IMG/VR virus record: IMGVR_UViG_3300007513_000004
Location: 1 to 64,000 of that record
Length of the DNA stretch: 64,000 nucleotides
Direction: 5' to 3' (one strand)
Both the position numbers and the translations under genes were made by a program. The notes under the pieces were generated by a model. That model was not told the DNA's origin and did no database searches. It saw nothing but the letters and a program-made list of their open reading frames with translations. Below, in pieces: positions 1 through 64,000 of the stretch (positions are counted from its first letter, which is position 1; each line of letters starts with the position of its first letter).

Positions 1-72
1 CTGACTCTGCAAATACAATCCAGCCGTTACTTGCACGACGGATTATTATATCACCAGACTCAATTGTTGGTT

Positions 73-351
73 TCATTTGATATCCTCGTTAAGTTTAAGT
101 TTCTTAAGGCATAGGTCTAGTGACTCGATCAATACCTTCTCGAACCTTTTGTCGCTCCATCTTTTTAGTCCAAACGATTCCTTAAACCATTCTTTGAACT
201 CGTCTTCGAGTTCGAATACAAGGGTTGCTGTTCCGTCTGGGTTGTCGACTACTTCTGTGATTTCTAGTCTCTGCCAATCTTCCTTTTTAGTCTCGCTCAT
301 TACTTTCGTTTCCTTTTGAATAGCAATACGCCTGTCTTGTGATTTACTCAT
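73..351 (-). CDS. hypothetical protein (start uncertain: 351 or 300)
   Basis: ORF; ATG at 351 overlaps the stop of the upstream gene. Confidence 0.65.
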   Translation of the reverse strand: MSKSQDRRIAIQKETKVMSETKKEDWQRLEITEVVDNPDGTATLVFELEDEFKEWFKESFGLKRWSDKRFEKVLIESLDLCLKKLKLNEDIK

Positions 352-646
352 TTGTGCTCTCAACAAACTCTGTCAAATAATCTCGCAACTCTTTTGCTTG
401 CTCAACTTTCATAACGGTTTCGCCAAACTCTCCGTATCGAGAGCGATAGCCAAAAACATATCGAATACCATACCAGATCCGCTTAAAGATGTTTGGTTCG
501 GTGGATAGATGAGACGAAATGTAGATCTCGCTATCCCAATCATCTTGTGGTTCAAAATGCGTGAGCCTTACTGTGTGGGAGTGATCCGAACACTCGCAAA
601 TAACGTGATGCACATAATGATAAACACCATTTAGTTTAATCTTCAT
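344..646 (-). CDS. hypothetical phage protein
   Basis: ORF with TAATG coupling to upstream gene; CECSDHSH motif. Confidence 0.7.
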   Translation of the reverse strand: MKIKLNGVYHYVHHVICECSDHSHTVRLTHFEPQDDWDSEIYISSHLSTEPNIFKRIWYGIRYVFGYRSRYGEFGETVMKVEQAKELRDYLTEFVESTNE

Positions 647-1236
647 TACTCTTCCCACCTTTTTCTTCTAATCTCATCCCAGTTCTTGTGGCATGTATCG
701 CAAAGAGTTCGAATCCAGCCGCCACTTCTTGCTTCTCCTGACTCTCCACACTCTTCGCAGGTTTTACAGGAGAGTGCTTCGGCCTTGTCTATCAACTCAT
801 AGATCTCATCTGTTCCGATTGTCATGTAAAATCTAAGACTACCAAATTTTTCTTTAACTTGTGCTGCTTTTGGATAGCCTCCTATGTAAGCCTCGCAGAA
901 ACAAGCCCTGTAGCTTCCAGGTGGTTCCTCTTCTGAATATGGATCAACATAAATTGATGAACACTTCCCTGGGCTATTTGTTTTACAGGCATAGTGCCTA
1001 TCTCTATCACATGCACAATTAGAGCAACTTAGGTTTGGATTATCGTCAATAAACTTCTGAATCAAAGGTTCAAGCTTGGATGATAGGTCCCAGATAATGT
1101 CGAACCAACCGTCGCCGGGGAATCCCCAGCACATGAGGGTTTCAGTCTTGTCGCCATATCTATCTCCATAGAGAAGGGGAAATGCTTTAACCAGTTTATT
1201 GTCTAGTTCTTCTTTCATTACTTGCTCCTTATTCAT
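646..1236 (-). CDS. conserved-type phage hypothetical protein with C-terminal Zn-finger
   Basis: GDGWFDII...QVKEKFGSLRFY...CEECG...GGWIRTLCDTC motifs typical of a widespread phage family. Confidence 0.75.
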   Translation of the reverse strand: MNKEQVMKEELDNKLVKAFPLLYGDRYGDKTETLMCWGFPGDGWFDIIWDLSSKLEPLIQKFIDDNPNLSCSNCACDRDRHYACKTNSPGKCSSIYVDPYSEEEPPGSYRACFCEAYIGGYPKAAQVKEKFGSLRFYMTIGTDEIYELIDKAEALSCKTCEECGESGEARSGGWIRTLCDTCHKNWDEIRRKRWEE

Positions 1237-1246
1237 GTTCTAAAAG

Positions 1247-1813
1247 TTATTTTGCTAAATTATTATTTTCAACAACAGCTTTGCAAAATAACTTAACTTC
1301 ATCATCTGAAAAAGAATGTTTGCAATAATTTGCTATAATCGCTATAAACCTTACGTTATCTTTAATATAGCCTTTAGAGCTATCAATCCGATCAAGGGAA
1401 GCGCGGTATATTGAGCTGTTATTCCCAGGCTTAGAAGAATCCTCTGGAAGAGAAATGCTCCAACCAGTAAGCGGGCATATGCCTTGCTGCCTCTTCCATA
1501 TATCTCTTAGAAACTCTAAAGTAAGATCAGTCTCACCTTTATTAACCCTTCTCTTAACGGACCTCATAACATAGCGGAACTGTGAAAACTCATCCTTAAG
1601 CCTTCTTCTTCCCTTAAAGCTTTCGAGTGTTCCGTTCCCAAGATATTTTCCTAAGCTCTTCTTGTTTTTTGTTCCAGCGCACGATAAGGAGCAGTACCAT
1701 AATCTATCGGGATTTTTATTAATCTGTCTTTTATGCTCCTTCAACAGTTTCTCGAAGTTTGCGTCACAAATGCCGCACGTTAACATTATCTTCTTTGCTT
1801 TATTCTTTCTCAC
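1247..1813 (-). CDS. HNH-type (homing-like) endonuclease
   Basis: CPLTG...SLDRIDSSKGYIKDNV...ANYCK motif; N-terminal CxxC/YCSxxC; GGAGG SD before GTG. Confidence 0.8.
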   Translation of the reverse strand: MRKNKAKKIMLTCGICDANFEKLLKEHKRQINKNPDRLWYCSLSCAGTKNKKSLGKYLGNGTLESFKGRRRLKDEFSQFRYVMRSVKRRVNKGETDLTLEFLRDIWKRQQGICPLTGWSISLPEDSSKPGNNSSIYRASLDRIDSSKGYIKDNVRFIAIIANYCKHSFSDDEVKLFCKAVVENNNLAK

Positions 1814-1819
1814 TCTGAA

Positions 1820-1864
1820 CCTCCACTGTCTATTGTGCTAAATTAGTAACAAAAACAGTGGAGG
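1820..1864 (-). promoter_or_regulatory. hairpin sequestering the SD of the HNH gene
   Basis: perfect 10-bp inverted repeat CCTCCACTGT (1820-1829) / ACAGTGGAGG (1855-1864); one arm contains the GGAGG SD. Confidence 0.65.
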
Positions 1865-1877
1865 CGCGGAGAATAGA

Positions 1878-2227
1878 TGGTGGAGGCGGGCGGAATCGAA
1901 CCGCCGTCCAAAGCAACTCATACTTCAAGTCATTCACAAGCTTGTCTAGATTTTATAATCTAGCAAATCCTCCCGCTAAGTTATACCATCATATCCGCAG
2001 GATGATATGAGTCGAGTATTTTTTGTTATCAGTGATACTAGTCCACCTATCTCACGTTGGGTAACAAGGCCCTGAGAAGCCCCGGAACTATGCCGCTAAA
2101 GCGACTGGTTCGTAGTAATAATTGTTATTGGCAATTATAGTTTTTTGCAACAAGTTTTGAGTCATTCGTTACCGTAGACTGCTTGCACTATTCGCACTTA
2201 CTACCCTGTCGATACCATTTCGCCCCC
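1878..2227 (-). ncRNA. ssrA: tmRNA; tag peptide ANNNYYYEPVALAA* (2132-2088)
   Basis: 5' GGGGGCGAAATGGTATCGAC, 3' GGTTCGATTCCGCCCGCCTCCACCA, resume context ATAATT-GCC, tag ending ALAA. Confidence 0.96.
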
Positions 2228-2316
2228 ATATTAAATTTGTTAAAGACCAAGGCAAACTACACCTTATCAGATTATAAACGGTGCTAAAATGATGTTAGAA
2301 ATCTTTTAACACCCTA

Positions 2317-2763
2317 TTAGGCGTGAGATAATTCGTAGATACAATAGTTGTTCTTTCTTTCTTTAACCACAGGGTAATCAAGCGAAACATTCCTCTGATA
2401 ACCCCTGGAGGTTTTGCCCTCTTTCTTTATATCACGCCTAACGGAAAGATAGGCTTTTCCGTTTTTCTTTAAATGTTTTAATATATTTGAGATTAGTTCT
2501 TGCTCATCCTTTTCCTCTACAACATTTAAAACATATGTGCAAAGAATTGTATCATACATATTTCTTTTTAAATCAATTGGATTCCAAAATGGATCATAAG
2601 AATCTATAGACATACTTTTTGATGACAGATACCTTTCGTCTGCACCTTTTCCACATCCATAATCTAAAATCTTTCCATTTATTAAGCCCATCTTCTCCAA
2701 AGATAACAATGGAGAAGATGCACCCTTTCTTGATATAGCCGTGTTATGACTTGCAATGGTCAT
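2317..2763 (-). CDS. class I SAM-dependent methyltransferase
   Basis: ILDYGCGKGAD motif I; YDP; YDTILCTYVLNV. Confidence 0.8.
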   Translation of the reverse strand: MTIASHNTAISRKGASSPLLSLEKMGLINGKILDYGCGKGADERYLSSKSMSIDSYDPFWNPIDLKRNMYDTILCTYVLNVVEEKDEQELISNILKHLKKNGKAYLSVRRDIKKEGKTSRGYQRNVSLDYPVVKERKNNYCIYELSHA

Positions 2764-3104
2764 AGCCTTTCCTTTCTATAAGTCCCTCTGGTAATATGAG
2801 CCTTAATAGCTCGAACCTGTGGAGTCTTTAATCCCAGCTTTTTTGCAATAGCATCTGAATCATCGCCTTCGTCAGTAAGGCGGCTAACATCATTCTTTAA
2901 TTCATCAGTATAAAACATAGGAGTGTAGCTAGTTTTGACGCTTAGCTTTCTTCCCCATTTGGATGTGGCATCCAATTCTGCGCTTCTGGCTTTGGGGTAA
3001 GAGCCCCCTATGTTTTCAACCTCTTGTGTATCCTTACACAGAGAGGCAGACCACAAACCACGTTTGTCCATATAAACATTGATAAACTCCATATTAACCT
3101 CCAT
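2760..3104 (-). CDS. hypothetical protein, possible C-terminal HTH
   Basis: ORF; DAIAKKLGLKTPQVRAI resembles an HTH. Confidence 0.6.
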   Translation of the reverse strand: MEVNMEFINVYMDKRGLWSASLCKDTQEVENIGGSYPKARSAELDATSKWGRKLSVKTSYTPMFYTDELKNDVSRLTDEGDDSDAIAKKLGLKTPQVRAIKAHITRGTYRKERL

Positions 3105-3121
3105 GCAGTTTAAGCTTTTGC

Positions 3122-3460
3122 TTAGTGGTCTAGACCTTCATCAGATGGAAACATATCCATTAGTTGAAGGGGTAGATATTCTTTAGCTTTTCTTCTCTCT
3201 TCGTCCGTTGGCTCAAAGCTTTCGCCTTCACGGGTTAAGTCTTCCAACTCACCAGCCGCTCTTACAAGGGCTTCTTCGGGAGAGAGGTTCTTTTCTGAAA
3301 TTAAATAAGAAATCATTTGACTTAATAAATCAAATTCTAAATCTGATGAACTATTTTTGATTAACAAATCAACTGCTTCATCTAAAATATCAGCTTCTTT
3401 TATAAGCCCTAAATCATCAATATCTTGTGCTATTATTGTTAATTCCTTTGCTATCTGCAT
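3122..3460 (-). CDS. shared-leader family protein
   Basis: N-terminus KELTIIAQDIDDLGLIKEADILDEAV matches the leader consensus. Confidence 0.75.
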   Translation of the reverse strand: MQIAKELTIIAQDIDDLGLIKEADILDEAVDLLIKNSSSDLEFDLLSQMISYLISEKNLSPEEALVRAAGELEDLTREGESFEPTDEERRKAKEYLPLQLMDMFPSDEGLDH

Positions 3461-3472
3461 TGCTGCTCCGGT

Positions 3473-3676
3473 CTAGTCTAATGTTTTAATATTAGCATCT
3501 TCAAGCAGCTGATCTTCTGTGCCTGCTCTTAACCTTAGTTGATCATCTATATTTTTAGAAAATTTTAGTAACTCTTCAGACGAAAAGGTTTCCAAATGTA
3601 AAAACCCTATATCATCTCTCCAAATTAAATATCTATACTTTTTATAGTAGTCATTAGACTTGGGCTTGACTTTCAT
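3473..3676 (-). CDS. hypothetical protein
   Basis: ORF tiling with neighbours. Confidence 0.6.
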   Translation of the reverse strand: MKVKPKSNDYYKKYRYLIWRDDIGFLHLETFSSEELLKFSKNIDDQLRLRAGTEDQLLEDANIKTLD

Positions 3677-3705
3677 ATCTATATAATACCTGAAAAGTAA
3701 TAAAT

Positions 3706-3900
3706 CTATTTGCTATTTTTAATATCACGAAGAGCTATTGCTGTTTCTGCAAAAACCTTTTTAAGCTTTTCTCTATAGCCCTCCTGCACCCATCCGTCAT
3801 TGCGAAAGTTTTTCGCTTCATTCTTCCATTCTTTTATTGAAGAAAGTATAGTTTCTAAATCTGCACGTTTTAAATAATCTTTATGATTCATATCACACAC
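3706..3900 (-). CDS. hypothetical protein
   Basis: ORF overlapping the sigma-factor stop. Confidence 0.6.
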   Translation of the reverse strand: MCDMNHKDYLKRADLETILSSIKEWKNEAKNFRNDGWVQEGYREKLKKVFAETAIALRDIKNSK

Positions 3901-4732
3901 CTCTTATGTCATATTGGCTTGCTAATCTTTTCTTCATTCTATCTAAAGCTTTTATCTCTAACTTTCTAACCCACTCTCTAGATATTTTCATATCTTTAGC
4001 CAAATCTCTTAAGGTCTTTGGACTGTCAGAGAAAAACCTTTCTTGTATGATGATCTTTTCATCTGGAGGTAAAGACTTTATAACTTCACACATTGCATTA
4101 GAAACAAACGTATTCTCATTTGTATTAAAGATATGATCCTCTAACGAATGATCGTCCTCAACAAGATCTACCTTTAGAGTTTCTCCATCATTCTTGACTG
4201 GAGAATCAAGCCTTACATCAAACCCTTTTAGGGTTGTAATCATTTGACTTAAAGAGTCTTTGTTTACCCCGATTATTTTTGCAACTCTGTCTAGCTTTTT
4301 ATCTCCGACCAAACCGAGTTCTTCTGCTTCGTTTATGGCTTTGGATAAGTTAGAGAAGATTGCTCTATCTGCTCTTGTTGTTCCCATTCTAACTACGGAT
4401 CTATAGTCCATTACATATCGTCGCATGTTTGCTTTGATCCACCACATAGCATACGTTAAAAACGTAACATTTTGTGTGGAATCAAACATATCGGCGGCCT
4501 TTAATAAGCCTGCCATTCCCTCCTGTATTAAATCATCATATGATATATAATAATTTTTAGCCTTTATCTTTGACGCCTCTTTAGCTACGGCCTTAATGTT
4601 TGATAAAACTAATTTATCAAGCGCTGTTTTATCGCCAATCTGCTGCCAAGACTTTACAAGCCTTATCTGCTTATCGGACGGTAATACTGGATAGCTTTTT
4701 ACAATATGACTTATTAAATCAAAAGCCTGCAT
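3893..4732 (-). CDS. RNA polymerase sigma70-family factor (RpoH/RpoD-like regions 2-4)
   Basis: DDLIQEGMAGLLKAADMFD, FLTYAMWWIKA (region 2), region 4 HTH TLRDLAKDMKISREWVRKLE; AAGGAG SD before ATG 4732. Confidence 0.92.
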   Translation of the reverse strand: MQAFDLISHIVKSYPVLPSDKQIRLVKSWQQIGDKTALDKLVLSNIKAVAKEASKIKAKNYYISYDDLIQEGMAGLLKAADMFDSTQNVTFLTYAMWWIKANMRRYVMDYRSVVRMGTTRADRAIFSNLSKAINEAEELGLVGDKKLDRVAKIIGVNKDSLSQMITTLKGFDVRLDSPVKNDGETLKVDLVEDDHSLEDHIFNTNENTFVSNAMCEVIKSLPPDEKIIIQERFFSDSPKTLRDLAKDMKISREWVRKLEIKALDRMKKRLASQYDIRGV

Positions 4733-4743
4733 ACACGCTCCTT

Positions 4744-4956
4744 TTACCACTCTTGTTTGTTGTATTTGTTTTTCTCAGATCTATCAAGTCTTCTCTTTCT
4801 GTTTTCAAAAATATTCTCATCATATATGTAGTCCCAACTATCATCATAGTCATCACCAACTTGGGGACTGTCTTGATCAGACTTGTCATCGTCTTTTTCT
4901 GCAACATTATTATTCATTGAATCATCATGATTGGTCAAGCTCTTTTGGCTTTCCAT
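4744..4956 (-). CDS. hypothetical acidic protein
   Basis: ORF tiling. Confidence 0.55.
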   Translation of the reverse strand: MESQKSLTNHDDSMNNNVAEKDDDKSDQDSPQVGDDYDDSWDYIYDENIFENRKRRLDRSEKNKYNKQEW

Positions 4957-4964
4957 AGTCTGTA

Positions 4965-5240
4965 CTATATCCTCTCTCTTGCTAACCTAGATACAGTAAT
5001 GGTAACGGTATTGTCGTCATTAAGTATCTTGGTCATAATTTTAGTTCCATACTTCTTAGTAGAAAACTCTTTAAAATAATTTTTTTTCCAATTATCAATT
5101 TGATAATTATATCCTGTAATACTTGTAACAACTCTGGATGGATCAGATTCAGATCTGTGTTTAGTTCTCTCCGTCCAGTTAACTTTAAATCTATCAATTT
5201 CATACATTTTTGACTCCATCTTAATTAAAAAGAGGGTCAA
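4965..5240 (-). CDS. hypothetical protein
   Basis: ORF tiling; start uncertain. Confidence 0.6.
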   Translation of the reverse strand: MTLFLIKMESKMYEIDRFKVNWTERTKHRSESDPSRVVTSITGYNYQIDNWKKNYFKEFSTKKYGTKIMTKILNDDNTVTITVSRLARERI

Positions 5241-5247
5241 AATATAA

Positions 5248-5460
5248 TCAATATTTAGACCTTCCTCTCTTTCTTTCTGATTTTCTCTGACCCTTTGATG
5301 CTTCTAAAATCTTTGTCCATAAACCATCCCATGTTGTAGATTCTACTGAACCAGAAAAGGTATGGCAAATTGCAACAAAATTATCATCTTTTAAATTTTT
5401 ATAGGATTCCCATTCGAACCCATAGCATTTACGGATAGCTTTGAATTTTAAGTTAGTCAT
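5248..5460 (-). CDS. hypothetical protein
   Basis: ORF tiling. Confidence 0.55.
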   Translation of the reverse strand: MTNLKFKAIRKCYGFEWESYKNLKDDNFVAICHTFSGSVESTTWDGLWTKILEASKGQRKSERKRGRSKY

Positions 5461-5564
5461 ATTTTTAACAACTTGTATATAAGTTTAGTTGCTATACTTC
5501 CATTGTAGAATATAGTCATAAAATTTTGATTGTCAATAGTTTTTTATAATTTCTATTAAATAGA

Positions 5565-5999
5565 TTAAGCTGAAATATTAGTTTTAAACACAGCGTCTAG
5601 CACAGGGTATATGCCACCAAAGTTGACTTTGGGATTAACCTTATGGTGATACATGTGATGCTTTGCCCAATCTGCTTCTGACTCATGGTGCGCCTCCCAA
5701 TGTCTATAAGTATAGACTGGAAAGAATGAACAAAGGCCGACAGCAAAGGGTAGGCTTATCGAGCCTAGAACTATCATAATTCCAGCTATTAAAACCTTTG
5801 ACCAATTTGGAAAAAATAATTTCTCTAAGTCTTCTGGTCTTGCATGATGCATACTGTGAATTTTCTTTATCCTTTTTAATACAGGAAGCTTTCCAAGCTT
5901 TCCATGAAATATAAATCTATGGAAAAAATAGAATAAAAATGCACCAAAACAATGACCAGCAATTAGCAGCGAGAAGATGCCAAGTATGTGAAGAAACAA
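5565..5999 (-). CDS. fatty acid hydroxylase / sterol desaturase superfamily membrane protein
   Basis: His boxes HRFIFHG, HSMHH, HWEAHH, HHMYHH plus NFGG and hydrophobic segments. Confidence 0.85.
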   Translation of the reverse strand: MFLHILGIFSLLIAGHCFGAFLFYFFHRFIFHGKLGKLPVLKRIKKIHSMHHARPEDLEKLFFPNWSKVLIAGIMIVLGSISLPFAVGLCSFFPVYTYRHWEAHHESEADWAKHHMYHHKVNPKVNFGGIYPVLDAVFKTNISA

Positions 6000-6056
6000 G
6001 ATAACCGACCCCTTGTATTTTATATTTTTTAATTACCTGATTATCATTGTTTAATG

Positions 6057-6398
6057 CTATTTCTTTTTAGCTTTTCTTATAATTCGTATGATTTCCCAAT
6101 CAAAAGTAAAACTTTCTGTTTTGCTAAGCTTTTCTTTTCCAGAGTATGGAACACAAGCTTCCTTTAACGCATACAAATCTTTCCTTCGAACAAAGCATCC
6201 TTCAAAGCCTTTTGCTTCTATAATTTCTTTTTTATTATGAGCTGAAAGCGATCCCCACTTTGTTTTGGTATGAATCTTTTTTAAAACTCTTTTTTGAATA
6301 ATTGGTCCTGCAAATGTTTTTACCTCTAAAACATCACCAACATCATATTTAATCGCCTTCTTCCGTCTTTTCGTGGTCTTTTTCGTTGTGGTCTTCAT
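6057..6398 (-). CDS. hypothetical basic protein
   Basis: ORF. Confidence 0.65.
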   Translation of the reverse strand: MKTTTKKTTKRRKKAIKYDVGDVLEVKTFAGPIIQKRVLKKIHTKTKWGSLSAHNKKEIIEAKGFEGCFVRRKDLYALKEACVPYSGKEKLSKTESFTFDWEIIRIIRKAKKK

Positions 6399-6729
6399 TT
6401 TGATAACCTTTTTCTAAGATTCCTTTTGTGATAAGAAAGTCCTTAAGACTTAATAGTACCATTATTTTTTCAGAATTAAGATAAAACCAAGGGTCTTTTA
6501 AGACAACTACCTTTTGCTGTTGATCAAACTTGTTAATGGCTGATACCGAATACTGATGTTTATCTACGCACCACCAACATGGGATTCTGAATGACAACTT
6601 CTTTGGTGTTTCTTTTATAAAGACCCCCAATTCCATACCCCATCCTCTTACAGAGAATATGCAAATGTCTCCTGGAGCTATTTCGTTTCCCAATAAATCA
6701 ATTGGATTATTTCGATTAGAATCATTCAT
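6349..6729 (-). CDS. hypothetical protein
   Basis: ORF; DLLGNEIAPGD motif common in small phage proteins. Confidence 0.65.
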   Translation of the reverse strand: MNDSNRNNPIDLLGNEIAPGDICIFSVRGWGMELGVFIKETPKKLSFRIPCWWCVDKHQYSVSAINKFDQQQKVVVLKDPWFYLNSEKIMVLLSLKDFLITKGILEKGYQNEDHNEKDHEKTEEGD

Positions 6730-6940
6730 CTTCTTCGTTATCGTTAGGGTCCTTGTTTATTTGAAGGCTTAACATTACGGCTGCGTAAGAGAAGAGGGAG
6801 AGAAACATAAGCTCAAAGTCATTAATGATAAATCCAAAAATAAAAATAATTGCATTTACTATTAGCAATGATATTAAAAATACTCTATTTTTGAACAACT
6901 CTGCAAGGTTTTTTAACACAAAGATTTTCCTATCTGCCAA
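6722..6940 (-). CDS. small membrane protein
   Basis: two hydrophobic segments. Confidence 0.65.
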   Translation of the reverse strand: MADRKIFVLKNLAELFKNRVFLISLLIVNAIIFIFGFIINDFELMFLSLFSYAAVMLSLQINKDPNDNEEDE

Positions 6941-6963
6941 AAGGCAAGGACATTTAAAAGACT

Positions 6964-7314
6964 TTAGTCTCCACCATAAATGGTATACAACTCTATTTCA
7001 TCTTCATATGTTTCTATATCTCCACACTCAACAAGGGCTTTGTCTAAAGGCAGGTATTTTTCCCAACGCCATTGACCATCAGAGTCTTGTGAGAAAACCC
7101 CATTGTTGTAGAACCATTCGTTAACTCCTTCTTCGTCAACATCTTTTGCAGCTCTTTGTAACTCTTCCGGACAAAGAAGGTTTGTATGACAATAGGAGGC
7201 AAAGCCTTCTCCGTCTTCTCTGTCATAAACCTCAACTAATTTACACGTTTCTTTTGTGTCATTTGAATCTGTTGAATCAACATGAACTAATATCATTGAA
7301 TATTTCCAGAGCAT
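6964..7314 (-). CDS. hypothetical protein
   Basis: ORF with GGAGG SD. Confidence 0.7.
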   Translation of the reverse strand: MLWKYSMILVHVDSTDSNDTKETCKLVEVYDREDGEGFASYCHTNLLCPEELQRAAKDVDEEGVNEWFYNNGVFSQDSDGQWRWEKYLPLDKALVECGDIETYEDEIELYTIYGGD

Positions 7315-7396
7315 ATTAACCTCCTAAGTATAAAATGTTTGGCTATAAAGTTGTTATTTATAAATAGCAAATACTTTTTGTGCAAACAAAAATATA

Positions 7397-7759
7397 CTAA
7401 AGCAAAAAAGACTCCCATTCTCCATTCCAATTTGTATAATAGACCTTCTTTACGCCATGTTCTCGTAAAAACTTTTGACAAAAGTGGCATGGTTTAGCCA
7501 TAGTGACTTCTCCATCTTTCTTAAATCTAATAACATGAATGGTATCGACAGCGTTTTCTTTACACTTTTTTAATAATGCCATTTCTGCATGAAGATGATA
7601 ACCTATTTGTCCATCTTTATACTTTCGTCTAAAACGTACAGAGCATTCATCAGAGTTGGTTCCATAGATGAACGAACTTCCTTTCTTGGTCCAAGCCGCA
7701 AGATGAAAGGGCTGCTCGTTATTCATCGCTATTTCACGAACAAATGGTGGATAGTACAC
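7397..7759 (-). CDS. Zn-dependent cytidine/dCMP deaminase-fold protein
   Basis: HAE...AKPCHFC motifs. Confidence 0.85.
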   Translation of the reverse strand: MYYPPFVREIAMNNEQPFHLAAWTKKGSSFIYGTNSDECSVRFRRKYKDGQIGYHLHAEMALLKKCKENAVDTIHVIRFKKDGEVTMAKPCHFCQKFLREHGVKKVYYTNWNGEWESFLL

Positions 7760-7798
7760 TTGGCATAAGGCCTCTCCTAATTCATTTGAAAATTATAT

Positions 7799-8062
7799 TT
7801 AACACGGCCAAGTATGATAGATCGTGTAATCTTCTTTTGGAATTACGGCAGAAAATGAAAACAAACTCCATCCGTAACTTCTCCACAGATTAGGACTAGG
7901 CGGGACTATACCTTTCATTTTAATGGTTCGCTTAGAACCAGCTCTATCAAAGGCATTTACCGCATCTTGTCTCTTTTCTGGAAAGCAGCTTTGCTCTGCC
8001 AAAAGGTTGTGCGGAAACTTGCCCGCTCCTGTAACTTCAAAATAATATGTATTACCAGTCAT
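7799..8062 (-). CDS. hypothetical protein (paralogue of 17265-17486)
   Basis: FEVTGAGKFP...LWRSYGW. Confidence 0.7.
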   Translation of the reverse strand: MTGNTYYFEVTGAGKFPHNLLAEQSCFPEKRQDAVNAFDRAGSKRTIKMKGIVPPSPNLWRSYGWSLFSFSAVIPKEDYTIYHTWPC

Positions 8063-8324
8063 ATTCTGGAAACTCCTCATAAATAGGTCCATCGGCATCT
8101 AGCTTTAAATACTTACAATTTAATGATACTGCAAATAAAACAAGAAGCTTAAGTCCTTCGCTATAATTTGAAGAAAAAGCGCTTACCGCTTCTTCGTCCC
8201 CTACGTAAACAATCCATCCACATTCATAATCATTTATTCTCCACGCATCATCTAGTTGCAATAATTCAAGATCATCAAATTCGATGTGAACCGTGGATGC
8301 AACTAGGGTTCTTTCGATCTCCAT
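8052..8324 (-). CDS. hypothetical protein
   Basis: ORF; YLKLDADGP...YDW. Confidence 0.7.
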   Translation of the reverse strand: MEIERTLVASTVHIEFDDLELLQLDDAWRINDYECGWIVYVGDEEAVSAFSSNYSEGLKLLVLFAVSLNCKYLKLDADGPIYEEFPEYDW

Positions 8325-8327
8325 AAC

Positions 8328-8840
8328 TCACCAATCAACAGGATCATTCGCCAAAAATCTATCAATATGAGGCTTTGCCTTTCGTTTTCCTGTTTTATTA
8401 TCAAACTCTTTATTGTAACACTCTATGCACCTGCCGCTATCTACCTTTCTAGCTTTTTGATTACAGACAATACAGGTGAAATAACAATCTTCATCGCTTA
8501 TTACTCCATCAGTTTTTATGTTTGACATTTTAACCTCTAATAAAAATGGCTCTTCTATTTCATGGCCTAATTCGATTAGCTTTATATCGGCAACAAACTT
8601 TGCCTGTTCAAGCGATTCAAAGTTTTTTCCATAGCTTACTTTTGTGCTATACTCAGAATCTTCCAAATAAATCTCATACCCATCATTCGCCTTCTTGTCG
8701 GTGTTTGTAACAATCATTCGTATTGCAGGAAAATTACAAATTGGTATACGAAACTCCCCATCCCTAATTGCGGTTTTGCATCCAAGATCGAACCCAAGTC
8801 GCGAGAATGATGGAGACTCTCGCCAAGCTTTTAGTTTCAT
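8328..8840 (-). CDS. hypothetical protein with C-terminal CxxC pair
   Basis: ORF. Confidence 0.7.
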   Translation of the reverse strand: MKLKAWRESPSFSRLGFDLGCKTAIRDGEFRIPICNFPAIRMIVTNTDKKANDGYEIYLEDSEYSTKVSYGKNFESLEQAKFVADIKLIELGHEIEEPFLLEVKMSNIKTDGVISDEDCYFTCIVCNQKARKVDSGRCIECYNKEFDNKTGKRKAKPHIDRFLANDPVDW

Positions 8841-8841
8841 A

Positions 8842-9027
8842 TTATGGCTCTATAATCGAACTTTCTTCTGCTTCTTCGTCCTCTACAAAACTAATTATTC
8901 CGGCCGCAGCAAGAGCTTCGATAACTTGAGATAGCATCAACTCAAAAAACTCCATTCGTTGCTGCAACTCTCCTACGTCTTGTGCTAATGACTTTAATAC
9001 AATATCTGTATGATTTGGTATCGACAT
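8842..9027 (-). CDS. small coiled-coil hypothetical protein
   Basis: ORF with AGGAG SD. Confidence 0.65.
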   Translation of the reverse strand: MSIPNHTDIVLKSLAQDVGELQQRMEFFELMLSQVIEALAAAGIISFVEDEEAEESSIIEP

Positions 9028-9029
9028 TT

Positions 9030-9500
9030 TTAACTCCTTTGTTTTTCTATAAAAGATTCAATAGAGTCACCCTCTGTAACTCCATCTGGATTAATAATCA
9101 GTACTGGTTTGTCCTGCTTTCTGGCCCGCCTTATCGTAGCCCAAGTGCCAGACCTTACTATCTCTTTTTTCTCCGCTGGTGTTGCTACGATAATATCAAC
9201 ACTATTAACAATTTCTTGATTTCTAGCCAAATAAGATAAAGGCTTTCTAGATTCATCGGCAGAACAAAAGGCTCGTTTTGCCTTCTTCTTGGGAGGATGA
9301 AGAACGGTTTTTACAGGACTGTCAAGATACTTCGCTAGAGCTAAAACAGAATCATGAGCATCTTTGTCGGCACCAACACAATCGCCATGATGAAACTCTG
9401 CAAAGCCAATAGAGTCTAGCTCTATTATAACTGCATCAAATATTAGCTTTTGAGAATCAGTCATTCCTTTTTGCGTTCCAGTGAATCCTACTTTATACAT
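9030..9500 (-). CDS. SLOG superfamily (DprA/Smf/YpsA-like) nucleotide-binding protein
   Basis: VGFTGTQ, HHGDCVGAD, YLARNQEIV, SGTWATIR motifs. Confidence 0.8.
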   Translation of the reverse strand: MYKVGFTGTQKGMTDSQKLIFDAVIIELDSIGFAEFHHGDCVGADKDAHDSVLALAKYLDSPVKTVLHPPKKKAKRAFCSADESRKPLSYLARNQEIVNSVDIIVATPAEKKEIVRSGTWATIRRARKQDKPVLIINPDGVTEGDSIESFIEKQRS

Positions 9501-10110
9501 ACTTTTCACCCAGAAGTTTTCTAAGCTCAACAACGGGAAAGGGGTGGCTATCAACCCGAAGATTAACAGTAGGACATTCTTCTTTCGAATAAATGATTAA
9601 TGCAGCAGACCTAAAGTCTCCACCGCGTTTATCTCCACCGCGTTTATCTCCAGCTTCAAGAGCAAGCATTAACCTTTCCTTTAAAGATAAATCGCCAGTA
9701 CTTTGAAATACATCATACATATCCTTGATTACATCTTCGCTTGTAAGCAGGTTTCCTTGAACAGAAATATTTTTATCATTTATATGTCCAGACCATTCAA
9801 AACAATCTTTGCCAGTCCAAGCACACGAGTTTCCATTGTTATCCACTATGCCAAGCTGTCTCTTGTCTTTGTCTTTATCTTTTTCCAAAACAACCTCTAA
9901 AACCTCTTCGACTCTTTTGCCTTTAGCCAAAAGCTTCAACCCATCAACTCCTAGTCTTTGGTTCAACAATGACTGAACAGAGATTGCTCCCAATTCAGCC
10001 TTTACATAAGGACATAGTGAGCCAACATTGGGTACTGCCGTAGAAACAGCAATGCCCAACTGGCCTGTTTTGTCGCATCTTGCACATATTGAAAAGGTAT
10101 TTAACTCCAT
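9493..10110 (-). CDS. DUF1028-type Ntn-hydrolase-like protein
   Basis: TFSICARCDKTGQLGIAVST...GAISVQS...QGNLL...GGD.RSAAL. Confidence 0.85.
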   Translation of the reverse strand: MELNTFSICARCDKTGQLGIAVSTAVPNVGSLCPYVKAELGAISVQSLLNQRLGVDGLKLLAKGKRVEEVLEVVLEKDKDKDKRQLGIVDNNGNSCAWTGKDCFEWSGHINDKNISVQGNLLTSEDVIKDMYDVFQSTGDLSLKERLMLALEAGDKRGGDKRGGDFRSAALIIYSKEECPTVNLRVDSHPFPVVELRKLLGEKYV

Positions 10111-10121
10111 ATTGATTAAAA

Positions 10122-10322
10122 TTATACTTTACTATCTACATCTTCTTCAATCAATTCAGCAGTCCAACTATCAGTATCGGTACAATCAACAAACTCCATA
10201 GAGTTATCTACCCACCGACCATTGCCACTCGCAGCTTGGTCAATAGCATCTATTTCATCCAGGGCTTCAACCTCTATTTGAATCTGATGAATTTCTAAAA
10301 CATAAACTGTATACTTATTCAT
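10122..10322 (-). CDS. hypothetical protein
   Basis: ORF. Confidence 0.65.
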   Translation of the reverse strand: MNKYTVYVLEIHQIQIEVEALDEIDAIDQAASGNGRWVDNSMEFVDCTDTDSWTAELIEEDVDSKV

Positions 10323-10355
10323 TTTAACCTCACGGAATGAAATCTTTTCATTTAA

Positions 10356-10766
10356 CTATAAAAGAATATTGTCTGTATATGGCCTTAGGGTTTCAATTGC
10401 AATTCCAAACAGCATCCATGCAGGATAATGCTTTAAGCTTATGATGCCTTTCCAGTTATATTTTATATCTGAATAATCCCAAAGCTTTCGTTTTGTTGGA
10501 AGTCCGATAACTAATTCGACAGCCCATACCCAAAGAGGATATGAAATCCACCTTAATAAGCTTCCGCCACTAATTAATGACATTGTGTAAAAAATAAAAT
10601 CCAAACCATATGTCAGTCCAAAGCCATAAATAGGAAGCATCCATATAGATGCCGTGCCCTTTAAAGATAAGTCTCTATCCCCATTTGAAAAAAATACTCT
10701 AAAAGCATTAAATACAATCTCGACAGCTATTCCTATTGTTGCATATAAAAATATGGACGCAATCAT
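10356..10766 (-). CDS. putative ABC-transporter type IV-like membrane protein
   Basis: GIAVEIV...PIYG...ELVIG...WDYS...KGIISL. Confidence 0.75.
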   Translation of the reverse strand: MIASIFLYATIGIAVEIVFNAFRVFFSNGDRDLSLKGTASIWMLPIYGFGLTYGLDFIFYTMSLISGGSLLRWISYPLWVWAVELVIGLPTKRKLWDYSDIKYNWKGIISLKHYPAWMLFGIAIETLRPYTDNILL

Positions 10767-10789
10767 TCTATAATAGACCCCTTTGTATA

Positions 10790-10865
10790 TGGAGCGGGGA
10801 ACGGGAATCGAACCCGCAACATTCAGCTTGGAAGGCTGATACTCTACCTATTGAGTTATCCCCGC
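10790..10865 (-). tRNA. tRNA-Gly(TCC)
   Basis: full cloverleaf, anticodon loop CT-TCC-AA, encoded CCA. Confidence 0.96.
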
Positions 10866-10870
10866 ACAAT

Positions 10871-11101
10871 TTAACATTTTCTAACCGTTAGTGTAACTTT
10901 TCTTGTAGCTTCAATCATATATCCATCGTGTCTATATGAGAACTTATCTGTTTCGTTTGAATAGCTAATTGAGACTTGATTTGGGGTACGATTTGCTTGG
11001 TCTTTTATTAGTGACGTTAAGTCTTCCGTAACCCCAACCTCATGAAGCTCCTGCGAAAAACGCCGCATAAGCTCTTCATATTTTTCTTTACTCATTTCCA
11101 T
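10871..11101 (-). CDS. hypothetical protein
   Basis: ORF coupled to upstream gene. Confidence 0.65.
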   Translation of the reverse strand: MEMSKEKYEELMRRFSQELHEVGVTEDLTSLIKDQANRTPNQVSISYSNETDKFSYRHDGYMIEATRKVTLTVRKC

Positions 11102-11544
11102 TATATACTCTTAAATAGATATTCAAAATTTGCAGTAGTTTCATTTACTTGCAATTCAATTGCATCATTTCGCAGATGAAACTTGCGAGCCATTTCTGTC
11201 AATGGAGATAGGGTGACAACTCTTGAGATATTATTTTTTTCCATCAAAAGTAATGCTTGATTTATAATTTCTCTACCGGCACCCTTCTGATAGCTCCAAA
11301 CCGTATAAGGAACAGCTATGTTTCCATCGACAGAAGTTAGCACCCCCATTGATACAATGTTCTTTGGAACGTCTGTAGTATAGGCTATGCACATAAAGGC
11401 TTTATACTCTCCATCTTCGCCCCTTAATCCAAAGACTTCTCTGCCAGCCTTCGTTCTAAACTCAACATTCAAACCGGGCCTGACCGGGTCTTTGTTAAAC
11501 CAAGCATCAATATTTTCTGTTACATTTTCAAGTGTATAATTCAT
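11101..11544 (-). CDS. hypothetical protein, possible acyltransferase-like fold
   Basis: YTVWSY.KGAGREII...VTLSPLTEMARKFHLRN. Confidence 0.7.
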   Translation of the reverse strand: MNYTLENVTENIDAWFNKDPVRPGLNVEFRTKAGREVFGLRGEDGEYKAFMCIAYTTDVPKNIVSMGVLTSVDGNIAVPYTVWSYQKGAGREIINQALLLMEKNNISRVVTLSPLTEMARKFHLRNDAIELQVNETTANFEYLFKSI

Positions 11545-11795
11545 TTTTGCTTCTTATCGTAACTTTCCTTTGCCTGACCACCCAATGCTCCAATTGAGCC
11601 AAGGAAGTCATGCAACTTTTCATCGCCTGTCTTTGAGCCGGTAAAGTATCCTGGGTTAATGCGAACAACATCAGGTGCGTTTGGCATTTTGCCAGTCTGC
11701 ATATTCCTTTGTATTTCTTCGTCTGTATCACCATAAGGTGACCACCAGCCTCCACCGGGTTGAAGAATCTTTCCATCTGGTCCCATCACACTCAT
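11541..11795 (-). CDS. hypothetical protein
   Basis: ORF with ATGA overlaps. Confidence 0.65.
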   Translation of the reverse strand: MSVMGPDGKILQPGGGWWSPYGDTDEEIQRNMQTGKMPNAPDVVRINPGYFTGSKTGDEKLHDFLGSIGALGGQAKESYDKKQK

Positions 11796-11977
11796 TTCAT
11801 ACCTCGTATTTCTTTAATCTTTCTACAGATTCTGTGATTTAATACTGCAACTTCTTTTGCTTCATAAGAAGGATGATCAATCATTAACCAGCATAGCAGG
11901 TGATTGACTTCCTCTAGAAGCTCTATATCTTTGTTGGTAGACAAACATGGTTTATCTTGTATATTACGGCTTTCCAT
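11792..11977 (-). CDS. hypothetical protein
   Basis: ORF tiling. Confidence 0.55.
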   Translation of the reverse strand: MESRNIQDKPCLSTNKDIELLEEVNHLLCWLMIDHPSYEAKEVAVLNHRICRKIKEIRGMK

Positions 11978-12224
11978 CGAATCTCTCTTCGTCAGAAAAT
12001 AACCATCCCTTTGCTTTGGTATTCTCCATCAATTCATCATATTCATTTTTAGATATACTTCCAACATATACTATGCCAATATATTTATTAGCCGAACCAT
12101 CGAAGCCAACCTCTTCTATCTTTATGTCTTCAACAAGCTTCTTGAAGAAGGTTTCTAAATAAGAAAACTCATGATAGTCATCACAATCAATCCTAATTGG
12201 CAATTCTATTGTATACTTGCTCAT
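11964..12224 (-). CDS. hypothetical protein
   Basis: ORF tiling. Confidence 0.65.
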   Translation of the reverse strand: MSKYTIELPIRIDCDDYHEFSYLETFFKKLVEDIKIEEVGFDGSANKYIGIVYVGSISKNEYDELMENTKAKGWLFSDEERFDGKP

Positions 12225-12605
12225 TTATATTTCTTTCCGGTTCGACTTGAACCTTCTATCATATTGTCTCAGAACGTTTACTAAGCCAAACTTATCATTT
12301 TCAAACACTTTGGTCTTTACTTTGCCTCTTGGTGTATCAATATATTCTCTTATTAGATCAGATATATCTGGAACATCCTCTTCCCATTCGTAAGGATATA
12401 CCTCAAAGTCTCCTGGGTAATCCCAAACAGTCTCTTTGGTTTTGCCCTTACCTATTGTAACCCAATAGCGAGGAATCTGTGGACTAGATGATTGAGACTT
12501 TGGCATCCTATATGCTCTACAATGAATCTGAAAGTTATCGCTTCTATCCATCAGGTTGTAGACAGCTTTCTGTAGTTTGCTCCAACGCTTCACTTTTCCT
12601 TCCAA
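12225..12605 (-). CDS. hypothetical protein (RWSKLQ...QIHC...PRYW...WDYP family)
   Basis: motifs resemble a conserved bacterial hypothetical family. Confidence 0.7.
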   Translation of the reverse strand: MEGKVKRWSKLQKAVYNLMDRSDNFQIHCRAYRMPKSQSSSPQIPRYWVTIGKGKTKETVWDYPGDFEVYPYEWEEDVPDISDLIREYIDTPRGKVKTKVFENDKFGLVNVLRQYDRRFKSNRKEI

Positions 12606-12637
12606 TAAGAATGATTCTTCTGCCTCATTCTGTGACT

Positions 12638-12895
12638 CTATAATTGATCTTTCTTCTGCATGATGTAGTCTGGAGCGTGTTCTAATTCATCTTCAAGCAC
12701 GGTTGCTGTGCAGAAGTTCCATACGGCTTGCAACTCTTGAATGTAGGGCTTTCTGCCCCATGCTTCTTCGTATTCTTTGATAACTTCTTCTATAGCATTG
12801 CCAAGAATATCTGCTGGACCATCACCATTGTATAAGCCTATGTTTCCAAACGGAGATATGCCTCCGTTTTTATCAGTAATTGACCACCATCCCAT
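12638..12895 (-). CDS. hypothetical protein
   Basis: ORF with GGAG SD. Confidence 0.7.
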   Translation of the reverse strand: MGWWSITDKNGGISPFGNIGLYNGDGPADILGNAIEEVIKEYEEAWGRKPYIQELQAVWNFCTATVLEDELEHAPDYIMQKKDQL

Positions 12896-12909
12896 TGTTT
12901 TCTCCCGTT

Positions 12910-13095
12910 CTATTCTCCAGGCATTTCGCCTTTAATGCAACACTCGCCATGAGATCCGTTTGGACATAGGTAAGTCCAAATGTCTAATTTTTTAGACAAG
13001 AAGATTGTTCCCTCTGGAAACGTAGCTCCAAGAATATTTGAGTGCCACTTTTCAGTTAAGCGAACTAGCGTTTTCTTGTTTTTAGTGATTTTCAA
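12910..13095 (-). CDS. hypothetical protein
   Basis: ORF. Confidence 0.55.
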   Translation of the reverse strand: MKITKNKKTLVRLTEKWHSNILGATFPEGTIFLSKKLDIWTYLCPNGSHGECCIKGEMPGE

Positions 13096-13131
13096 TTTAT
13101 TATCCCTCTGCCTCTTCCCTCTCTATTTTAA

Positions 13132-13208
13132 TGGTCGGGGTAGCTGGATTTGAACCAACGACCCTCTGCTCCCAAAGCAGATGCGCTGCCAGACTGCGCT
13201 ATACCCCG
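13132..13208 (-). tRNA. tRNA-Pro(TGG)
   Basis: full cloverleaf, loop TT-TGG-GA, CCA end. Confidence 0.96.
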
Positions 13209-13212
13209 TTAT

Positions 13213-13479
13213 CTAACCACCCTTGCAATACCACCAGCCATTGTTGGTCGAAAAAGAAACAACATCTTCTATCTCATGCTCCTCTGTATGCAGGGTGATT
13301 GTGCTAACAATGTTGTCAATTAAACTTATAGTCTGTTCAGAATTGCCGCCGGACCAAAAATCTGTATCTTCGATGCCACAAGCAAAAGCTTCAAGAATCT
13401 GAACAAGCATTTCTGATTCCTCCCTATCTAAAGATAGTTGTATATCATATAGCTTTTCAATATTACTCATACCGGACAC
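13213..13479 (-). CDS. hypothetical protein
   Basis: ORF. Confidence 0.6.
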   Translation of the reverse strand: MSGMSNIEKLYDIQLSLDREESEMLVQILEAFACGIEDTDFWSGGNSEQTISLIDNIVSTITLHTEEHEIEDVVSFSTNNGWWYCKGG

Positions 13480-13778
13480 TCCATATTGTGATCTAATTCG
13501 TCAAAGAAAAAGCCTTGATCATCAGCGTAACCTGACTCTATCCATTCAGTAGGCTCGCCCGCCTCACTCCAACATGCTTCGTGATAACAGCAGCACCCAT
13601 CATCGAAATTAATCTCGTAACAGCCCACTCTGCCATACCCGTCATAACTTCCGTGAATAGGGTCACGCCCAGGCCTGATAAGAACAACATTGTTCATCCA
13701 CGCATTAACTTCATTGGTGGCATAGTTACTAAGCATCGGGTGTCCACACTCATTACAGTTCCAGCTAAAAAATCCCAT
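13467..13778 (-). CDS. hypothetical Cys-containing phage protein
   Basis: MGFFSWNCNECGH...GSYDGYG. Confidence 0.75.
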   Translation of the reverse strand: MGFFSWNCNECGHPMLSNYATNEVNAWMNNVVLIRPGRDPIHGSYDGYGRVGCYEINFDDGCCCYHEACWSEAGEPTEWIESGYADDQGFFFDELDHNMECPV

Positions 13779-13990
13779 TATTTATCCTTGTCGTCCGAAG
13801 GTTCATCAGCATCTTCATTATAAGACTTTTCTAAATTCTGATTTAACCTTTCTAAGTTTTCATTTAACCTTTTAATTTGACCTAGAACAGCCGGAACTGT
13901 TCCTTCAAAAAATCTTTGACCCATTATTGTCTGAAAGAATTTAGGACCCATCATTTTCCTCCCACGGCTTCTCAAGAAACAGCAGTTCAC
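13778..13990 (-). CDS. hypothetical protein (true start probably about 13954)
   Basis: FFQTIMGQRFFEGTVP...coiled coil. Confidence 0.6.
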   Translation of the reverse strand: MNCCFLRSRGRKMMGPKFFQTIMGQRFFEGTVPAVLGQIKRLNENLERLNQNLEKSYNEDADEPSDDKDK

Positions 13991-14156
13991 AAACCTTTCC
14001 TAAGTGTTCTAGAACAGCGGCCTTTTCACCATCCCAAGCTAAAAGCTCTGGAAATGCAGTAATTGACTCATAAATAGTGTTGACGGAACTCTGGCAATCA
14101 TTCTTTGCCATTCCCCGCCAAACGTAACCCATTTTGTACATGAATTCTTCCATCAT
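13941..14156 (-). CDS. hypothetical protein
   Basis: ORF downstream of a CATC-type promoter (14194-14222). Confidence 0.65.
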   Translation of the reverse strand: MMEEFMYKMGYVWRGMAKNDCQSSVNTIYESITAFPELLAWDGEKAAVLEHLGKVCELLFLEKPWEENDGS

Positions 14157-14217
14157 CTTTTATTTTTTGCGAACAATAAACCTCTTCAACTAATTTATAA
14201 GCGATGCAAAAATTGAA

Positions 14218-14487
14218 TTAAATTTCTGCTCCCTCAACCTCTCTTGGTGCAAAACTAGCCTCTGCAAACCACATATCTGATGGGTTTGATTTGTACTCAA
14301 CTTTGTTGAGTTGGTATCTGGTTGTATCATCACCATTCTTTATGATGATGTAATCATCATCAGAAAGCCCTTTTCCCCAACCTGCAAGGCGTAATGATAG
14401 TCCGTTGTTTTCAACATCAATAACCTGGTAATTGTGTCCCCACTCTCTAACGCTATAATCATGTGTACTCATTCTATCTCCTAACAT
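14218..14487 (-). CDS. hypothetical protein
   Basis: ORF. Confidence 0.7.
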   Translation of the reverse strand: MLGDRMSTHDYSVREWGHNYQVIDVENNGLSLRLAGWGKGLSDDDYIIIKNGDDTTRYQLNKVEYKSNPSDMWFAEASFAPREVEGAEI

Positions 14488-14927
14488 TTAAATGAATCAT
14501 AATCAAAATCGGAATGTCCCATTCCATCGAAGATTCCAGAACAATTTAACAAACTTAAAAGATGACACGCATCCGATGGTTCTTCGCCCCAAGACATACC
14601 TCCGGAAAACATATATAATGTATCTTTTAATGTCAGATATGTTACGTCCCGACGATTGTTCAGAATTTCATCTGCCGCCTCTTTGATGCGCCTTCTAACC
14701 ATAGCTCTTATTTTCATAAGATGTAAATCATCTAGTTTATATAAATCATCTTCTTTTAAATCTATTTCTTCTGCATCACTATCTTCATGAAAAAGTAATT
14801 CATCAGCAATCATATCTAAAATATCATTGTTAATATTTTCAATTCGATATTCAACCAAAGGTTTCGCCCTCCTATAAGACGTAGGACATTCGCAATGATA
14901 AAGCAGCATGTCAGCACCCATAATCAC
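14481..14927 (-). CDS. hypothetical protein
   Basis: ORF; SGGMSWGEEP motif. Confidence 0.7.
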   Translation of the reverse strand: MIMGADMLLYHCECPTSYRRAKPLVEYRIENINNDILDMIADELLFHEDSDAEEIDLKEDDLYKLDDLHLMKIRAMVRRRIKEAADEILNNRRDVTYLTLKDTLYMFSGGMSWGEEPSDACHLLSLLNCSGIFDGMGHSDFDYDSFKC

Positions 14928-15145
14928 TCTCCTATAAGTGAGAGGTCAAAAGGATCAACAAACTTTGCTTCATTTCGGTGGCTCACAGGCATTTGTGTAT
15001 CCAAAATGTCAATGATTTCATGACCTGTGATTTCATCATGTTCAAAAGAATAATCCATATCCATAACAACTTCTTGAATAGAATCTTCTGTTTGACCATT
15101 CTTCAAATAAAGTTTTACACTAACATAAACATATGTATCTTCCAT
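14924..15145 (-). CDS. hypothetical protein
   Basis: ORF with GGAG SD. Confidence 0.7.
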   Translation of the reverse strand: MEDTYVYVSVKLYLKNGQTEDSIQEVVMDMDYSFEHDEITGHEIIDILDTQMPVSHRNEAKFVDPFDLSLIGE

Positions 15146-15327
15146 CTTAATACTCCTTAGACTGCTTGCTTCTTTTCTTCAAGCGGCAAAACTTCTGTAA
15201 TATTCCATTCTGGATGGACTTCGTTAAATATTTCCATTATTCGCTTTGCGGTATAATCAATTGCCTCTATAGTGTGTTCTGTTTCAACATCGTTGTTTAG
15301 AACTTTAATTATCCATTTATTCATACT

Positions 15328-16023
15328 TCACTTAACCCCAAGAGTTTTCTTCTCTTTTTTAGAAAGAGTTTTTAATATGACCCTTTTGTTAGAGGACAAA
15401 AGTTTATCAACCCATTCTGGATTTTTACATACATAAAACGAGTAAGCGGCATCCTCCCACTCTTCCAGAGAGGCTTCAAACCATACTCCATCGGTATCTC
15501 GCCTAACAAGAAAGGTTGAAGAATCCTCGGTTTCAATAAGGTTGGGACTCTTCTCGTCTACCCTCCAAGGGGGGCGCTTATCTTTCGGCTCTCTAAGGGT
15601 TCCTTTTTCATCTACATAAAAGGTCCAGTCGCTCTTGTAAAGAGGAGACAGTCCGCCATAACCTGTGCGGTGTGGCTTTCCATCTTTAAAGACAGGGTTG
15701 CGTTCGACAAAGTCAAATAGATGTTGAAAGATATGGTCCTGCACAATACCTCTGCGGTCCATGTTCTCACATATTTCAGAATAAACCTTGTTCCAAGGAC
15801 GGCCACAATTCTTTTTTAAAAACCTAACAAGTGGCTTGAGATATTCGTTAAATTGCTTTCTTTCGTCCCACCTGCGAGACTTTGGCTTCATAGAAGAATT
15901 GCGAGGAAGGCTGTCATAGTCTCCTTCTCTCGATTTTCTTCTTGCTTCCTTAACCTCTCTATTCTTCATACTAGACCCAACGCGGGGCGTAGTAACAAGA
16001 AGCTTGTCCATATCTTTACGCAT
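15328..16023 (-). CDS. hypothetical protein (MRxDMxK...GRPWNKVYSEIC family)
   Basis: resembles a conserved bacterial hypothetical family. Confidence 0.75.
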   Translation of the reverse strand: MRKDMDKLLVTTPRVGSSMKNREVKEARRKSREGDYDSLPRNSSMKPKSRRWDERKQFNEYLKPLVRFLKKNCGRPWNKVYSEICENMDRRGIVQDHIFQHLFDFVERNPVFKDGKPHRTGYGGLSPLYKSDWTFYVDEKGTLREPKDKRPPWRVDEKSPNLIETEDSSTFLVRRDTDGVWFEASLEEWEDAAYSFYVCKNPEWVDKLLSSNKRVILKTLSKKEKKTLGVK

Positions 16024-16031
16024 TGTAAACC

Positions 16032-16235
16032 TTACTTGTAATAACCAATGCCTTTGAAGTTAAAATTACCTGAGCGCACAGCATTTAACTCTGCCTCTTT
16101 AGCCTCATCATATCGAGGGTGTTCTGTTTCTCTCTCCGAACAGTCTGTGCATATTAATCTTTCATCAAACCAAGACATAGAATACATGCTTGTTTTTACG
16201 CCACAACATTGACAAGAGCCTTTCCATTCAGTCAT
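16032..16235 (-). CDS. small Zn-finger protein
   Basis: CQCCG...ICTDC. Confidence 0.7.
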   Translation of the reverse strand: MTEWKGSCQCCGVKTSMYSMSWFDERLICTDCSERETEHPRYDEAKEAELNAVRSGNFNFKGIGYYK

Positions 16236-16244
16236 TTTATTTCC

Positions 16245-16454
16245 TTAGATTTCCGACTCTTCAAGTTCTGCTTTAAACTCTAATCTCAAACAGCCTTTTG
16301 TCATTTTAATCTTTGGCTTATCGTTATTTAGATAGCAGGCCAAAGAGCATGTTTCCACTGTTGATTTAGATCTAGATAGCCAACAAACTATCGCTTCGGT
16401 TAATTCCTCTTCTGAAAGAAGGATGGTTATAGTATTTTCTTTTATGACTTTCAT
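16245..16454 (-). CDS. hypothetical protein
   Basis: ORF. Confidence 0.6.
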   Translation of the reverse strand: MKVIKENTITILLSEEELTEAIVCWLSRSKSTVETCSLACYLNNDKPKIKMTKGCLRLEFKAELEESEI

Positions 16455-16470
16455 TGTTATATTAAATTTA

Positions 16471-16545
16471 TGGAGCCACCTGTCAGACTTGAACTGACGA
16501 CCTGATGCTTACAAAGCAACTGCTCTACCACTGAGCTAAGGTGGC
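16471..16545 (-). tRNA. tRNA-Thr(TGT)
   Basis: cloverleaf, loop TT-TGT-AA, CCA end. Confidence 0.95.
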
Positions 16546-16547
16546 AG

Positions 16548-16817
16548 CTACATTACAACTTCTTTAAGCCATTCTCTATTCTTATTCTTAAATCTAATAC
16601 TGCCATCTTTTTGCCTAACAGCGTATCCTTTCCAGAAGCAAGCCTTAAGATTTCTCAAGCTCTTTATATCAATCCGAGAAGCCATAAGGTTATTGGAACA
16701 ATGAACCATTGATTCTGCTCCAGATTTAGATGATTCAAGATTCCATTTTATTATGGAACCGCAATCTGGACATTTGTTGTTCCAGCTTTTTGGTTCATCA
16801 TCATAATTGAATGTCAT
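16548..16817 (-). CDS. hypothetical Cys-containing protein
   Basis: ORF; CPDCG. Confidence 0.65.
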   Translation of the reverse strand: MTFNYDDEPKSWNNKCPDCGSIIKWNLESSKSGAESMVHCSNNLMASRIDIKSLRNLKACFWKGYAVRQKDGSIRFKNKNREWLKEVVM

Positions 16818-17174
16818 TTAAAATTGTGCGTCCTGTCTTATCTCATCAAATACTGGCCATGAATGATAAAGATAATCCTCTACCCAGCTTGCAACACGGG
16901 GTTCGTGTCCTCCGATGTGCCACTCTGTAATCTCTTCAACTGGAAGTCCGGTTGTTCCGCAATAATTCTTGCCATTCTTCCAGTTATAAATGGTTGCAAC
17001 GAGCCCCCCTTCAAATTCAATTTGCCACTCTGCATCTGTTTTATAATTATCATACGATCCAGATGGTTCTCCAAGTTTTTCAACGAGAAGATGATAGCTA
17101 ACTGTAATCCCCCTCAAATAGCATGACCCATTAATACTTATATCTTCATCGTTTATGCGAACAATCTTAGGCAA
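16818..17174 (-). CDS. conserved-type phage hypothetical protein
   Basis: KTDAEW...VATIYNWK...EWHIGG. Confidence 0.75.
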   Translation of the reverse strand: MPKIVRINDEDISINGSCYLRGITVSYHLLVEKLGEPSGSYDNYKTDAEWQIEFEGGLVATIYNWKNGKNYCGTTGLPVEEITEWHIGGHEPRVASWVEDYLYHSWPVFDEIRQDAQF

Positions 17175-17264
17175 AACAAGCTCCTATTAAATCTCTAATG
17201 GCCGCTTTAGCCGCCTTCTTTATAATCATTGTATAAATTACAATGATTATTAATATCCAAAAAA

Positions 17265-17486
17265 TCATTTTATTATTTTCCACCCAAATGCTTGCCACAA
17301 TTTTTCATCTGGTTTACAAGCACTTTCTAGAGTTACATATCTTACGTTGCTATAAGCGGTAGGGGTTAATCTTGTTACACTAAACGGAATAGAGCTATAG
17401 TCATTTATAGACAACGGATAACACTTCTGAGTTGTTAACAGCGTTGATGGAAACTCTCCCCTTCCACAAACAACAAACCTATACAT
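17265..17486 (-). CDS. hypothetical protein (paralogue of 7799-8062)
   Basis: FVVCGRGEFP...LWQAFGW. Confidence 0.7.
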   Translation of the reverse strand: MYRFVVCGRGEFPSTLLTTQKCYPLSINDYSSIPFSVTRLTPTAYSNVRYVTLESACKPDEKLWQAFGWKIIK

Positions 17487-17611
17487 GAGCTATAGACGGC
17501 CCACGCATAGGTTGTGTGTTAATATTGATGATGCTTTATTCATGATAATGAACAATTATATATATTCCAATCATTATTACAAATGACCAAATAAAAGCTA
17601 TTAACATTAAA

Positions 17612-17687
17612 TGGCTCCCCGAGCAGGACTTGAACCTACGACAAGGTGGTTAACAGCCACCTGCTCTACCAACTGAGCTATCGGGGA
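17612..17687 (-). tRNA. tRNA-Asn(GTT)
   Basis: cloverleaf, loop CT-GTT-AA, CCA end. Confidence 0.96.
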
Positions 17688-17692
17688 ATATA

Positions 17693-17884
17693 TCAATCAA
17701 AGCGAACCTTTTTAAGTCTTGGGTCGGCCTCTCTGCCGGTTCTATAGGGAGGTCTTTCTTCTCCCAACATATATCCCAACTCTTTTTCAAGACCTGCTGT
17801 TGACTTCCCTTTCTTTTCAAATTTGCGAATCTTGCTACTGATACGCCGAATATGTTGATTTTTTCTTTGCGCTTTACTACCCAT
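17693..17884 (-). CDS. small basic protein (paralogue of 44809-44988)
   Basis: KAQRKNQHIRRISSKIRKFEKKG.STAGLEKELG. Confidence 0.8.
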   Translation of the reverse strand: MGSKAQRKNQHIRRISSKIRKFEKKGKSTAGLEKELGYMLGEERPPYRTGREADPRLKKVRFD

Positions 17885-18018
17885 GATTTTTCCTTATTAA
17901 CTAAATTTAACTGCTGGCACCCGCCCGTCAATTCTTATCCAACCAAAATAACAATTGACAACACCAACTTTCCGCTCCTTCTGTATCAAAATATTGAGCG
18001 ACAACACTTTGAATAAAA

Positions 18019-18096
18019 TGGTAGGGCTACTCGGACTTGAACCGAGAACCTACTGCTTATGAGGCAGTTGCTCTAACCTGATTGAGCTATAGCCCT
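18019..18096 (-). tRNA. tRNA-Met/Ile2(CAT), non-initiator
   Basis: cloverleaf, loop CT-CAT-AA, no GGG/CCC anticodon stem, CCA end. Confidence 0.9.
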
Positions 18097-18127
18097 ATAT
18101 AGTATGTTTTAAACATCATAAATTTTT

Positions 18128-18203
18128 TGGTGAGCCGTATAGGACTCGAACCTATAACCTAAAGATTAAAAGTCTTTTGCTCTGCCTGTTGAGCTAACGG
18201 CCC
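18128..18203 (-). tRNA. tRNA-Lys(TTT)
   Basis: cloverleaf, loop CT-TTT-AA, CCA end. Confidence 0.96.
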
Positions 18204-18241
18204 ATATTGTATACATACCATGCTGATTGACAACCAAATCT

Positions 18242-18463
18242 TTAGACAAATTTAGCTAAGTCAACAAGACTGGATCGCAACAGCGGTACAGCAGATGTTT
18301 CACAAACTACTTGCTCTGGAGGGTTTCCGTGCGTAATAACACAGCCGCCTTCTGCTCCAAAGCTTTCAATCTTGTGAATTCTGTCCACAGCAATAAGCAC
18401 AGTGTCCCGCTCTTTGTTGCCCAACAGTTTAGACCTTGTTTCTACTTTTAAAAATAAACTCAT
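18242..18463 (-). CDS. hypothetical protein
   Basis: ORF downstream of a CATC-type promoter (18500-18528). Confidence 0.7.
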   Translation of the reverse strand: MSLFLKVETRSKLLGNKERDTVLIAVDRIHKIESFGAEGGCVITHGNPPEQVVCETSAVPLLRSSLVDLAKFV

Positions 18464-18620
18464 TCGTTGTTTCCCTCTGGATATATTTCTGCCTATGTAT
18501 TCATAGGCGATGCAAAAATCGAATTTAAAAATTTAGTACCCACAAATTATAAAATTGCTTTGCCGGAAGTTTGGTTATACTAATTTAGTTACAAATATTG
18601 TAAGTTATTTAGGAGGAGTG

Positions 18621-19343
18621 ATGGTTGGTGATTTAATTTCAGTTTTGAACGAGTTAACAGATAGGGGTTTAACCAAAGAATCTGAATATTTATACGGAAT
18701 ATTCGAGAAGATTGCTTATGAATCCGAAGCCAGAGCAGAAGCTCTTTTAAACAGGGCTGATCCAAAAAGAAACCCTGAACCTAATGAGAGAAGCGTGGCA
18801 GCAGATCGCCTTGTAAACCTGCTCAAAAACCCCAATCGACCGGAGTTTGGCTATAAAGAACTTGCCAATTTAATTGCTCGAAGTGGCGTGCAAGACACTT
18901 TTGATTCAGAGGGCTTTCTTGGAGGGTCTCTGACCAATGCAGAAGTAACCGTATTGAGGCAGTTGCTGAGTCACGATGAAGCGCCAAGAGAAAGCGGATT
19001 TCGAAACCCCCGTTGGGAACAGGCTTATCGAGAGCAGCAGAGTGCTGGTCGAGAAGACGACACAAAGAAACCAAGATATGATCAGTATGAGGAAGACAAC
19101 CGGGCTGAAGATGTAGAGTTGATAGAAAGAATCCTAAACGCACTAGAGGGTCGAACAAAGCCTGTAAAAATAAAACGAAGCAGCGGCGTTAGTGAAGCAT
19201 GTGTTCTCACAAGAAATGGTGACTATACAACCTTTATAGTTCCGGTTTCAGATGTTAAATTGGGTCACAAGGTTTTATCAATAGATCATCTAATTGAAGA
19301 TTCGTTTCTATTTTTAAATCAAGATTTGGCCGAAATGTTCTAA
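18621..19343 (+). CDS. shared-leader family protein (divergent leader)
   Basis: AGGAGG SD; MVGDLISVLNELTDRGLTKESEYLYGIFEKIA. Confidence 0.8.
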   Translation: MVGDLISVLNELTDRGLTKESEYLYGIFEKIAYESEARAEALLNRADPKRNPEPNERSVAADRLVNLLKNPNRPEFGYKELANLIARSGVQDTFDSEGFLGGSLTNAEVTVLRQLLSHDEAPRESGFRNPRWEQAYREQQSAGREDDTKKPRYDQYEEDNRAEDVELIERILNALEGRTKPVKIKRSSGVSEACVLTRNGDYTTFIVPVSDVKLGHKVLSIDHLIEDSFLFLNQDLAEMF

Positions 19344-19349
19344 AGTAAA

Positions 19350-19856
19350 ATGGCACAATATAAGGTATTTTTAAATTGGTGGTTAGTATTTGTTTTAATA
19401 ATACTATTGTTTTTCCAAGGAACGCTCTCTGGCCTAACGGAGCAAGTATGGCAAAGTGATTTTACAAAATTAAGTTTTGTAAATTTATTATTACTATTGG
19501 GAACGTCAGTATGGTGCGGTTTTCAATCTTGGAATTTTAGCAGTTTAGTTAGTCAGCAAAGAATCCCAACTACAGCTATAAAAAGAATAGAGCAAAAGGT
19601 AGAAGCCGGATGGTTTGTTAGCGACCTAACTCTAACAATCGGCATGATAGGCACGGTGATAGGCTTTATAGCAATGCTTGGTGGGTTTATAAACTTAGAT
19701 ATAGAAAATATAGAGACAATACAAGACTTGATTACAGAACTAGGGTCTGGAATGTCAACGGCTCTATATACAACGCTAACTGGACTAATAAGCAGTGTAT
19801 TATTAAAAATACAATGTTTTAACCTTAGCTACTCTATAGATAAGTTTACAAAATGA
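19350..19856 (+). CDS. MotA/TolQ/ExbB proton-channel family protein
   Basis: GMIGTVIGFIAML...GMSTALYTTLTGL and additional TM helices. Confidence 0.85.
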   Translation: MAQYKVFLNWWLVFVLIILLFFQGTLSGLTEQVWQSDFTKLSFVNLLLLLGTSVWCGFQSWNFSSLVSQQRIPTTAIKRIEQKVEAGWFVSDLTLTIGMIGTVIGFIAMLGGFINLDIENIETIQDLITELGSGMSTALYTTLTGLISSVLLKIQCFNLSYSIDKFTK

Positions 19857-20443
19857 AAAAAAATTATCATTCAAATTTAGCGTTTTTAGACTTATTATTC
19901 AATACACTTTTGTGCTTTGTTGCTTTGTTTGCTATTGCTTTAATTATAGTAAGTCCAGAGAAAGAAACAAAAAATGTAGAGTCAAAAGCTGAGTTTATTA
20001 TAACTGCCAGTTGGCCGGGAGATATCAATGATGATATAGACTTATATGTTGAAGACCCCGAAGGAAATATAGTATACTTTAAAAAGCAAGAAGCAGGTTT
20101 GATGCATTTAGACAGAGATGACTTAGGCTCTCCCAATGATAGAATGAAAACAAAGGTTGGAATTATAGAGCATGATGACAATAGAGAGATCGTTACAGTA
20201 AGAGGCTATATGCCAGGGGAGTATGTTGTAAATATACATGCTTATACAAAAAGAGAAGATGAAGATGTTCCAGTATTGGTAACTGTTGATAAAATAAATC
20301 CTTTTCGTACAATAGTATCTAAGACTATTGAGTTGAGCAGCCAAGGAGACGAGGTGACGGTGTGTAGATTTATACTAAATTCAAATGGAGAAGTTCTTTC
20401 CACAAATGAATTACCAAAATCCTTTACACATTTCGGATGGTAG
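19853..20443 (+). CDS. ExbD/TolR/MotB-like single-TM partner protein
   Basis: TM with conserved Asp (AFLDLLF), ATGA overlap with the ExbB-like gene. Confidence 0.65.
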   Translation: MKKNYHSNLAFLDLLFNTLLCFVALFAIALIIVSPEKETKNVESKAEFIITASWPGDINDDIDLYVEDPEGNIVYFKKQEAGLMHLDRDDLGSPNDRMKTKVGIIEHDDNREIVTVRGYMPGEYVVNIHAYTKREDEDVPVLVTVDKINPFRTIVSKTIELSSQGDEVTVCRFILNSNGEVLSTNELPKSFTHFGW

Positions 20444-20444
20444 T

Positions 20445-21017
20445 ATGGAAGTCACTCTTATATTCGTAATATTAAGCACCATCTTACTATGGGCGGTTAT
20501 AGGTTCCAAGGGAAATTGGACATTAAAGATGGCCGCAATATTTGTTACTTTAATGTTTTCTTTAAACATTATGAGATCATTAGAGAACCTGTCTGGCTGG
20601 CCCTCCGAAGATGATTTGCCCAATCAGTTTTTGGTTCATTGGGTAATGGTAGAAGAGCCAAGCAAAGAGTTCAAAACAGATGGGGGCATTTACTTATGGG
20701 TGCAGAATTTAGACAATGAAACTTATGAAGTTTTGGAGTTCTTTAAGAACAATGAAGACTTTCAACCCAGGGCTTATAGGCTAGACTACTCCGCTGAGTT
20801 ACACGAAATGGCTTTGAAAATGAGGCTTCGACTGTTAGATGGAAGACCAATACTTGGAATGAATGAAGAAGAGTTTAATGAACTTAACTCTCCAGACCGA
20901 TTGCTTCAATTATTATTAGAGGATAATAAGAAAAAACAAATTGGCTCAATACACAATGATGATTCCGACGACCTATTCTTTTATGAGCTACCACCCTCGG
21001 GCGCTCAACAAAAGTAA
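20445..21017 (+). CDS. membrane protein, third gene of the ExbBD-like cluster
   Basis: two N-terminal TMs; co-oriented and abutting. Confidence 0.7.
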   Translation: MEVTLIFVILSTILLWAVIGSKGNWTLKMAAIFVTLMFSLNIMRSLENLSGWPSEDDLPNQFLVHWVMVEEPSKEFKTDGGIYLWVQNLDNETYEVLEFFKNNEDFQPRAYRLDYSAELHEMALKMRLRLLDGRPILGMNEEEFNELNSPDRLLQLLLEDNKKKQIGSIHNDDSDDLFFYELPPSGAQQK

Positions 21018-21031
21018 GATTAAACAAGTCT

Positions 21032-21547
21032 TTAGTCTATTCGGCGCGATTTATTTTTGAAGTCAAGTATATTGGACTGCATTTCTTCGCATCTTTTTAA
21101 GATGCTATACAGATCGCTTGGCGGCAATTGGCTTCTGTTATACAGCCTTAAGCTTTTCCAGTCTACAATGCTGGATAACCCAAGAGCATAAGCTACCCAT
21201 TCACTGCAATACCATTTGTTTATATGCTTTACTCTGAATGGAAGAATATGAGATAGGGTCATTCCAATCCAATCGTAAGATTGATCACAAGTTAGATCAT
21301 AGAAGTCCTGTATTGCCTCCACCTGTTCTGCCGTCGCTCTTAGGTTGATAAAATCCCACTCGTGAAGAAGTTGATCTTCAAGCATGTTATTTCGCACTCT
21401 AGGGCTATCTGGAGGGTATATGCCCATCCACCCCTTGTTGTCCGGTAGAACCAGCTCTACATGGCTGTATGGGCTTCTAGTCCACAATCTTATAAACCTG
21501 TCTCTCAACCGTCCATGGCCCTTATAAAATGCTATTTTGATATTCAT
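21032..21547 (-). CDS. permuted papain-like (NlpC/P60, YiiX-like) amidase/peptidase
   Basis: SPYSHVEL...YDW...WYCSE (His before Cys). Confidence 0.8.
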   Translation of the reverse strand: MNIKIAFYKGHGRLRDRFIRLWTRSPYSHVELVLPDNKGWMGIYPPDSPRVRNNMLEDQLLHEWDFINLRATAEQVEAIQDFYDLTCDQSYDWIGMTLSHILPFRVKHINKWYCSEWVAYALGLSSIVDWKSLRLYNRSQLPPSDLYSILKRCEEMQSNILDFKNKSRRID

Positions 21548-21587
21548 CTAATATACCTTAGGTAATAATATGTTTATTTGGTTTGGT

Positions 21588-21606
21588 TTGACGCGAAATT
21601 ATTTTT
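21588..21606. repeat. 19-bp direct repeat TTGACGCGAAATTATTTTT, copy 1
   Basis: exact match to 22647-22665. Confidence 0.9.
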
Positions 21607-22627
21607 AAGAAACAGGCCCAGGTGTATCGGGATATATTCCAGAGTCATATATTGTTTTTCTTATTATTTCCATTCTTCTTTCTGCATCAATCTTCTCTCT
21701 TCTTAATTTCAGACCTACATTTTTGACCAGCCTAGATACATCGTGGGTTATCACAGGCTCTTCTCCTTTCGCAAGTTCTGCTAACTCATTCATGCCGCCT
21801 GTCTCTGCTAGGATTAAAGCATACGCAATCAATGGAGGGGGAGTTCCTGTGAGAGCTTGTGTTCTTCCGGCTAATGGCGCTCCTTCCAATGCAGCCTGTA
21901 AAGAATTAACGTCTATTTCATTAAAGTCTGCAAGACCTAATGGCCTCGCTCTGCATTGGCCTCTTCTCTTTATTGCTCCGGTCAACCCTTTGTATAAACA
22001 GTTTCTGTTTTTTCTTATGTATAAATCTATCAATTTTGTTTTTGGTCTTCCTATATTATCGAAATTCCATATTGCCAAAGCCGGTATAGCAAAAGCTGCC
22101 ATTGTTCCAAAGCCCAAGTTGAATATACGCTTCATCACAACGCCTTGTAAATGAGATTCCGGTTGGGAACTTATCCAGTCTTGCCAGCTTGAATATTCGG
22201 GAATATTCATAAACATCGAAAACAATGGAGAAGCGGAAGATATGTTGAGCCTTTGTGCTAATTGTGTGCCCAATTGTTTTCCAGCACCTTGTTCAGCCCT
22301 GTCTCTTGTGTCAAGACTTTCTTCTGCAGAAGTCTTTAAGATAAGTTCGTCTACAATGCCTGCCTCTTTAATTAATCCTCTGCTATCCAATTCGTTAGCA
22401 AGAACGATTAGTTTTTTGACAACAAGATCATCAGATGCAAAAGAGTGAACCCTACGCTCCTCCTTCGCGACCCGCTTCTTTGAGGGCTTCCTTGGTCCGA
22501 ACCATCTAAGTATCTTCTTGGGATTGGTCTTTGATACAAGAGCCCATTCTACACGGTCCTTCTTGCCTTTACCTCGCGTCGTCCTTTTCTTTCTTACAAG
22601 CTTTGATTCTTTTATCATATCATTCAT
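21605..22627 (-). CDS. shared-leader family protein with a basic N-terminal extension
   Basis: internal KKLIVLANELDSRGLIKEAGIVDELILKTSA after about 70 aa. Confidence 0.8.
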   Translation of the reverse strand: MNDMIKESKLVRKKRTTRGKGKKDRVEWALVSKTNPKKILRWFGPRKPSKKRVAKEERRVHSFASDDLVVKKLIVLANELDSRGLIKEAGIVDELILKTSAEESLDTRDRAEQGAGKQLGTQLAQRLNISSASPLFSMFMNIPEYSSWQDWISSQPESHLQGVVMKRIFNLGFGTMAAFAIPALAIWNFDNIGRPKTKLIDLYIRKNRNCLYKGLTGAIKRRGQCRARPLGLADFNEIDVNSLQAALEGAPLAGRTQALTGTPPPLIAYALILAETGGMNELAELAKGEEPVITHDVSRLVKNVGLKLRREKIDAERRMEIIRKTIYDSGIYPDTPGPVS

Positions 22628-22646
22628 GTTAGTTTGTTTAGTTTAG

Positions 22647-22665
22647 TTGACGCGAAATTATTTTT
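22647..22665. repeat. 19-bp direct repeat, copy 2
   Basis: exact match to 21588-21606. Confidence 0.9.
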
Positions 22666-22681
22666 GCAACCTAACGGTTGT

Positions 22682-23458
22682 CTATTGCTTTTCCCAGTTA
22701 ACATCTTTTAATAAAATTCCATCTATCCTAGTGTTGCTAAGTGGTTTGTGCAGCCTGCTCCCTCTATCGTCAATATAGTATGCAGTATTTCCATCCGGCC
22801 TCATATACTTTCTCCAGCCTTTAAATCTATATTCAGTTAGATCGCCAGTCTGTGCTTGGGGAGGACTTTCCTCTACCGGCTTTAAGTCATCAGGTAGTCT
22901 CTGTATGAGGTTATCATAACCTGGCCTTCCCTTTTTTATAGAAACAGTCTTCGTGGCGTTTCCCGCTGAATCAAAGAAGCTTGTATTTATCTTTCCTGAG
23001 GTTATTAAAAACTTTGGGCCACCTTTCTCTGGAGGCACATAAACATACTTATAAGGATCTCCAGCTGTATTTATATAATACTCTTCGCCTAAACCATATC
23101 GTCGCAAAACCTTTGCCGTATAAGAACTTGGGCCTATTGCCGTCTTAATCATTCTATAGTTTCTATCTGCTGCCAACTTTTTCCCAGCCTGGAGTCTATT
23201 CTGCGTTTGGGTAATACACTTGTTGTATTGAGGAGGGCCCTTTGTAAGACCCTTGGCTGCACAATGATCTTCTTCCTTTGTCGTATAGGAGGTTGAACCT
23301 TCGCCAAGGTTTGGACTCATACAGCCGTTTAAATCATTGTTCCAGACCATTGGTGGCTTACAATATGCGCTCTTTATTATTGCATCTAAATAGTCAGCTT
23401 CTTTTGTTAAGCCTTTGCTATCCAGATGTGTTGCCAATTTAATTAATTCATTAATCAT
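22682..23458 (-). CDS. shared-leader family protein
   Basis: MINELIKLATHLDSKGLTKEADYLDAIIKSA. Confidence 0.85.
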   Translation of the reverse strand: MINELIKLATHLDSKGLTKEADYLDAIIKSAYCKPPMVWNNDLNGCMSPNLGEGSTSYTTKEEDHCAAKGLTKGPPQYNKCITQTQNRLQAGKKLAADRNYRMIKTAIGPSSYTAKVLRRYGLGEEYYINTAGDPYKYVYVPPEKGGPKFLITSGKINTSFFDSAGNATKTVSIKKGRPGYDNLIQRLPDDLKPVEESPPQAQTGDLTEYRFKGWRKYMRPDGNTAYYIDDRGSRLHKPLSNTRIDGILLKDVNWEKQ

Positions 23459-23533
23459 TTTATAATCTCCTAAAAATTGCCTTGCCCGTTCGAGAAGCTT
23501 TTGGCTTTAATAATATCATTCTTTAAAAGAATA

Positions 23534-24373
23534 TTAATAGGCAATATACGGGCTGGTTTCAAAGTCTTTTGAGAAGGATGCATCAAGAACAACAAGCTCT
23601 CCATTGGAGTTTGTTCCGAGGTTTCCAACCCCCAAATCTTTTGCGTCTATACCAAGCTTTGCCGAGAGCATAGCCAGCCTTCTAAACATTGGGTCTTTAT
23701 TTGCTGAATCCAATAGCTTGCGAATACTCTTCTCTTCTTCGGCGGGGGAACTGAATGGCACATAGGTTCTTAAAGAATTTATAAAAATAAAATCTTCTTC
23801 CCATTGTTTCTCGGTTTCTTTATACGCCGCCCAATGCAATAGTCTTCCTAGTACACTGGAGATAAAAGAAATATTTTGTTCTTCTATTTCCCTGATTAAC
23901 TCAGGAAAGAATTGTCCCAATTCTTTTTCATCCCTTATAACGGATACCTTATCCATTACAACCCAATCGAATTCGGAAGCTTTCATTGGTCTGTCGGAAC
24001 TTGCCGATCTACGTCCATGATGGTGAACTCTTGGAAACAGACCTCCGAATTCTGCTTGTCTATTGAACTCTGACTCATTCATCATTGATCCTCTAGGTCT
24101 TCTAGCTATCTTGACAACAAACGAATCATCCCCCGTTATTCCGATTGCATATCTGAAAGCTCCTGCTCCTGCCCAATAAAGGTTTTTATATTTCTCATGT
24201 ACCGCACGCTTTGCTTCCATGCCATCCGAATGATATAAATCCGTTGCAAGCTGCGGCAACTCTTGAAGCCAATCCCCATAATAACTGTGGATCATTTCTT
24301 CCAACTCTTCGGCCTCTTCTTCATGCTCCATATCTCTCAGGGCTATTGCCAGCTTATTTAATTTATATCTCAT
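23534..24373 (-). CDS. protein kinase-like (PKL fold) protein with a divergent leader
   Basis: Gly loop GAGAFR, VVK lysine, NESE, catalytic DLGVGN, VVLDA. Confidence 0.75.
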   Translation of the reverse strand: MRYKLNKLAIALRDMEHEEEAEELEEMIHSYYGDWLQELPQLATDLYHSDGMEAKRAVHEKYKNLYWAGAGAFRYAIGITGDDSFVVKIARRPRGSMMNESEFNRQAEFGGLFPRVHHHGRRSASSDRPMKASEFDWVVMDKVSVIRDEKELGQFFPELIREIEEQNISFISSVLGRLLHWAAYKETEKQWEEDFIFINSLRTYVPFSSPAEEEKSIRKLLDSANKDPMFRRLAMLSAKLGIDAKDLGVGNLGTNSNGELVVLDASFSKDFETSPYIAY

Positions 24374-24399
24374 CTCTTTCTTTTAACTTCCGAACTCTA

Positions 24400-25075
24400 T
24401 TCCTATTGTAAACGTCCACCAAACCAAACCCAACCGAAAGCATAAAGCATTATGTCCGCAATCCATACATCCGTATGACACCTCGGCTCCCATGCTTTTG
24501 CAATCATTTATATCTATCCTGCAAAACGGTAACATAACTTCTCTCCTATCTAATCTTTATCTTTTATTAGTATGCGTGTGTGTGCATGCCCTGTGTATAC
24601 TTTGCATGCGTGTGTGCGCACTCTATACAGTGCGTGTGGGCGAAGCTCTTTCCGGGGTGCTCGGGCCCTCTTGATTTAAGCGGCCTGTTTCCTTATACAA
24701 AAGTTGAAAAAAATTACCAGTAGAAAAATTTTGAATCCACGTTTTTTCTTATATGAAAAGGCAAAAAAGGTCTGGAGAGAAAAGGGTCGGTGTAGGCGTT
24801 TTTCGCCGTTTTCACAGAAAACTCAAGAATTTCTACCGGAAATATACCCTTTTTGTTCTCAGAAAAAAAGGTCGTCTGTTTTCACAGAAAAAAGGTTCTT
24901 TGGCCCCCAGAAAAAAGGCATTGATGCTTTTTAAAACAAAAAGTCTTTCTCAGCTGGGGAAAAATAAGTCTTTATATACTATATATAATAAAAAAGGCGA
25001 CCTCCGGTTAAGAAAGCCGCCCAATTTGAAGCTGAGTATAATTATATTATTATATCCAACCCATCCCTATGGTAT
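24400..25075. other. long non-coding boundary region with A-tract repeats and (CA/TG)-rich tract
   Basis: no credible ORF; CAGAAAAAA(A)GG at 24860, 24885, 24908; GTTTTCACAGAAAA at 24808, 24878. Confidence 0.6.
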
Positions 25076-25080
25076 TCGGG

Positions 25081-25521
25081 TTATTCATCTTCTGGAATGT
25101 AATCTAATTCTCCTTCAAACATTTCTTCTTCATCTCTATCTCTCTCATCTCTATCTTCATCCTTAATGAATGTGAAATTCATTTGGTAATTGGAATCATC
25201 CGAGTTATGAAACGGATCATACAAAGAATATTCTATTTTATTATCTGTATACATTGAAGTATCCCATTGACTTTGATACTCGGGTAATCCACCCATGTCT
25301 GTGGGACTTACATTCGCAGTATCAAATGTAAATTCAAATGTATTGTTAGAATCTTCTACAACAAAAGGATGAGTTGGTTCATTGAGACTAAGAAAACTTT
25401 TCACAGTATCAACATCAACATCGAAATAAATTTCTTTATCTGTTAATGCATTATACAAGTTGTATGAATCTTCTTCCATTTTATAAATGTAGAAGTTTAA
25501 TGTTTTATTTGTTCCTGCCAT
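25081..25521 (-). CDS. hypothetical acidic protein
   Basis: ORF with GGAG SD. Confidence 0.7.
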   Translation of the reverse strand: MAGTNKTLNFYIYKMEEDSYNLYNALTDKEIYFDVDVDTVKSFLSLNEPTHPFVVEDSNNTFEFTFDTANVSPTDMGGLPEYQSQWDTSMYTDNKIEYSLYDPFHNSDDSNYQMNFTFIKDEDRDERDRDEEEMFEGELDYIPEDE

Positions 25522-25855
25522 TTTGGTACTCCGATGTTTGTTAAGACTTATCTTTCAAATTGATTTAAAGCTAAATACATTTTACTTAGCCGGGTTGGAA
25601 TAGTCTGGAAATAAAAACTAAAATTATGTCAAGACTATTCTGTTCCAATTATAGATAAAAATAATAATATAAAATCTTGGTTGAATATCAAATTGATAAA
25701 CATTCTATTTGTCTGCCCCACTTATTGTCCGTTACAAACTGAGGACATACCGCTCCACATTGGAATAGTCGGTGCCAAACTTCTGTTAAATAATATCTTA
25801 ACAAATTTTGCTGGGTAGGATGGTAAGATAAACGATGGCCGGTTAGAATAGTATG

Positions 25856-26170
25856 TTAAACTTTTGCCCGAAGGATCGGCTCGTAACTCTCAGTCATGAA
25901 GTCTGCACCAAACATTTTCTCCCAACCTAGGTATCTCGTTTTATCGGAAAAGAAAATATCTAAACTATAATGATATTCATCATTAGTTCTGTCTTCTTTA
26001 ATTATCTTATCAGTATTTAATTCAACTTCCTTCATCCCAAAGTATCTGGCTTCAACGAAATAAACATAGTAATAGTTACCATTGCTCTTTTCAAATAAAG
26101 AAATATGGCCCAGCAAATCGCCTCCGCCTCCTGGAGATAAATTTACCATCGTTCTGTCGATAAGTTTCAT
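25856..26170 (-). CDS. hypothetical protein
   Basis: ORF; stop codon lies within a box (ends RAKV*). Confidence 0.65.
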   Translation of the reverse strand: MKLIDRTMVNLSPGGGGDLLGHISLFEKSNGNYYYVYFVEARYFGMKEVELNTDKIIKEDRTNDEYHYSLDIFFSDKTRYLGWEKMFGADFMTESYEPILRAKV

Positions 26171-26417
26171 AACAGAAGTTATGATATTATTAATAGGATG
26201 TTAAGTTTTTGCCCAGGATATTTCATAGCAGTTAAAGCTGGTCTCGAAATCGAGATCCAAGTTTAATTATCATTAGATGGGCATTTAGCGAGCCTTAAAG
26301 TCGCAGCTCCAGAGCTCATGAAGTTTTAAAGACTATTAGATAAGTATCTAATAAAGATTAAAATAAGGAGGCAGCCTGCCGGCACAACTTTAAGGCTCTA
26401 TACATCTGGATGTATTT

Positions 26418-26446
26418 TTCATTTTTAATTTTGCATCGACTACTTC
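26418..26446 (+). promoter_or_regulatory. CATC-type promoter (paralogue 1)
   Basis: TTCATT-TTTAATTTTGCATCGAC-TACTTC. Confidence 0.75.
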
Positions 26447-26499
26447 ATTTCGTAGGGCACAATGTCCTGCACCAACCAATGAGAAAAGGAAAAGATAAA

Positions 26500-27003
26500 A
26501 TGAGCGACAAGACTGCAATTTTTGAGAATGATAACACTGAGTCTCCTCTCCAGGTGATTCGTCAGACTATGAGCGTTTCGCTGTCCGATGGCGGCGCGGC
26601 CCAGGTTTCTTTTGCCACTAATCGTGGTAAGGGTTCCGGTGCCCAGGTTCTTGCTGTCGATGACTTTGCCGAGGTTGTGAGTACTCTCCAGGGTTACTCT
26701 GATGCTGGTATCGAAGAGCGTGAGGAAGAGCAGCTTTCTCCTGCTGATACGATTCGTCGTACCATCCGTATTGAGGATGGTGTGGTCAGCTTCCGTACCC
26801 GTTCGGGTAAGGGCGCGAAGCCTGCTAAGATTCCTGCGAGTCAGTTCGCGGAAGTCTGCGAGCTTCTGTCTGGTACTCTGTCTGCGGTGGAGGCTGCTGG
26901 TCAGTCTCTTTCTCCGGCTGATGAGACTGCTGATGAAGCAGCCGAAGAGCCTGCTATGGACGGAGACTACTCCGACTATGAGGACATGGGTGACGACGAG
27001 TAA
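26500..27003 (+). CDS. tandem-repeat protein, paralogue 1 of 3
   Basis: two internal repeats (SFATNRGKGSG / SFRTRSGKGAK); AGGA SD. Confidence 0.85.
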   Translation: MSDKTAIFENDNTESPLQVIRQTMSVSLSDGGAAQVSFATNRGKGSGAQVLAVDDFAEVVSTLQGYSDAGIEEREEEQLSPADTIRRTIRIEDGVVSFRTRSGKGAKPAKIPASQFAEVCELLSGTLSAVEAAGQSLSPADETADEAAEEPAMDGDYSDYEDMGDDE

Positions 27004-27024
27004 TTAATACTCTGAAACGAAAAA

Positions 27025-27052
27025 GCCCACCCGGTTTAACTTCCGGGTGGGC
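27025..27052. terminator. intrinsic terminator between convergent genes
   Basis: 10-bp stem GCCCACCCGG/CCGGGTGGGC with an A-tract on the left. Confidence 0.8.
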
Positions 27053-27182
27053 ACTCGTTTAATCTATATGTCAAACTTTTGCACGAGGATATGTTGTGCC
27101 GTCGTCTGCCTTATTCCAATTACCGCCTTCTCTTCTGGCTAATTGTGCTGGAGTTAACCTGTGTTCAGGAATGTCTTTTTCT

Positions 27183-27452
27183 CTATCTGCCCAACTGCGA
27201 GAAGACCCCACCGGTTTGTCCCAATCGAGAAAAAGACATTCCATCACCGATAGGTCCTGGAGCAGTTTCTTCAACCTCGCCCTCAGCCCCTACAAGCCAA
27301 CCAGGACCTTCGGCCCCTTCTACTGGGTTTCCATCAATATCTAATGGAATTCCTCCAGCAAATTTAAAAATTACTTTATCAATAACATCAGCTTCTTTCA
27401 CAAGGCCTCTGCTATCTAGTTCGCTGGCTAATTTAATTAATTCTACAATCAT
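27183..27452 (-). CDS. shared-leader family protein (possibly frame-disrupted)
   Basis: MIVELIKLASELDSRGLVKEADVIDKVIFKFAG. Confidence 0.75.
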   Translation of the reverse strand: MIVELIKLASELDSRGLVKEADVIDKVIFKFAGGIPLDIDGNPVEGAEGPGWLVGAEGEVEETAPGPIGDGMSFSRLGQTGGVFSQLGR

Positions 27453-27571
27453 TATAGTCTCACGATATTAATTAAAATAATTAATAGAACTTTAAAGCTC
27501 TCGATAAAACTCTCTATAGAACAAAATTTCTTTGATTAATCTTTTAAAATTACTGGTAGAAATCTTTTTCA

Positions 27572-27754
27572 TCAATCGACTTCTTTACCAAGAGTTAACT
27601 TAACTAATTGAGCTGCATTTTGCTTCAAAGTTCTAAGACCCTTTCTGGCCCTGGTTCCTGCCGCAGCATTACCAGCAGCATTCTTTGAAACATCAGTTTC
27701 TAAACTTGCAACCAACTCTTTAATCTCTTCCCATTTACTTTCTACTGTAGCCAT
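27572..27754 (-). CDS. histone H1-like (Hc1 family) small basic protein
   Basis: GNAAAGTRARK motif; GGAGG SD. Confidence 0.75.
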   Translation of the reverse strand: MATVESKWEEIKELVASLETDVSKNAAGNAAAGTRARKGLRTLKQNAAQLVKLTLGKEVD

Positions 27755-27806
27755 AACTACCTCCTTTGTTTTTTATTATACTATTTGTCAAACTTTTGCC
27801 CAAGGG

Positions 27807-28241
27807 CTACCTGTGGCCCCAGTAAGATTGCGAAGCCTGATTTGGCTCAATAATCCTTACTGTAGTTTGATCATGCCAACATTGACATTCTTCATCATAC
27901 TCTGGGCCGGAGATTTTCTTAATCAAAATCCCATCATCCCTTACTCCTAAAGAGAAATAGTGAGTGGCATTAAACCCAACCTCAAACCATTCCACGGCAT
28001 CGCCACTGAAAGGATCTTTATAAGAATAAGGCCCTGTGGGATCGGAAGAGCAAGAGATAAGCCACTCCTTAATATTGTCGGGACAAAGATTTAGAGCCGC
28101 CTCGGTAGCCGCCCTTCTTTCTGCCCTATATTCCCGATCTCGCTGCTTTGCTGCAATCTCATCTCTGTCGAAATGCCAATCGGGAATCGATGCGAGATCA
28201 TCAATCATGGTTATCTTCCTGTTCTTCCGTAAAGGTTTCAA
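27807..28241 (-). CDS. hypothetical protein
   Basis: ORF ending immediately before a box; start uncertain. Confidence 0.65.
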   Translation of the reverse strand: MKPLRKNRKITMIDDLASIPDWHFDRDEIAAKQRDREYRAERRAATEAALNLCPDNIKEWLISCSSDPTGPYSYKDPFSGDAVEWFEVGFNATHYFSLGVRDDGILIKKISGPEYDEECQCWHDQTTVRIIEPNQASQSYWGHR

Positions 28242-28464
28242 TATTTTCTACAGTTGTGTAAAAGCCTTCCTCGTCATCAATCTGATAACTCATAGAAACA
28301 GCTTTAGATTGATTATGATATCTAACGGCATAATCAATATGCCCCCACTCTGGGAGGTTGGTTATAAAATTATGACCACTATAAAATCTTTCGCCCCAGG
28401 GGACGCCACCACGTTCAATTACAAACATTATTCCATAACCTCCGCGTCGTAAACTTTGATCCAT
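28201..28464 (-). CDS. hypothetical protein
   Basis: ORF; start uncertain. Confidence 0.55.
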   Translation of the reverse strand: MDQSLRRGGYGIMFVIERGGVPWGERFYSGHNFITNLPEWGHIDYAVRYHNQSKAVSMSYQIDDEEGFYTTVENIETFTEEQEDNHD

Positions 28465-28682
28465 TGTTTTTGCTTTTGCGAAAAAGCAAGCGATTGACGA
28501 GAAATATGATTAATTAATTCTTCCCGCTTTTGTGCCTGCGAGCGTCGGATAGGCTCTTCCATCATTAATTCAAAACGAGCCTTGGCTACGCCATAATCCT
28601 TTCCGCTTGACCACCCCATAATATTTCCTGCCAAGTATGCCAAAATTCCAACACAACTAATGACAATTATTTCTGCAATCAT
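28428..28682 (-). CDS. small membrane-anchored protein
   Basis: N-terminal TM; GGAGG SD. Confidence 0.65.
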   Translation of the reverse strand: MIAEIIVISCVGILAYLAGNIMGWSSGKDYGVAKARFELMMEEPIRRSQAQKREELINHISRQSLAFSQKQKQWIKVYDAEVME

Positions 28683-28855
28683 TATTCGGCCCTCCGATAA
28701 TTATTAAAACAATATCCTGCCAAAACTGTGCATAACAATGCAAAGCCCCAGCTGTGGGCAGTAAACGCTTGCCATGCAAATACAGTATTTAGAATTGCGC
28801 AAAACAAGCTGACTCTTCGAGAACTTAAAAAATCCATAGTATTCTCCTATATGTA

Positions 28856-28932
28856 TGGCACGCCCGATAGGATTCGAACCTATGACCCTCGGCTTAGAAG
28901 GCCGATGCTCTATCCAACTGAGCTACGGGCGC
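28856..28932 (-). tRNA. tRNA-Arg(TCT)
   Basis: cloverleaf, loop CT-TCT-AA, CCA end. Confidence 0.96.
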
Positions 28933-28936
28933 TCAA

Positions 28937-29125
28937 TTAAAATTGATGCTCGCCTTCATCTGAATCAACAATCACTCCGCCGTCTCTTAAGGCGATGATT
29001 AAAGTAAGCATAGTATTTTCAATAAAGGTAAGTCTTTCATCAAACGAAGTAACCTGTTCAACCATTAATCTGCATTGGTTCGTAAGCCTCTGCACTTGCT
29101 CTTCCCATAAATCTCTAGTATCCAT
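28937..29125 (-). CDS. small coiled-coil hypothetical protein
   Basis: ORF. Confidence 0.65.
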   Translation of the reverse strand: MDTRDLWEEQVQRLTNQCRLMVEQVTSFDERLTFIENTMLTLIIALRDGGVIVDSDEGEHQF

Positions 29126-29349
29126 TATTCTGACTCTATATCTTTTGGTGCTGTTAACATTATAACACCTAGAAAGTCTAAAATGTCATCCAGCATGGCT
29201 ATTTTTTCTTTCACGCCTTCTTGGTCGCTAGAAAATTCTAAGTCTCTTATAAAAGATAGCAACGCATTATATTGCGCTTCAACTTCTGCGGAATCTTTGA
29301 AAACCTTAATTTGGCTCTTCAACGACTCTATCGTCAGAACTATCTCCAT
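29125..29349 (-). CDS. hypothetical protein
   Basis: ORF, TAATG coupling. Confidence 0.65.
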   Translation of the reverse strand: MEIVLTIESLKSQIKVFKDSAEVEAQYNALLSFIRDLEFSSDQEGVKEKIAMLDDILDFLGVIMLTAPKDIESE

Positions 29350-29857
29350 TACCCTCTTCTTTTATAATTTTCTGAAGTTGACCCATCAGAGCTTCTCCCC
29401 AAGCATCTTCTGTTTCTTGGGACGCCTGATAGTCTTCACTATAATACTCATCTTCTGTAATATAACCTGCATGACGTATAACTTCTCCATCCGGAGGTGA
29501 TAAATAGGTATCACAATCCATGTGCAAGTGCGCGGTCCAACGGTCCTTGGGCAGCGTCATACTCCCAGAGAGGGGAACCAACTCTCGGCATCCTTCCTCT
29601 TTTACAAAGAAGAATTCATCTTCTTGCAAGCCAACACTATCTGCGCCATGCAAGTCCTTGTGCCAACTCGGCTCATAATAAACCTGATGAATCTTGCCGG
29701 GAAAAGCCGTAGGTCCATCATAAAAATATGATGCAACAGTTGGCATAGCCTCCCACCACTCTTTCAGTTCTTCGGCAGACATTTCGGGAATCCAAACCCA
29801 ATGTCTATATCCGTATTCTTCTTCAAGAAGGACGACAATTTCTTCGGCCAAGCTCAT
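29306..29857 (-). CDS. hypothetical acidic protein
   Basis: ORF with GAGGTG SD. Confidence 0.75.
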   Translation of the reverse strand: MSLAEEIVVLLEEEYGYRHWVWIPEMSAEELKEWWEAMPTVASYFYDGPTAFPGKIHQVYYEPSWHKDLHGADSVGLQEDEFFFVKEEGCRELVPLSGSMTLPKDRWTAHLHMDCDTYLSPPDGEVIRHAGYITEDEYYSEDYQASQETEDAWGEALMGQLQKIIKEEGNGDSSDDRVVEEPN

Positions 29858-29874
29858 TCCACACCTCAGTTTTG

Positions 29875-30078
29875 TTACTTGATAACTGATGATAAAACAG
29901 TATTAATTTTTTCTTGAAGATCATAGTTAAGTTTGATCTCAAGAATATTATTAATTTTCTTGCCTGCCTTTTCCAGCAAGCCCTTGGGTGTCTGCACACC
30001 CGCGCATGTGTTACAAGGGTCAACCTCGCCACATAACTCACAGGCTCCTTGGCCTGGATATACCGTTGTTCTATTCAT
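29875..30078 (-). CDS. small Cys-containing protein
   Basis: CELCG...CNTC; AGGAGG SD. Confidence 0.65.
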   Translation of the reverse strand: MNRTTVYPGQGACELCGEVDPCNTCAGVQTPKGLLEKAGKKINNILEIKLNYDLQEKINTVLSSVIK

Positions 30079-30259
30079 TGTCCTTCCTATTAACTATCAA
30101 TTCTAATGCGTGCGCGCACGGGTTCTCTGTCATCATCCTGCACGGTACTCGTTATCCTTTCCATGCTATTGGCAATAGAAAAGAGGGGAAAACTTAAAGC
30201 CATTACCCCAAGGCAGGCTACTATATAAAAAAGAAACTCCATGTAAAACTCCATAATGT

Positions 30260-31387
30260 TTATTCATAATCCCTGACGGCAATTCCGACAGGGAATCTTG
30301 GACGACCATCGTCCGTTAACTCTTGATACCTGACTGTCAAGTATTTTCCAATATAATCATCTAAATTTTTATAGATTACTGCGCGTTCTTCATGACTTCC
30401 GCGTGGACGCACACTAAACTCAAGTCCATCGGAAGTGGTACAGCGATATACGACAAGACCAGCTTCCCGACCGGAACCGTCCTCTCCACCAATAATCTTA
30501 AACTCATCATCAACAAATCTCTTTACCTTTTGCAAATCATATGAACGATGCTTGTACTTGTACGCACTCGCTTGGTTGCGCACCATCATGCCCTCATAGC
30601 CTTGCTGAACAAACATGCTTTCATACATATCAAACTCTGCTTGGTCAACAACATCATATGTTGATATGATTTTAATATTCTTTCCAATGATGGTCCACCC
30701 CTGACAATAATGTGGAAACATTGTTGAGCCAACTCCTTTTTGCGGCAACCTACACTCAAATGCGAGAGAAGGGTGTGGGGAATCATAGATATGATATTCA
30801 AGCAAATCTGTATCATCCCTCTTCTTCTTGACGGCAGCAATGATTCTTTGGAACGTCCACCCATGCACGTACAACTCTCCATCCGTGCATTGCCCGTTCG
30901 CGAGCATGGCACAAAGCTGTGCATTAATCTTATCGGGGATATCAATAACCTTTCCCTTGCGCGACCACATAGTTACAACACCATCGTCTTTGCGTGCGAG
31001 CATACGCACTCCATCCAGCTTAGGCTGAACAAGACAGGGAAAGTTAATCTTCGCGCTATGCTTGTCATACCTGTGCGCGAGCATAGGTAGGAACAATCCT
31101 TCTGACGTAGTAGGAATCTTATCCTTATCCTCTACATATCCTGAATCCTTTTTACGGCTATGTGCAGATTGAGCTTCAGAACATGCCTGTTCGTAGACAG
31201 AGGTTTCGTTTGCTCTACCGAGATTCTTGCCCTCTCCAACATAGCGTTGGTCAAGTTGTTTCTTGCCGTCCTCATAGCCATGTTCAGTTTCGATGTAACA
31301 GGAGCCGTCACCCATCTTGAGAACCGAGATATTCCACTCTTTAATCTTTCCATTGGTGGACTTTCCATATAGTGTAGGTAGATTCAT
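30260..31387 (-). CDS. ATP-dependent DNA ligase with N-terminal WGR-like domain
   Basis: motif I QPKLDGVR, DGELY, GYEGMMVR, LQKVK, OB-fold YLTVRYQELT..G.PRFPV. Confidence 0.93.
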   Translation of the reverse strand: MNLPTLYGKSTNGKIKEWNISVLKMGDGSCYIETEHGYEDGKKQLDQRYVGEGKNLGRANETSVYEQACSEAQSAHSRKKDSGYVEDKDKIPTTSEGLFLPMLAHRYDKHSAKINFPCLVQPKLDGVRMLARKDDGVVTMWSRKGKVIDIPDKINAQLCAMLANGQCTDGELYVHGWTFQRIIAAVKKKRDDTDLLEYHIYDSPHPSLAFECRLPQKGVGSTMFPHYCQGWTIIGKNIKIISTYDVVDQAEFDMYESMFVQQGYEGMMVRNQASAYKYKHRSYDLQKVKRFVDDEFKIIGGEDGSGREAGLVVYRCTTSDGLEFSVRPRGSHEERAVIYKNLDDYIGKYLTVRYQELTDDGRPRFPVGIAVRDYE

Positions 31388-31396
31388 AATATTTCC

Positions 31397-31687
31397 TTAC
31401 AAGCATCCGTCTTTGCGGGCTGTTTCGTATAGATAGTTTGCCGAGGTTGCAAGAAAATCCTCTTGCTTGTGCCACCTATCTCGTTCTCTTTCCCAAACAG
31501 GTTGGGAAACCTTGCCTTGTTTGTAATCTTGAACAGTCAAGCTAAAATCTTTGCCGGAGACATCTCTGAGATTTTGAACATTCAGAATATCCTCAAGTAC
31601 GGGCGTGCATCTTGCCTCAAACTGTTCTTGAGTTTCCTGACTGGAGCATCCCAAGCAAAGAAATAACAATGGTATATATTTTAACAT
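31397..31687 (-). CDS. putative lipoprotein
   Basis: lipobox-like LCLGC after a hydrophobic signal. Confidence 0.65.
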   Translation of the reverse strand: MLKYIPLLFLCLGCSSQETQEQFEARCTPVLEDILNVQNLRDVSGKDFSLTVQDYKQGKVSQPVWERERDRWHKQEDFLATSANYLYETARKDGCL

Positions 31688-31902
31688 TATGCTTCCGCCA
31701 TGTCTGCAAAGGATAACGCAACTTCGCTCATGTATACGTCCGTACCTTCTTTGGAGATTTGAACAAGAGGCTCTCCATCAACCATCCTGATATCAACAAA
31801 GCCCTTTTTATATAAACTCAATAGAGTTTTATCAAAGGCCACCTCGTCTGATGGGCCACTTTTAATCTTGTTTTCCATATATTCAATAACATCCTTACTC
31901 AT
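31687..31902 (-). CDS. hypothetical protein
   Basis: ORF coupled on both sides. Confidence 0.65.
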   Translation of the reverse strand: MSKDVIEYMENKIKSGPSDEVAFDKTLLSLYKKGFVDIRMVDGEPLVQISKEGTDVYMSEVALSFADMAEA

Positions 31903-32482
31903 CTTCATCCTCCTCATAGTATTCTTCTGTGTTTTCAAAAGTTAGGCAACCCTCTTCCCAAACAGCTTCTCCCCGAAAGCCCATACCCGGTTCATCATAT
32001 TGCAAATGAAAGGCAAGGCTGGGCCAATCTTCTGCCACCTTCTCAAAAAACTCCATAGGCGGCCCCCATGCTGTAGTAAAACTATACTGCAAATCGTTAT
32101 CTTCGGAAACATCTAAAGAACTATCGCAGCCTCCCCATTTACAACCCCAATGTGTTCCTTCCCATTTGTATCCACCATACGGGCGAATCTGACCAACAAG
32201 CTCTCCAAGTTCAACAGCTCTTGTGTCATCATAAGGAAAGCATCTAAAGTCTTCCGGCACAGGGTAAAGAGCGTGAAACGAAAGGTCCACAGTGTCTCCC
32301 GGCTCTGGAGGAGAAGATACCATAGACTGCAACCTAATATCATCATGCAAAGGCCAGCTCTCACCACTATGAGGAGAAAAGCTATTGTACGACTGTGTTG
32401 GTCCCCGCGCTTTTACGCGAAACCTTTTGATATCCTTCTCTGGACCTGTAATATACAATGAGTTCATACACCAATTAGGCAT
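31895..32482 (-). CDS. DUF1281/YubB ferredoxin-like family protein
   Basis: MPNWCMN...WGCKWG...FTTAWGPP...YDEPG. Confidence 0.8.
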   Translation of the reverse strand: MPNWCMNSLYITGPEKDIKRFRVKARGPTQSYNSFSPHSGESWPLHDDIRLQSMVSSPPEPGDTVDLSFHALYPVPEDFRCFPYDDTRAVELGELVGQIRPYGGYKWEGTHWGCKWGGCDSSLDVSEDNDLQYSFTTAWGPPMEFFEKVAEDWPSLAFHLQYDEPGMGFRGEAVWEEGCLTFENTEEYYEEDEDE

Positions 32483-32665
32483 TTTATTCCTCGTCTGTTA
32501 GGTTGTTTCCAATCTCTTTAGCTTTACTTACAGTTGCTTCAATGCCTGCATCCACCGAGGCCTTTACGCTTGCAAGGCTTTTCGGATTATTTGTTGCCCA
32601 ATAAAGCAATCCATATACCCCAATACATACTAATGCGATTCTAAATAATTGTTTCATAAGCTCTC

Positions 32666-33061
32666 CTATTCAAGTTCTTGAAGTTTCTCCTCAAACAATG
32701 CACAGTGGCTATCGCATGGTCCAAGCTGCACACCTTCTTTGCACGCATACGTGGACCCCTCAAGCTCTTCTCCCATGATAAACGCACCATGCTCGCAGTC
32801 CATACAAATTTGTGAAGAAGGCCAAGTATTTATTGTAACAGAATCTCCATCATCCCAAATGTCATCTTGGGCAAAAACATTACAACTTTCGTGCTTATCT
32901 CTCAATTCTTGTATTAGTTCAAGCCTTCTTCTTAGCGCATCGTAATGATTGCTTGTGGGAGCAAGCCCTTCCTCAACATCCTTTAGCAAGGCTGAGACAT
33001 GATGAGACAACATCGTGTATTGCCATTCAAGGTCTAATTTATAAATATCTTTCATTACCAC
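32666..33061 (-). CDS. hypothetical protein
   Basis: ORF. Confidence 0.7.
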   Translation of the reverse strand: MVMKDIYKLDLEWQYTMLSHHVSALLKDVEEGLAPTSNHYDALRRRLELIQELRDKHESCNVFAQDDIWDDGDSVTINTWPSSQICMDCEHGAFIMGEELEGSTYACKEGVQLGPCDSHCALFEEKLQELE

Positions 33062-33303
33062 AACCTACCATTGTTATAATCTGCGCCACAGTCCTTACAG
33101 TAAACATCTTCATAGTTGCCCCCACAATTCTTATGTGGGCAGCAATCTACGTGCATAAGATAAATGCCTCCGCTAACAGCTCTGTCGCGAGTATACTCTT
33201 CTGTCTCAAAGACATTATCAAAACATACGCCGCAAGTGCCGATAGCAGCTTTAGCTTCACTCTTCATTCCACTTTCTCCATGCCTCAAGCTGTGGGTCAT
33301 CAT
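33055..33303 (-). CDS. small Cys-rich protein
   Basis: multiple CxxC; start uncertain. Confidence 0.6.
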   Translation of the reverse strand: MMTHSLRHGESGMKSEAKAAIGTCGVCFDNVFETEEYTRDRAVSGGIYLMHVDCCPHKNCGGNYEDVYCKDCGADYNNGRLW

Positions 33304-33505
33304 CCTCTCCCCAACGCTGATTTAGCCCTTGTTCAAGAAACAAACCTTCTTGGTCCAATGCCCAAGCAATAGCTGCTTCCGAAGTTAGAATGTTACTATC
33401 ATCAAGAAAATCAAGAATATCTTTATCATCCCAACACTCGTCCACAGACGTACACGTACCTCTGCCTACCTTTGGATGACTACGAATTGCGTCTACTCTG
33501 TGCAT
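33257..33505 (-). CDS. hypothetical phage protein
   Basis: VGRGTCTSVDECW motif. Confidence 0.7.
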   Translation of the reverse strand: MHRVDAIRSHPKVGRGTCTSVDECWDDKDILDFLDDSNILTSEAAIAWALDQEGLFLEQGLNQRWGEDDDPQLEAWRKWNEE

Positions 33506-33506
33506 C

Positions 33507-33698
33507 TTATTCTCCCGCCTCTTCACTTGTTGCCAAGTCGTGCCCAATTTTGTGCAAAACTTTTACAATTGTTTCTATGGTTTCTTTATCTTCCAAGTCT
33601 AACCCTGTATACATAGCCTCTGAGTATAGAATATCCCAAACAGCTTTCTCTAAACCTTCAGAAAGGTCCACCTGTTTGCTCAACATTGGTGAGGTCAT
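33507..33698 (-). CDS. hypothetical protein
   Basis: ORF. Confidence 0.6.
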   Translation of the reverse strand: MTSPMLSKQVDLSEGLEKAVWDILYSEAMYTGLDLEDKETIETIVKVLHKIGHDLATSEEAGE

Positions 33699-33702
33699 AA
33701 CT

Positions 33703-33969
33703 CTACCCTTCCTCTTTCCAGCGGTCAGTCTTTGAGAAAATCATTGTTGCTTCTTTCGCATCCTCACGCGCAAGTGCATCCTCTGAACGCTTACTGCCAG
33801 AAAGAGCCTTATCTTTGTGATACATGGTTCTACGAGAAGTGTTTACATCCTTTTGAGAAGCATAACGAAGGCGAGTAATCTCCCCACCATCTGATAGATA
33901 CTGCTCAACCATAGCGTTTAGTTCATCGTTAGAAATTCTTTTTGTATCGTCTGACATTGTATTCTCCAA
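33703..33969 (-). CDS. hypothetical protein
   Basis: ORF; YLSDGGEIT motif. Confidence 0.7.
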   Translation of the reverse strand: MENTMSDDTKRISNDELNAMVEQYLSDGGEITRLRYASQKDVNTSRRTMYHKDKALSGSKRSEDALAREDAKEATMIFSKTDRWKEEG

Positions 33970-33991
33970 TATGTAATGTAAAATGTAATCA

Positions 33992-34015
33992 CCGGGGTTG
34001 AAAGGTCAACCCCGG
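33992..34015. terminator. stem-loop
   Basis: CCGGGGTTGA-AAGG-TCAACCCCGG. Confidence 0.65.
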
Positions 34016-34024
34016 CGAAGATGA

Positions 34025-34285
34025 TTAGAAGATTGAAATGGAAGGTCCGTTGCTTTTCTTTGCAGTCCTAACAGACTTCTTCTTTTCAGGCTTTTCAGTT
34101 ACAAAGTCTGACCTTGAACAGCCTCCTGCAATAGCAGACCTTTGAAGCTCACTCCAGAGAGAGACTGGAGCAACAGTGTTTGCTCCGGGGTAAAGCCCTC
34201 CGTTGCCAGATACTCCAACCCAATAGTTGCCTTTCTTTGTCTTACAGTAACGGTATTTGTTTCCGTCAAAAATAGCCTCAATCAC
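34025..34285 (-). CDS. hypothetical basic protein
   Basis: GGAGG SD before GTG 34285. Confidence 0.65.
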   Translation of the reverse strand: MIEAIFDGNKYRYCKTKKGNYWVGVSGNGGLYPGANTVAPVSLWSELQRSAIAGGCSRSDFVTEKPEKKKSVRTAKKSNGPSISIF

Positions 34286-34342
34286 AATAAACCTCCGGTT
34301 TACCCCACGTTGAATCAAGGGGGTTCACAATGAGGTATTCGA

Positions 34343-34358
34343 TGCAAAAACCGTGCCA
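34343..34358 (-). promoter_or_regulatory. sigma54 (-24/-12) consensus site
   Basis: TGGCAC-GGTTT-TTGCA upstream of 34285. Confidence 0.6.
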
Positions 34359-34412
34359 AATAATATTTGAGGACAGTTTGTGGTATTTGTTAAACTTTTG
34401 CCCGGGGATTAT

Positions 34413-34441
34413 TTGATTTCTGTTTTATCATCGACTACTTT
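34413..34441 (+). promoter_or_regulatory. CATC-type promoter (paralogue 2)
   Basis: TTGATT-TCTGTTTTATCATCGAC-TACTTT. Confidence 0.8.
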
Positions 34442-34529
34442 GTATCACAAGGGGTTGAGCCCTTGACCCGCCATCGGGAAGGTGGAGAGCAGCCTCGCTG
34501 GTGTCGGGGCAAACACAAATGGAGTTGTA

Positions 34530-34934
34530 ATGAACATTTTTGGAAATGACAACGAGAGTCCCGCCGCCATTCTTCGTCAGACGATGAGCGTCAGCCTTAC
34601 TGATGACGGTATTCCGGTGGTTTCTTTCGCCACTAACCGTGGCAAGGGTAGCGGTTCGCAGGTGATTCCGGTTGCCGAGTTTTCCGAGTACGTTTCGACG
34701 TTGGAAGACATTTTGGAGTCCGGTATCCCCGAGGATGCTGATGAGGATTTGTCGGCAGGAGAGATGGTGCGTCGTACCATTCGTCAGGATGACGGTGTTA
34801 TCTCCTTCCGCGTGCGTGGAGGAAAGGGTGCAAAGCCCGCCAAGGTCAGCACTGATAACTTCGCAGAAGTTGTCGAGCTTCTTCGGTCCACGGTCGATGC
34901 GGTTGAAGGAGCCTGTGAGTCGCTGACAAAGTAG
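34530..34934 (+). CDS. tandem-repeat protein, paralogue 2 of 3
   Basis: SFATNRGKGSG / SFRVRGGKGAK; GGAG SD. Confidence 0.85.
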   Translation: MNIFGNDNESPAAILRQTMSVSLTDDGIPVVSFATNRGKGSGSQVIPVAEFSEYVSTLEDILESGIPEDADEDLSAGEMVRRTIRQDDGVISFRVRGGKGAKPAKVSTDNFAEVVELLRSTVDAVEGACESLTK

Positions 34935-35069
34935 CGTACACACGCATGCACAATGTACGCACAATGCGTGCGTGTGCGCGAAGTCCCCTCCGCGCAGGGT
35001 AGCGTCGTTAATAGCGGCGCTACCCACTCTTTTAACCTATATGTCAAACTTTTGCCCAGAGGGCAATGG

Positions 35070-35399
35070 TTAGCCAGTCAAAAGATTGATAAAGATATAA
35101 TAATGAAAGATACTTACGGCGAAATAGGCAACAAGTAAAATTCCAATACCCAATTGAGATAACCTGTTGTAAAGAAATTTATTTAATAAATAAATACTTG
35201 GCAAAGATAAAGTTAACTTTGTTATAACAAAGTTAAGCAATGACTTTTCAATTGGGCCGGACAAAACCGGATTAAGTTCTGGAATGTCATAACATGCAAA
35301 CCACACGATAGTCGCAATTAAATCAAACAACACCAGCATCAAAAGTAATTTGGTATGCCGTTGTTTAAAAAAACTTACATATCGCGCATTAGGTGTCAT
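35070..35399 (-). CDS. DUF5658-like membrane protein
   Basis: FDLIAT...ELNPVL...FVITK with TMs. Confidence 0.7.
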   Translation of the reverse strand: MTPNARYVSFFKQRHTKLLLMLVLFDLIATIVWFACYDIPELNPVLSGPIEKSLLNFVITKLTLSLPSIYLLNKFLYNRLSQLGIGILLVAYFAVSIFHYYIFINLLTG

Positions 35400-36047
35400 A
35401 TCACATTACTACCGTTAACTATCCATTTATTCAAACATGTTCCAAACTTCATAAGCCAAACATGTGCCAGCAAGAATCCATAGTGACGATAAAACGCCAG
35501 AGCCAGCAATAATCAATAATGAGTCCATCAAAACCTCCTTCGTCAAGGGCAGTCGTCGCCCTCTAACCCTATGTAGTCGGTGTAAATTTCTTGACAAAAA
35601 ACTTGTAATTACTTTACAAATTGATTTGTAAAACTTTTGCCCAGAACTGGACATTAAAAATCGAATTCTATTTTATCATCGGCTATTTTAGAGTGAAGGA
35701 AAAACGAAGGCAATGCAAAGAGGCAACCAGAATGGCCGTCACGAATCATATCTGATATCCAATTAGTGTTAGAATAGATATATTCAAAGAGCGGGCTGTC
35801 AAGCGGTTACTTTACCGAAAGCGGCGCTACTGTTTAGTCCTTGAGTACCGGGGAAACTCGGTACTCATTTATCTTTATTGTAAATTTTTTGCCCGAAGGG
35901 AAAACCCCGAAGGCACCTAGTACCTTCGGGGTTGAGTTTAATGCCATTGGCATGACCCGCTCACGGGTGAATTATCGGAATGTTTCTGTTTCCAGCCGCT
36001 TGACCCGTTGCAACGGCGCGGCATCTTGTTTATAGTAACCTCCTCGA

Positions 36048-36680
36048 TTAGTGTTTGTGATAGTCGACGTTTGATACCTTGGGGTTCCAACAAGCCCGGC
36101 ACGATCCGCACTTGCCGTCTTGCTTAAGAGCGGGGCAACCATGGCCCATACCCGCATCAATCGTACTCGTAGGCAGGTCGGTGCGCGGCGGCTTGCCACC
36201 TATCATCGTAGCCGATAGCCGGATGACAAGGTTAACGGGCCATGCTGCTACCCGTGCGAACGCTTCCCGGATCATCTTACCTTCACGAGACGGTGCCCAG
36301 AACTCTGCCCATGGTAGGCGTTCGGCTACCTCTACCCACATCAGAACATGATCGACGCTCTGAAAGTCACCGCTATCATGGATACGGAAGTATGGATCGT
36401 CCGGGTTAGTGTAGTGACCGATTAGCTTAACCATACCATCGGTCCATAGTGGATGGGTCAAAGCCTGATAGCGGCGCTCGTGCCCTAACTTGACGTTCGG
36501 GTACATGTAGTTATTTTTCATGGCGTAGCAGTTGCTACAACTTGATCCCTCTATCCCGGCAAGGATACTGCCCAGGATACAGCGTGTTGCACTTAGTGCG
36601 GTGCTGAACCCTGGCATCTTGCTCGGCTTACCTAATCCGCTACGATGCCCGGTTATCTCTTTCGCTTGTTTTAGATTCAT
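36048..36680 (-). CDS. Gp88-like phage protein (Cys cluster, FRxHDSGD)
   Basis: KPSKMPG...CSNCYA...FRIHDSGD...CGSCRACW. Confidence 0.8.
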   Translation of the reverse strand: MNLKQAKEITGHRSGLGKPSKMPGFSTALSATRCILGSILAGIEGSSCSNCYAMKNNYMYPNVKLGHERRYQALTHPLWTDGMVKLIGHYTNPDDPYFRIHDSGDFQSVDHVLMWVEVAERLPWAEFWAPSREGKMIREAFARVAAWPVNLVIRLSATMIGGKPPRTDLPTSTIDAGMGHGCPALKQDGKCGSCRACWNPKVSNVDYHKH

Positions 36681-36929
36681 TGTGTTCCCTTCAATGATTT
36701 GATTTGGTATTGTCAGTATTACCGCCACGTCATCTACTGTCTACAAGTTTTTCAAAAAAGTTTATAATCCCGCTCGGCGCACCCGTCTGGCCCGGTTTAC
36801 ACCGTCGCCCCGTTGATACCGTAGCGGTACTGAATAATATCGGACCCTGCATATTGGGTGAGCATATAATGAAAGGGGTGAGCATTAGCACGTCTGCCCA
36901 CTTACCTGTGACCACCAAACATATTTATA

Positions 36930-37504
36930 TATGTATGATGTACGCACACGGGTGAGTAACACCCTGCACAGGCTTTCTCCCTGTTCTTGTCCTTTGGAGA
37001 CGCTGAACAGCAAGCAATACTTCTGACCGACATTCTGTGCTCAAGTTGGTAAGCTGTACACTTCCCCCGCTTGTTACACGTTATCATTCAACCTCATGGT
37101 AAGGTATCCTAATAACCCCTTTCGGGACGACAAAATCGTTGCCGACTTTGCCAGAGAGACTTCTGCCTTCAGAAGTTAAGTTCTATCAGATTTCTCCGAT
37201 TTACCATGACTCTTTAGTCAGTGCCCTTATCCCGTTTCCACGATGAACCTACAAGTCCGCAGATACCCTCGGCTGCACTTCCACAGTAGTATGTGGACTC
37301 ATGCCTTAGATTACTGAATGATATTCAAGGCCACTACACCTCTTAACTCATTCCCCCTCACAGCCAAGCGGCAGGTCCATATGAATAGCACCCTTCTTGG
37401 GCGGGGTTCTCTCTATCTCCGAAGAGTGCAGGAGCCGGTAACTCCACCTGCATTTAAAGACCCAAGAACGGGGGTCAGTTTAAGTTTTCAAAGAACTTTC
37501 GCTC
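36930..37504 (-). ncRNA. candidate large structured ncRNA (about 560 nt)
   Basis: own promoter, boxA-like leader, more than 12 hairpins including UUCG and GAAA tetraloops, no credible ORF. Confidence 0.7.
37482..37496 (-). promoter_or_regulatory. boxA-like antitermination element
   Basis: GTTCTTTGAAAACTT just downstream of the predicted TSS. Confidence 0.6.
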
Positions 37505-37510
37505 TGTCAT

Positions 37511-37539
37511 AACATAGTTGATGTTAAAACAGAATCCAA
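37511..37539 (-). promoter_or_regulatory. CATC-type promoter driving the large ncRNA
   Basis: TTGGAT-TCTGTTTTAACATCAAC-TATGTT. Confidence 0.75.
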
Positions 37540-37630
37540 AAATTTTCGGGGAAAAGATTTACATAAATGTAAAAGTTTTGCCCCGATGAGTTTATCATAC
37601 GCGTCTGCGCAGATAAACTCAAAGGGAATT

Positions 37631-37825
37631 TTAGAGGTTTTTCCAACTCCAAGGTTCGCCGTCCAGCTTTCGCTGAAGTCGAATTCTGAAGCCCAAAGCC
37701 TTATGCCCCGTCAACGGAGTCAATAACTCAATGGCATACTTGACCTCGTCCTCGGTTGCTTTTCGCAAAAGAGCATCGCGGGCAAAGCCATAAACGAATT
37801 TCCGGTGTTCTGGATTGTCAGGCAT
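37631..37825 (-). CDS. hypothetical protein
   Basis: ORF with GAGGA SD. Confidence 0.7.
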   Translation of the reverse strand: MPDNPEHRKFVYGFARDALLRKATEDEVKYAIELLTPLTGHKALGFRIRLQRKLDGEPWSWKNL

Positions 37826-37887
37826 GTGTGTGTCCTCAAGTTAGGTGGCGAGGGCAGCGGGCGGAAAGTCCACCCGCCGCCTTTGTC

Positions 37888-38328
37888 TTACTCTTCGTCG
37901 GGAGAGCCGCCAGCAAGCTGACTACCCGCGTTCTCGACAGCATCAAGAGTGCTGCGGAGAAGTCCCACGACCTCTGCAAATTCACCGACTGGCATCTTGG
38001 CTGGCTTGGCACCCTTACCGGAACGAACCCGGAAGGAAATCACACCTTCGTCAGACTTGATAGTTCGGCGCACCGTTTCAGCGGCAGAAAGCAACTCTTG
38101 CTCGGCAGTCTCGGGGATGCCATTATCAACGTAGCTTTCCAATGTTTCAACGTAATCCCGATATTCCTCAACAGGAAGAATCTGGGCACCTGAACCCTTG
38201 CCGCGATTCGTGGCAAAGCTGACGACCGCTTGGCCGTCGTCGTCCAGAGAAACAGCCATTGTCTGACGAATCGTCTGGGCCGGAGACTCATTGTGCTCCG
38301 ATGCAAAAATGTTAGTTTTGTCGCTCAT
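37888..38328 (-). CDS. tandem-repeat protein, paralogue 3 of 3
   Basis: SFATNRGKGSG / SFRVRSGKGAK; two CATC promoters upstream (38385-38413, 38452-38480). Confidence 0.85.
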   Translation of the reverse strand: MSDKTNIFASEHNESPAQTIRQTMAVSLDDDGQAVVSFATNRGKGSGAQILPVEEYRDYVETLESYVDNGIPETAEQELLSAAETVRRTIKSDEGVISFRVRSGKGAKPAKMPVGEFAEVVGLLRSTLDAVENAGSQLAGGSPDEE

Positions 38329-38567
38329 TTATTCTACTCCATGCGGCATTTTTGGTTGATAGCTATATTGCTCGCCGCTACTGCGATATAGCCGATGCTA
38401 AAATGAAAATCGAAAATCTCTATCTCTTTCTCTTTCTTCTCTCTCTGCTACAAAGTAGTTGATGTTAAAATCAAATTGAAAAATTGCCAAATGTCAATCT
38501 TTTGCCCCGTCTGTTTTTGAATTCTGTTTTATCATCAGATACATAGAAACATAAGGAGTAAAGCAAT

Positions 38568-38810
38568 ATGTTCATCACAAAAACTTCAATGATTTCTGGC
38601 AGAACCAATACTCTTTGGGTTGAAGGCTTGACCCAGGATATGCTAAAGGCATGGGAAAACGGAGCCTTGATTCAAGACGCCTTGGCAGGAATTCCGCAGG
38701 AATTGCGAGAATTCGTAATGACTGGTGTCTCCCCTGACGAATGGAATAGAACATTCCCGGAAGAGGAAGAAGAGGAATGGGACGAAGATGATAAGAGCCT
38801 TCAGAACTAG
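38568..38810 (+). CDS. conserved-type phage hypothetical protein
   Basis: LIQDAL...REFVMTGV...EW; promoter 38517-38545; AAGGAG SD. Confidence 0.8.
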   Translation: MFITKTSMISGRTNTLWVEGLTQDMLKAWENGALIQDALAGIPQELREFVMTGVSPDEWNRTFPEEEEEEWDEDDKSLQN

Positions 38811-38919
38811 TAAAAGTTTTGCCCAGTGTAGGTTTGCTTCCTGATAAGAAAATATACCGAGAGGGCTGAAAATTTCAACTTTATTTTAGCATCAAATACA
38901 TTTAGACAGGAGAAAAGAA

Positions 38920-39249
38920 ATGGGACTTGACCAATATGGATTTGCCAGAAAAGGCGAAGAACAACTTGATATCGCCTACTGGAGAAAGCATGCCAACCTC
39001 GAAGGCTGGATGGCACGCCTTTATGTTGAAAGAGGTGGGGTAGAGGAAGAGTTCAACTGTACCGAACTACGACTTTTTGCAGATGACCTTTTAGCGTTGG
39101 AACATCAATATCAAAATCTCACCCTTGCTTCTGGCTTCTTTTGGGGAGTCTCGGAAGAGGAAGACGATGCGACGACCAGAGCATTTATTGAAGATGCTAA
39201 ATCGTTGATGGCCGATGGATACGAAATCATTTACACCTCATGGTGGTAG
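38920..39249 (+). CDS. conserved-type phage hypothetical protein
   Basis: MGLDQY...YWRKHANLEGWM...FNC. Confidence 0.8.
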   Translation: MGLDQYGFARKGEEQLDIAYWRKHANLEGWMARLYVERGGVEEEFNCTELRLFADDLLALEHQYQNLTLASGFFWGVSEEEDDATTRAFIEDAKSLMADGYEIIYTSWW

Positions 39250-39258
39250 GAGAATAAA

Positions 39259-39450
39259 ATGGCAAGAGGAATCAACAGGGGCCATCAACGGCGAAGCGAA
39301 ATTGCAGAACGAGTAAAAGTTCTCGCAGAGGAAAGGGCCACGCGCACACCTGCGCAACAACTGGCCTTGCTGGATAAGCGGTTGGGCAAGGACACAGGCG
39401 CACGCAAGGAGCGTGCCAAGTTGACCGCCGAAATAGAATCTAAAAAGTAA
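39259..39450 (+). CDS. small basic protein
   Basis: TPAQQLALLDKRLG...GARKERAKL. Confidence 0.75.
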   Translation: MARGINRGHQRRSEIAERVKVLAEERATRTPAQQLALLDKRLGKDTGARKERAKLTAEIESKK

Positions 39451-39470
39451 ATCTTTTGCCCGGAGCCAGA

Positions 39471-39686
39471 ATGAACATCGAGATTTGTGTCGTGGACGTA
39501 GACGCGGCTTGTTATAATTCGCAAGCCTTGTGTGCTGCCGAGGCACAATTCCCCGGTGGGGCATGGAAGGCTTTTGGTCACCAAGAGGGTACGCCAGCAG
39601 AAAGCACAATTGTGCGTACGCATAGAATTTCGCTCGCTTATGGTCTGCCGAGCTGGGCCTATTGCTACTGGCGGGAGGTAGTTTAA
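39471..39686 (+). CDS. hypothetical protein
   Basis: ORF between two boxes. Confidence 0.55.
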   Translation: MNIEICVVDVDAACYNSQALCAAEAQFPGGAWKAFGHQEGTPAESTIVRTHRISLAYGLPSWAYCYWREVV

Positions 39687-39845
39687 AATTAAAGTTCAGG
39701 CCCAGGAATAATTTAATTTACTTTATTCAATATGTAAAGTTTTTGCACAAGTGCTTATGAATACATAATAATAATGAATATCATAAATAAAGCAATAGAA
39801 GAAAAAGCACCAGTTGCAATTATTACATTACACCATCTGATGAAT

Positions 39846-40136
39846 CTATGTATACTCATTTTCCTGCATCCTAATTTCAGCCATCGGCAGCCACCCGCTC
39901 CATGATTCTTTTTCACCTGGTCGTCCCCACCGAGATAAAGATACATTCTCTTCAAGCGAACGTACGCGTATCCACTTTGCACCACGAGTACAGAACGATG
40001 GTACGGTAGGCTCCTGCAGGATGATAAATCCCGAGCTCCCGTGCTCATGGATTTTATTCCTTGTACGTTGTGATACCTTCTTCCGATCTTGAATCGGAAA
40101 GATATTTATATGGTCGCCTATTTGAAATTCCATCAA
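39846..40136 (-). CDS. hypothetical protein
   Basis: ORF. Confidence 0.65.
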   Translation of the reverse strand: MMEFQIGDHINIFPIQDRKKVSQRTRNKIHEHGSSGFIILQEPTVPSFCTRGAKWIRVRSLEENVSLSRWGRPGEKESWSGWLPMAEIRMQENEYT

Positions 40137-40196
40137 TCACTCGAATCTGTGCTCATTATATTACCACATTCTGCACATTCGCGTATACAAGTTTCA

Positions 40197-40568
40197 TCAT
40201 GCCGGACCACCTTCCGAGCGTCCCTCGATAGGTTGCCGCTCCATCTGAATATCTCCAGAGCAGAGTCCGATGCAAACCTCCAGCATATTCATCCCGAGAG
40301 ATTCTGTATCAACCGGGATGCCCCAATTGCATTCCCGGTCTGGAATCCTCTCAACGAAGATGCCGCTATACTCAACGTTTCCCAAGATGGTAAATGTCGA
40401 CTCATGGCACTTTGGCACCGTAACGGTAACTCGCTCGCCGGATTCATCTTCCTTATCATAAGTAAGGCCGATTCGGGTCATTTGAAGTCTTGACTTTTTA
40501 AAGCCGAGCCTTTTCATGCGGCCAAAAAACTGTCGCCGTGTCATCGGTTTACCTGGGAGTGTTAGCAT
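40197..40568 (-). CDS. hypothetical protein
   Basis: ORF downstream of promoter 40714-40742. Confidence 0.65.
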   Translation of the reverse strand: MLTLPGKPMTRRQFFGRMKRLGFKKSRLQMTRIGLTYDKEDESGERVTVTVPKCHESTFTILGNVEYSGIFVERIPDRECNWGIPVDTESLGMNMLEVCIGLCSGDIQMERQPIEGRSEGGPA

Positions 40569-40792
40569 TTTTCTTTTCCTTTCGTTCAAATTCACGTTCA
40601 AATTCACGCTTGCGACGTTCTTTGATTTGAGCAAGCAGATGCTCCTGCCTGCTCCGGTCTGGCGCGTATACCACTCTAATTCCCCACATTTCCTGCCTCC
40701 ATGCTTACATATGAATGTAAGTGATGATAAAATGAAAATCAAAAATATATGTCAATTTATTGCCCGGAGGGCGGCTATAAGGAAAGCCAGAT

Positions 40793-41122
40793 TCATCGCC
40801 TAATCCTTTTTCGATGTTGAAGCCAAGAAATTCCTTCTTCATCGCAAATATACCTATATGTAGTCTTGGTATAAACCTGTCCAACCTTTATCTTTCCATC
40901 AACATGGTTGCGCCTGCAAGTATGTGTTGATGAGCAAACGAATCGTACCCAGTTGCCATCTTCCCATTCATATCCAGATTCTTGAAGCCAAGGCCTGCTG
41001 GACTCCGCAATAGCACCTTCGTCACAATCACACCCGCCCTCGCTCATGTGATACCGAGTACCACAATAACCACAGTTGGTATAATAGCATCCCCAATCGT
41101 CTGGCACATTATCATAAGACAT
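40793..41122 (-). CDS. Cys-rich hypothetical protein
   Basis: ORF with GGAG SD. Confidence 0.7.
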   Translation of the reverse strand: MSYDNVPDDWGCYYTNCGYCGTRYHMSEGGCDCDEGAIAESSRPWLQESGYEWEDGNWVRFVCSSTHTCRRNHVDGKIKVGQVYTKTTYRYICDEEGISWLQHRKRIRR

Positions 41123-41132
41123 CTTTACTCTC

Positions 41133-41708
41133 CTAAAACTTTGAAGGGAACATATTGATAGAGGCCTGCTTTCTCGTATCCACGAACACAACGCGACTCC
41201 TGCATCCTCGACAGATATGGCCATTGGGCCTCTTTGGCATACGAACCTTCCAGCCCTCGGCGGCACAACCAGTGCAAGTCCACTTGACTTTCTTTTCCTG
41301 CTTCCGACGCAGACCTTCCGTATTGTAGTTATGACAACGATGGTTCTTATACTCTCCGGTGATGTTAGTCATCATCTGCTGGAAACGTCGGGTATGACCC
41401 TTTTCGTTATACTTGTGAACCAAGAAGGCATGAACCATTTCGTGAATCAGAGTTCTCTCAATCTTAGCAAGGTCATAGCCCTCATTTCGAAACAACTTAT
41501 CGGACAGGTCAATCTTGGTAGGCTCAAGATTTTGGCCTCTCGCATAACGGTTGGCAAAAGTTTCGACAAGCCCGCTTCGCTTGTAACGGCAGTAGCCTGC
41601 CGTAGTGGTCATACGGTTATTCCATACGACCGGGATATCGGGAATCTCGCTATTGAAATGCTCATCATTCAATCGGATAAACATTGCTCTGATGTTGGGT
41701 CTGGTCAT
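41133..41708 (-). CDS. SprT-like Zn metalloprotease with C-terminal Zn ribbon
   Basis: WNNRMTTTAG...LIHEMVH...GH...F; CTGC...CRGC; promoter 41727-41755. Confidence 0.88.
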   Translation of the reverse strand: MTRPNIRAMFIRLNDEHFNSEIPDIPVVWNNRMTTTAGYCRYKRSGLVETFANRYARGQNLEPTKIDLSDKLFRNEGYDLAKIERTLIHEMVHAFLVHKYNEKGHTRRFQQMMTNITGEYKNHRCHNYNTEGLRRKQEKKVKWTCTGCAAEGWKVRMPKRPNGHICRGCRSRVVFVDTRKQASINMFPSKF

Positions 41709-41795
41709 GGTTTTCTCCCTTGTTACAAAGTAACTGATGGAAAAATGAAAATGAAAAAAGGCGCAAAACTTTTGCCCAACAATTTAAAAGCAAGC

Positions 41796-41829
41796 TGGCA
41801 TAGTTCTTGCTAATGCAAGAATCGTGCCA
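41796..41829. promoter_or_regulatory. head-to-head pair of sigma54 consensus sites
   Basis: TGGCAT-AGTTC-TTGCT (+) and TGGCAC-GATTC-TTGCA (-). Confidence 0.7.
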
Positions 41830-42032
41830 ATTAAATATGTTAAAGTTTTGCCCGGCAAAGTGTAGGGGCAGGCCCTACACCCAACCCCCTTACTCTTCCC
41901 TGCTACCTTTAGGATGGCACCAGGGTCGAACCACTAATGGTAGTTGCCAAATCTACACGGGGCCTCCCCGAGGCTGGAACTGAACCAGCTTCACCATTAG
42001 CGCACTTCTCGGGCCGACCGGCAGCCCTTGTC

Positions 42033-42428
42033 TTATTCTTCGGAAGAAGACTCTTCCATGGCCTTCCACATCTTAGCTTGCAGTCGTTTTGAGTTTGGAA
42101 ACCGCATTGCCTCAAGTTGTGCTAACTCCAGCTTTACCTCTGGAGTCGCATCGACCTCGCCATCAAAAATGGCGAGATGCAGGTCGGCAGCTTCTTTGCT
42201 CATCGGACTATGCTCTTGAGCTTTGCCATTGATATACATGATTGGAGCTTCACCTTGAAACATCTCAAGAAAGCCAACAAGCTGTCTCCTATGTGCTGCC
42301 TTCTTTTCTTCAGGCGACATAGCTTCATATTCCGCATCCCGCCTGTGCTGCTCAGCAGTCTTCGCCACAGGCTCTGTTCCTTTCCAGTCTTTCTTTTTAC
42401 TCACACACTCTCCTTTGTTGTTGTGCAA
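42033..42428 (-). CDS. hypothetical protein (true start probably GTG about 42403)
   Basis: AAGGAG SD inside the annotated ORF. Confidence 0.7.
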   Translation of the reverse strand: MHNNKGECVSKKKDWKGTEPVAKTAEQHRRDAEYEAMSPEEKKAAHRRQLVGFLEMFQGEAPIMYINGKAQEHSPMSKEAADLHLAIFDGEVDATPEVKLELAQLEAMRFPNSKRLQAKMWKAMEESSSEE

Positions 42429-42665
42429 AAGTTTTTCATATTGTGATTAGGGTTGATGACTCTTCTTATAGAAGAATGAAACAGTGCGGCTTGCCCACGT
42501 CCTTTGCCATCTTTGGGTTCGAATCCCTTTGCTTGCGCGCAAGCAGGAAGAGCCCCTAGCTCCTCCCTTTGTATGAAAAAGTCGGCAGAGTATTGTCCCC
42601 CCGCTCTGCCAGCGGTCGATACGTCGATCTATACAAATGTAGTTGATGATAAAATGAAAATGAAA

Positions 42666-43001
42666 TTAGATAGACAATTCCATCCAAGCATATTCGTGTT
42701 CATCCGCTTCCAAGATACACATGTCTTCCTCGTCGTCAACAAGATTATCAGAAAGACGAGGATATGCGTAAATAATAGGATTAGGAGGTGAGGTTGGATC
42801 TCCAAGACGACGAGTAACAGAAAGACCCGCCACAAAAGTACCAACGGTAGATGCTGCCATATAATGAAAATCACGAAGATCGACAGGACCATCGGCCTCC
42901 ATAAGAGCCAAAATATCTGCTAAAGCGACTTGAACGCTATTAGCTGCACGAGATGCTTCCTCGGTCCAAGCATCCTCTCCTTCAAATAGACGACGAGCCA
43001 T
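42666..43001 (-). CDS. hypothetical protein
   Basis: ORF. Confidence 0.65.
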   Translation of the reverse strand: MARRLFEGEDAWTEEASRAANSVQVALADILALMEADGPVDLRDFHYMAASTVGTFVAGLSVTRRLGDPTSPPNPIIYAYPRLSDNLVDDEEDMCILEADEHEYAWMELSI

Positions 43002-43341
43002 TTTCTTCTTCCTCTTCTTCCTCATCCGCCCAAACGAATGGATTGGTTGTGTCAAGTTCGCTGTTTGCAACGAACGCTATAAATTCCGCTACTTGGTCTG
43101 GGGTTAGCCAGCCCTTAACTTGGTCGCCACCACAGTTGTGCCATTCTCCATCACTGTTCCATGCAGCAACCTCAACGCTCTTTGCTCCCCAATCATCGAC
43201 TCCCATCGGTGCATCAAAAGGCGCATTGCGTCCGCGCTCATCCGTGGGCTCGCAATAGTTGCTCGGCCCCCACTGAACGGAAACGGTATTCCCATTCGCA
43301 AAAGAAATCTGAAAGCCTTTGTTGCCCATTGCTCTAAACAT
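42982..43341 (-). CDS. conserved-type phage hypothetical protein
   Basis: GFQISFANGNTVSVQWG..NYC; promoter 43362-43390. Confidence 0.75.
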   Translation of the reverse strand: MFRAMGNKGFQISFANGNTVSVQWGPSNYCEPTDERGRNAPFDAPMGVDDWGAKSVEVAAWNSDGEWHNCGGDQVKGWLTPDQVAEFIAFVANSELDTTNPFVWADEEEEEEENGSSSI

Positions 43342-43646
43342 TTGTTGTCTCCCTATGTGACAATGTAACTGATGATAAAACAGAAATGAAATAATACCGT
43401 GCAAAAACTTAACATGTGTGTGCAAATCTTTTGCACGGTGGTGCAGCCTAACCCACCCTTTAGGCTGCACCGATTTTCTGCAGGGGGTAGGCCCCGTCAC
43501 ACATTACGCGCAGTTAAGATAATGCCAACCGAAGAAGACCAAGGCAGTCCAGGCTGCAACATCAATAGCTACCACAATCGGAAGCAGGGTCAAACGATGA
43601 GCTAAAACCCATTCAATAGCAGTAGTGCGCCACATAGTTTCCTCCA

Positions 43647-43967
43647 TTATCGGGGCCGACAAGGCCCCTGAGTGGTTCCGGCAGGTCGCGGAGACTTCTT
43701 CCAAAGTCGAAGCTCTGCCTGTTCCGGGGGCGGTGCAATCTCAAAGCCGGAAACGTGAAGCGCAAGGCCCACATGCTTTGAGGTTGTCTGGCTATAATAC
43801 TCGCCACCGCCTCGCGTGTAGTTGAAGACTCGACCAGATTGGCGGTCGCCAATCACAAGGTCATAGGACAAGAGATGCGAACCATCCGTAGTAAGCGACC
43901 CTCGACCATTCGAAGCCTTACTACCAGCAGCCCACGCTCTCACAACTTGTTCATTCGTCATTTTCAA
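43647..43967 (-). CDS. conserved-type phage hypothetical protein
   Basis: LLSY...YYSQTTSKHV; GGAGG SD; promoter 43989-44017. Confidence 0.75.
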   Translation of the reverse strand: MKMTNEQVVRAWAAGSKASNGRGSLTTDGSHLLSYDLVIGDRQSGRVFNYTRGGGEYYSQTTSKHVGLALHVSGFEIAPPPEQAELRLWKKSPRPAGTTQGPCRPR

Positions 43968-44188
43968 AACCCTCCAGGTTAGTACTCCTATGTAGCTGAT
44001 GATAAAACAGAGTTGAGATTTTTATGCAAATCTTTTGCCCAGGGCTAATTTGGTTTCTGTTTTATCATCAGCTACATAAAGACATAAGGAAAGGAACACT
44101 GTTCGCGCTGCCTCCCCATAGGGAATAAGGTGGCCGTCTGGAATCGAAAGATTAGGTTCCCAACCTTTTGACTCACAAAGGAGATTCA

Positions 44189-44446
44189 ATGTTCATCAGC
44201 GCAGAAAAGATTATTGAGCTAATTCAGGCCGCCAACGATTGTGTAGAGAGGTTGCCGGAAGCTGAACAGTGGATTCATGTTAGTGATATTGCCGCTACCC
44301 TTCAGAAGCTGATTGATGATGAAGAGGCAAGGTTGGAAACTTTGGCCGACCAATGGCACGGCGAGGAGTGGGTGGAAATCGACCTTGGGCGGGAACCAAC
44401 TGAAAAAGAGCTTGAAGTAGACTTTAACTGGCCTCATGGAGTATAA
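44189..44446 (+). CDS. hypothetical acidic protein
   Basis: AAGGAG SD; promoter 44050-44078. Confidence 0.75.
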   Translation: MFISAEKIIELIQAANDCVERLPEAEQWIHVSDIAATLQKLIDDEEARLETLADQWHGEEWVEIDLGREPTEKELEVDFNWPHGV

Positions 44447-44454
44447 GACTTTTT

Positions 44455-44530
44455 GGGTCCATAGCTCAACAGGCAGAGCGCCGGACTTTTAATCCGTAGG
44501 TTCAGGGTTCGAGTCCCTGTGGACTCACCA
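44455..44530 (+). tRNA. tRNA-Lys(TTT), second copy
   Basis: cloverleaf, loop CT-TTT-AA, CCA end. Confidence 0.95.
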
Positions 44531-44544
44531 TTTATCAAACTTTT

Positions 44545-44629
44545 GCCCGAGTGGTGGAATCGGTATACACAGCAGACTTAAAATCTGCCGCCTTTGGGCT
44601 TGCCGGTTCGAGTCCGGCCTCGGGTACCA
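44545..44629 (+). tRNA. tRNA-Leu(TAA)
   Basis: class II cloverleaf, loop CT-TAA-AA, CCA end. Confidence 0.95.
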
Positions 44630-44670
44630 AATAAATCAAATCCATTTTAACATCAATTACATTGAGTCAT

Positions 44671-44778
44671 GGGAGGGGAGAAGTAGAACGGCAAGGCCTC
44701 CAGGCGATGAGCCAACCGCTAAATGCGGCATACGGCGTCCGCCCTAAACCAATTGCTGCGCTATTGCTTCCCCCTCCC
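44671..44778 (+). ncRNA. candidate 108-nt structured small RNA
   Basis: own promoter 44635-44663; 15-bp terminal stem with one bulge; U-tract follows. Confidence 0.7.
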
Positions 44779-44808
44779 TTTTTCTTTCACCAACCAGGAA
44801 TAAATCAA

Positions 44809-44988
44809 ATGGGAAATAAAGCACAACGACAGAACCAGCACGTTCGTCGCATCAACAGCAAAATCCGCAAGTTCGAAAAGCGGGGCTGGTCTACGGCGGG
44901 GCTGGAAAAGGAGCTTGGCTTTATGCTGGGCGAGGACCGCCCTTCCTTCAAAACTGGGCGAGATGCTCGCCCAGCAGACAAGGAATAA
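44809..44988 (+). CDS. small basic protein (paralogue of 17693-17884)
   Basis: KAQRQNQHVRRINSKIRKFEKRG.STAGLEKELG. Confidence 0.8.
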   Translation: MGNKAQRQNQHVRRINSKIRKFEKRGWSTAGLEKELGFMLGEDRPSFKTGRDARPADKE

Positions 44989-44993
44989 AACAA

Positions 44994-45010
44994 CCGGGGC
45001 TTTGCCCCGG
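44994..45010 (+). terminator. intrinsic terminator
   Basis: CCGGGGC-TTT-GCCCCGG followed by a T-rich tail. Confidence 0.7.
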
Positions 45011-45049
45011 GCCTTTCTTTATCTTAAATGTCAAACTTTTGCCCGAGGG

Positions 45050-45343
45050 CTACCGAGGGAGTACCCATATATCATCGGATGAAGGATCTCCATATTGTGT
45101 ACACACGCACTTGGATCGAGTAACAGACTCCATCCTTGTTCCAAGATCATCGCACGATTGTTTACATTGAGTTATCGTAGCTTCCTTCAAATTGCAATTT
45201 GACATAAGCATCCCAGCGGTGACCGTGAGGCAAATATAGAATACAGATTTGCTGATTGCTCCAGTTACGGAGATTATCAACTGTCTGTCCGTGTCTGCAT
45301 GCTTATCCATTCCTTCCTTCCTTATACTCTCCATGAAACCCAC
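45050..45343 (-). CDS. membrane-anchored Cys-containing protein
   Basis: TM plus three-Cys ectodomain; stop abuts a box. Confidence 0.65.
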   Translation of the reverse strand: MGFMESIRKEGMDKHADTDRQLIISVTGAISKSVFYICLTVTAGMLMSNCNLKEATITQCKQSCDDLGTRMESVTRSKCVCTQYGDPSSDDIWVLPR

Positions 45344-45992
45344 AACAGTGAAAGTTTATTCCTTTAATCTGCCAATCCTGCAAAACATGATGGTGACCAA
45401 AATACCAATCCACAGGCGCATGGTCACAATAGTCCATGACATTCTGGAGATTTTTGGGGGTGGGATTGGTGTTTCGGTTGAGTCTGTCAATCTCCACACA
45501 AATTGGCGCATCATGGGTTACCACAATTTCTGGCTTCGCCATTTCCATTGACTCGAAGAATGTGTTGAATTCTGCGGCGGAGGGACTTTCCTCGGCCCAC
45601 CAAGAAACTCCTTCGACTCGATGTGCCCGGTCTGTCGATTCGGCACCTCCGAAGAAAATATGCGACTTTCCATCGAGGTCGATAGCCGAACCACGGATGA
45701 CATAAAAGCAGCCTGGCGCCAACTCCACGGTTTTGTCGGAATCTTGGGCCGCCTGCAATTCAAGCCATTTAGTCCAATTTTCATGATTTCCACCGCAGGT
45801 ATACCACGCCGGGCCGGCTCGGCCTTGCCTCTCCCTCTTTGCAAAATACTTTGCGATTGGGCAATTGCTGGCCCAAAGAGCCCCAAAGTCTCCGACTTGA
45901 ACCACAATATCAACACCTGCTGCAATAGCAGCCCGGTCAATTGCAGCAACGTCATCAACCCTGCCATGAATATCGCCAACGTAAAAAATCAC
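45303..45992 (-). CDS. calcineurin-like metallophosphoesterase
   Basis: GDIHG, GDFG, GNHE, THDAP, GHHH; promoter 46008-46036. Confidence 0.9.
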   Translation of the reverse strand: MIFYVGDIHGRVDDVAAIDRAAIAAGVDIVVQVGDFGALWASNCPIAKYFAKRERQGRAGPAWYTCGGNHENWTKWLELQAAQDSDKTVELAPGCFYVIRGSAIDLDGKSHIFFGGAESTDRAHRVEGVSWWAEESPSAAEFNTFFESMEMAKPEIVVTHDAPICVEIDRLNRNTNPTPKNLQNVMDYCDHAPVDWYFGHHHVLQDWQIKGINFHCCGFHGEYKEGRNG

Positions 45993-46101
45993 TCTGCCTC
46001 CTGTTATATGGTAACCGATGGATAAATAGAAATCAAAAAGAAATGTAAAAGTTTTGCCCGGGCTTATTTCAAATCTGTTTGAGCATCGGTTACTTTACGA
46101 T

Positions 46102-46395
46102 ATGGAAAAGAACATTCAGACTTTGGTGGAGTTGTGGCGGGATGCCGAGGCCAGGAAGTTGGAGGCCGACCGTAACGAGTTTGGTGCCAAGATGGAGGTT
46201 CGACGGGCTTTGTCCAAGTCTCTTGGAAGCTACACTGAACCGGGAACCAGTGGCGTTGGAATCTGCGCTGCGGCCATCGATATTGGTCATTGGGCCTGTG
46301 AAACGAGCCCTGTCGCGGTCTGCGTCTATGATGATTGGTCCGACCCGATTCATGACAACTGCCTTTACTGCAACAACCCAGAGGAACGAAAATGA
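46102..46395 (+). CDS. hypothetical protein with C-terminal Cys/His motif (probably leaderless mRNA)
   Basis: promoter 46068-46096, ATG 5 nt after the -10; C..SP..VCVYD..DP.HD.CL.C..PEERK. Confidence 0.7.
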   Translation: MEKNIQTLVELWRDAEARKLEADRNEFGAKMEVRRALSKSLGSYTEPGTSGVGICAAAIDIGHWACETSPVAVCVYDDWSDPIHDNCLYCNNPEERK

Positions 46396-46679
46396 CTTGG
46401 AAAGCCTTTCTTAAATCAAAACTGCGCGAGCGGTCCATCAGTAATCAGACAGTATATATTTCTGTCTTTGTAGCATTCTTCGCCGGGTGGGTCGTGGGAT
46501 AGGCATTTTAATGCCAATAATAAAAACTAAATTATTTACGTCCCCGCCAGCCAATCGTGGGACTGCTCCTTCCAAATTACGAACGCGAATTATAAAATCC
46601 TTTAGCGCAAACCGCCGGGCAAAAAGTTGACATTTATAATAAAAAGAGGCTGCCGAGGCAGCCTCGATATTTAGGCAAT

Positions 46680-47129
46680 TTAGCAACCGTATCGGCGCTC
46701 CATCGCAACCTCCGCTTCGTATTCGGCCTCCCACCGTGCTCGTTCTTCCAAGTCCTGTAGAACCTTCCGATTATTATCGGAGAGCCTATCCTCGTCAACG
46801 ACTGGCGAAACTCGCTTGCCGCCACATTCGTAGCAGGTCACGTCATAGCTTCCAGAAAAATAGTCCCGCTCGAAATCCGGGTCATCATAGAAGTCATCGG
46901 AGGTCAATCCGTTGCAATCGATGGAAGGATTGACGTGGGAGCCTCGACCGGAGCAGGTGGCGCACACCTCAAACTTTACGGGCAGCAGCTCAAAGAATTC
47001 CTCGCCATCCTCATCCTCAATGGCGACTTGAACCATCATCTGGCTCTCGTCAAAGGAATTATACCAAGTGCCACGGCGGGCCGCTCGGGTGCGGGGGTCG
47101 TTGTAATAGTTGTAATCATCGATGGACAT
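46680..47129 (-). CDS. phage protein with DnaJ-like CxxCxGxG motifs
   Basis: CATCSGRG, CYECGG; promoter 47152-47180. Confidence 0.8.
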   Translation of the reverse strand: MSIDDYNYYNDPRTRAARRGTWYNSFDESQMMVQVAIEDEDGEEFFELLPVKFEVCATCSGRGSHVNPSIDCNGLTSDDFYDDPDFERDYFSGSYDVTCYECGGKRVSPVVDEDRLSDNNRKVLQDLEERARWEAEYEAEVAMERRYGC

Positions 47130-47222
47130 TAGACACTCCTCTGTGTATGGATGAGTAAACGATGGAAAAACAAAGTTGAAATAAGCATGTGCAAATCTTT
47201 TGCCCAGAGTAATATTTATCTT

Positions 47223-47363
47223 ATGAAGTGGTTAGATGACATAAAACAGAAACTATGGTGGAGAGGAATTACTGGCAAGGATCTTGCAGTACTTACGCTC
47301 ATGCCCGTATCTTTCGTAGCAATTATATTGTTTTTAATTTGGGGGCTGGCGCAAGGTATGTAA
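47223..47363 (+). CDS. small membrane protein
   Basis: TM ORF between two boxes. Confidence 0.5.
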   Translation: MKWLDDIKQKLWWRGITGKDLAVLTLMPVSFVAIILFLIWGLAQGM

Positions 47364-47378
47364 ATATTTTGCCCGGCG

Positions 47379-47582
47379 TTATAATAAATAAACAAGGCTG
47401 GCGACTAAAACAACACCAGCAGAGAATATTGCCATTGGAACATAGGCTCCAGCGGTGAACGAAAGTGTTGCGCCCGCAGCAGATATCATAAAGGCAAAGT
47501 ACATAACTATAGCTATCAACTCCCCAATATGTTCTGGAACGCCCATTGCCCAGCTTCTATATTTTGCAATTAAGTTATTCAT
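47379..47582 (-). CDS. small two-TM membrane protein
   Basis: hydrophobic ORF between boxes. Confidence 0.65.
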   Translation of the reverse strand: MNNLIAKYRSWAMGVPEHIGELIAIVMYFAFMISAAGATLSFTAGAYVPMAIFSAGVVLVASLVYLL

Positions 47583-47641
47583 TTAACGATGATACTCCGG
47601 GCAAAAAATTGACACAAAGGTTGAACCAAAAGGCTCTCAGT

Positions 47642-47857
47642 CTAAAAGTCATCCCGAGAAACCTTCTTGCGGCAAGCCTTCTTGCTCTGCTCCTTACGAG
47701 CATCACCGTGAGAGCCGGAACCGTTCCGAAGAATCAGTCCAAGCATATCAAGGTTGCGAGTCTTACGTCGCTTACCCTCTCCGCGCATGGTGGCGCGAAG
47801 TTCCCGCTCCTCACGGCGGGCATTACGCTTGCGGTTCTTTCGTGCTGTCTTGGCCAT
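47642..47857 (-). CDS. small Arg/Lys-rich protein
   Basis: GGAGG SD; promoter 47877-47905. Confidence 0.75.
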   Translation of the reverse strand: MAKTARKNRKRNARREERELRATMRGEGKRRKTRNLDMLGLILRNGSGSHGDARKEQSKKACRKKVSRDDF

Positions 47858-47933
47858 GATAGCCTCCTTCTGTCTCTATGTAACCGATGGAGAAATAGAA
47901 ATCAAAAATGTGTTGTAAAACTTTTGCCCAGGC

Positions 47934-48368
47934 TCACCGTCTAATTTTTACATTAGGTATGTCAGCAATCCGGTCAGCCAGTAAATCTCGACCATCAGGA
48001 CAAGAGCGATTCAACATAGTCAGTATAGACTGAATCTCAACCCAAAGCTGTTCTGGGAGCACAAGACAGGAGTATCCAAGATAAACCTTGACCCAATCCT
48101 CTCCCAAGCTACGAAAGGCGCAATCGGATGCAGCGTAAAGATGCTCCGGCTTTACCGAGAAGATTGCGCCCTTTACTGTAAATTCGATGGGTTCCGTATC
48201 AGTAAAGGCAAAGCCACCAGGGTCGAGGTGGGCAACATCAATAGCGGTTTTTTCCTCTGGAGTAACACTATATCGTTCAGCTATGTCATCCTCACACACG
48301 CTCGTACCAACGAGTGAAATGTGCAAACGAATTTTGGAATCTGCGGGGTAACGGATTGACTCAAGCAT
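47934..48368 (-). CDS. hypothetical protein
   Basis: GGAGG SD; promoter 48384-48412. Confidence 0.75.
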   Translation of the reverse strand: MLESIRYPADSKIRLHISLVGTSVCEDDIAERYSVTPEEKTAIDVAHLDPGGFAFTDTEPIEFTVKGAIFSVKPEHLYAASDCAFRSLGEDWVKVYLGYSCLVLPEQLWVEIQSILTMLNRSCPDGRDLLADRIADIPNVKIRR

Positions 48369-48515
48369 ACTTCCTCCTGTGTGTATGTATGTGATGATAA
48401 AATAATACTGGAAAAGTCTGGGGAAAAGATTGACATACGTGTGAATGTTTTGCCCAAATGGGAGTGGGCCCGGTGGAATTACCCCAATTCCACCGGGCGG
48501 CGTGTGCCCATCACC

Positions 48516-48986
48516 TCACACGCCCTCTCGCTCCCAAGGGGGACGCGGGTTACCATTTCTCCAATCATGCTCCCAACGCTCACGCATGTTAGAGATACCC
48601 GTAGCATCAACCCCGTGCTGATTGCGAGTTGCCAACTCCTCATCTGTGCAGCCTCCATCATAAAGAGAGACTACCGAAACCTCGTATCCATGTTCCTCTG
48701 CCATACGCAAGTACGGCTCCATTTCCCATCGCTGGGTAAAAGTATTGTGAACCACCACGGTCGCTGCCAGTCGATTCCTCATGGAATTTTCGGCCTGCTC
48801 CTGACACCAAAAGTGTGCAGCGGGCAGCTTTCGAGGGTTAAAATTGTAAATTCCATCCTCATCAAGAAAGAAATCATCAGCGGCAAAGAAGCACTTGCCA
48901 AGCGGTGCGCCTACGTTCAGTAGCATCCGACCAAGCCTTGTCTTTCCTGAACCGGAAATTCCGCGAACCAAAATAAGTCTATACAT
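48516..48986 (-). CDS. P-loop kinase/NTPase (AAA_33, N4BP2-like)
   Basis: LVRGISGSGKT, AADDFF, AHFWCQ, VVHNTFT..WE..PY. Confidence 0.88.
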   Translation of the reverse strand: MYRLILVRGISGSGKTRLGRMLLNVGAPLGKCFFAADDFFLDEDGIYNFNPRKLPAAHFWCQEQAENSMRNRLAATVVVHNTFTQRWEMEPYLRMAEEHGYEVSVVSLYDGGCTDEELATRNQHGVDATGISNMRERWEHDWRNGNPRPPWEREGV

Positions 48987-49067
48987 GCGTGTCCTCGTTG
49001 GGCAAAAAATTGTCATACTTCTCCCTTGGAGGCCCCCGGCACAATGCCGGGGAACCTCGGGAGGCGG

Positions 49068-49511
49068 CTACTTCTTGACGGCTGCTCCATCAAACTTGAC
49101 GTAGCCTTTGGTAGCAATCCGGGGAAGGTTATCGACAATCTCCGAATCAAACATATCGAGCATCGTCCGATACTTGACCTGCTCATCGGCGGTCAACGAG
49201 CTAACCCGCTTCTCCATCGCAGCTTTGGTCAGACCGGAAAGCCGATTCCAAAGTTCGATAATGTGGTCCGGCGCATACTCTCGCGTGCATCCAAGCTCTT
49301 GAAGGAGCATACAGATAGTCGGAACCGACCGTGCGCGGTTTGTGCCTGCGCGTGTACTGGATGGTCCTCGGGAGAGGACACCTTCCACCTCGGCGGTGAA
49401 CTTGACATGCACATCCGACTCGGGTACAAGCACGGATTCGTCGTTGCAGGATTGAAGGTTGATAACTTTGGCGAGGGCCAACTGTTCGATGGGCGAAAGG
49501 GTCTGGGACAT
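49068..49511 (-). CDS. hypothetical protein
   Basis: AGGAG SD; promoter 49559-49587. Confidence 0.75.
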   Translation of the reverse strand: MSQTLSPIEQLALAKVINLQSCNDESVLVPESDVHVKFTAEVEGVLSRGPSSTRAGTNRARSVPTICMLLQELGCTREYAPDHIIELWNRLSGLTKAAMEKRVSSLTADEQVKYRTMLDMFDSEIVDNLPRIATKGYVKFDGAAVKK

Positions 49512-49640
49512 TGATTGTCTCTCCTAAAGAGGGTGGGTTTGTCTCCCTCTTACATCATAATGTAGCCGATGATAAAACAGAATCGAAAAATGAAATGTTA
49601 AAGTTTTGCCCAGCGGTCTGCAATAATCATGCCAAAAAGT

Positions 49641-49674
49641 TGGCACAGTTCTTGCATTAGCAAGAAGCATGCCA
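49641..49674. promoter_or_regulatory. head-to-head pair of sigma54 consensus sites
   Basis: TGGCAC-AGTTC-TTGCA (+), TGGCAT-GCTTC-TTGCT (-). Confidence 0.7.
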
Positions 49675-49752
49675 GTTAATTAAGTTAAAGTTTTGCCCGA
49701 TTAAATAAATAATTAACTTAATCTGGGCAAAAAGTTGACATTTAAAACAAAT

Positions 49753-50021
49753 AAAAAGAAGGGGGGCAAAGGCCCCTCTGGGTAGCGCGGCTTGTGTGCA
49801 AAACAGCAGCAGGGGAGCTTGCTCTTTGAGAGGTGTGTGGTTCGCGACCCGAACAAATCTCGTGACATCCCTTGGCTTTTCAGTTTGCCTTGCCTTCCCA
49901 GAGGGGCATAGCTGCTCATTACTTTACCGGGGGTCTATCCTGTACCCCGAACAGTTACACGGTATGAGTCAACCGTGCGGTGTATAACTAGTATTCCACC
50001 GTTTCTGAATCTCTCTCCTTG
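49753..50021 (-). ncRNA. candidate 270-nt structured RNA
   Basis: promoter 50028-50056, multiple stems, terminal hairpin plus U-tract, no credible ORF. Confidence 0.55.
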
Positions 50022-50093
50022 TGTTCTAAAGTAATTGATGCAAAAATCGAAATGAAAAACATATTTGCAAAGTTTTTGCCCATACGTAAGGCT

Positions 50094-50127
50094 TGGCACA
50101 CTTTTTGCTAATGCAAGAAACATGCCA
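50094..50127. promoter_or_regulatory. head-to-head pair of sigma54 consensus sites
   Basis: TGGCAC-ACTTT-TTGCT (+), TGGCAT-GTTTC-TTGCA (-). Confidence 0.7.
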
Positions 50128-50181
50128 ACAAACATGTCAATGTTTTGCCCTTGGGCAAAAGTTTGACACAAAGCATAAAAG

Positions 50182-50205
50182 AAGGCCGGGCATATGCCCG
50201 GCCTT
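50182..50205 (-). terminator. intrinsic terminator of ardC
   Basis: AAGGCCGGGC stem followed by CTTTT on the minus strand. Confidence 0.75.
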
Positions 50206-50234
50206 GCGTATGGCCCCACTCGGGGCGTCTGGCC

Positions 50235-51176
50235 CTACTTGCGCTGGCCCTCCCCCTTGTCGATGAGGTAGCGCATGACCTTGCCCGCTTCATTCGCGGC
50301 CCGCTGAATCACGGTAGGGTCATCCTTGAGAGCCTTCCGCCAGTTGGCAAGGTAGGCCACATGGTTGTCCATCAAACCCTCTCGCTTGACTCCCAGATAG
50401 GCGCATGTGAACGCCGCGCCAATCTCGGCAACCAACTCCTCGTAAGCATACGCCTCCGAGCCGAAGCCCGTGAACTTGACGATGCCATCCCGGTTGAGTC
50501 GGTCCTTTGCACCTGACCAGTGGGCGTGCTCATGGATGGTAGTGGCCCAAAAATCAGCAACAGTGGTGAAGGCTCCGGCCTCGGGCACCATGATGTAGTC
50601 CTCGCGAGGGGAGTAGAAAGCACGCCCGCCGCCCGTGCGGAAATCCGCGTCGATACCTTTGACAAGTGCAGCCGCCGCCTCATGGCCCACCTTTGGGTCA
50701 ACCTCTGAAATCTCGGCAGACGGTAGGGGGTTCGTCGTTTGCTGGTTGTTGAAAGTGTACGAGCTTCCAAATCCGATGAACTTTGTGGACCCCTTGACCA
50801 AGAGACTCGCGCCACAGGGCTTGCACTTTTTTGCAAATCCACATGGGCGGCCACAACTGTTGCAGGCCAGCTTCGGGAAGAAAATAGGAGTCCCCTTCTC
50901 GCCTTTGCGCACGTAGTTGCCGCTCTTTTGCCACTGGCCAAACCCGGCCCAACGGTTGTCACCAAACTGAACCCCGGCCATCATCAGCATAAAGCCATTG
51001 AAGTTTCCGCCGTAGGCGCGGCCCGTCAGGATGTTGATTGGCATCCCACCAGCAAGGGACCTATCCCACGGCATAATCCAAGGGGTGCCGTCCTCGGGCG
51101 GGTTGTCGAGGGCTTCGATAATCTGCGCGGCTATACGCTCGCACGTCTCTTGAATCTTGTCGTTGGGCTTGCTCAT
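50235..51176 (-). CDS. ardC: ArdC-family antirestriction / ssDNA-binding protein with an inserted Zn-ribbon
   Basis: WIMPW, N..TGR.Y.G.N, VRKGEKG, RAFYSP..D.I, HEHAHW, YAYEELVAEIGAAF; promoter 51225-51253. Confidence 0.9.
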   Translation of the reverse strand: MSKPNDKIQETCERIAAQIIEALDNPPEDGTPWIMPWDRSLAGGMPINILTGRAYGGNFNGFMLMMAGVQFGDNRWAGFGQWQKSGNYVRKGEKGTPIFFPKLACNSCGRPCGFAKKCKPCGASLLVKGSTKFIGFGSSYTFNNQQTTNPLPSAEISEVDPKVGHEAAAALVKGIDADFRTGGGRAFYSPREDYIMVPEAGAFTTVADFWATTIHEHAHWSGAKDRLNRDGIVKFTGFGSEAYAYEELVAEIGAAFTCAYLGVKREGLMDNHVAYLANWRKALKDDPTVIQRAANEAGKVMRYLIDKGEGQRK

Positions 51177-51432
51177 GGTGGTCCTCCGGGGACTAAAGCG
51201 GGTATTGACGGGGGCTTACATACATGAGTAACCGATGCTCAAATAGAAATGAAAAAACCAATTGCCAATCTTTTGCCCAGACAGGTGTGCTTCTTTATGC
51301 AAAAACCATGCCAACCCAATTGACAAAGTTTTGCCCAGACTCAGACGCATTTCCTTGCAAGAACCATGCCAATGTGTATGAAAATGTTTTGCCCAAATGT
51401 AAAAACATATTTTACAAAACCTCGACAGAGGT

Positions 51433-51466
51433 TGGCATGGTTCTTGCTAATGCAAGAACTGTGCCA
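51433..51466. promoter_or_regulatory. head-to-head pair of sigma54 consensus sites
   Basis: TGGCAT-GGTTC-TTGCT (+), TGGCAC-AGTTC-TTGCA (-). Confidence 0.7.
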
Positions 51467-51567
51467 TATGTTATGCAAATGTTTTGCCCAATGCTTTGGG
51501 CAAAAAAATGACATGTGTACGAAAATACACACGTCTTTACATTTTCTTTACATCGGACAAAAGAAAA

Positions 51568-51595
51568 CCCCTCACCGCCTTTCGGCGGTGAGGGG
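51568..51595 (-). terminator. intrinsic terminator
   Basis: 12-bp stem CCCCTCACCGCC-GAAA-GGCGGTGAGGGG plus TTTTCTTTT. Confidence 0.88.
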
Positions 51596-51623
51596 GTAGG
51601 AGGTTAGCCCCGCCCCGGCCCTA

Positions 51624-52322
51624 CTATGCGTAGGGGATGGGGAGGGGGGAGGAGGCGTCAAACTCGACCCAATCGGCGTCCAGCCACATGTCGGCGGGGA
51701 CGTGCCGCCACTCGATGCGAACTCGGCGGTAGCGGCCAGCGTAGGCACCGGAGCCGAAGGGACGGAGCCAGCACACGGGCTTGCCTTTCGGGGTGGTCAG
51801 GTCCTGACCCTCGGCCCAGACCTTGCTGGCATCGGCGCGGCGCATCATCAGCACCCCGTCAATCTCGGTCAGGAGGCAGACGTAAACCGGGACACCAGCA
51901 TCGACGGCGGCAAGGAAGGCGGCCAGCGGGGTTCCGGCCTTGGCACAGTCGGCCTCAGCATCCCAGACGCCGCTGGTCAGGTCGCGATTCCCGTAGGGGT
52001 CGCCGGTGCTTCCCTTGAAGTTGACCGGGACCATTTCGACAATCGCCGGGTAGGGGTGGCCCGCGAGCGACGGGTGAACCACGGGCCACACGTCATCAAA
52101 GAGGCCCAGACCCCGGCCACGCTGCAAGGGGCGGCCCAATCGGTCCAGGTCGCCATTCTGCGCGACACCATCCCGGCACGGAGGGACCGCGACACCAGCC
52201 GCTTCCATCCAATATGCGACGTGCTTGTACCCGTCGCCCACTCCGGCACCCATTCCGCCCGCTTCCGCGAGGCGGCAGCCGCCCTCAATCTCAAGTCCGT
52301 TTCTGTCGTTCTTCTTAGTCAT
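51624..52322 (-). CDS. hypothetical protein, very GC-rich
   Basis: GGAGG SD; promoter 52339-52367; terminator downstream. Confidence 0.8.
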   Translation of the reverse strand: MTKKNDRNGLEIEGGCRLAEAGGMGAGVGDGYKHVAYWMEAAGVAVPPCRDGVAQNGDLDRLGRPLQRGRGLGLFDDVWPVVHPSLAGHPYPAIVEMVPVNFKGSTGDPYGNRDLTSGVWDAEADCAKAGTPLAAFLAAVDAGVPVYVCLLTEIDGVLMMRRADASKVWAEGQDLTTPKGKPVCWLRPFGSGAYAGRYRRVRIEWRHVPADMWLDADWVEFDASSPLPIPYA

Positions 52323-52395
52323 AGTGACCTCCTACACATAGGTAAGTGATGCTCAAACAGAAATGAAAAACTATTGCCCAAACAAAACGAAAGGT

Positions 52396-52430
52396 TGGCA
52401 CGCGTCTTGCTATATGCACAAAGCATGCCA
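52396..52430. promoter_or_regulatory. head-to-head pair of sigma54-like sites (one mismatch)
   Basis: TGGCAC-GCGTC-TTGCT (+), TGGCAT-GCTTT-GTGCA (-). Confidence 0.6.
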
Positions 52431-52708
52431 ACTTATATGCTTATATATTTTTGACATTTGCCAGCGCATGTTGGCACGGCGCGTGCCACCGCCTACGACG
52501 CATTTCCTGCTCAGGGTATATTTTATTTTGTTTTCTATACCCTATAAAAGAAAAAACCAGCGGTTTGCTGGTTCTTGTATAAGGACTATATAAGGTAGAT
52601 TATATAGTTTATGTTCTTAGGGGATTATTTAAATTACTTATAGGGTTATTGTTATTGGGAACTTACTGTTCTCTCATACTCTAATCAAAAACAATCCGCT
52701 TTTTATTA

Positions 52709-53189
52709 TTATATAATTTGCTTATTATAAAAGAAGTTATAACCAAAGCTTAAAGCCTCTTGTATTTCCCTGCCACCCAAAACATTAGAAATTGCATTGC
52801 CTTTTTTATCATTATATTTCCATCCAGCTTGTGATTCTCTTGTCCAATCATTAATGGCCTGCCAAACAGGCTGTACAGGACTCGCTTTAGCTGCAAGTAA
52901 AGCTTTAGCCTGCTCTTCTGAGGTTGGCTTCAAAGTTATCTTGAAAAGTCCTGGTCGAACTCTTTCCATTGTAACAGGAATATCCAGTTTTGCTCCAGCA
53001 AGAATTTCTTTAAGCTTTGCAACAACTCTGGTGGGTCCTTCGCGCTGCTCACGACGTTGCATACGCTTTTCGGCTTTTGGAGACCTGTCTCTGTTGAGCC
53101 TTCTTAACCACGGCATCCAAATAATCAGCTTCTTTGTGAAGGCCTTTCTTATCCAAATGTGTTGCTAGTTTTATTAATTCGTTAATCAT
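52709..53189 (-). pseudogene. frameshifted shared-leader gene
   Basis: leader ORF from ATG 53189 stops at TGA 53051-53049 (46 aa); body continues in the +1 frame to 52709. Confidence 0.7.
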
Positions 53190-53478
53190 CTTTCTTTTTC
53201 CTTGTCGATTTTGCTATGGCCTTATCATCGCATGGTATACAGAGGTTTCCCGTTGGCGTACTTTCGTGTTCCGTTTTGCATCCGCATGTGGGACAATCGC
53301 GATAATGATATCCTTCATCCATGCCTCCGCGATCATCGTCATACCAGGGATCTCGATATCTTCTTCCCCAGATATCTCTTGGGAGAGCTTTCTTTATAAC
53401 TGCATCAATATAATCAGCTTCTTTGTGAAAACCTTTATTATCTAAATGTGTTGCTAGCTTTATTAATTCGTTAATCAT
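53182..53478 (-). CDS. shared-leader protein with Zn-finger cargo
   Basis: MINELIKLATHLDNKGFHKEADYIDAVIKKA...CPTCG...CIPC. Confidence 0.85.
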   Translation of the reverse strand: MINELIKLATHLDNKGFHKEADYIDAVIKKALPRDIWGRRYRDPWYDDDRGGMDEGYHYRDCPTCGCKTEHESTPTGNLCIPCDDKAIAKSTRKKKDD

Positions 53479-53780
53479 TTTATAATCTCCGTGTAATCCG
53501 GTATCGTGTCTTGACCTATTAAGTTTTCCCCTCTCCAAATAATACCAAGCTCTGCCTGCTTTTCTTTAAGATTCTTTCCCGTATCATTTGGCACAAAGGC
53601 TTGCGGTGTTCGACCATATTGAAATGTTCCAACAACAACTGTATTCCATACATTTTTAATACGCACATTTTTAATGGGTGCTTCCGCATTCTTTTTAATC
53701 ACAGCATCAATATAATTAGCTTCTTTGTGAAGGCCCTTCTTATCCAAGTGTGTTGCCAGTTTTATTAATTCATTTATCAT
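53475..53780 (-). CDS. shared-leader protein
   Basis: MINELIKLATHLDKKGLHKEANYIDAVIKKNA. Confidence 0.85.
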   Translation of the reverse strand: MINELIKLATHLDKKGLHKEANYIDAVIKKNAEAPIKNVRIKNVWNTVVVGTFQYGRTPQAFVPNDTGKNLKEKQAELGIIWRGENLIGQDTIPDYTEIIK

Positions 53781-53792
53781 TATTCTCTTCCC

Positions 53793-54959
53793 TTATTGGG
53801 CGCTTGCCCAAAACATATCGCCCTCATACTCTTTCAAGGCTTCGCCCAAATCTTCATCCTCATCGGTCCTTGCGGCTATTGCCTCCTCCATACTTGAGTA
53901 TTGAGGCTCTTGAGGTCTTCCGGTTCCGAAAAGTTCGTTAACATCTTGAGTAGAAATCGGAGAAGGTTGACCCATAGGAACTGCAGAAGGAACCGGAGGC
54001 GGAGGCGGAGCATCTTGGACCATTGCTGCCAAACTTGGAATCTCATCCCACTTCTTCCAGCCAGGCCAGCCTGTTGTCCAGACTAAATGCCTGGCATTAA
54101 TATCTTCTGAAACCTTAGCCGCTATTTCCTCTACGGATAATTTGGCCTGACCGCTTGGGCCATGATAATGCATTGTGGCTGTCTCCGGAATAGGCGGAGG
54201 GGCTGCTCCTTCTGGGGCGGCTCCCTCTGGGGCTGCAACCGCAGCTGCACCTCCGGCGGCCATCACGGCTGCAACAGCATCTTTTTCTGACATTTCTTTT
54301 TCCGCCATAAGCTGAGAAGCCCTTACGGCCTGCTCTTCGGTTAAGCTCTCTCTCTCCATTAAATCTTTAATTTTTTCTGCTGCTTTGTATTGTTCTTCGA
54401 AAATATCAACTAGGACATTCCAAGCATCAACCCATCCATTTTCATTGTCCAGACCGGTCAACATTCTGGTCGCCGCATTGGCTCCCCAGTAATCATAGAT
54501 GTTATCTTGAAAATATTTTTCATCTATTTTAATATTTTCAAAATCTCCTTTCATCATCTTTTTCATTCTTACATCAAAGATTTCTCGAACAAAGGTTCCG
54601 CCTCTCGCCTTCCCGGCCGGAAAAGAACCAGGGCCGTCTATAAGGTCAGCCTGAGTCAAAGTTGTTCTGAAAGATTCCCAAAGATCTCCGGCAGGGGTGG
54701 CCGTTAGGTCTGTTACTCCCATTGTCTCAAAAACAGACATAGCATCTTCGCTTGCTTTGCTGACGCCAACAGCGGCAGTGGTTCCTGCTACGGCTGCGAT
54801 GATAGCTGCCGTCAGGTATGACACTCCAAAAATGGTTGCAGTTATCGGTTCTGCCATTTTTATCAATGCATCTATCTCATCAGATTCTTTCATCAATCTT
54901 CTTGAATCTAATTCGTTTGCAATTTTAACAAGCTGTTCCAAGGAAGCATTGTTTAACAT
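53793..54959 (-). CDS. shared-leader protein with hydrophobic segment and GYF_2 (DUF4339)-like domain
   Basis: EQLVKIANELDSRRLMKESDEIDALIKMA; YHGPSGQAKLSVEEI...LVWTTGWPGWKKWDEIPSL between Pro-rich linkers. Confidence 0.8.
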   Translation of the reverse strand: MLNNASLEQLVKIANELDSRRLMKESDEIDALIKMAEPITATIFGVSYLTAAIIAAVAGTTAAVGVSKASEDAMSVFETMGVTDLTATPAGDLWESFRTTLTQADLIDGPGSFPAGKARGGTFVREIFDVRMKKMMKGDFENIKIDEKYFQDNIYDYWGANAATRMLTGLDNENGWVDAWNVLVDIFEEQYKAAEKIKDLMERESLTEEQAVRASQLMAEKEMSEKDAVAAVMAAGGAAAVAAPEGAAPEGAAPPPIPETATMHYHGPSGQAKLSVEEIAAKVSEDINARHLVWTTGWPGWKKWDEIPSLAAMVQDAPPPPPVPSAVPMGQPSPISTQDVNELFGTGRPQEPQYSSMEEAIAARTDEDEDLGEALKEYEGDMFWASAQ

Positions 54960-55026
54960 GACCTTTGTCTCCTAGTTGTTAACTCAAATATTACCATGTC
55001 CATTTGACTTTACCTTCACCTTTAAT

Positions 55027-55074
55027 CCACTTTATTACCACTTCAACCCACTTTGCTCCACTATTTACCACCAC
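55027..55074 (-). promoter_or_regulatory. five AGTGG/GGTGG direct repeats at 10-11 bp period (MraZ-box-like)
   Basis: CCAC[T/C] on + at 55027, 55038, 55048, 55058, 55068. Confidence 0.7.
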
Positions 55075-55279
55075 ATAGAAATTATGGGCGAGTTTATCTT
55101 TGATAATCAAAGGCAAATAGATGTATAAAGAGGGTCTGTTCTCTGAAATTCCATTTTTATATAAAAAGATGTGTAATAAAAACCAATGATTTTCAATAAA
55201 AAATTAGTGATGAAAAAAGATGCTTATTGAAACGAATAAGAGATTTTTAAAAAACATATAATTTATATAGTGAAACGAA

Positions 55280-55474
55280 TCAATCAAAGCATCCTATTTC
55301 ATCTGCCCTAATTAGTAATTTCATATGCTGATTTGTGGTCAAACCTTTCTTTCCCAGAGAAATATTTTCATAGCTTTGCTCTATCCTTGGAAGAAGTATT
55401 TTGCATTCCGGTTCGCGGGGCGGTTCACAATAACTAATCATTACAAAAAAGAATATAGATAATTTAAAATTCAT
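55280..55474 (-). CDS. small exported/lipoprotein-like protein
   Basis: hydrophobic N-terminus followed by Cys. Confidence 0.55.
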   Translation of the reverse strand: MNFKLSIFFFVMISYCEPPREPECKILLPRIEQSYENISLGKKGLTTNQHMKLLIRADEIGCFD

Positions 55475-55480
55475 TTAAGA

Positions 55481-55948
55481 TTAAACATCTTCGGGGTTTA
55501 TAAGGCTCCATATATCCTGCCATCTTGCGCTGGGCTTTTGATGATCAGGAGGAACAACATCGTAAACCTTTCGGCCTTCCTCTATTTCTTCCATCTGTTC
55601 TGGACTAACCTTTACCACGGATGCTTCGCCAGAATATGTTTCCTCATCATCTAAAACGACTATATGAAAGTTCATATCTCCAGGCGGCTCTTTGTCTAAC
55701 TCGTCTATAGCCTTTTGTATTTCTGGCCAATTTTCTGCAAGATAACTTCTGTATTCCTCTGGAGTTCTACGCCTTTCTGATCGATCTTTCTTCTTTTCTC
55801 TATATTCATCAAGGTCAACTAATTCGCCAAAGCCTTCTGGACTATCCAGTTCTGTCGAAAGCTTTACAAGGGAATCCAAAAGATCCGCTTCTTTCAGAAG
55901 ACCTCTGCTGTCCAGTTCGTTTGCTATTTTAATTAATTCCTTTAACAC
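55481..55948 (-). CDS. shared-leader protein
   Basis: MLKELIKIANELDSRGLLKEADLLDSLVKLS. Confidence 0.85.
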   Translation of the reverse strand: MLKELIKIANELDSRGLLKEADLLDSLVKLSTELDSPEGFGELVDLDEYREKKKDRSERRRTPEEYRSYLAENWPEIQKAIDELDKEPPGDMNFHIVVLDDEETYSGEASVVKVSPEQMEEIEEGRKVYDVVPPDHQKPSARWQDIWSLINPEDV

Positions 55949-56217
55949 TTTAGGCCACTATTTCCTTCCAGCCTTTCTATGATAATTAAGCATCCAAGAT
56001 TGTACCAATCCTTAAAATAATAATAGAAGCCATGCTCCTTTAGGATGCCAAAAACAAGATCTTTCATGCCAGCACTGTTGCCTGTAATAATCTGAATGGG
56101 GAAGTTTTCCAATAAAACAAAATTAGTTACAGCAGTCTCCGCTTGATCATAGTCCATCCCATGTAAATCAAGGGTTTTTATACTATCTTTTCTTTTTTTT
56201 AGTCTTTTTTTTCGCAT
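55942..56217 (-). CDS. Smr-domain protein
   Basis: TLDLHG...IITG.S..MK. Confidence 0.8.
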   Translation of the reverse strand: MRKKRLKKRKDSIKTLDLHGMDYDQAETAVTNFVLLENFPIQIITGNSAGMKDLVFGILKEHGFYYYFKDWYNLGCLIIIERLEGNSGLKC

Positions 56218-56310
56218 ATTCTTCTAACCTTACACAGTTTGATGTTATATTAATATTTTCAAAAACTTACAAGATGGTCATGAAGACTGTCGATACAAAG
56301 GAGCCGTAAT

Positions 56311-56721
56311 ATGTTAGAATTATTACAAAACTTACTAAATCTTGCCGTAGAACTAGGTATGTCTCTATGGGGCTTGTTGATGTTACTTCTTAGCTTTTCA
56401 GCGGAAACACTTCACTTGTTGCATACAGAGATGCCTCGCCTTGAAGGCTTGCTAGCAGGAGTTTTGCTAGCATGGTTGATGGCAAGGCGAAACAAACACC
56501 CACTGCTTCGCGCTTTAAGCGCACCGCTCAAGCTTGTCTTGGACATACTTGACTTAGTGTGGGACCAATGTGTTGAAGTTCTTCAGGATGTATTGGGAAC
56601 AGCAAAGAATTGGGTAAAAGGATCTTTAGGATGGGTTCGCAATAAGGTTGTGGGATTATACAACTGGAATATGAATCTATTAAAAGGACTTCTGTCCAAG
56701 CTTAAGAGAAAGTCAGAATAA
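56311..56721 (+). CDS. membrane protein of unknown function
   Basis: GGAG SD; hydrophobic and amphipathic helices; terminator downstream. Confidence 0.75.
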   Translation: MLELLQNLLNLAVELGMSLWGLLMLLLSFSAETLHLLHTEMPRLEGLLAGVLLAWLMARRNKHPLLRALSAPLKLVLDILDLVWDQCVEVLQDVLGTAKNWVKGSLGWVRNKVVGLYNWNMNLLKGLLSKLKRKSE

Positions 56722-56751
56722 CGATAATAATCATTGTTATTTTGATACTTT

Positions 56752-56777
56752 AAAAGCAAGGCTTCGGCCTTGCTTTT
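56752..56777. terminator. bidirectional intrinsic terminator
   Basis: AAAAGCAAGGC-TTCG-GCCTTGCTTTT. Confidence 0.9.
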
Positions 56778-57182
56778 TTAGTCTTTACTATATTGAGACC
56801 ATATTTCCAATATCTTTATTAAAGATTCCGGCGTTGGTATAAATTGTAACTCTCGAAGCTTTGTAGGATGAACCCATTGATAGTCATCACTCTCCCAGTC
56901 TATCTTGACTTCTCCTTCCCAGTCAAATGATGTAAAGAAATGAATTTCTTTGTCTTCATCTTTAATTATTGTATCTAAATACATTAAAGTTAAAGGGTTT
57001 ACCTTCAGGGATGTTTCTTCAAAGGTTTCTCGAACAGCACATTCTTTAGCCGTCTCTCCCTCATCTGCGCCACCGCCAGGAAAGCACCAGTAGCCCACAA
57101 AGGTCTCCACTGCGGGACTTCTCTTGACAATGAGAATCTCCTCTTTTTCGTTGAAAACAATTATGACACCAGCATAAAGCAT
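56778..57182 (-). CDS. NUDIX hydrolase
   Basis: Nudix box GGGADEGETAKECAVRETFEET. Confidence 0.9.
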   Translation of the reverse strand: MLYAGVIIVFNEKEEILIVKRSPAVETFVGYWCFPGGGADEGETAKECAVRETFEETSLKVNPLTLMYLDTIIKDEDKEIHFFTSFDWEGEVKIDWESDDYQWVHPTKLRELQFIPTPESLIKILEIWSQYSKD

Positions 57183-57213
57183 TTTGATATTCCATTTTAT
57201 ATTATACTATTAA

Positions 57214-57546
57214 TTAGTTTAAAGTTTCTTTAGAATTTGAATGAAAAGATCCCCAGATATTATTTAGCACATCAAGATCTGGAAGCGATTCTCTCCACGC
57301 GTAAAGCTCTTCAATTGCAACTATTGCATTGCGTAGATCTCGTATAATATAAACCAATTCAATCTCAAGACCCCTGAGCCTCTCTTCGGTGCTTGTCAGG
57401 CGAGCTTGCGACTCTTCATCAAGAGGACAGGGCTGTACATCAACGGCTTTATCCCAAAGCTGTTTTAGTCGCTGATAATTACCTTTTGCAGCAATTTTTT
57501 TCACCTGAATCTCCTGCCAATTACATTTACAGTAATAAGAGTTCAA
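57214..57546 (-). CDS. hypothetical coiled-coil protein
   Basis: ORF. Confidence 0.6.
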   Translation of the reverse strand: MNSYYCKCNWQEIQVKKIAAKGNYQRLKQLWDKAVDVQPCPLDEESQARLTSTEERLRGLEIELVYIIRDLRNAIVAIEELYAWRESLPDLDVLNNIWGSFHSNSKETLN

Positions 57547-57669
57547 ATTTGTGTTAAACTATTTTAAGTAGTTAAAATTGCATTATTTATAGGTTTTTCA
57601 ACCATTTTATGATATTATTTACCATCTTTTTCTTTTTTTCTTCCCGCCCCGGGAAGACTCTTGGTCCGC

Positions 57670-57897
57670 TCACGTATCGACCAAATCATGGGTTTCATTT
57701 TCCTGCTCTGTATCTTCAAGCATTTCAGACAGATTTTTAAAATAATATAGCTCATCACCAAGGCTTTGCTCGCAATCTGATTCATCTCTTTCAAGACTAT
57801 GAGATATCTTTTTAATTATAACATCCAAATAATCAGCCTCGACCTGCAAGCCGTTGCTGTCTAAGAAGTCTGCAAGTTTAATTAGTTCACTTATCAT
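57670..57897 (-). CDS. shared-leader protein (short)
   Basis: MISELIKLADFLDSNGLQVEADYLDVIIKKIS. Confidence 0.8.
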   Translation of the reverse strand: MISELIKLADFLDSNGLQVEADYLDVIIKKISHSLERDESDCEQSLGDELYYFKNLSEMLEDTEQENETHDLVDT

Positions 57898-57899
57898 CT

Positions 57900-58934
57900 T
57901 TAGCCTACCAATGTACCTTCTTCTGAAATATTAGTCGATTGCTTGGACTTATCCACAATTGCGGCTTCTTCTTCGTTTAGATTATAATTAGTCATATGAA
58001 TGAGCCTGTCTGGATCAAGCTTAAACGAAGAAGAAGAATCTTCATGCTCTTCAAACAGCGTTGCAATCTCCTCAGTGGTTAGAGGTCGGTTCTCCCTATC
58101 TCCCAAAGCCTCATTTAAAGTACTTAATTCATCTGGCGCTTTAAGCTCTGAGTTGGGTGTCGATAAGAACTCCTTCCCAGCAGAGGTAACTCCCAATACG
58201 GTGATATGCCAATGAGGCCCTGCCTTAGCCCTTTCTTCCTCGGACAGCTCCATTCTCCTTTCGTCAATTGGATCTAATCTGACCAAATTATTCTTTATAA
58301 TATATTGTAGCATTCTAGATATTTCTTCATCACTATTGCTTACAATGCCATAGTCTATAGCTTCCCCATCCTGATGAGAAGATATACCGCCTGCATCTTC
58401 TATTATCTTTGCAGAAATCTCCATCCCCTCTGGTTTGATAGCATAGCGATGCTCCGGAGGTTGCGCATATTCTTCCCATACAGAAATCAAGTCTTGTGCG
58501 ATAGATCCAGCACTAGCATGACAGCTTGCACAGTTGGAGTAAAGATTTGCTATATATTTGCTTCCTGTATTTTCAGTTCCCAAAAGACCATTCGCAACAC
58601 CGTCTGGTCCTCCATTCTTTTTCCACAGCCCAAGCATGGCCTGGACCTGTCTAAGGGGAGGTCTTAACCCACTTGTTACTATAGGTTCTGAAAATCCCAA
58701 CAACTCTGATAGCTTATCCATTATTAGCGCGAAACCTTGGGCTTCCTGAGTGACATTCAAATCAGAACCACTAAAGGAAACCTCTGTATCTTCCCAGTTG
58801 CCAGAGTAAGCTCCGGCTGCTGGTAGACTCATTTTTTCAGAATATTTTTTAATTATTTCATCTAAACAATTAGCTTCGATAATCAAATTTTTATTATCTA
58901 AAAAATCAGCCAACTTTATCAGCCTGCTTAACAT
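57900..58934 (-). CDS. shared-leader protein with peptidase M15/LAS-type domain
   Basis: MLSRLIKLADFLDNK...; TSGLRP, SSHQDGEAID, PHWH. Confidence 0.8.
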   Translation of the reverse strand: MLSRLIKLADFLDNKNLIIEANCLDEIIKKYSEKMSLPAAGAYSGNWEDTEVSFSGSDLNVTQEAQGFALIMDKLSELLGFSEPIVTSGLRPPLRQVQAMLGLWKKNGGPDGVANGLLGTENTGSKYIANLYSNCASCHASAGSIAQDLISVWEEYAQPPEHRYAIKPEGMEISAKIIEDAGGISSHQDGEAIDYGIVSNSDEEISRMLQYIIKNNLVRLDPIDERRMELSEEERAKAGPHWHITVLGVTSAGKEFLSTPNSELKAPDELSTLNEALGDRENRPLTTEEIATLFEEHEDSSSSFKLDPDRLIHMTNYNLNEEEAAIVDKSKQSTNISEEGTLVG

Positions 58935-59539
58935 TAGCTCTCCAAGAGATCCCCTAAGTCAACAGTCTGGTGTGTTGATCGCTCTCTCTTTGACCCACCT
59001 ATTGTTCTCTCAAGCTCTTTTATCGTCGCCCCAGTTTGCGCCATGGCCTCTCGGGCTCTAGCCTCAGCCTCTTGTTGCTTGAGGTCTCCTTGTGCCTTAT
59101 AGGGGTCAAGGTCATCATATTCTGCTTCTTTTTCTGCACCTGCATCAGGAGGAGAGCCTTTCTCCAACACTAGTTCTTTTTTTCCAGAGAAGAAATCTAA
59201 AACAGCTTTGACCGTCGCCGTATGTTCATCGGCACTTAACATGTCCGTTAGTTCGTCAATGTCCGTTTCTGCGTCTTGGCCAAATACGGGAGTTCCGCCG
59301 ACAATCCATCCCGCCACTTTTCGAGCATCGGCCATCTTTGCGTTCTCTCGGGCATAGAAGTTATGCATTTCTTCGCCAGCCTCTGCTCCGGGAGCTTCCA
59401 AAGACTTAGCGTGTTCTTCATGCTCCATCCCCTCGTCTCTTCCCGCTGTCTTTCCCAATAATGAATCAAGATAGTCAGCTTCTTTTCTCAAGCCTTTCTT
59501 GTCCAATTCATTTGCTAGTTTTATAAGTTGTTTAATCAT
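58934..59539 (-). CDS. shared-leader protein
   Basis: MIKQLIKLANELDKKGLRKEADYLDSLLGKTA. Confidence 0.85.
   Translation of the reverse strand: MIKQLIKLANELDKKGLRKEADYLDSLLGKTAGRDEGMEHEEHAKSLEAPGAEAGEEMHNFYARENAKMADARKVAGWIVGGTPVFGQDAETDIDELTDMLSADEHTATVKAVLDFFSGKKELVLEKGSPPDAGAEKEAEYDDLDPYKAQGDLKQQEAEARAREAMAQTGATIKELERTIGGSKRERSTHQTVDLGDLLES
59442..59529. repeat. 88-bp near-identical leader DNA, copy 1
   Basis: one mismatch versus 60364-60451. Confidence 0.9.
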
Positions 59540-59548
59540 TAGTTCACC

Positions 59549-59884
59549 TTATCTATATTTAATAATCTTAAGATTTGAGTAATCACCGCCCCCGCGAGCT
59601 GTGGTGTCGGTGCCAATAAGATTCTTTGGACCTTCAAAATTTTCATAGCTTCCATCAGACGAAGTAAACTTGTAATTGGGAGGCTTTGCATAAGGAGTTG
59701 ACATCAAAGTGCCAATCCTCTTTGCTTTTGGACACGGATCCTCTCCTGGGCATTGATCACTTGTGGTAATATCATCAACCAATGTCCTAGCCGTTTTCTT
59801 AATCACAGCATCAATATAATTGGCCTCTCTATGAAGCCCCTTCCTATCCAAATGTGTTGCTAGCTTTATTAATTCGTTAATCAT
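59549..59884 (-). CDS. shared-leader protein
   Basis: MINELIKLATHLDRKGLHREANYIDAVIKKTA. Confidence 0.85.
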   Translation of the reverse strand: MINELIKLATHLDRKGLHREANYIDAVIKKTARTLVDDITTSDQCPGEDPCPKAKRIGTLMSTPYAKPPNYKFTSSDGSYENFEGPKNLIGTDTTARGGGDYSNLKIIKYR

Positions 59885-60461
59885 TCTGCTCAGGCCCCCA
59901 GTTTGGATCAGTCCACGATGGATGACCAGTCTCTTCCTTGGGCCACACCTTTGCCTTAACTCCAGAAACTGACACAATTAGACCTTCCTGGGAGGCAAAA
60001 TAAGGCAGTCCATCGAGCCACCGACCGTCCGCTCCTCTGTATTTCTTAGATGATTTTCCGACAATCCTATCCCACATTGGGTCAGACCATGGTTTGGAAT
60101 TTCCTTGTGTATCTGTAAACATTATTGTTGACTCCAAAGGCGATGCTCTTCCCTTATATTTTACATCATACAAAGCTTGCGGAAGCTCTACTTTTATTTT
60201 GTCCTCATCTACCCCAAAGTGTGCTGCGCCCAATGGCCGAGCGTTTTTGAAAACGGAGCCAAAAACATTAAAGATAGACATGGGAGAATCAAGTTTGGCA
60301 TTCCCCAGGTCCACAACCTTTGGGTTTGGATGCTTTTTTTCTACGGGGAAGCTCACCCTGGCCCCCGCTGTCTTTCTCAATAATGAATCAAGATAGTCAG
60401 CTTCTTTTCTCAAGCCTTTCTTGTCCAATTCATTTGCTAGTTTTATAAGTTCATTAAGCAT
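59877..60461 (-). CDS. shared-leader protein
   Basis: MLNELIKLANELDKKGLRKEADYLDSLLRKTA. Confidence 0.85.
   Translation of the reverse strand: MLNELIKLANELDKKGLRKEADYLDSLLRKTAGARVSFPVEKKHPNPKVVDLGNAKLDSPMSIFNVFGSVFKNARPLGAAHFGVDEDKIKVELPQALYDVKYKGRASPLESTIMFTDTQGNSKPWSDPMWDRIVGKSSKKYRGADGRWLDGLPYFASQEGLIVSVSGVKAKVWPKEETGHPSWTDPNWGPEQND
60364..60451. repeat. 88-bp near-identical leader DNA, copy 2
   Basis: one mismatch versus 59442-59529. Confidence 0.9.
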
Positions 60462-60924
60462 TTGCGACCCCTCCTGCCGAGTCAGTGTTTGCTGCGGCCA
60501 ATAATCCGAAGCTGGTTCTAAGATTTGCAATAAATGGCTCAACCTCTGCACCGCCATGAAGCCTCCCGGCATCAGACAGCCAATACCCTATGTCATCATC
60601 TGTCAGCGGTGGATTATAATCATCTTTTGCGCTATTAAAAGCAGCTTTTGTTTCTTGAAGAGTAATTAAGGATGCTCCCAAGTCTTTTTCTTTGTAAGAT
60701 ATGTTTCCACCTGCACCCTCAGGTACAATATGGCCTTTTATTATATTCCTTTTAAGCTTAGGAATAACATTTTCACCAACGAAATATTCTATTAATTCAA
60801 GAAAACTCTGTTGCTCATCTGACATGCCGGCGTGCTTTTTAAGCATGTCATCCAAATAATCAGCCTCTTTGCACAAGCCTCTGCTATCCAAAAAGTCCGC
60901 CAATTTTATAAGTTCATTAATCAT
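60454..60924 (-). CDS. shared-leader protein
   Basis: MINELIKLADFLDSRGLCKEADYLDDMLKKHA. Confidence 0.85.
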   Translation of the reverse strand: MINELIKLADFLDSRGLCKEADYLDDMLKKHAGMSDEQQSFLELIEYFVGENVIPKLKRNIIKGHIVPEGAGGNISYKEKDLGASLITLQETKAAFNSAKDDYNPPLTDDDIGYWLSDAGRLHGGAEVEPFIANLRTSFGLLAAANTDSAGGVANA

Positions 60925-60954
60925 TTGATTCTCTATAATAATCCCACTTTGTTT

Positions 60955-61743
60955 TTAAAAATTAGTAGGTATCTCTTCTTCCGGTTCTTCCGCTTCTTCT
61001 TCGGCGCTTGAAGCTCCCTGATTTGGAAGAATCACGGCCCACACAGGACTCTCCGTGCCGCCCCATTGAGACGACTTGGGCACCTCCTGCCCCTCTATGG
61101 TCATACCACCGGGAAAGGCCGAAGCAAGAGCATATAGATCGCCATCATCGCGCACATCCGCAAGACGCTCTTCGACCAAAGCTTTCGTTGCTTCATCAGC
61201 ATACTTGGGGTCATAGTTAGGAACAATTACCGTTGTCTCATCCGTTGAAAAATCTTCAATACTTGCCGACGTTGCAACCTTGGCCACGGGAATGTCCACC
61301 CAATCACCCGCCTCTTGGCTAAACTCTCGCTTATGAGGAGGGCCATCTTGCCTTTCGGCATCGGGCAACTCCATAGCATGTTCATAAGGTTTAACAAGCT
61401 CGTATCCGCCTCCTGGAAACTTTGCGGAATAAAATGGACTGCCGCCAGATTTTAAATCAGCCGTGGACAAGAAATCAAGAATTTGTTGAGGACTTATGTT
61501 TCCGGAGAAGATAGATCCAATGCCAAGCTCTTGGTGCGTTCCGATATGATCAAGAACTTCTTTTCCAACCAATACAACCTTGCCATCGGTTCGATTTACA
61601 AGCGTCACATCTCCAACCTTTTCAAAGGTTGAGTCTCCCATTTCTTCGGCAAACTTTAAGATCACAGCATCCAATCTGTCCGCGAGCTTTAGATGCCCTT
61701 TCTCATCCAGAGTATTTGCAACTTTTATTAATTTATTAAGCAT
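60955..61743 (-). CDS. shared-leader protein
   Basis: MLNKLIKVANTLDEKGHLKLADRLDAVILKFA; AGGAG SD. Confidence 0.85.
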   Translation of the reverse strand: MLNKLIKVANTLDEKGHLKLADRLDAVILKFAEEMGDSTFEKVGDVTLVNRTDGKVVLVGKEVLDHIGTHQELGIGSIFSGNISPQQILDFLSTADLKSGGSPFYSAKFPGGGYELVKPYEHAMELPDAERQDGPPHKREFSQEAGDWVDIPVAKVATSASIEDFSTDETTVIVPNYDPKYADEATKALVEERLADVRDDGDLYALASAFPGGMTIEGQEVPKSSQWGGTESPVWAVILPNQGASSAEEEAEEPEEEIPTNF

Positions 61744-61761
61744 TTATTTTCTCCTTGATTA

Positions 61762-63999
61762 TTATAATTGTTTTGATTCTAAAGCAAACTTTCGAAGCTC
61801 CAGCCATCTCGAAAAGTCCGAAGCAATATTTTCGTCCAAGCCCGCCTCTTCTTCGTCCTCTTCATCTTCTTGTTCCAAACCCAGCGGTTCGACAGGCTCA
61901 TGCTCAAACCCTTCAGGCTCAAGGCTCTTAAGGTCGGGCACGGCCTCTTGCGGCTCCTCGGCAGCCGGAGGCGCTTCTTTTATAAAGATATCAAACCTTT
62001 CCATCCGTCGAACCTGATCACATTCGCCAGAATAAAGCCTTTCCAAATCCTCTTCATCCAATAAGAAATTAAAAAACGGAATACTTTTTACTTCTTTTAA
62101 ATATTCTTCTTTATTATTTTTTGAAATTCTATTTAATTCATTTCTTTTGCCTTCATAAAATTTTAACACTTTATTCATCACAATCTTAACGCCATTAATT
62201 GATCTGTTCCATACCTTTTGCTTTTCTCCCTTTTTTACATAAGAGCTTACATGCTGGGGATCTTCTTCGGCAATATCCATTCTTCTCCATCCATAAAATT
62301 TTGACATAAGCATACTTGTTTCTGTTTCAGAATACAAAAGCAAAGCATTTCCAAGCTTGGAGTTTACACTTAACATAAGCTTGAAAAAGTTAAAAGCAAA
62401 ATCTTCCACGCCTCTTTCTGTATCAAAGATATCCGAATTTCTTTTGTGAAGAGAACGCAAATAAAGATTGCCATCGGAACATAGTCCGTAAATATTATTC
62501 TTGGAAAAAATCTCTTTCATCTTATCCAACTTCAGTTTGGCTCTTTCTTCGGAAGATGCAGACACTCTTTCATTATACGGTCGAGACTCATCCAAAAGCT
62601 TAATGGCCTCGACTCGATCTCTTTCCAGCTGCTCAATTTCCGACGCTCCATCGGTTACGATGGCCTCTATGGTATGCGCGCAAGGCTCTCCCATAATGGG
62701 GGTCTCATGAGTTATCGGCTTTTTAATTATCCTATTGGACTTTAATACAACACTTCTTATGTATTTTCTTACATCGCCAATTGTTCGAAAGTATGTTTTT
62801 TTGGCATATGTGCGAACCATTGGGTCGGTTATAAGGCTTGTGCTATGCTCTGGGTTTGCCGCTCTTCCAAACCTTGTATCTTTACCGATATCTAATTTAG
62901 CAGCCTTACCATAATATCCTTGAAGCTTATGCCTTGTGAGCCATTTTTCGCCCATCTCCATCTCCAGGGCTTGTCCAGATACATTATGACTTGGCTGATT
63001 GGCATACATGTCTTCTTCGCTCATTCCTTTTCGGTATTGCTCACGAGCCCATGTATACTTCTCTCTATACTGCTCTTGCTCCCATTCGTTTCTTTTTTTT
63101 CTATATTCACAAGGCAAAAAGTTGGTGGCATTTTGTTTAAATGCAGGTATTGCAGCATAGCTGAGTGCTTCTAAGTCTTTTTGAACATCTTCCGAAAATC
63201 CATTTAATAGAATAATTTTTGTTAACTCTTGAACAAGAGGGCTGCGCACATGGTTCCATTGCCTTCCCGGCTTGCCCTGCACGTCCCACAGAGTCTTTAT
63301 TGATAATTCTTTATTGATAATTTTATAAACAAACTCTTCTAAAGACTCCTCTTCTATGTTGTCAACATATTTGTCGTTGATTCTTCTGATTACAGACATA
63401 AAATTCTCTTGCCTTCTCGCTCCGCTATCAGACCTTCTTTTGACTCTTCCGACCAAGTTTCCTCTGATCTTTCTTCGCAAGTATGAATCTTCTTCTGGTT
63501 CTAAATTCTCTGTATCAAAAGAGGTTAGGCCTGCGGCCACATCCTTCATTTCATCATCATATTCGCTTGCCAATGCTCTTTCTATATTTTCAGGATGGTT
63601 GCTGCCTGCTTGAGCACCGGGCCATTTTATCGGAATCCAAGGAGCTTGCTCCAAAGAGCACTGGCCACCGGATACGCCTCTGACAAATCTTGTTCCGACC
63701 AGATTATAAAGCATTATCGTTAGGTCTTGTTCTCTTTCGATTCTCAAGTTCCTTCTTACTCTGCCATCCTCTTTGTCCCAAGGTGGCGTATCTGGACTTC
63801 TGAGGTTTAGGTTTTCTAAATAAAAAATCTCTATAGGCCTATGAGCCCTCGTCCAAATGGCCCCACAGGATGTTGCGGAAATATCAAAGCCATCTTCGGC
63901 AGAATCGATATCTTCAATTATGTTTCTAAAAAGCTTTATCTCTCGCGCAACCACAGATCTCATTTCATTATAATCACGAGGACTTAACTTCTTTCTCAT
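61762..63999 (-). CDS. large hypothetical protein (may extend beyond the window edge)
   Basis: 745-aa ORF, acidic C-terminus, no recognised domain. Confidence 0.8.
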   Translation of the reverse strand: MRKKLSPRDYNEMRSVVAREIKLFRNIIEDIDSAEDGFDISATSCGAIWTRAHRPIEIFYLENLNLRSPDTPPWDKEDGRVRRNLRIEREQDLTIMLYNLVGTRFVRGVSGGQCSLEQAPWIPIKWPGAQAGSNHPENIERALASEYDDEMKDVAAGLTSFDTENLEPEEDSYLRRKIRGNLVGRVKRRSDSGARRQENFMSVIRRINDKYVDNIEEESLEEFVYKIINKELSIKTLWDVQGKPGRQWNHVRSPLVQELTKIILLNGFSEDVQKDLEALSYAAIPAFKQNATNFLPCEYRKKRNEWEQEQYREKYTWAREQYRKGMSEEDMYANQPSHNVSGQALEMEMGEKWLTRHKLQGYYGKAAKLDIGKDTRFGRAANPEHSTSLITDPMVRTYAKKTYFRTIGDVRKYIRSVVLKSNRIIKKPITHETPIMGEPCAHTIEAIVTDGASEIEQLERDRVEAIKLLDESRPYNERVSASSEERAKLKLDKMKEIFSKNNIYGLCSDGNLYLRSLHKRNSDIFDTERGVEDFAFNFFKLMLSVNSKLGNALLLYSETETSMLMSKFYGWRRMDIAEEDPQHVSSYVKKGEKQKVWNRSINGVKIVMNKVLKFYEGKRNELNRISKNNKEEYLKEVKSIPFFNFLLDEEDLERLYSGECDQVRRMERFDIFIKEAPPAAEEPQEAVPDLKSLEPEGFEHEPVEPLGLEQEDEEDEEEAGLDENIASDFSRWLELRKFALESKQL

Positions 64000-64000
64000 C

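What the first reader, a model, noticed from the sequence alone, without database searches (positions are those of the whole stretch)
26418..52367. Stereotyped promoter with an invariant spacer CATC, 25 copies on both strands
Seen: TT(C/G)ATT - exactly 17 nt, consensus TYTRTTTTAKCATCRRY - TACWTW. Plus-strand -35 starts: 26418, 34413, 35661, 38517, 44050, 44635, 46068. Minus-strand -10 left ends: 37511, 38385, 38452, 40714, 41727, 42636, 43362, 43989, 46008, 47152, 47877, 48384, 49559, 50028, 51225, 52339, plus two outside the block (14194, 18500). The spacer is better conserved than the -35. Known: sigma70 spacers are normally unconstrained apart from extended -10 TG. Inference: a new spacer element read by an unusual host sigma, the phage sigma or an activator.
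Basis: partly seen in the sequence, partly recalled or inferred. Interest (0 to 1): 0.7.

Follow-up and report, generated by a model that had tools for sequence, protein, structure and literature searches.

The report
Repeated promoter cassettes of a marine jumbo phage
About 28 near-identical promoter cassettes, each carrying an invariant CATC between its two promoter boxes, drive the small genes and RNAs of a shuffled region in an uncultured marine jumbo phage; related phages each carry their own version, so this is a lineage-specific promoter dialect, not a general new signal.

Summary
All 25 listed sites exist and I add three. In the 223-kb contig the motif occurs almost only at 26-52 kb, and chance expects about 0.1-0.2 matches. 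Sites face co-oriented genes: 19 of 28 have a Shine-Dalgarno sequence and start codon 15-56 nt downstream. Others precede tRNAs or non-coding RNAs.

The motif is the core of a larger cassette. A 16-bp box, GGGCAAAAnnTTnACA, lies 7-9 bp upstream in either orientation. Then come TTsAww, 17 bp, TAYnT, a likely start, and the ribosome site. The region is a mosaic of orphan genes whose order is shuffled between relatives, like the PeSL cassettes of T4-type phages.

CATC is kept in sister lineages: 243 distinct sites in 50 contigs, and 80 of 96 orthologous promoters found with CATC masked. More distant relatives have other private spacers. Position -7 carries no information, so the -10 resembles alpha-proteobacterial housekeeping or RpoH promoters, not TATAAT.

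No phage RNA polymerase was detected. An RpoH-like phage sigma is conserved in the clade. No transcript data were usable.

The parts
14194..14222 (-). Outlying weak variant promoter (TTTAAT-17-TATAAA, spacer ..TTTTTGCATCGCT)
   Evidence: Matrix score 14.5; hexamers.
18500..18528 (-). Outlying variant promoter (TTAAAT-17-TATGAA); ORF 18242-18463 starts 36 nt downstream
   Evidence: Matrix score 19.1.
26418..26446 (+). CATC promoter before paralogue-family gene 26500-27003
29879..29907 (-). New weak variant (ATTAAT-17-TATCAA) before ORF 29306-29857
   Evidence: Matrix score 17.5; start codon 21 nt downstream.
34332..34360 (-). Hybrid site: sigma54-like TGGCACGGTTTTTGCA whose GCATC falls on the CATC position, followed by TAC; before ORF 34025-34285
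34413..34441 (+). CATC promoter, divergent partner of 34332-34360, sharing box 34388-34403; before paralogue 34530-34934
35661..35689 (+). CATC promoter (-10 TATTTT) with no ORF; the unit ends at terminator 35842-35867
37511..37539 (-). CATC promoter (-10 TATGTT) driving the ~650-nt structured RNA
38385..38413 (-). CATC promoter (-10 TATATC) before paralogue 37888-38328
38452..38480 (-). CATC promoter in tandem upstream of 38385-38413
38517..38545 (+). CATC promoter, divergent partner sharing box 38492-38507; before ORF 38568-38810
38874..38902 (+).
   Evidence: Matrix score 36.6; start codon 17 nt downstream.
40714..40742 (-). CATC promoter before ORFs 40549-40689 and 40197-40634
41727..41755 (-). 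CATC promoter before the SprT-like gene 41133-41708
42636..42664 (-). CATC promoter followed by about 200 nt without an ORF, then ORF 42033-42404
43362..43390 (-). CATC promoter before ORF 42982-43341
43989..44017 (-). CATC promoter before ORF 43647-43967
   Evidence: One RNA-library contig lies inside the gene.
44050..44078 (+). CATC promoter, divergent partner sharing box 44025-44040; before ORF 44189-44446, tRNA-Lys and tRNA-Leu
44635..44663 (+). CATC promoter just after tRNA-Leu; the unit ends at terminator 44994-45010
46008..46036 (-). CATC promoter before the metallophosphoesterase gene 45303-45992
46068..46096 (+). CATC promoter, divergent partner sharing box 46044-46059; before ORF 46142-46414
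47152..47180 (-). CATC promoter before ORF 46680-47129
47877..47905 (-). CATC promoter before ORF 47642-47857
48384..48412 (-). CATC promoter before ORF 47934-48368
49559..49587 (-). CATC promoter before ORF 49068-49511
50028..50056 (-). CATC promoter with no clear ORF; the unit ends at terminator 49763-49776
51225..51253 (-). CATC promoter before the ArdC-N/metallopeptidase gene 50235-51176; last of a tandem array after three box plus sigma54-like units
52339..52367 (-). CATC promoter before ORF 51624-52322; first cassette of the block
25854..52379 (.). 31 copies of the 16-bp upstream box GGGCAAWANNTTNNCA. Left ends: 25854, 26199, 27786, 34388, 35042, 35627, 35879, 37568, 38492, 40750, 41838, 44025, 45029, 46044, 46617, 47190, 47359, 47599, 47914, 48440, 49000, 49596, 49725, 50066, 50135, 50153, 51263, 51321, 51379, 51474, 52364
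   Evidence: 31 found against 0.03 expected. Only one further, chance-like hit in the remaining 170 kb. The box lies 6-11 bp (mostly 7-9) from the -35 in either orientation. Six copies sit just after intrinsic terminators. It is conserved in all related phages.
26400..52400 (.). Hyperplastic block of small, mostly orphan genes, two tRNAs and non-coding RNAs. G+C is 42-55%, against 34-44% (mostly below 41%) in the rest of the window
   Evidence: Mosaic, reordered synteny with relatives.

Best explanation
The sites are core promoters of a repeated regulatory cassette. The cassette punctuates a hyperplastic, early-type region of an uncultured marine jumbo phage. A full cassette reads: sometimes the terminator of the preceding unit; a 16-bp box GGGCAAAAnnTTnACA; 7-9 bp; an A/T-rich stretch; TTsAww; 17 bp; TAYnT; about 5 nt; a conserved pyrimidine-purine step that is the probable start; a short leader; a Shine-Dalgarno sequence; and the start codon, or instead a tRNA or non-coding RNA. 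Shown: the sites, their orientation and spacing to genes, the cassette anatomy, the mosaic shuffling between relatives, and conservation of CATC in sister lineages. Inferred: host core RNA polymerase with a sigma70-family factor reads the sites. I consider the host's primary sigma the most likely reader, making this an early class. The -10 (G-Y-T-A-Y-A-T with an uninformative -7) matches the alpha-rhizobial housekeeping consensus CTTGAC-N17-CTATAT rather than TATAAT. In this view CATC, with the following R-G-Y, is an upstream extension of the -10 region at -19 to -13. That is where sigma region 3 and the beta-prime zipper can touch DNA. It is functionally constrained in this lineage group. The near-identity of the rest of the spacer within one genome mostly reflects concerted evolution: the repeated cassettes recombine with each other, as PeSL cassettes do in T4-type phages.
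For: Statistics and confinement to the block. Co-oriented start codons with a Shine-Dalgarno sequence lie 15-56 nt downstream at 19 of 28 sites; the rest precede tRNAs, structured RNA or short terminated units. Pooled logo of 243 distinct sites from 50 contigs: T-34, A-32, T-29, TTT at -25..-23, R-15, G-14, Y-13, T-8 in 71%, -7 flat (A55 C67 G52 T69), and Y-2/R-1 conserved. With the CATC columns masked, orthologous upstream regions in relatives that still score as this promoter type carry CATC in 80 of 96 cases; the other 16 differ at one or two positions, most by a single substitution. Across seven distinct orthologous sequences of the ncRNA promoter, CATC, TAT and TTTT never vary, while the -35 and -10 positions 4-6 drift. 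Relatives share the architecture but have private spacers. Gene order in the block is scrambled between relatives, and strain-level deletions end at cassettes. No T7-like or multisubunit polymerase gene was found in this contig or in five relatives, one of them 94% complete. Sigma54-type promoters, which need the host's sigma54, sit in tandem with CATC promoters behind the same box. The sigma gene itself lies behind canonical promoters: TTGACA-16-TATATT here and TTGCCA-18-TATAAT in G003. Literature: PeSL cassettes (PMC4122927); S. meliloti consensus (PMC2873474).
Against: There are no transcript 5' ends, so promoter activity, start site and timing are all inferred. The host is unknown. The alpha-proteobacterial reading of the -10 rests on consensus similarity only. 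The best cellular homologue of the phage sigma is only 33% identical. The third position of the -35 is not a conserved G (G 35%, C 30%), which is unusual for primary sigma and for RpoH alike. A host factor does not obviously explain why each phage lineage keeps a different, internally invariant spacer. That pattern is also what co-evolution with a phage-encoded reader predicts. The phage carries more canonical TATAAT-type promoters elsewhere, so this class may belong to a different holoenzyme.
Confidence: 0.45

Rival explanations
1. The cassettes are a phage-specific promoter class read by host core polymerase carrying the phage's own RpoH-like sigma (window 3893-4750, minus strand). CATC-RGY-TAYnT is then a long extended -10 for that sigma, and the spacer dialects co-evolve with it.
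For: The sigma is RpoH-like over its full length (178 bits against TIGR02392, below the cutoff). It has an RpoH-box-like DRAIFSNLS segment (the resemblance to the RpoH box is judged from memory). It is conserved in G001, G003 and G005 at 58, 51 and 44% identity and in more than 130 metagenomic clusters. RpoH promoters have TTG, then C-14 T-13 A-12, an uninformative -10 and T-9 (PMC3441632). This is the same core as Y-T-A-Y-n-T here, with no T at the sigma70 -7 position. The sigma gene sits behind canonical promoters, which fits a cascade. Private, contiguous promoter dialects per lineage are what a co-evolving phage reader predicts.
Against: The sigma's region 2.4 and 4.2 helices are nearly invariant among the four orthologues although the spacers differ. 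The block looks like an early region: orphan genes, ArdC-like and SprT-like genes, tRNAs. The class is nearly absent from replication and structural regions, where a phage sigma would be expected to act. There is no C-rich extended -10 as in known RpoH promoters, and the G of TTG is not conserved.
Confidence: 0.3
2. CATC and its neighbours form the binding site of a regulator, either a repressor that shuts the class off or an activator, which sits in the spacer of an otherwise ordinary promoter.
For: Positions just beside CATC (-20, and the -15/-13 degeneracy) vary while CATC does not, as expected for base-specific contacts. Orthologous conservation exceeds that of the hexamers.
Against: The spacer has no dyad symmetry. 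No helix-turn-helix or other DNA-binding domain was found among 20 block proteins. Each lineage would need its own regulator specificity.
Confidence: 0.1
3. The cassettes are promoters for an unrecognised phage-encoded, possibly virion-delivered, RNA polymerase, analogous to the T7 group or N4. TATA/TACA would lie next to the start.
For: Conservation is contiguous over 30-45 bp and each lineage has a private version. One dialect (CCACTATATC in G002) resembles T7/SP6 CACTATAG (T7/SP6 sequence from memory). Giant ORFs of 1540-3323 aa match no polymerase or other informative family.
Against: No polymerase family was detected in six records. The -35-like TTsA at exactly 17 bp and the Y/R step 10-11 nt after TA fit sigma geometry. 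Two sigma genes imply dependence on host core polymerase.
Confidence: 0.08

Closest known systems
PeSL (promoter-early stem-loop) cassettes of T4-type phages (Arbiol 2010, PMC2839356; Comeau 2014, PMC4122927)
   Same: Both are repeated composite motifs made of a terminator stem-loop, a sigma70-like promoter, a Shine-Dalgarno sequence and a start codon. Both concentrate in hyperplastic regions full of orphan genes. Both differ in sequence between phage lineages and are associated with insertion, deletion and reordering of gene modules.
   Different: PeSL promoters are described as two hexamers with an N17 spacer and a T at the end of the -10 (TATAAT, TAYWAT). Here the spacer is conserved and -7 is uninformative. 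A separate 16-bp box is conserved across the whole clade, and sigma54-type promoters use the same box. These phages are not T4-like: several large proteins have no PHROG match.
RpoH (sigma32) family promoters, e.g. Rhodobacter sphaeroides RpoHI/RpoHII (PMC3441632)
   Same: The -10 core is T-A-(T)-n-T, with informative bases just upstream of it and none at the sigma70 -7 position. The -35 begins TT. An RpoH-like sigma is encoded by the phage.
   Different: There is no C-tract or C-14. The conserved upstream block is CATC, 4-7 nt before the TA. The G of TTG is not conserved. Dependence on the sigma is untested.
Alpha-rhizobial housekeeping promoter CTTGAC-N17-CTATAT (PMC2873474, citing MacLellan 2006)
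   Same: The sister phage's consensus TTTGAG-N17-TTATAT matches 9 of 12 positions at the same spacing. In the E. coli register both read TATATn, without a T at -7.
   Different: The host is unknown. In G000 the -10 has C where the consensus has T (TACnT). The rhizobial consensus has no conserved spacer.
Known spacer-proximal promoter elements: extended -10 TGn, and the -18 / Z-element contacts of E. coli holoenzyme (cited from memory, not checked here)
   Same: All are sequence-specific information between the hexamers, close to the -10.
   Different: Sequence and position differ (CATC at -19..-16, RGY at -15..-13). No TG occurs at -15/-14.
T7-group phage promoters
   Same: Each phage lineage has its own contiguous, highly stereotyped promoter, present in many copies.
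   Different: No single-subunit polymerase gene was found, and the geometry is two-box.

Membership tests
Primary-sigma (sigma70, E. coli-type) promoter | -35 hexamer close to TTGACA, including the conserved G at position 3 | tested here: inconclusive
   TT and A are conserved (T-34 0.91 bit, A-32 0.80 bit). Position 3 is G 35%, C 30%.
Primary-sigma (sigma70, E. coli-type) promoter | Spacer of 17 +/- 1 bp between the hexamers | tested here: met
   Exactly 17 bp at all 28 sites and in the relatives' dialects.
Primary-sigma (sigma70, E. coli-type) promoter | -10 TATAAT with A at -11 and T at -7 | tested here: not met
   T-12 and A-11 are invariant, but -7 is flat (A55 C67 G52 T69 of 243). T is instead favoured at -8, in 71% of sites. 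In G000 the sixth position is T in 13 of 28 sites.
RpoH/sigma32-type promoter | TTG in the -35; -10 core A-T-n-T with informative bases immediately upstream (PMC3441632) | tested here: inconclusive
   The -10 core T-A-Y-n-T is present. TT is present but the G is not conserved. The upstream bases are G-Y rather than C-T, plus CATC.
RpoH/sigma32-type promoter | Transcription depends on an RpoH-family sigma | not testable with these tools
   An RpoH-like gene is present, but there is no expression or biochemical data.
PeSL-type mobile regulatory cassette | Composite of a stem-loop or terminator, promoter, Shine-Dalgarno sequence and start codon, repeated many times | tested here: met
   Promoter plus SD plus start at 19 of 28 sites. 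Six terminator-plus-box junctions were found. Not every cassette has a terminator.
PeSL-type mobile regulatory cassette | Located in hyperplastic regions of orphan genes, with module gain, loss and reordering between relatives | tested here: met
   Most block proteins have no Pfam family. Order and content are scrambled in L090, L091 and L126, and indels occur in L080 and L081. Strain-level joints end at cassettes.
PeSL-type mobile regulatory cassette | Found in T4-type myoviruses with canonical early promoters | tested here: not met
   This is a different phage group with a non-canonical -10. It works like a PeSL but is not a member by descent.
Sigma54 (-24/-12) promoter (considered for CATC because of TTGCATC hybrids) | GG at -24 and GC at -12, spaced as TGGCAC-N5-TTGCW | tested here: not met
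   The CATC class lacks the GG, and has G before CATC in only 20% of sites. Separate genuine sigma54-like sites do exist: 13 against 0.29 expected.
Single-subunit (T7-like) polymerase promoter | A cognate phage RNA polymerase gene | tested here: not met
   PF00940 was not found in G000 or in five relatives. The control genomes contain none, so sensitivity was not verified.

The most novel reading that the evidence does not exclude
A large clade of marine jumbo phages uses a sigma32-like phage factor that reads about 30 contiguous base pairs, including the spacer. Sigma and promoter dialect would drift together lineage by lineage, a sigma-factor counterpart of T7-type polymerase/promoter co-evolution. 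A clade-wide 16-bp box would recruit a still unknown factor that serves both this class and sigma54-type promoters, with no phage-encoded enhancer-binding protein.
Probability: 0.2. Interest if true: 0.75.

Novelty: new variant of a known kind. Interest (0 to 1): 0.55.

Why it matters
These phages are widespread in marine metagenomes. One search finds near-identical DNA in many runs, one search finds 284 relatives of one block gene, and one search finds more than 130 clusters of the sigma. They have no cultured member, so their regulatory logic is known only from sequence. The cassettes provide a ready map of transcription units for a region made almost entirely of unknown genes. They also point to a new large structured RNA, and they are a natural experiment in promoter evolution: one architecture with many private spacers. 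If CATC-RGY proves to be read by a sigma, it would extend the known reach of the -10 region. If it proves neutral but homogenised, it would be a clear case of concerted evolution of regulatory DNA in a virus.

Tried and rejected
1. Transcript evidence. The two run searches found only DNA holders, plus one RNA library holding a single 216-nt contig inside gene 43647-43967. Laying four runs gave no 5' ends, so there is no TSS information.
2. An exact-motif scan of IMG/VR (TCTGTTTTATCATCNNNTAC) returned 30 single, chance-like hits, none with the flanks.
3. Near-identity searches against cultured phages found nothing except a tRNA.
4. A first protein-anchored relative (L045/L046, 53% identity to the phosphoesterase) has neither the motif nor the box in 20 kb. 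It is too distant to help.
5. I considered the box's TTGACA-like half as a -35 paired with TATCAT, or with the TTSATT hexamer, as a -10. The spacings (20-25 bp) do not fit, so I rejected this by inspecting.
6. I considered E. coli-type sigma32 spacing (TTGAAA-N13-15-CCCCAT, recalled from memory) with CAT as the -10. The -35-like hexamer is only about 7-10 bp upstream, so I rejected it.
7. I considered a Bacteroidota-type promoter (TTTG / TAnnTTTG, recalled from memory). The bases after TAC are not conserved, and strong Shine-Dalgarno sequences argue against such a host.
8. I considered the TAC..GTA inverted repeats downstream as an N4-like hairpin. They occur at only about half the sites, with loops of 3-8 nt, and are absent in G001. 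A conserved TG/start region explains them better.
9. Host identification through the sigma gave only hits of 33% identity or less, scattered across phyla.
10. Rfam has no family for the 650-nt RNA.
11. Complex prediction and structure prediction were not used. They give no verdict for protein-DNA questions.

Full report
WHAT THE WINDOW IS. The window is the first 64 kb of a single 223,402-bp viral contig from IMG/VR, estimated at 67% complete. It carries a tmRNA and nine tRNAs. It encodes giant ORFs of up to 3323 aa with no informative family match, tail-fibre and endolysin genes and two sigma70-family genes. Near-identical DNA is held by many marine and seawater metagenome runs. No cultured phage matches it. 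It is an uncultured marine jumbo phage.

THE OBSERVATION. Seven of those hits carry CATC at the same place. TTTTNNCATCNNNTAC matches 16 times against 0.09 expected. A weight matrix run over the whole contig finds 24 strong sites (score 21.6-44), all between 26.4 and 52.4 kb. Four weaker variants lie at 14206, 18512, 29891 and 6827; the last was not pursued. The other 170 kb holds nothing comparable. I add 38874-38902(+), 29879-29907(-) and the hybrid 34332-34360(-).

The sites point at genes. At 19 of 28, a Shine-Dalgarno sequence and start codon of a co-oriented ORF follow within 15-56 nt of the -10. The remainder precede tRNAs, a second promoter in tandem, or short units without ORFs that end at intrinsic terminators.

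THE MOTIF IS PART OF A LARGER CASSETTE. A 16-bp box, GGGCAAAAnnTTnACA, occurs 31 times in the window against 0.03 expected. It has only one chance-like copy in the rest of the genome. It lies 6-11 bp (mostly 7-9) upstream of the -35, in forward orientation at 11 promoters and inverted at 6. Four divergent promoter pairs share a single central box. The box is an imperfect palindrome (GCAAAA-n-TTTTRC), which fits its working in either orientation. Six further copies lie just downstream of intrinsic terminator hairpins.

The same box also precedes a second promoter type by about 7 bp. These sites match the sigma54 consensus TGGCAY-N5-TTGCW, with 13 found against 0.29 expected. Four of them form pairs within long palindromes. 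The ArdC-like gene 50235-51176 is preceded by three box-plus-sigma54-like units and then one box-plus-CATC unit.

GENE CONTENT AND PLASTICITY. The block has a G+C of 42-55%, against 34-44% (mostly below 41%) elsewhere in the window. It encodes mostly proteins with no Pfam family. The exceptions are ArdC-N/metallopeptidase, SprT-like, metallophosphoesterase, AAA_33 and GP88-family proteins, and a three-copy paralogue family.

Compared with related contigs the block is a mosaic. L080 and L081 (94-99% identity) differ by insertions and deletions. In L090, L091 and L126 the same modules appear in a different order and orientation. In a related strain, deletions or replacements end at positions 44077, 45992 and 46069, which are at promoter cassettes. 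This behaviour is described for PeSL cassettes of T4-type phages. Those are composite terminator, sigma70-like promoter, SD and start motifs, concentrated in hyperplastic regions, differing between phage pairs and mediating modular shuffling (PMC4122927; PMC2839356).

COMPARATIVE EVIDENCE ON CATC. Using the paralogue family as a probe, I recovered 8 viral and 78 metagenomic loci; 284 relatives exist in all. The box is conserved in all lineages with recognisable cassettes. The core promoter is not. Each lineage has its own stereotyped version of the same architecture: a -35-like hexamer, 17 bp, then Y-TATA.
- G000-like contigs have TTTsAT, then TTctaTTTTA.CATC.., then yTACwT.
- The sister group G001 has 19 copies in 128 kb, and twelve metagenomic loci carry the same dialect. 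It has ttTGAr, then att.TTTTCT.CATC.G, then TTATAT.
- Other lineages have TATC.G, GATC.AGG, ATCTGcG, GATATaGG, AGTCGGG (G003), GATTCA (G005) or CCTCCA (G002) at the corresponding place.

CATC, or at least ATC-n-G, is therefore shared by several lineages whose remaining spacer differs, and it is replaced in more distant ones.

Two tests avoid circularity.
(i) Across seven distinct orthologous sequences of the promoter that drives the structured RNA, CATC, TAT and the T-run are invariant. The last three -35 positions and -10 positions 4-6 all vary.
(ii) I searched upstream regions of orthologous genes in relatives with the matrix after zeroing the CATC columns. Where this promoter type was still recognised (96 regions), the 4-mer at that place was CATC in 80. 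The other 16 were CAGC, CACC, TATC, CATT or TACT, most of them single substitutions.

WHAT KIND OF PROMOTER. The pooled logo uses 243 distinct sites from 50 contigs. It shows T-34 and A-32 but no conserved G between them. It shows T-29, TTT at -25..-23, R-15, G-14 and Y-13, then T-12, A-11, Y-10, A-9 (61%) and T-8 (71%). Position -7 carries no information. A conserved pyrimidine-purine step lies 10-11 nt after the TA and is the likely start.

An uninformative -7 is not what E. coli-type primary-sigma promoters show. It is what the alpha-rhizobial housekeeping consensus CTTGAC-N17-CTATAT shows when read in the E. coli register as TATATn (PMC2873474). It is also what RpoH-family promoters show: TTG, C-14, T-13, A-12, an uninformative -10 and T-9 in that paper's numbering (PMC3441632). 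The sister phage's TTTGAG-N17-TTATAT matches the rhizobial consensus at 9 of 12 positions.

WHO READS IT. No T7-like or multisubunit RNA polymerase, no sigma54 and no enhancer-binding protein were detected in this contig. Polymerases and enhancer-binding proteins were also sought without a significant match in five relatives, including the 94%-complete G005. The clade therefore appears to depend on host core polymerase.

It does encode an RpoH-like sigma at window 3893-4750(-), which scores 178 bits against TIGR02392, below the family cutoff. That gene is conserved in G001, G003 and G005 and in more than 130 metagenomic clusters that JGI labels sigma-32. Its region 2.4 and 4.2 helices are nearly invariant among four orthologues. 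It lies behind canonical-looking promoters: TTGACA-16-TATATT at about 5514 here and TTGCCA-18-TATAAT in G003. A second, ECF-like sigma lies at contig position 129733-130308.

Two readings remain.
- Host primary sigma reads the cassettes as an early class. In favour: the early-type gene content, tandem use with host-sigma54-type promoters, near-absence of the class from replication and structural regions, and the invariant recognition helices of the phage sigma despite differing spacers.
- The phage RpoH-like sigma reads them. In favour: the RpoH-like -10 core, the private per-lineage dialects, and a cascade in which the sigma gene has canonical promoters.

I rate these about 0.45 and 0.30. A spacer-binding regulator (about 0.1) and an unrecognised phage polymerase (about 0.08) are less likely. 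No RNA data could decide between them.

WHAT CATC IS, ON THIS EVIDENCE. It is a constrained block at -19 to -16, in numbering that sets the T of TAY at -12. It is contiguous with R-15, G-14, Y-13 and the -10. I read it as an upstream extension of the -10 region that matters for this promoter dialect. The invariance of the remaining spacer within one genome is best explained by concerted evolution of a repeated, recombining cassette. The constraint is real and exceeds that on the -35. However, it is confined to certain lineages, embedded in a longer module, and its reader is unknown.

SIDE FINDINGS.
(1) The promoter at 37511-37539(-) drives a conserved RNA of about 650 nt with no ORF (about 36840-37505, minus strand). 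Seven orthologues, 71-86% identical, support 173 base pairs. Of these, 61 show compensatory double changes and 96.9% of cells are paired. When partners are slid by 1-3 columns, only 5-16 pairs show compensatory changes and 39-45% of cells are paired. Rfam has no match.
(2) Sigma54-type promoters on a phage, widespread in part of the clade, with no phage-encoded activator detected.
(3) The clade-wide box.

Each of these may prove more novel than the CATC motif itself.

Noticed in passing
window 36840-37505 (minus strand): A conserved, highly structured RNA of about 650 nt with no ORF, transcribed from the CATC promoter at 37511-37539. Seven orthologues support 173 pairs, 61 of them with compensatory changes; 96.9% of cells are paired, against 39-45% in slid controls. 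There is no Rfam match. It is a candidate new large phage ncRNA.
   Followed up: partly
window 34343-34358(-), 41796-41829, 49619-49674, 50094-50127, 51298-51313(-), 51356-51371(-), 51433-51466, 52396-52411(+): Thirteen matches to the sigma54 -24/-12 consensus TGGCAY-N5-TTGCW, against 0.29 expected. Four are face-to-face pairs within 15-bp-stem palindromes. Most lie about 7 bp behind a copy of the box. They are also abundant in relatives G001 and G002. No sigma54 gene was found in this contig, and no significant enhancer-binding-protein gene in this contig or in five relatives.
   Followed up: partly
window 34332-34360(-); L047 near 11687(+) and 13096(+): Hybrid promoters. The GCATC (or GCACC) of a sigma54-like -12 element falls exactly on the CATC position and is followed three nt later by TAC or TAT. 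The two promoter classes therefore share the T-run and CAT segment.
   Followed up: no
window 3893-4750(-); contig 129733-130308(-): Two phage sigma genes. One is RpoH-like (285 aa) and lies behind a canonical TTGACA-16-TATATT promoter at about 5514. The other is ECF-like (191 aa) and lies in the late region, just downstream of an intergenic TTGGTATAAT motif.
   Followed up: partly
contig positions 83111, 130911, 161558, 190409 (all minus strand, outside the window): Four intergenic copies of TTGGTATAAT upstream of large minus-strand operons, including the 2738-aa ORF. This may be a separate middle or late promoter class.
   Followed up: no
window 35690-35870(+), 42430-42630(-), 49780-50020(-): Three further CATC promoters are followed by short units without convincing ORFs. 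Two of them end at intrinsic terminators. The 42.5-kb unit contains a GC-rich hairpin motif (GACCGCTGGCAGAGCGGGGGGA..) that recurs in relative L052. They may be small RNAs.
   Followed up: no
window 36031-36831: An 800-bp segment carrying a GP88-family ORF (36048-36728, minus strand). It is absent from the 95-99% identical contig L080 and sits immediately 3' of the large RNA. It looks like a recent insertion.
   Followed up: partly
window 26500-27003(+), 34530-34934(+), 37888-38328(-): Three paralogues (62-66% identical) of an unknown protein of about 135-167 aa, each behind its own CATC promoter. The family has 284 relatives in marine metagenomes and served as the probe for related phages.
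   Followed up: partly
window 1878-2227(-) and 10790-18203, 28856-28932, 44455-44629: A one-piece tmRNA (tag ANNNYYYEPVALAA) and nine tRNAs. Two of the tRNAs (Lys, Leu) lie inside the cassette block, downstream of promoter 44050-44078.
   Followed up: no
L050 2900-3300 and 6500-6750 (relative G002): Coding tandem repeats with a 69-nt period (25 copies of ..CACCGAGAAGATGGTCC..) in a relative's genes. They are unrelated to the promoters.
   Followed up: no
contig 161584-217592 (outside the window): Five ORFs of 1540-3323 aa. Four were searched and one (1778 aa) was not. The four gave no PHROG match and almost no Pfam match; the only domain is a Laminin_G_3 domain in the largest.
   Followed up: partly

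What the first reader, a model, noticed from the sequence alone, without database searches (positions are those of the whole stretch)
26500..38328. Three paralogues of an unrecognised two-repeat protein, each with its own CATC promoter
Seen: 26500-27003 (+), 34530-34934 (+) and 37888-38328 (-) each hold two repeats of pattern helix-beta-beta-(RGKG loop)-beta-helix (SFATNRGKGSG / SFRxRxGKGAK). All show strongly biased codon usage and two are followed by clear GC-rich stem-loops, suggesting high expression. Inference: topology resembles PC4/PUR/Whirly nucleic-acid binders; triplication suggests a stoichiometric role such as coating boxes, ssDNA or the large ncRNA (paralogue 3 is 400 bp upstream of it).
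Basis: partly seen in the sequence, partly recalled or inferred. Interest (0 to 1): 0.65.

Follow-up and report, generated by a model that had tools for sequence, protein, structure and literature searches.

The report
Triplicated PUR-fold protein of marine jumbo phages
An uncultivated marine jumbo phage carries three separately transcribed copies of a small, previously unclassified protein whose predicted fold matches the PUR-alpha nucleic-acid-binding domain, so it is most likely an abundant early single-stranded DNA/RNA binder.

Summary
Three paralogues (59-65% identical) lie at 26500-27003(+), 34530-34934(+) and 37888-38328(-). Each is an internal duplication of an alpha-beta-beta-[G-K-G loop]-beta-alpha unit. 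Each has its own CATC-type promoter-like motif (paralogue 3 has two) and a very stable GC-rich 3' hairpin (all three genes, not two). No Pfam, PHROG, NCBIfam or PDB sequence match exists, yet the family holds 165 clusters at 50% identity, almost all marine viral. Five related jumbo-phage records each give three profile matches (in G004 the third is weak and partial). A confident model of a distant member (pLDDT 91, pTM 0.80) matches PUR-alpha repeats I-II at Z 7.7-9.1 over 110-114 residues, well clear of all other folds. The window's own copy matches PUR only weakly, one repeat at a time (Z 4.6). The conserved residues are an aromatic plus a G-[KR]-G loop in each repeat, and no acidic column is conserved. 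Codon choice avoids the codons read by the phage's own tRNAs. Among the coding genes of a 4.7-kb stretch, only paralogues 2 and 3 appear in metatranscriptome contigs. Best reading: an abundant, probably early, PUR-like single-stranded nucleic-acid binder, analogous to jumbo-phage ChmC but not detectably homologous to it. The ligand (ssDNA, mRNA, the neighbouring ncRNA or the boxes) is untested.

The parts
26412..26450 (+). CATC promoter-like motif of paralogue 1 (T-rich -35-like part, then CATCGACTACTT at 26434-26445)
   Evidence: lies downstream of the alternative ATG at 26410, which supports the 26500 start
26500..27003 (+). Paralogue 1 (P0001, 167 aa, pI 4.1) with a strongly acidic C-terminal tail
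   Evidence: orthologue G1_a in G001 also has the acidic tail
27025..27052 (+). 10-bp GC-rich hairpin after paralogue 1; the T-run lies on the opposite strand, so possibly a two-way terminator
   Evidence: (z -6.5)
27067..27082 (+). Box TATGTCAAACTTTTGC directly after the paralogue 1 hairpin
34386..34401 (+). Box upstream of the paralogue 2 promoter motif (27 nt before CATC)
34407..34445 (+). CATC promoter-like motif of paralogue 2 (CATCGACTACTT at 34429-34440)
34530..34934 (+). Paralogue 2 (P0002, 134 aa, pI 4.4)
   Evidence: RNA contigs of run X16 at 34466-34652 and 34753-34902
34940..35025 (+). Three consecutive GC-rich hairpins after paralogue 2; the last (34997-35025) is followed by a T-rich tail
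   Evidence: (z -6.0)
35040..35055 (+). Box directly after the paralogue 2 hairpins
37853..37881 (-). 13-bp GC-rich hairpin after paralogue 3, with no U-tract
   Evidence: z -4.7
37888..38328 (-). Paralogue 3 (P0003, 146 aa, pI 4.5)
   Evidence: RNA contigs X15 37911-38061 (identical) and X16 37897-38043, 38212-38362
38386..38420 (-). Proximal CATC promoter-like motif of paralogue 3 (CATCGGCTATAT, 5' end at 38397)
38453..38487 (-). Distal CATC promoter-like motif of paralogue 3 (CATCAACTACTT at 38464-38453); orthologue G1_b also has two tandem motifs
38490..38505 (+). Box, inverted relative to the gene, just upstream of the distal promoter motif of paralogue 3

Best explanation
The three genes encode a phage-specific family of small proteins whose two alpha-beta-beta-beta-alpha repeats pack against each other into a PUR-type (PC4-like) domain. 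Each repeat presents a conserved aromatic residue at the end of strand 2, followed by a flexible G-[KR]-G loop. The most likely mechanism is that these residues grip single-stranded nucleic acid by base stacking and phosphate contacts, as PUR-alpha, PC4 and ChmC do. Each gene is its own transcription unit: a phage-type promoter motif, a leader, the ORF and a very stable 3' hairpin. Codon choice avoids the codons that need the phage's own tRNAs. The protein can therefore be made fast and in quantity, probably early, from three templates at once. It probably works as a dimer or higher oligomer. Shown: paralogy, the internal repeat, family size and viral restriction, the predicted fold and its PUR match, the conserved residues, the motif and hairpin architecture, the codon pattern, and presence in RNA libraries. 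Inferred: nucleic-acid binding, timing, abundance and oligomeric state. The ligand is open; I rank phage RNA (mRNA or the adjacent abundant ncRNA) and replicative or recombination ssDNA about equally.
For: Fold: the P0229 model (pLDDT 91.0, pTM 0.80) has PUR-alpha I-II as sole top hit in an exhaustive search (3k44_A Z 8.1, rmsd 3.7 A, 110 of 145 residues; next hit Z 5.7). Human and fly PUR-alpha score Z 7.7-9.1 on second look. The Foldseek top 13 hits are all PUR-alpha (probability 0.97-1.00, best E 8e-4). The P0003 model gives the same named neighbours one repeat at a time (PUR repeat III Z 4.6, DUF3276 and PurG in the Atlas). Conserved residues: F38/F99 (87-95% aromatic), G43-K44-G45 (G45 invariant), R100, G104-K105-G106, K108 (99% K/R), P109; no conserved acidic column. 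Oligomer: homodimer score 0.55 against a best control of 0.00. That mark was reached by 20 of 30 proteins solved as pairs of one chain and 1 of 23 solved as single chains. The runs agree in at least 92% of contacts and partner pLDDT is at least 76. Expression architecture. Codons: paralogues use phage-tRNA codons at 0.019, 0.118 and 0.13 against a genome mean of 0.41 (sd 0.11), among the six lowest of 176 genes. RNA: in four metatranscriptomes from four studies, the only coding genes of the 4.7-kb stretch with contigs are paralogues 2 and 3, seen in X15 and X16. Conservation: 165 clusters at 50% identity and three profile matches in each of five related records, the third in G004 being weak. 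An open niche: no OB-fold SSB, gp32 or gp2.5-type SSB in G000, G002 or the 94%-complete G003, although G002 and G003 encode a DnaE-type replicase. Precedent: ChmC, an abundant early jumbo-phage protein with a tandem beta-beta-beta-alpha Whirly/PUR-like fold, binds ssRNA with Kd 58 nM (PMC11077065). PC4-like domains generally bind ss nucleic acids (PMC7549692).
Against: There is no sequence link to PUR, PC4 or ChmC, and a shared fold does not show a shared function. Each repeat has three strands plus an extra N-terminal helix, not the canonical four strands. The window's own copy folds with uncertain repeat packing (pTM 0.49), and its PDB matches are weak (Z < 5). The strong PUR match comes from a distant member built on the same alignment. 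The proteins are acidic overall (pI 4.1-4.5). The intramolecular pairing in P0229 and the cross-chain pairing in the P0003 dimer model are not reconciled. RNA evidence is from contigs only, at low depth, in two of four runs, and cannot rank expression or exclude DNA carry-over. Codon avoidance is confounded with the higher GC of these genes (54% against 40%). Missing SSB HMM hits do not prove that an SSB is absent.
Confidence: 0.55

Rival explanations
1. Non-nucleic-acid role: an abundant oligomeric scaffold or structural/assembly protein (for example a COMM-like intertwined oligomer, or a virion or internal protein) whose G-K-G loops contact another protein or ligand.
For: Single-repeat matches to COMM domains are statistically tied with PUR for the P0003 model (Z 3.6-4.0 against 4.3-4.6). 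The homodimer prediction shows a very large interface (224-241 contacts). The proteins are acidic overall. High-copy expression also fits structural proteins.
Against: With the compact model COMM domains drop out and PUR-alpha stands alone. The genes sit in a module of small early-type and anti-defence-type genes, not among structural genes. Their codon usage is opposite to that of the bulk, structural part of the genome. The conserved aromatic-plus-basic-loop signature is typical of nucleic-acid binders.
Confidence: 0.15
2. Sequence-specific regulator: the protein binds the conserved box (ATGTMAAnnTTTTGCCC) or the melted CATC promoters and modulates transcription, as Borrelia Bpur and eukaryotic PUR-alpha act at promoters.
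For: Boxes lie at about -45 to -65 of several CATC motifs and next to all three genes. The box is conserved across all related phages, as is the protein family. PUR proteins can act as transcription modulators (PMC3764826 abstract; PMC7549692).
Against: A regulator rarely needs three high-expression gene copies. Boxes flank many genes of the 26-50 kb region in both orientations and are not specific to these loci. No helix-turn-helix or other dsDNA-reading element is predicted. The phage has two sigma factors that can account for the promoter motifs.
Confidence: 0.12
3. Anti-defence decoy: an acidic, early, abundant DNA-mimic protein (Ocr/ArdA style) that blocks host restriction or other DNA-binding defences.
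For: pI is 4.1-4.5, with an acidic tail in paralogue 1. An early-type codon pattern and strong promoter motifs are present. The genes lie in a region with an ArdC-like anti-restriction gene and other small genes.
Against: No acidic column is conserved in the family, and the conserved residues are basic, glycine and aromatic. Ten of 79 members have pI >= 7, and only 19 of 79 have an acidic tail. The fold matches a nucleic-acid binder, not known mimics. PADLOC holds defence rather than anti-defence models and was not scanned.
Confidence: 0.08

Closest known systems
PUR-alpha repeats I-II (PUR domain; type I PC4-like fold; PDB 3k44, 5fgp, 8cht)
   Same: Two tandem repeats of about 60 residues pair into one domain. 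Best structural match by a clear margin (Z 7.7-9.1, rmsd 3.2-3.6 A, 110-114 residues). Size is about 150 aa. Dimerisation is predicted.
   Different: No sequence similarity: the PF04845 HMM does not hit. [quoted passage not shown] The G-[KR]-G loops are family-specific. There is no third dimerising repeat. The family is viral, and binding is untested.
ChmC (phiKZ gp67 / PhiPA3 gp61), nucleus-associated RNA-binding protein of chimalliviruses (PMC11077065)
   Same: A jumbo-phage protein with a tandem beta-beta-beta-alpha repeat and a predicted Whirly/PUR-like fold. It is abundant and early, oligomeric, and has a disordered acidic C-terminal tail (as in paralogue 1). It had no annotation before structure prediction.
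   Different: Not detectably homologous (hhalign probability 0.25% against phiKZ ChmC, and 1.4% and 0.3% against a 10-sequence ChmC profile). ChmC is about 250 aa and single-copy. This phage encodes sigma factors, so it presumably uses host RNA polymerase. Chimallin was not searched for.
PC4/Sub1 and phage T5 PC4-like protein (type II PC4-like fold)
   Same: A sheet-plus-helix unit that pairs into a two-sheet domain. T5 sets a phage precedent for ssDNA binding in recombination-dependent replication (PMC7549692).
   Different: Only weak single-repeat matches (Z 2.8-3.4). The PF02229 HMM does not hit. PC4 proteins are single-repeat homodimers.
Bacterial Pur-alpha-like proteins (Borrelia Bpur, DUF3276/PF11680)
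   Same: Prokaryotic PUR-fold proteins. Atlas and VIA list them among the nearest named neighbours of a single repeat.
   Different: They are single-repeat proteins that form homodimers. There is no sequence match, and they are cellular rather than viral.
Cyanobacterial structural-genomics proteins 2it9 and 2nvn (function unknown)
   Same: Second-best structural neighbours (Z 5.3-5.7 over 93-101 residues).
   Different: About 3 Z units below PUR-alpha, with unknown function. The Atlas feature lead to DUF1818 (0.77) is below that tool's noise level, and any link between it and these entries was not tested.

Membership tests
PUR family (Pfam PF04845 PurA / PUR repeat) | Sequence match to the PUR repeat profile | tested here: not met
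   No PF04845 hit in the protein scans at E<=1, in the 79-member scan or in a six-frame genome search at E<=10.
PUR family (Pfam PF04845 PurA / PUR repeat) | Two repeats pair into one PUR domain with the helices packed on the partner's sheet | tested here: met
   The P0229 model (pTM 0.80) superposes on PUR-alpha I-II at Z 7.7-9.1, rmsd 3.2-3.6 A, over 110-114 residues spanning both repeats. For P0003 the pairing is predicted across chains.
PUR family (Pfam PF04845 PurA / PUR repeat) | Each repeat is beta-beta-beta-beta-alpha | tested here: not met
   DSSP on both models gives helix, three strands, helix per repeat.
PUR family (Pfam PF04845 PurA / PUR repeat) | Binds single-stranded DNA/RNA (GGN preference) and destabilises duplexes | not testable with these tools
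   Needs EMSA, fluorescence polarisation or unwinding assays.
PC4-like structural superfamily (Janowski and Niessing 2020, PMC7549692) | A domain of about 150 aa made of two sheet-plus-helix repeats, formed intramolecularly (type I) or by dimerisation (type II), without need of sequence conservation | tested here: met
   Two repeats in 134-167 aa. PUR-alpha is the top hit and Whirly proteins follow in Foldseek. The strand count differs (3 against 4), as it does in ChmC.
ChmC family (chimallivirus nucleus-associated RNA-binding protein) | Sequence homology to phiKZ gp67 / PhiPA3 gp61 | tested here: not met
   tblastn of P0003 against phages found nothing. hhalign probabilities are 0.25%, 1.4% and 0.3%.
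ChmC family (chimallivirus nucleus-associated RNA-binding protein) | Encoded by a nucleus-forming phage (chimallin shell, own multisubunit RNA polymerases) | not tested
   Chimallin was not searched for. PF00562 and PF00940 gave no hit and two sigma-70 genes are present, which points to use of host polymerase.
Whirly family (PBF-2/WHY, MRP1/2) | Whirly-type two-repeat domain that assembles into tetramers | tested here: not met
   Z is only 2.8-3.4 with rmsd 4.8-9.4 A. Tetramer formation was not tested.
COMM domain | A beta-beta-beta-alpha unit that forms intertwined dimers; close structural match | tested here: inconclusive
   Tied with PUR for single repeats of the P0003 model (Z 3.6-4.0), but absent from the top of the list for the compact model.
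Canonical phage/bacterial SSBs (OB-fold SSB PF00436, T4 gp32 PF08804, gp2.5/Enc34 type PF10991) | Match to one of these profiles | tested here: not met
   Neither the paralogues nor any frame of G000, G002 or G003 matches. The gp32 and Enc34 searches had no positive control.
DNA-mimic anti-restriction proteins (Ocr/ArdA type) | A conserved array of surface acidic residues that mimics DNA phosphates | tested here: not met
   No conserved acidic column, and 10 of 79 members have pI >= 7.

The most novel reading that the evidence does not exclude
The trio is the protein partner of the neighbouring, extremely abundant, roughly 560-600-nt structured phage RNA (about 36875-37495, minus strand, co-oriented with paralogue 3). 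Together they would form a phage-encoded ribonucleoprotein. Alternatively, the family is a PUR-fold replicative SSB that replaces the OB-fold SSB in a phage clade with a DnaE-type replicase.
Probability: 0.2. Interest if true: 0.8.

Novelty: new variant of a known kind. Interest (0 to 1): 0.52.

Why it matters
PUR/PC4-like domains are invisible to sequence searches, and ChmC recently showed that such a protein can be essential in jumbo phages. This finding is a second, unrelated-by-sequence viral family with that fold. It is widespread in the ocean (165 clusters at 50% identity) and kept at about three high-expression copies per genome. It is also the only coding signal from this stretch seen in environmental RNA. 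If it binds ssDNA, it would fill the missing-SSB gap of a clade that has its own Pol III-type replicase. If it binds RNA, it may partner with an unclassified large phage RNA that dominates the metatranscriptome signal. Either result would give function to a sizeable block of marine viral dark matter and would justify a new Pfam/PHROG family.

Tried and rejected
Family scans: Pfam, PHROGs and NCBIfam gave only sub-threshold chance hits (HTH_32, DUF6517, DUF7880, phrog_9308, SCO6880).

Sequence searches against solved structures: profiles of the trio, of 79 family members and of 104 single repeats found nothing.

GenBank phages: tblastn and megablast found no relative; the only match was to the tRNA-Arg.

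Bacterial genomes: only two short MAG contigs, probably mis-binned phage. The search for related loci with the 79-sequence alignment failed because no conserved stretch was long enough; the 3-sequence alignment worked.

PF04845 and PF02229 searched against the genome: no hit.

Homology to ChmC: rejected.

Atlas feature search: DUF1818 at 0.77, below that tool's noise level, kept only as a lead.

BFVD viral structures: only uncharacterised small proteins, one repeat at a time.

Rfam for the adjacent RNA: nothing, even at E<=1.

Phage RNA polymerase: PF00940 and PF00562 absent. The PF00940 search had no positive control.

DNA polymerase families A and B: absent; DnaE type present in G002 and G003.

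A plain sigma-70 reading of the box (it contains TTGACA on the minus strand) was considered and dropped, because no -10 element sits at the right spacing.

No other genetic code was used.

Full report
SETTING. The window is the first 64 kb of a 223,402-bp IMG/VR virus record that CheckV rates 67% complete. It has about 40% GC, many small genes, nine tRNAs and a tmRNA. It encodes two sigma-70-family genes, and no RNA polymerase of its own was detected. GenBank holds no close phage relative. Fourteen marine or seawater DNA runs hold the stretch or parts of it.

THE OBSERVATION. They are 59-65% identical and are the only copies in the record. The starts at 26500 and 34530 are the right ones, not the longer ORFs from 26410 and 34482. 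Orthologues begin at the same residues, and the promoter-like motif of paralogue 1 lies downstream of 26410. The internal duplication is significant: half against half gives E 7e-9 and 4e-8.

TRANSCRIPTION-UNIT ARCHITECTURE. Each gene is preceded by a roughly 32-bp motif with consensus TTTCATTTCTGTTTTATCATCRRYTACWTT. The pattern CATCRRYTAYWT has 16 genome-wide hits against 1.8 in shuffles. Fifteen are intergenic between 26 and 50 kb, all facing a gene start, and paralogue 3 has two in tandem. The layout looks like a -35-like TTTCAT, a conserved spacer and a -10-like TACWTT. That would suit one of the phage sigma factors, but this is inference. Related phages have lineage-specific versions of the same core (TCGRYTAYWT...GTG) in front of every copy. 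All three genes end in very stable GC-rich hairpins (z -6.5, -6.0, -4.7). A second conserved element, the box TATGTCAAACTTTTGC(CC), has 29 matches against 1 expected. It follows the hairpins of paralogues 1 and 2 and precedes the promoter motifs of paralogues 2 and 3. It also flanks many other genes of the region, so it is not specific to these loci.

CODON USAGE AND EXPRESSION. The pooled genes use CGT for 67% of Arg (genome 7%) and never AGA (genome 49%). They use AAG for 94% of Lys and CAG for 88% of Gln, and they contain no ATA, TTA or GTA. The avoided codons are the ones read by the phage's own tRNAs (AGA, AAA, TTA, GGA, ACA, CCA). The fraction of such codons is 0.019, 0.118 and 0.13, against a genome mean of 0.41 with sd 0.11. 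That places the three among the six lowest of 176 genes. The whole 26-52 kb block averages 0.22, against 0.44 elsewhere. This fits translation from the host tRNA pool, hence early expression. It is confounded with the higher GC of these genes (54%). By ENC, paralogue 3 is not biased. Four metatranscriptomes from four studies were laid on 34300-39000. The dominant signal is a non-coding stretch at about 36875-37480. The only coding genes with any RNA contig are paralogue 2 (run X16) and paralogue 3 (runs X15 and X16), and nothing maps to the remaining roughly 3.5 kb of genes. These are contigs at low depth, so they show presence only.

FAMILY. The word-index search found 605 clusters at 90% identity, all unnamed or 'hypothetical', from Tara, JGI, ENA and Logan marine data. 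The exhaustive profile search found 165 clusters at 50% identity. Atlas clusters of the family are 91-100% viral. Five related jumbo-phage records of 88-317 kb each give three profile matches; the third in G004 is a weak, partial one. G000 and G001 share three orthologous pairs, including the acidic-tailed form. In G003, G004 and G005 the copies cluster within each genome at 62-91% identity. That implies repeated duplication or gene conversion while the count stays near three. It argues for dosage rather than three fixed, differentiated subunits.

FOLD. No sequence method links the family to anything known. The model of P0003 is locally confident (pLDDT 88.5) but its repeats are not confidently packed (pTM 0.49). 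Its matches are weak and cover one repeat at a time: PUR repeat III Z 4.6, COMM domains 3.6-4.0, PC4/Sub1 3.0-3.4, and DUF3276 and PurG in the Atlas. A distant member (P0229, 27% identical) folds compactly (pLDDT 91.0, pTM 0.80). For that model Pur-alpha repeats I-II stand alone at the top of an exhaustive search (Z 8.1, next 5.7). They fill the first 13 Foldseek ranks (probability 0.97-1.00). On second look they score Z 7.7-9.1 at rmsd 3.2-3.6 A over 110-114 residues, while Whirly and MRP proteins reach only 2.8-3.4. The domain is therefore a PUR-type member of the PC4-like structural superfamily as defined in PMC7549692. It has two departures from the canon: three strands per repeat and an extra N-terminal helix. 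Both models rest on the same alignment, so they are not fully independent.

OLIGOMER. The homodimer test supports binding but does not show it. The score is 0.55 against a best control of 0.00. That mark was reached by 20 of 30 proteins solved as pairs of one chain and by 1 of 23 solved as single chains. The runs agree in at least 92% of contacts, and partner pLDDT is at least 76. The lowest-error contacts join the repeat-1 helix (residues 53-67) of one chain to the repeat-2 helix (116-135) of the other. This is the same repeat-to-repeat pairing as in the compact monomer, but across chains. Whether the pairing is intra- or intermolecular is unresolved.

FUNCTIONAL INFERENCE. The family-wide conserved positions are an aromatic residue at the end of strand 2 in each repeat, followed by G-[KR]-G. 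Repeat 2 adds R100, K108 and P109. No acidic position is conserved, and 10 of 79 members are basic. PC4-like domains bind nucleic acids on their sheets and loops through aromatic stacking and phosphate contacts. ChmC, a jumbo-phage protein of the same design, is abundant and early, is a tetramer, and binds ssRNA. I therefore favour an abundant single-stranded nucleic-acid binder, with confidence 0.55. Two ligands are attractive. The first is ssDNA. G002 and G003 encode a DnaE-type replicase, yet no OB-fold SSB, gp32 or gp2.5-type SSB is detectable even in the 94%-complete G003. Paralogue 1 also carries an SSB-style acidic tail. The second is RNA. Paralogue 3 lies about 390 nt upstream of, and is co-oriented with, a conserved structured RNA that dominates the metatranscriptomes. 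The same arrangement holds in G001 but not in G003.

RIVALS. The alternatives are a non-nucleic-acid scaffold, a box- or promoter-binding regulator and a DNA-mimic decoy. They are weighed in their own sections of this report.

MEMBERSHIP AND NOVELTY. By sequence the family is not a member of the PUR, PC4 or ChmC families. By structure it belongs to the PC4-like superfamily and is closest to the PUR domain. I rate it a new variant of a known kind. The family is unclassified but widespread and viral. Its repeat is modified, it has a characteristic G-K-G loop signature, and it shows an unusual gene organisation with about three monocistronic high-expression copies.

LIMITS. Nothing here measures binding, timing or abundance. 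The host is unknown. The record is incomplete. The absence of relatives in GenBank phages may partly reflect records that were withheld.

Noticed in passing
window 36875-37495 (minus strand): A large structured non-coding RNA of about 560-600 nt. It is by far the most abundant signal in four metatranscriptomes from four studies (word depths about 100-900), and many variant contigs share a conserved core at about 37222-37270. There is no Rfam match even at E<=1. Homologues of 70-72% identity occur in G001 (same position relative to the paralogue 3 orthologue) and in G003 (20 kb from the paralogues). GNRA-type loops (CCCGAAAGGG) and a poly-T loose end before 36875 indicate the minus strand, co-oriented with paralogue 3.
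   Followed up: partly
window 25852-50170, e.g. 27067-27082, 35040-55, 45027-42: The box TATGTCAAACTTTTGC(CC) has 29 matches against 1 expected, nearly all between 25.8 and 50 kb, in both orientations. It often sits right after terminator hairpins or at about -45 to -65 of CATC motifs. The box is conserved in all five related phages, whereas the promoter core varies by lineage. Its binding partner is unknown.
   Followed up: partly
window 26434-50040 (15 sites; e.g. 41739-, 43374-, 44066+, 47889-): A family of roughly 32-bp promoter-like motifs (TTTCATTTCTGTTTTATCATCRRYTACWTT) heads at least 15 transcription units in a GC-richer block with different codon usage (26-52 kb). They are probably read with one of the two phage sigma factors.
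   Followed up: partly
window 35677-35877 (+): A CATC motif at 35677 is followed by no ORF, and then by a terminator-like hairpin with a T-tail at 35842-35877. This is a candidate small RNA of about 170 nt, antisense-adjacent to the GP88-like gene. No RNA contig covered it.
   Followed up: no
window 3893-4750 (-) and genome about 130030-130185 (-): Two sigma-70-family genes (regions 2 and 4 in the first), with no phage RNA polymerase detected in this 67%-complete record.
   Followed up: partly
window 27572-27754 (-): A 60-aa Hc1-type histone H1-like protein (PF07432, E 2e-12), 570 bp from paralogue 1. It is another small putative nucleic-acid binder in the same module.
   Followed up: no
window 1878-2227 (-), 10790-18203, 28856, 44455-44629: A phage-encoded tmRNA (tag ANNNYYYEPVALAA) and nine tRNAs. 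Six have anticodons that read A-ending codons (AGA, AAA, TTA, GGA, ACA, CCA), which are common in the bulk genome and avoided in the 26-52 kb block.
   Followed up: partly
window 41133-41708 (-), 45303-45992 (-), 50235-51176 (-), 51624-52322 (-): SprT-like, metallophosphatase and ArdC-like (ArdcN plus zincin peptidase) genes, and an unannotated ORF of 67% GC. This looks like an anti-defence or early module in a compositionally distinct island.
   Followed up: no
loci L016/L022/L025 (G003), L017/L021 (G004), L019/L024/L027 (G005): Within these relatives the copies are more alike within a genome (62-91%) than between genomes. This suggests gene conversion or recurrent duplication with the copy number held near three. 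G004 also has a divergent 148-aa relative that matches only part of the profile (L029).
   Followed up: partly
genome 110494-112848 (-) and 161584-217583 (-): A 784-aa protein with a poly(A) polymerase/CCA-adding head domain (PF01743), and a run of giant ORFs (up to 3,319 aa) without Pfam matches among those tested.
   Followed up: no

What the first reader, a model, noticed from the sequence alone, without database searches (positions are those of the whole stretch)
34343..52430. Head-to-head pairs of consensus sigma54 sites in intergenic DNA
Seen: five palindromes TGGCAY-N5-TTGCW-(AA/TT)-WGCAA-N5-RTGCCA at 41796, 49641, 50094, 51433 and 52396 (last with one mismatch and 1 nt longer), plus singles at 34343, 51298 and 51356, nearly always next to a polar box. 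Known: TGGCAC-N5-TTGC is the RpoN -24/-12 element; sigma54 holoenzyme binds stably but stays closed without an enhancer-binding ATPase. Convergent pairs 2 bp apart cannot both fire. Inference: decoys that trap sigma54-RNAP, roadblocks, or an RNAP-anchored DNA-entry aid; implies an RpoN-reliant host. Alternatively the dyad is an operator for a dimeric phage protein.
Basis: partly seen in the sequence, partly recalled or inferred. Interest (0 to 1): 0.75.

Follow-up and report, generated by a model that had tools for sequence, protein, structure and literature searches.

The report
Face-to-face sigma54 promoter pairs in phages
A marine giant phage carries perfect copies of the bacterial sigma54 promoter signal, several as mirror-image pairs. 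The same paired signal recurs in about 50 unrelated uncultured phage lineages and is almost absent from bacteria. None of the checked phages encodes the activator such promoters need, so how they are used is an open question that can be tested.

Summary
The window holds 13 exact TGGCAY-N5-TTGCW sites where 0.29 are expected. They are the only ones in the 223-kb phage record. All lie in a high-GC island of small, terminator-bounded genes on the minus strand (34.3-52.4 kb). These genes include ArdC-like and SprT-like proteins. Four sites pairs form perfect 34-bp head-to-head pairs and one forms an imperfect 35-bp pair. All single sites point the same way as the genes.

The same pair occurs in about 127 IMG/VR stretches, which fall into about 50 DNA-similarity groups with GC 0.32-0.65. 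It occurs in only 9 stretches in 596 Gb of bacterial genomes. A control pattern with N6 spacers gives 0 hits.

- In those loci the N5 spacer is exact (579 sites, against 1-8 for other spacers).
- Positions not fixed by the search follow the sigma54 consensus.
- The two arms are less alike than chance, so a hairpin is not what is conserved.
- The sites cluster in one control region per genome, often between diverging gene blocks.
- Single sites lie 43-57 nt upstream of ribosome-binding site and start codon in an HMO-2011-type phage. Its cultured relatives lack the motif.
- No phage examined encodes sigma54 or an enhancer-binding ATPase.

Best reading (confidence 0.5): these are host sigma54-RNA polymerase promoter elements. 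A pair is two mutually exclusive promoters facing each other. The main rivals are silent polymerase docking and a binding protein other than sigma54. The host, actual sigma54 binding and transcription start sites were not tested.

The parts
34343..34358 (-). Single sigma54-type site (TTGGCACGG-N-TTGCAT). It lies 57 nt upstream of the GTG start of a minus-strand ORF (34025-34285), which has a GGAGG ribosome-binding site. It sits at the left edge of the high-GC island.
39403..39418 (-). Weaker site (TGGCAC-N5-TTGCG). A box lies 43 nt upstream. Its status is uncertain.
41796..41829 (.). Perfect 34-bp head-to-head pair (plus arm TGGCAT, minus arm TGGCAC). It lies between the terminator and box of the upstream gene and the box, leader block and SD of the SprT-like gene.
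41133..41708 (-). SprT-like metalloprotease gene downstream of the 41796 pair.
49619..49634 (-). It is followed by box, leader block and the 147-aa ORF at 49068-49511.
49641..49674 (.). Perfect 34-bp head-to-head pair (plus arm C, minus arm T).
50094..50127 (.). Perfect 34-bp head-to-head pair. An inverted box pair (50135-50168) and the ArdC terminator (50182-50205) lie upstream in the minus-strand sense. The predicted minus-arm start is near 50101.
50235..51176 (-). ArdC-like anti-restriction gene (ArdcN domain plus zincin metallopeptidase domain). One pair and two singles lie upstream of it.
51298..51313 (-). Single site in a box-site unit that repeats every 58 bp.
51356..51371 (-). Single site, second 58-bp unit.
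51433..51466 (.). Perfect 34-bp head-to-head pair. It is the most upstream sigma54-type element of the ArdC control region.
52396..52430 (.). Imperfect 35-bp pair (the minus arm has GTGC in place of TTGC, and the centre is 5 bp). It sits at the right edge of the island, upstream of the 232-aa ORF at 51624-52322.
51263..51489 (-). Four 'polar boxes' (GGGCAAAA-N2-TTnnCA, at 51263, 51321, 51379 and 51474). Three are each followed after 15 nt by a sigma54-type site. The last is followed by the conserved leader block CATCGGTTAC (51228-51237).
34300..52450 (-). High-GC island (0.44-0.55, against 0.39 for the genome). It consists of small cassettes, each bounded by a terminator, and holds every sigma54-type site of the genome. 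The island is conserved in the related 88-kb contig G022.

Best explanation
The elements are binding sites for the host's sigma54 (RpoN) RNA polymerase holoenzyme, and they serve as promoters.

In this phage they are added to a subset of the small early or anti-defence gene cassettes. These are the 232-aa ORF, the ArdC-like gene, the 49.7-50.0 kb unit, the 147-aa ORF, the SprT-like gene and the 86-aa ORF. The single sites and the minus arms of the pairs drive these minus-strand genes.

A head-to-head pair is two full promoters whose -12 elements face each other across a 4-bp A/T core. One holoenzyme can dock in either orientation, but two cannot dock at once. The pair therefore works as a compact two-way promoter in which the two directions exclude each other. 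It marks the upstream boundary of a control region.

Firing must depend on an enhancer-binding ATPase supplied by the host, because the phage encodes none.

Shown here:
- identity of the motif, its enrichment and its exact spacing;
- orientation and placement relative to genes;
- recurrence across phage lineages;
- no selection for a hairpin;
- no phage-encoded sigma54 or activator.

Inferred, not shown:
- that sigma54 holoenzyme binds;
- that transcription starts about 11 nt downstream of the GC;
- that the two arms exclude each other;
- what the activator is.
For: - Chance is excluded: 13 sites against 0.29 expected, all inside one 18-kb island. The pair pattern gives 118 stretches in IMG/VR (about 127 by extrapolation), 0 for the N6-spacer control and 9 in 596 Gb of bacterial genomes.
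- In the fetched loci, 579 sites have the N5 spacer against 1-8 for N2-N4 and N6-N9. About 263 of the 579 lie outside the pairs that were used to select the loci.
- Free positions of 177 unique singles follow the sigma54 consensus: T before TGGCA in 73%, G or A after TGGCAY in 90%, and A or T after TTGC in 90% (consensus as given in PMC12316311).
- All singles in the window are on the coding strand. Site 34343 is followed by a 57-nt leader with GGAGG and a GTG start.
- In other phages, 67 of 94 intergenic singles point the same way as the next gene. In the HMO-2011-type contig L071, four singles lie just upstream of successive genes of the rightward block next to the control region. For three of them the distance to SD-ATG was measured at 43-57 nt.
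- Cultured relatives lack the motif: HMO-2011 and CRP-1 (TerL 84-85% identical) and pelagiphages HTVC115P and HTVC103P. The pelagiphages carry a sigma70 consensus promoter at the equivalent place. HMO-2011 carries what reads by eye as a sigma70-like promoter.
- In six genomes fetched whole (five rated 100% complete), nearly all sites sit in one non-coding control region. By crude ORF calls this lies where the terminase-bearing block and the opposite block diverge. Pair clusters are flanked by diverging genes in 37% of cases, against 12.7% for all neighbouring gene pairs.
- No sigma70 consensus promoters above chance occur in 49.4-52.7 kb.
- One RNA-library contig (49925-50075) reaches upstream of the box hexamer. 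This fits a start at or above the minus arm of the 50094 pair. The evidence is weak.
- Six of seven bacterial assemblies that hold such a pair encode sigma54. Also weak.
Against: - No enhancer-binding ATPase (PF00158) and no sigma54 DNA-binding domain (PF04552) is found in this record or in 50 motif-bearing records, 12 of them at least 90% complete. Genes that must be expressed early would then depend on a host activator being active at infection, and no enhancer sequence was identified.
- In this window the plus arms of the pairs face no gene. They point only at the upstream terminator.
- Some phages carry dense arrays that look unlike normal promoters: a 26-bp period in G044, and 52-54-bp periods in L045 and L054.
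- Several of these control regions also contain good sigma70 promoters.
- The C/T ratio after TGGCA is about 50:50. From memory, characterised sigma54 promoters show a much stronger preference for C.
- The host is unknown, and no binding or start-site data exist.
Confidence: 0.5

Rival explanations
1. Silent docking. Sigma54 holoenzyme binds but is not meant to fire. The closed complex would occlude or insulate the neighbouring box promoter, mark cassette boundaries, or soak up host sigma54 polymerase as the phage genome replicates.
For: - No activator is encoded by the phages.
- Dense tandem arrays occur in G044, L045 and L054.
- The sites coexist with sigma70 promoters.
- In the window, each minus-strand site begins 7 nt after a TTGACA-like box hexamer, so a bound complex would overlap anything bound at the box.
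- Published work shows sigma54 holoenzyme occupies its sites in an inactive state whatever the condition, and can repress a promoter it overlaps (PMC4591121).
Against: - The same paper found no roadblock effect of bound sigma54 polymerase in E. coli.
- An overlapping pair holds only one polymerase and so halves the capacity of a sponge.
- Singles show gene-directed orientation (z about 4.1, from the counts) and promoter-like distance to SD-ATG where no other promoter is evident.
- Only about 6 of about 25 cassette boundaries in the island carry sites.
Confidence: 0.2
2. The motif is bound by some protein other than sigma54. This could be a phage regulator that binds as a dimer to pairs and as a monomer to singles, or an unidentified host factor. 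The likeness to the -24/-12 consensus would then be mimicry or coincidence.
For: - The pairs have dyad symmetry.
- The pairs are almost confined to viral sequence: about 127 stretches in IMG/VR against 9 in the bacterial genomes.
- They sit in phage control regions alongside other repeated, operator-like motifs.
- The C/T ratio after TGGCA is atypical.
Against: - The half-site is a 16-bp two-part element that often stands alone (177 unique singles). It shows sigma54-like preferences at free positions and exact N5 spacing.
- The same motif is used across about 50 DNA-similarity groups with GC 0.32-0.65.
- Complete motif-bearing genomes share no protein family other than terminase and one family of long proteins (550-900 aa, not identified) at BLAST sensitivity.
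- The only family shared with this window's island, GP88, is present in HMO-2011, which lacks the motif. It is absent from 9 of 12 near-complete carriers.
- No sigma54 DNA-binding domain is encoded by the phages.
Confidence: 0.15
3. The pairs act as nucleic-acid structures: an RNA hairpin (terminator, processing or stability element) or a DNA cruciform or single-strand hairpin promoter. The last would resemble the Frpo elements found ahead of anti-restriction genes on conjugative plasmids.
For: - In this window the pairs would fold as RNA at -12 to -24 kcal/mol, with z-scores of -1.9 to -7.9.
- ArdC-type genes are typical of plasmid leading regions (my own knowledge).
Against: - Across 112 unique pairs, the arms are less alike at the six variable positions than shuffled partners are (1.71 against 1.93 identical positions).
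- Position 6 differs between the two arms (C in one, T in the other) in 83 of 112 pairs, where 56 are expected. All 5 pairs in the window show this. Complementarity is therefore avoided, not kept.
- The better-folding strand varies from site to site.
- No U-tract follows the pairs.
- Singles cannot form the structure.
Confidence: 0.05
4. The pairs are packaging (pac or cos, small-terminase) signals or replication-origin signals.
For: - In 63 of 118 loci the pairs lie upstream of the small terminase, large terminase and portal module.
- 31% of pair clusters lie at locus or contig edges.
- Some are arranged in iteron-like arrays.
Against: - Phages with 84-85% identical large terminase (HMO-2011, CRP-1) lack the motif.
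- Different terminase families carry the identical motif.
- In this window the sites are spread over 18 kb of small-gene cassettes. A scan of the whole record with one terminase family (PF03237) found no terminase.
- Singles sit directly upstream of the first genes of the rightward block in L071.
Confidence: 0.05

Closest known systems
Canonical sigma54 (RpoN) -24/-12 promoters, such as glnAp2, nifH and pspA
   Same: The TGGCAC-N5-TTGCW sequence and exact spacing, the flanking preferences, and the position upstream of and co-oriented with genes.
   Different: - Known examples are single sites paired with an upstream enhancer and a cognate AAA+ activator. Here no activator or enhancer is identified.
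- The sites are in phage genomes.
- Many are fused head-to-head with a second site. That arrangement is almost absent from 596 Gb of bacterial genomes.
Transcriptionally inactive, often intragenic, sigma54 holoenzyme binding sites in E. coli (Bonocora et al. 2015, PMC4591121)
   Same: Consensus-like sites with no evident activator, and polymerase expected to sit in a closed complex.
   Different: - Those sites are single, mostly inside genes, and on the chromosome.
- These are intergenic, clustered, paired, and specific to phages.
Bidirectional sigma70 promoters that arise from symmetry of the -10 element (Warman et al. 2021; recalled from memory, not checked here)
   Same: One short symmetric sequence serves transcription in both directions. 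These pairs are enriched between diverging genes.
   Different: - Those are back-to-back, so the two transcripts diverge.
- Here the two promoters face each other, and each predicted start lies inside the partner's -24 region. The two transcripts would share about 20 complementary nucleotides at their 5' ends.
PeSL mobile regulatory cassettes of T4-type phages (Arbiol et al. 2010, PMC2839356; listed, content recalled from memory)
   Same: A repeated promoter-plus-stem-loop module flanks small accessory ORFs in a variable region. In this window the equivalent is terminator, box, leader block and gene.
   Different: - PeSL uses sigma70-type early promoters.
- Here a subset of cassettes also carries sigma54-type sites.
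Frpo-type single-strand hairpin promoters in plasmid leading regions (Masai and Arai 1997; from memory)
   Same: A palindromic promoter-like sequence ahead of anti-restriction genes such as ArdC.
   Different: - Frpo depends on hairpin pairing that rebuilds sigma70 -35 and -10 elements.
- Here pairing between the arms is selected against, and the consensus is that of sigma54.

Membership tests
sigma54-dependent promoter | Conserved GG and GC doublets within TGGCAC-N5-TTGCW, with fixed spacing | tested here: met
   13 exact sites. In related loci, 579 sites have N5 against 8 or fewer for any other spacer. Flanking preferences match the consensus (PMC12316311).
sigma54-dependent promoter | Lies upstream of, and points the same way as, a transcription unit, at a promoter-like distance | tested here: met
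   Met for all singles and minus arms in the window and for singles in L071, L007 and L001. Not met for the plus arms of the pairs in this window, which face only a terminator.
sigma54-dependent promoter | The host encodes sigma54 (rpoN) | not testable with these tools
   The host of this marine phage is unknown. Indirect evidence only: 6 of 7 bacterial assemblies holding such a pair have a Sigma54_DBD gene.
sigma54-dependent promoter | A cognate AAA+ enhancer-binding activator and an upstream enhancer | tested here: inconclusive
   No PF00158 match over its cut-off in this record or in 50 motif-bearing records. A host activator cannot be examined. No enhancer motif was identified, although inverted box pairs lie just upstream of three of the pairs.
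sigma54-dependent promoter | Holoenzyme binding, and a transcription start 10-13 nt downstream of the GC | not testable with these tools
   Only assembled RNA contigs were available, with no read ends. One piece, 49925-50075, is compatible with such a start but does not prove it.
Operator of a dimeric phage regulator | A symmetric site whose half-sites work only in pairs, with a co-distributed DNA-binding protein gene | tested here: not met
   177 unique lone half-sites. The arms are asymmetric outside the sigma54 contact bases. No shared regulator family was found. Sensitivity is limited to BLAST and Pfam.
Intrinsic terminator or structured RNA hairpin | Stem pairing kept by compensatory changes, and a U-tract | tested here: not met
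   Arm identity is 1.71 against 1.93 for shuffled partners, and position 6 differs between arms in 83 of 112 pairs. No U-tract follows the pairs. No Rfam match at gathering threshold anywhere in the window apart from tRNAs and tmRNA.
pac/cos (small-terminase) recognition site | Co-varies with the terminase and lies next to it | tested here: not met
   The motif is absent from HMO-2011 and CRP-1 despite 84-85% identical TerL. The same motif occurs with different terminase families. In the window the sites are spread over 18 kb of small-gene cassettes, and a PF03237 scan of the record found no terminase.

The most novel reading that the evidence does not exclude
A set of unrelated, mostly uncultured aquatic phages has converged on using the host's sigma54 polymerase through a phage-specific 'twin' site. 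They do this without encoding any known activator. That would imply one of two things. Either sigma54 closed complexes can be fired, or made use of, by a route that does not need a phage-encoded or enhancer-bound AAA+ protein. Examples would be an unrecognised phage activator or a trigger coupled to infection. Or the twin site is a purpose-built device for capturing sigma54 polymerase during takeover of the host.
Probability: 0.25. Interest if true: 0.9.

Novelty: new variant of a known kind. Interest (0 to 1): 0.75.

Why it matters
Sigma54 transcription is regarded as a tightly gated cellular system. I know of no phage shown to rely on it. Eight full-text searches found no description of paired sigma54 sites or of sigma54 promoter sets in phages.

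If these sites are used, they would do three things:
- give a sequence signature that ties uncultured phages to hosts carrying rpoN;
- show that related phages swap promoter classes as they change host;
- raise a sharp mechanistic question about what activates sigma54 polymerase on a phage that encodes no activator.

The 34-bp twin site is short and defined, and can be tested directly by gel shift, footprinting and reporter assays.

Tried and rejected
- **Chance or composition:** rejected by shuffles and by the N6-spacer control.
- **Phage-encoded sigma54 or activator:** searched for and not found.
- **GP88 as the common factor:** rejected.
- **Hairpin function:** rejected on arm statistics, even though the pairs in this window would fold stably.
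- **Packaging signal:** rejected by comparison with HMO-2011, CRP-1 and the pelagiphages.
- **The box as a standard sigma70 promoter:** no -10 element at a workable distance was found by eye, and the consensus scan was at chance level. The box remains unexplained.
- **Leptospira matches in the bacterial scan:** these are a different 200-bp repeat whose centre is mostly not A/T.
- **Host inference:** failed. A 745-aa window protein had no match in the phage collection. Atlas look-ups of the ArdC-like and 232-aa proteins were uninformative. A single-protein scan for ArdC relatives in viral contigs found none.
- **RNA evidence:** only sparse assembled contigs were available, so no start sites could be read.
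- **Limits of method:** my gene calls in foreign loci are crude (longest-ORF tiling), so orientation and flank statistics are approximate. The loci were selected by the pair pattern, so only the singles, the free positions and the genome-wide placement count as independent evidence.

Full report
**What the window is.**
The window is the first 64 kb of a 223,402-bp IMG/VR virus record. The record is linear, estimated 67% complete, and has GC 0.39. It comes from marine metagenomes. It encodes a tmRNA and nine tRNAs in the window. Elsewhere it encodes a PrkA-type kinase, a tubulin/FtsZ-domain protein, a UvsW-like helicase and a ribonucleotide reductase. It is therefore an uncultured large phage. 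No cultured relative was found.

**The observation.**
- TGGCAY-N5-TTGCW occurs 13 times in the window, against 0.29 expected. It occurs nowhere else in the 223 kb.
- Four 34-bp head-to-head pairs are exact. A fifth, at 52396-52430, is 35 bp long with one mismatch in its -12 element.
- Every single is on the minus strand, which is the coding strand of the surrounding genes.
- All sites lie in a compositional island at 34.3-52.45 kb, with GC 0.44-0.55. The outermost sites sit at the island's two edges.

**Local anatomy.**
The island is a row of small genes, each ending in a minus-strand terminator. Read on the minus strand, a control region runs in this order:
1. terminator;
2. often an inverted pair of 'polar boxes' (GGGCAAAA-N2-TTnACA);
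3. head-to-head pair;
4. zero to two units of box plus single site (58-bp period upstream of the ArdC-like gene);
5. a final box;
6. a conserved leader block (CATCGGTTAC type);
7. Shine-Dalgarno sequence and ATG.

The box starts 23-24 nt upstream of the TGGCA of six minus-strand sites. About 33 boxes occur in 25-52 kb, but only six control regions carry sigma54-type sites. Those six lie upstream of:
- a 232-aa ORF;
- an ArdC-like anti-restriction gene;
- a 0.3-kb unit without a convincing ORF;
- a 147-aa ORF;
- a SprT-like protease gene;
- an 86-aa ORF.

Site 34343 has no box between it and its gene. It reads as a textbook sigma54 promoter with a 57-nt leader. No sigma70 consensus promoters exceed chance in 49.4-52.7 kb.

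**A relative.**
An 88-kb contig (G022, 65-72% nucleotide identity in core genes) has the same high-GC island. That island holds 10 exact half-sites, several degenerate pairs and 43 boxes. Sites again lie upstream of its ArdC homologue, but in a different arrangement. The presence of sites is conserved while their layout turns over.

**The same pair elsewhere.**
- A sub-pattern scan recovered 27 of its 29 hits from that set, so the total is near 127.
- The loci fall into about 50 DNA-similarity groups with GC 0.32-0.65.
- The same pattern with N6 spacers finds nothing.
- In 596 Gb of bacterial and archaeal genomes it finds 9 stretches. Some of these are a different Leptospira repeat.
- The paired form is therefore rare, recurrent and essentially viral.

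**Is it the sigma54 signal?**
- In the fetched loci the half-site core occurs 579 times with an N5 spacer, and 1-8 times with any other spacer from N2 to N9. About 263 of the 579 lie outside the pairs used for selection, where about 4 are expected.
- In 177 unique singles the positions not fixed by the search prefer T before TGGCA (73%), a purine after TGGCAY (90%) and A or T after TTGC (90%). This is the published consensus (PMC12316311).
- The gap between the TTGC and GCAA cores of a pair is 4 bp in 158 cases, 3 bp in 7, 5 bp in 5 and 6 bp in 2. In the 112 unique exact pairs all four central bases are A or T, but the search pattern itself required that.

**Not a hairpin.**
- Across 112 unique pairs, the two arms agree at fewer of the six variable positions than randomly re-paired arms do (1.71 against 1.93).
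- The base after TGGCA is C in one arm and T in the other in 83 of 112 pairs, where 56 are expected. All five pairs in the window show this.
- Pairing between the arms is therefore avoided, while the protein-contact bases are kept.
- The pairs in this window would still fold as RNA at -12 to -24 kcal/mol. However, the better-folding strand is inconsistent and no U-tract follows.

**Where the sites sit in other phages.**
- In 63 of 118 loci the pair lies upstream of a large-terminase gene, never downstream. Small-terminase-like and portal genes flank it in 32 and 28 loci.
- In six genomes fetched whole (five rated 100% complete), nearly all sites fall in one non-coding region. By crude ORF calls this region lies where the gene block carrying the terminase and the opposite block diverge. 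In four of the six, the opposite block carries a 550-900-aa protein family that I did not identify.
- Pair clusters are flanked by diverging genes in 37% of cases, against 12.7% for all neighbouring gene pairs. 31% lie at locus or contig edges.
- Arrays occur: three or four pairs at 52-54-bp spacing in L045, L062, L117 and L054. G044 has four plus-strand sites facing six or more minus-strand sites at a 26-bp period.

**Evidence that singles act as promoters.**
- Of 94 intergenic singles that have a downstream gene, 67 point the same way as that gene.
- L071 belongs to the HMO-2011-type podoviruses; the TerL of the sister contig L061 is 84-85% identical to those of HMO-2011 and CRP-1. In L071 one pair heads the rightward gene block. 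Four co-directional singles follow, and three of them were measured at 43-57 nt upstream of SD-ATG of successive genes. The leaders of two of them carry a conserved palindrome.
- The cultured relatives HMO-2011 and CRP-1 have none of these sites. At equivalent places HMO-2011 has what reads by eye as a sigma70-like promoter, and a different leader palindrome.
- G005 carries a pair, while pelagiphages HTVC115P and HTVC103P (TerL 64-66% identical) instead have TTGACA-N17-TATAAT upstream of their small-terminase gene.
- Related phages thus differ in promoter class at the same positions. This argues that the motif is a promoter tuned to the host, and not part of the packaging or replication machinery.

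**What is missing.**
- Neither this record nor 50 motif-bearing records, 12 of them at least 90% complete, encode a sigma54 DNA-binding domain or a sigma54-type AAA+ activator.
- Complete carriers share only terminase and one family of long, unidentified proteins at BLAST sensitivity.
- The one family this island shares with other carriers, GP88, does not track the motif.
- The reader of the motif is therefore most simply a host protein, and the universal -24/-12 consensus points to sigma54.
- Six of seven bacterial assemblies that hold a pair encode sigma54. This is weak support.

**RNA data.**
Only assembled contigs from marine RNA libraries were available. They cover 49.70-50.08 kb in four libraries, and parts of the ArdC-like gene. 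One piece ends at 50075, upstream of the box hexamer. That fits initiation at or above the minus arm of the 50094 pair (predicted start near 50101), or read-through from upstream. DNA carry-over cannot be excluded. No start sites can be read from these data.

**Mechanism.**
I take the half-site to be a sigma54 holoenzyme docking site that serves as a promoter.

In a pair, the GC of each -12 element lies 6 bp from its partner's. Each predicted start falls inside the partner's -24 region. From memory, published closed-complex footprints span about -34 to -5. On that basis the two footprints would overlap by about 10 bp, so only one holoenzyme should dock at a time. This is inference.

The pair would then be a two-way promoter in which the two directions exclude each other. 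That suits diverging gene blocks. In this window's one-way cassettes, the plus arm could give only a short antisense transcript ending at the upstream terminator.

The activator is the weak point of this reading. It must come from the host or be of an unrecognised kind.

The main rival is silent docking: occlusion of the overlapping box, insulation, or titration of sigma54. It is favoured by the missing activator, the dense arrays and the coexisting sigma70 promoters. It is weakened by three points:
- E. coli evidence against roadblocking (PMC4591121);
- the low capacity of overlapping sites as a sponge;
- the promoter-like placement of singles.

**Novelty.**
Eight full-text searches found no description of paired sigma54 sites, or of phages that use sets of sigma54 promoters. 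The half-site is a known kind of element. The face-to-face fusion, its restriction to phages and the absence of any activator are new.

Noticed in passing
window 25,800-52,000, for example 50066-50081, 50135-50168 and 51263-51489; also contig G022 at 58-82 kb: The 'polar box' GGGCAAAA-N2-TTnACA occurs about 33 times here, almost always on the minus strand, and 43 times in the relative G022. Three arrangements are seen. Sometimes it is followed after 38-43 nt by a lineage-specific leader block (CATCGGTTAC here, CCACTATATCTA in G022) and then a ribosome-binding site. Sometimes a terminator hairpin follows it directly. Sometimes two boxes form an inverted pair. No sigma70 -10 element fits. What binds the box is unknown.
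   Followed up: partly
window 34,300-52,450: This is a high-GC island (0.44-0.55, against 0.39 for the genome) of terminator-bounded cassettes. It holds ArdC-like, SprT-like, AAA_33 (polynucleotide-kinase-like) and metallophosphoesterase genes. It also holds tRNA-Lys(UUU) and tRNA-Leu(UAA) on the opposite strand (44455-44629). It looks like an anti-defence and tRNA-repair module. The island is conserved in G022.
   Followed up: partly
window 49,700-50,080: The unit downstream of the 50094 pair has a leader block and SD-like sequence but no convincing ORF. The only candidate is a 68-aa ORF that runs through the terminator. Yet it is the part of the region most often recovered in RNA libraries (4 runs). 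Its predicted fold is not unusual (z -1.3), and there is no Rfam match at gathering threshold.
   Followed up: partly
window 52471-52488: TTGGCACGGCGCGTGCCA lies just outside the island, 41 nt from the 52396 pair. It is two -24 boxes placed head-to-head with no -12 elements.
   Followed up: no
112 unique pairs from loci L001-L127 plus the window: The base after TGGCA is C in one arm and T in the other far more often than chance would give (83 of 112, 56 expected). The C arm shows no consistent orientation relative to the terminase gene. This could reflect avoidance of perfect palindromes, or one strong and one weak promoter in each pair.
   Followed up: partly
G044 (loci L138 and L140), 56,981-57,271 and 1-127: Four plus-strand sigma54-type sites (39-44-bp spacing) face six or more identical minus-strand sites at a 26-bp period. 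Each array would have to be read through by transcription from the other. The contig's 127-bp 'terminal repeat' lies inside this array and may be an assembly artefact.
   Followed up: partly
L071 3,700-5,300 and HMO-2011 (loci L150, L151): Leaders of the genes next to the control region carry a lineage-specific palindrome just before the ribosome-binding site. In two L071 leaders it is CTTACCAAGTTGGTAA. In HMO-2011 it is AGTCCGACAGCGGACT, repeated in several leaders. The function is unknown; it could be an operator or an RNA stem.
   Followed up: no
L119 and L125 (Leptospira yanagawae contigs): A repeated element of about 200 bp, with long-range inverted repeats, contains a sequence that matches the pair. 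Its centre is mostly not A/T (GGAA, GAAC, CTTC, and TTAA in two copies). It appears unrelated to the phage motif.
   Followed up: partly
window 1878-2227; window 10,790-28,932: The phage encodes a tmRNA (tag ANNNYYYEPVALAA) and seven minus-strand tRNAs (Gly, Pro, Thr, Asn, Met, Lys, Arg).
   Followed up: no
G000 133,545-135,464 and 141,964-144,438 (outside the window): A full-length PrkA-type AAA kinase, and an 824-aa protein that joins a glycosyltransferase domain to a tubulin/FtsZ GTPase domain.
   Followed up: no
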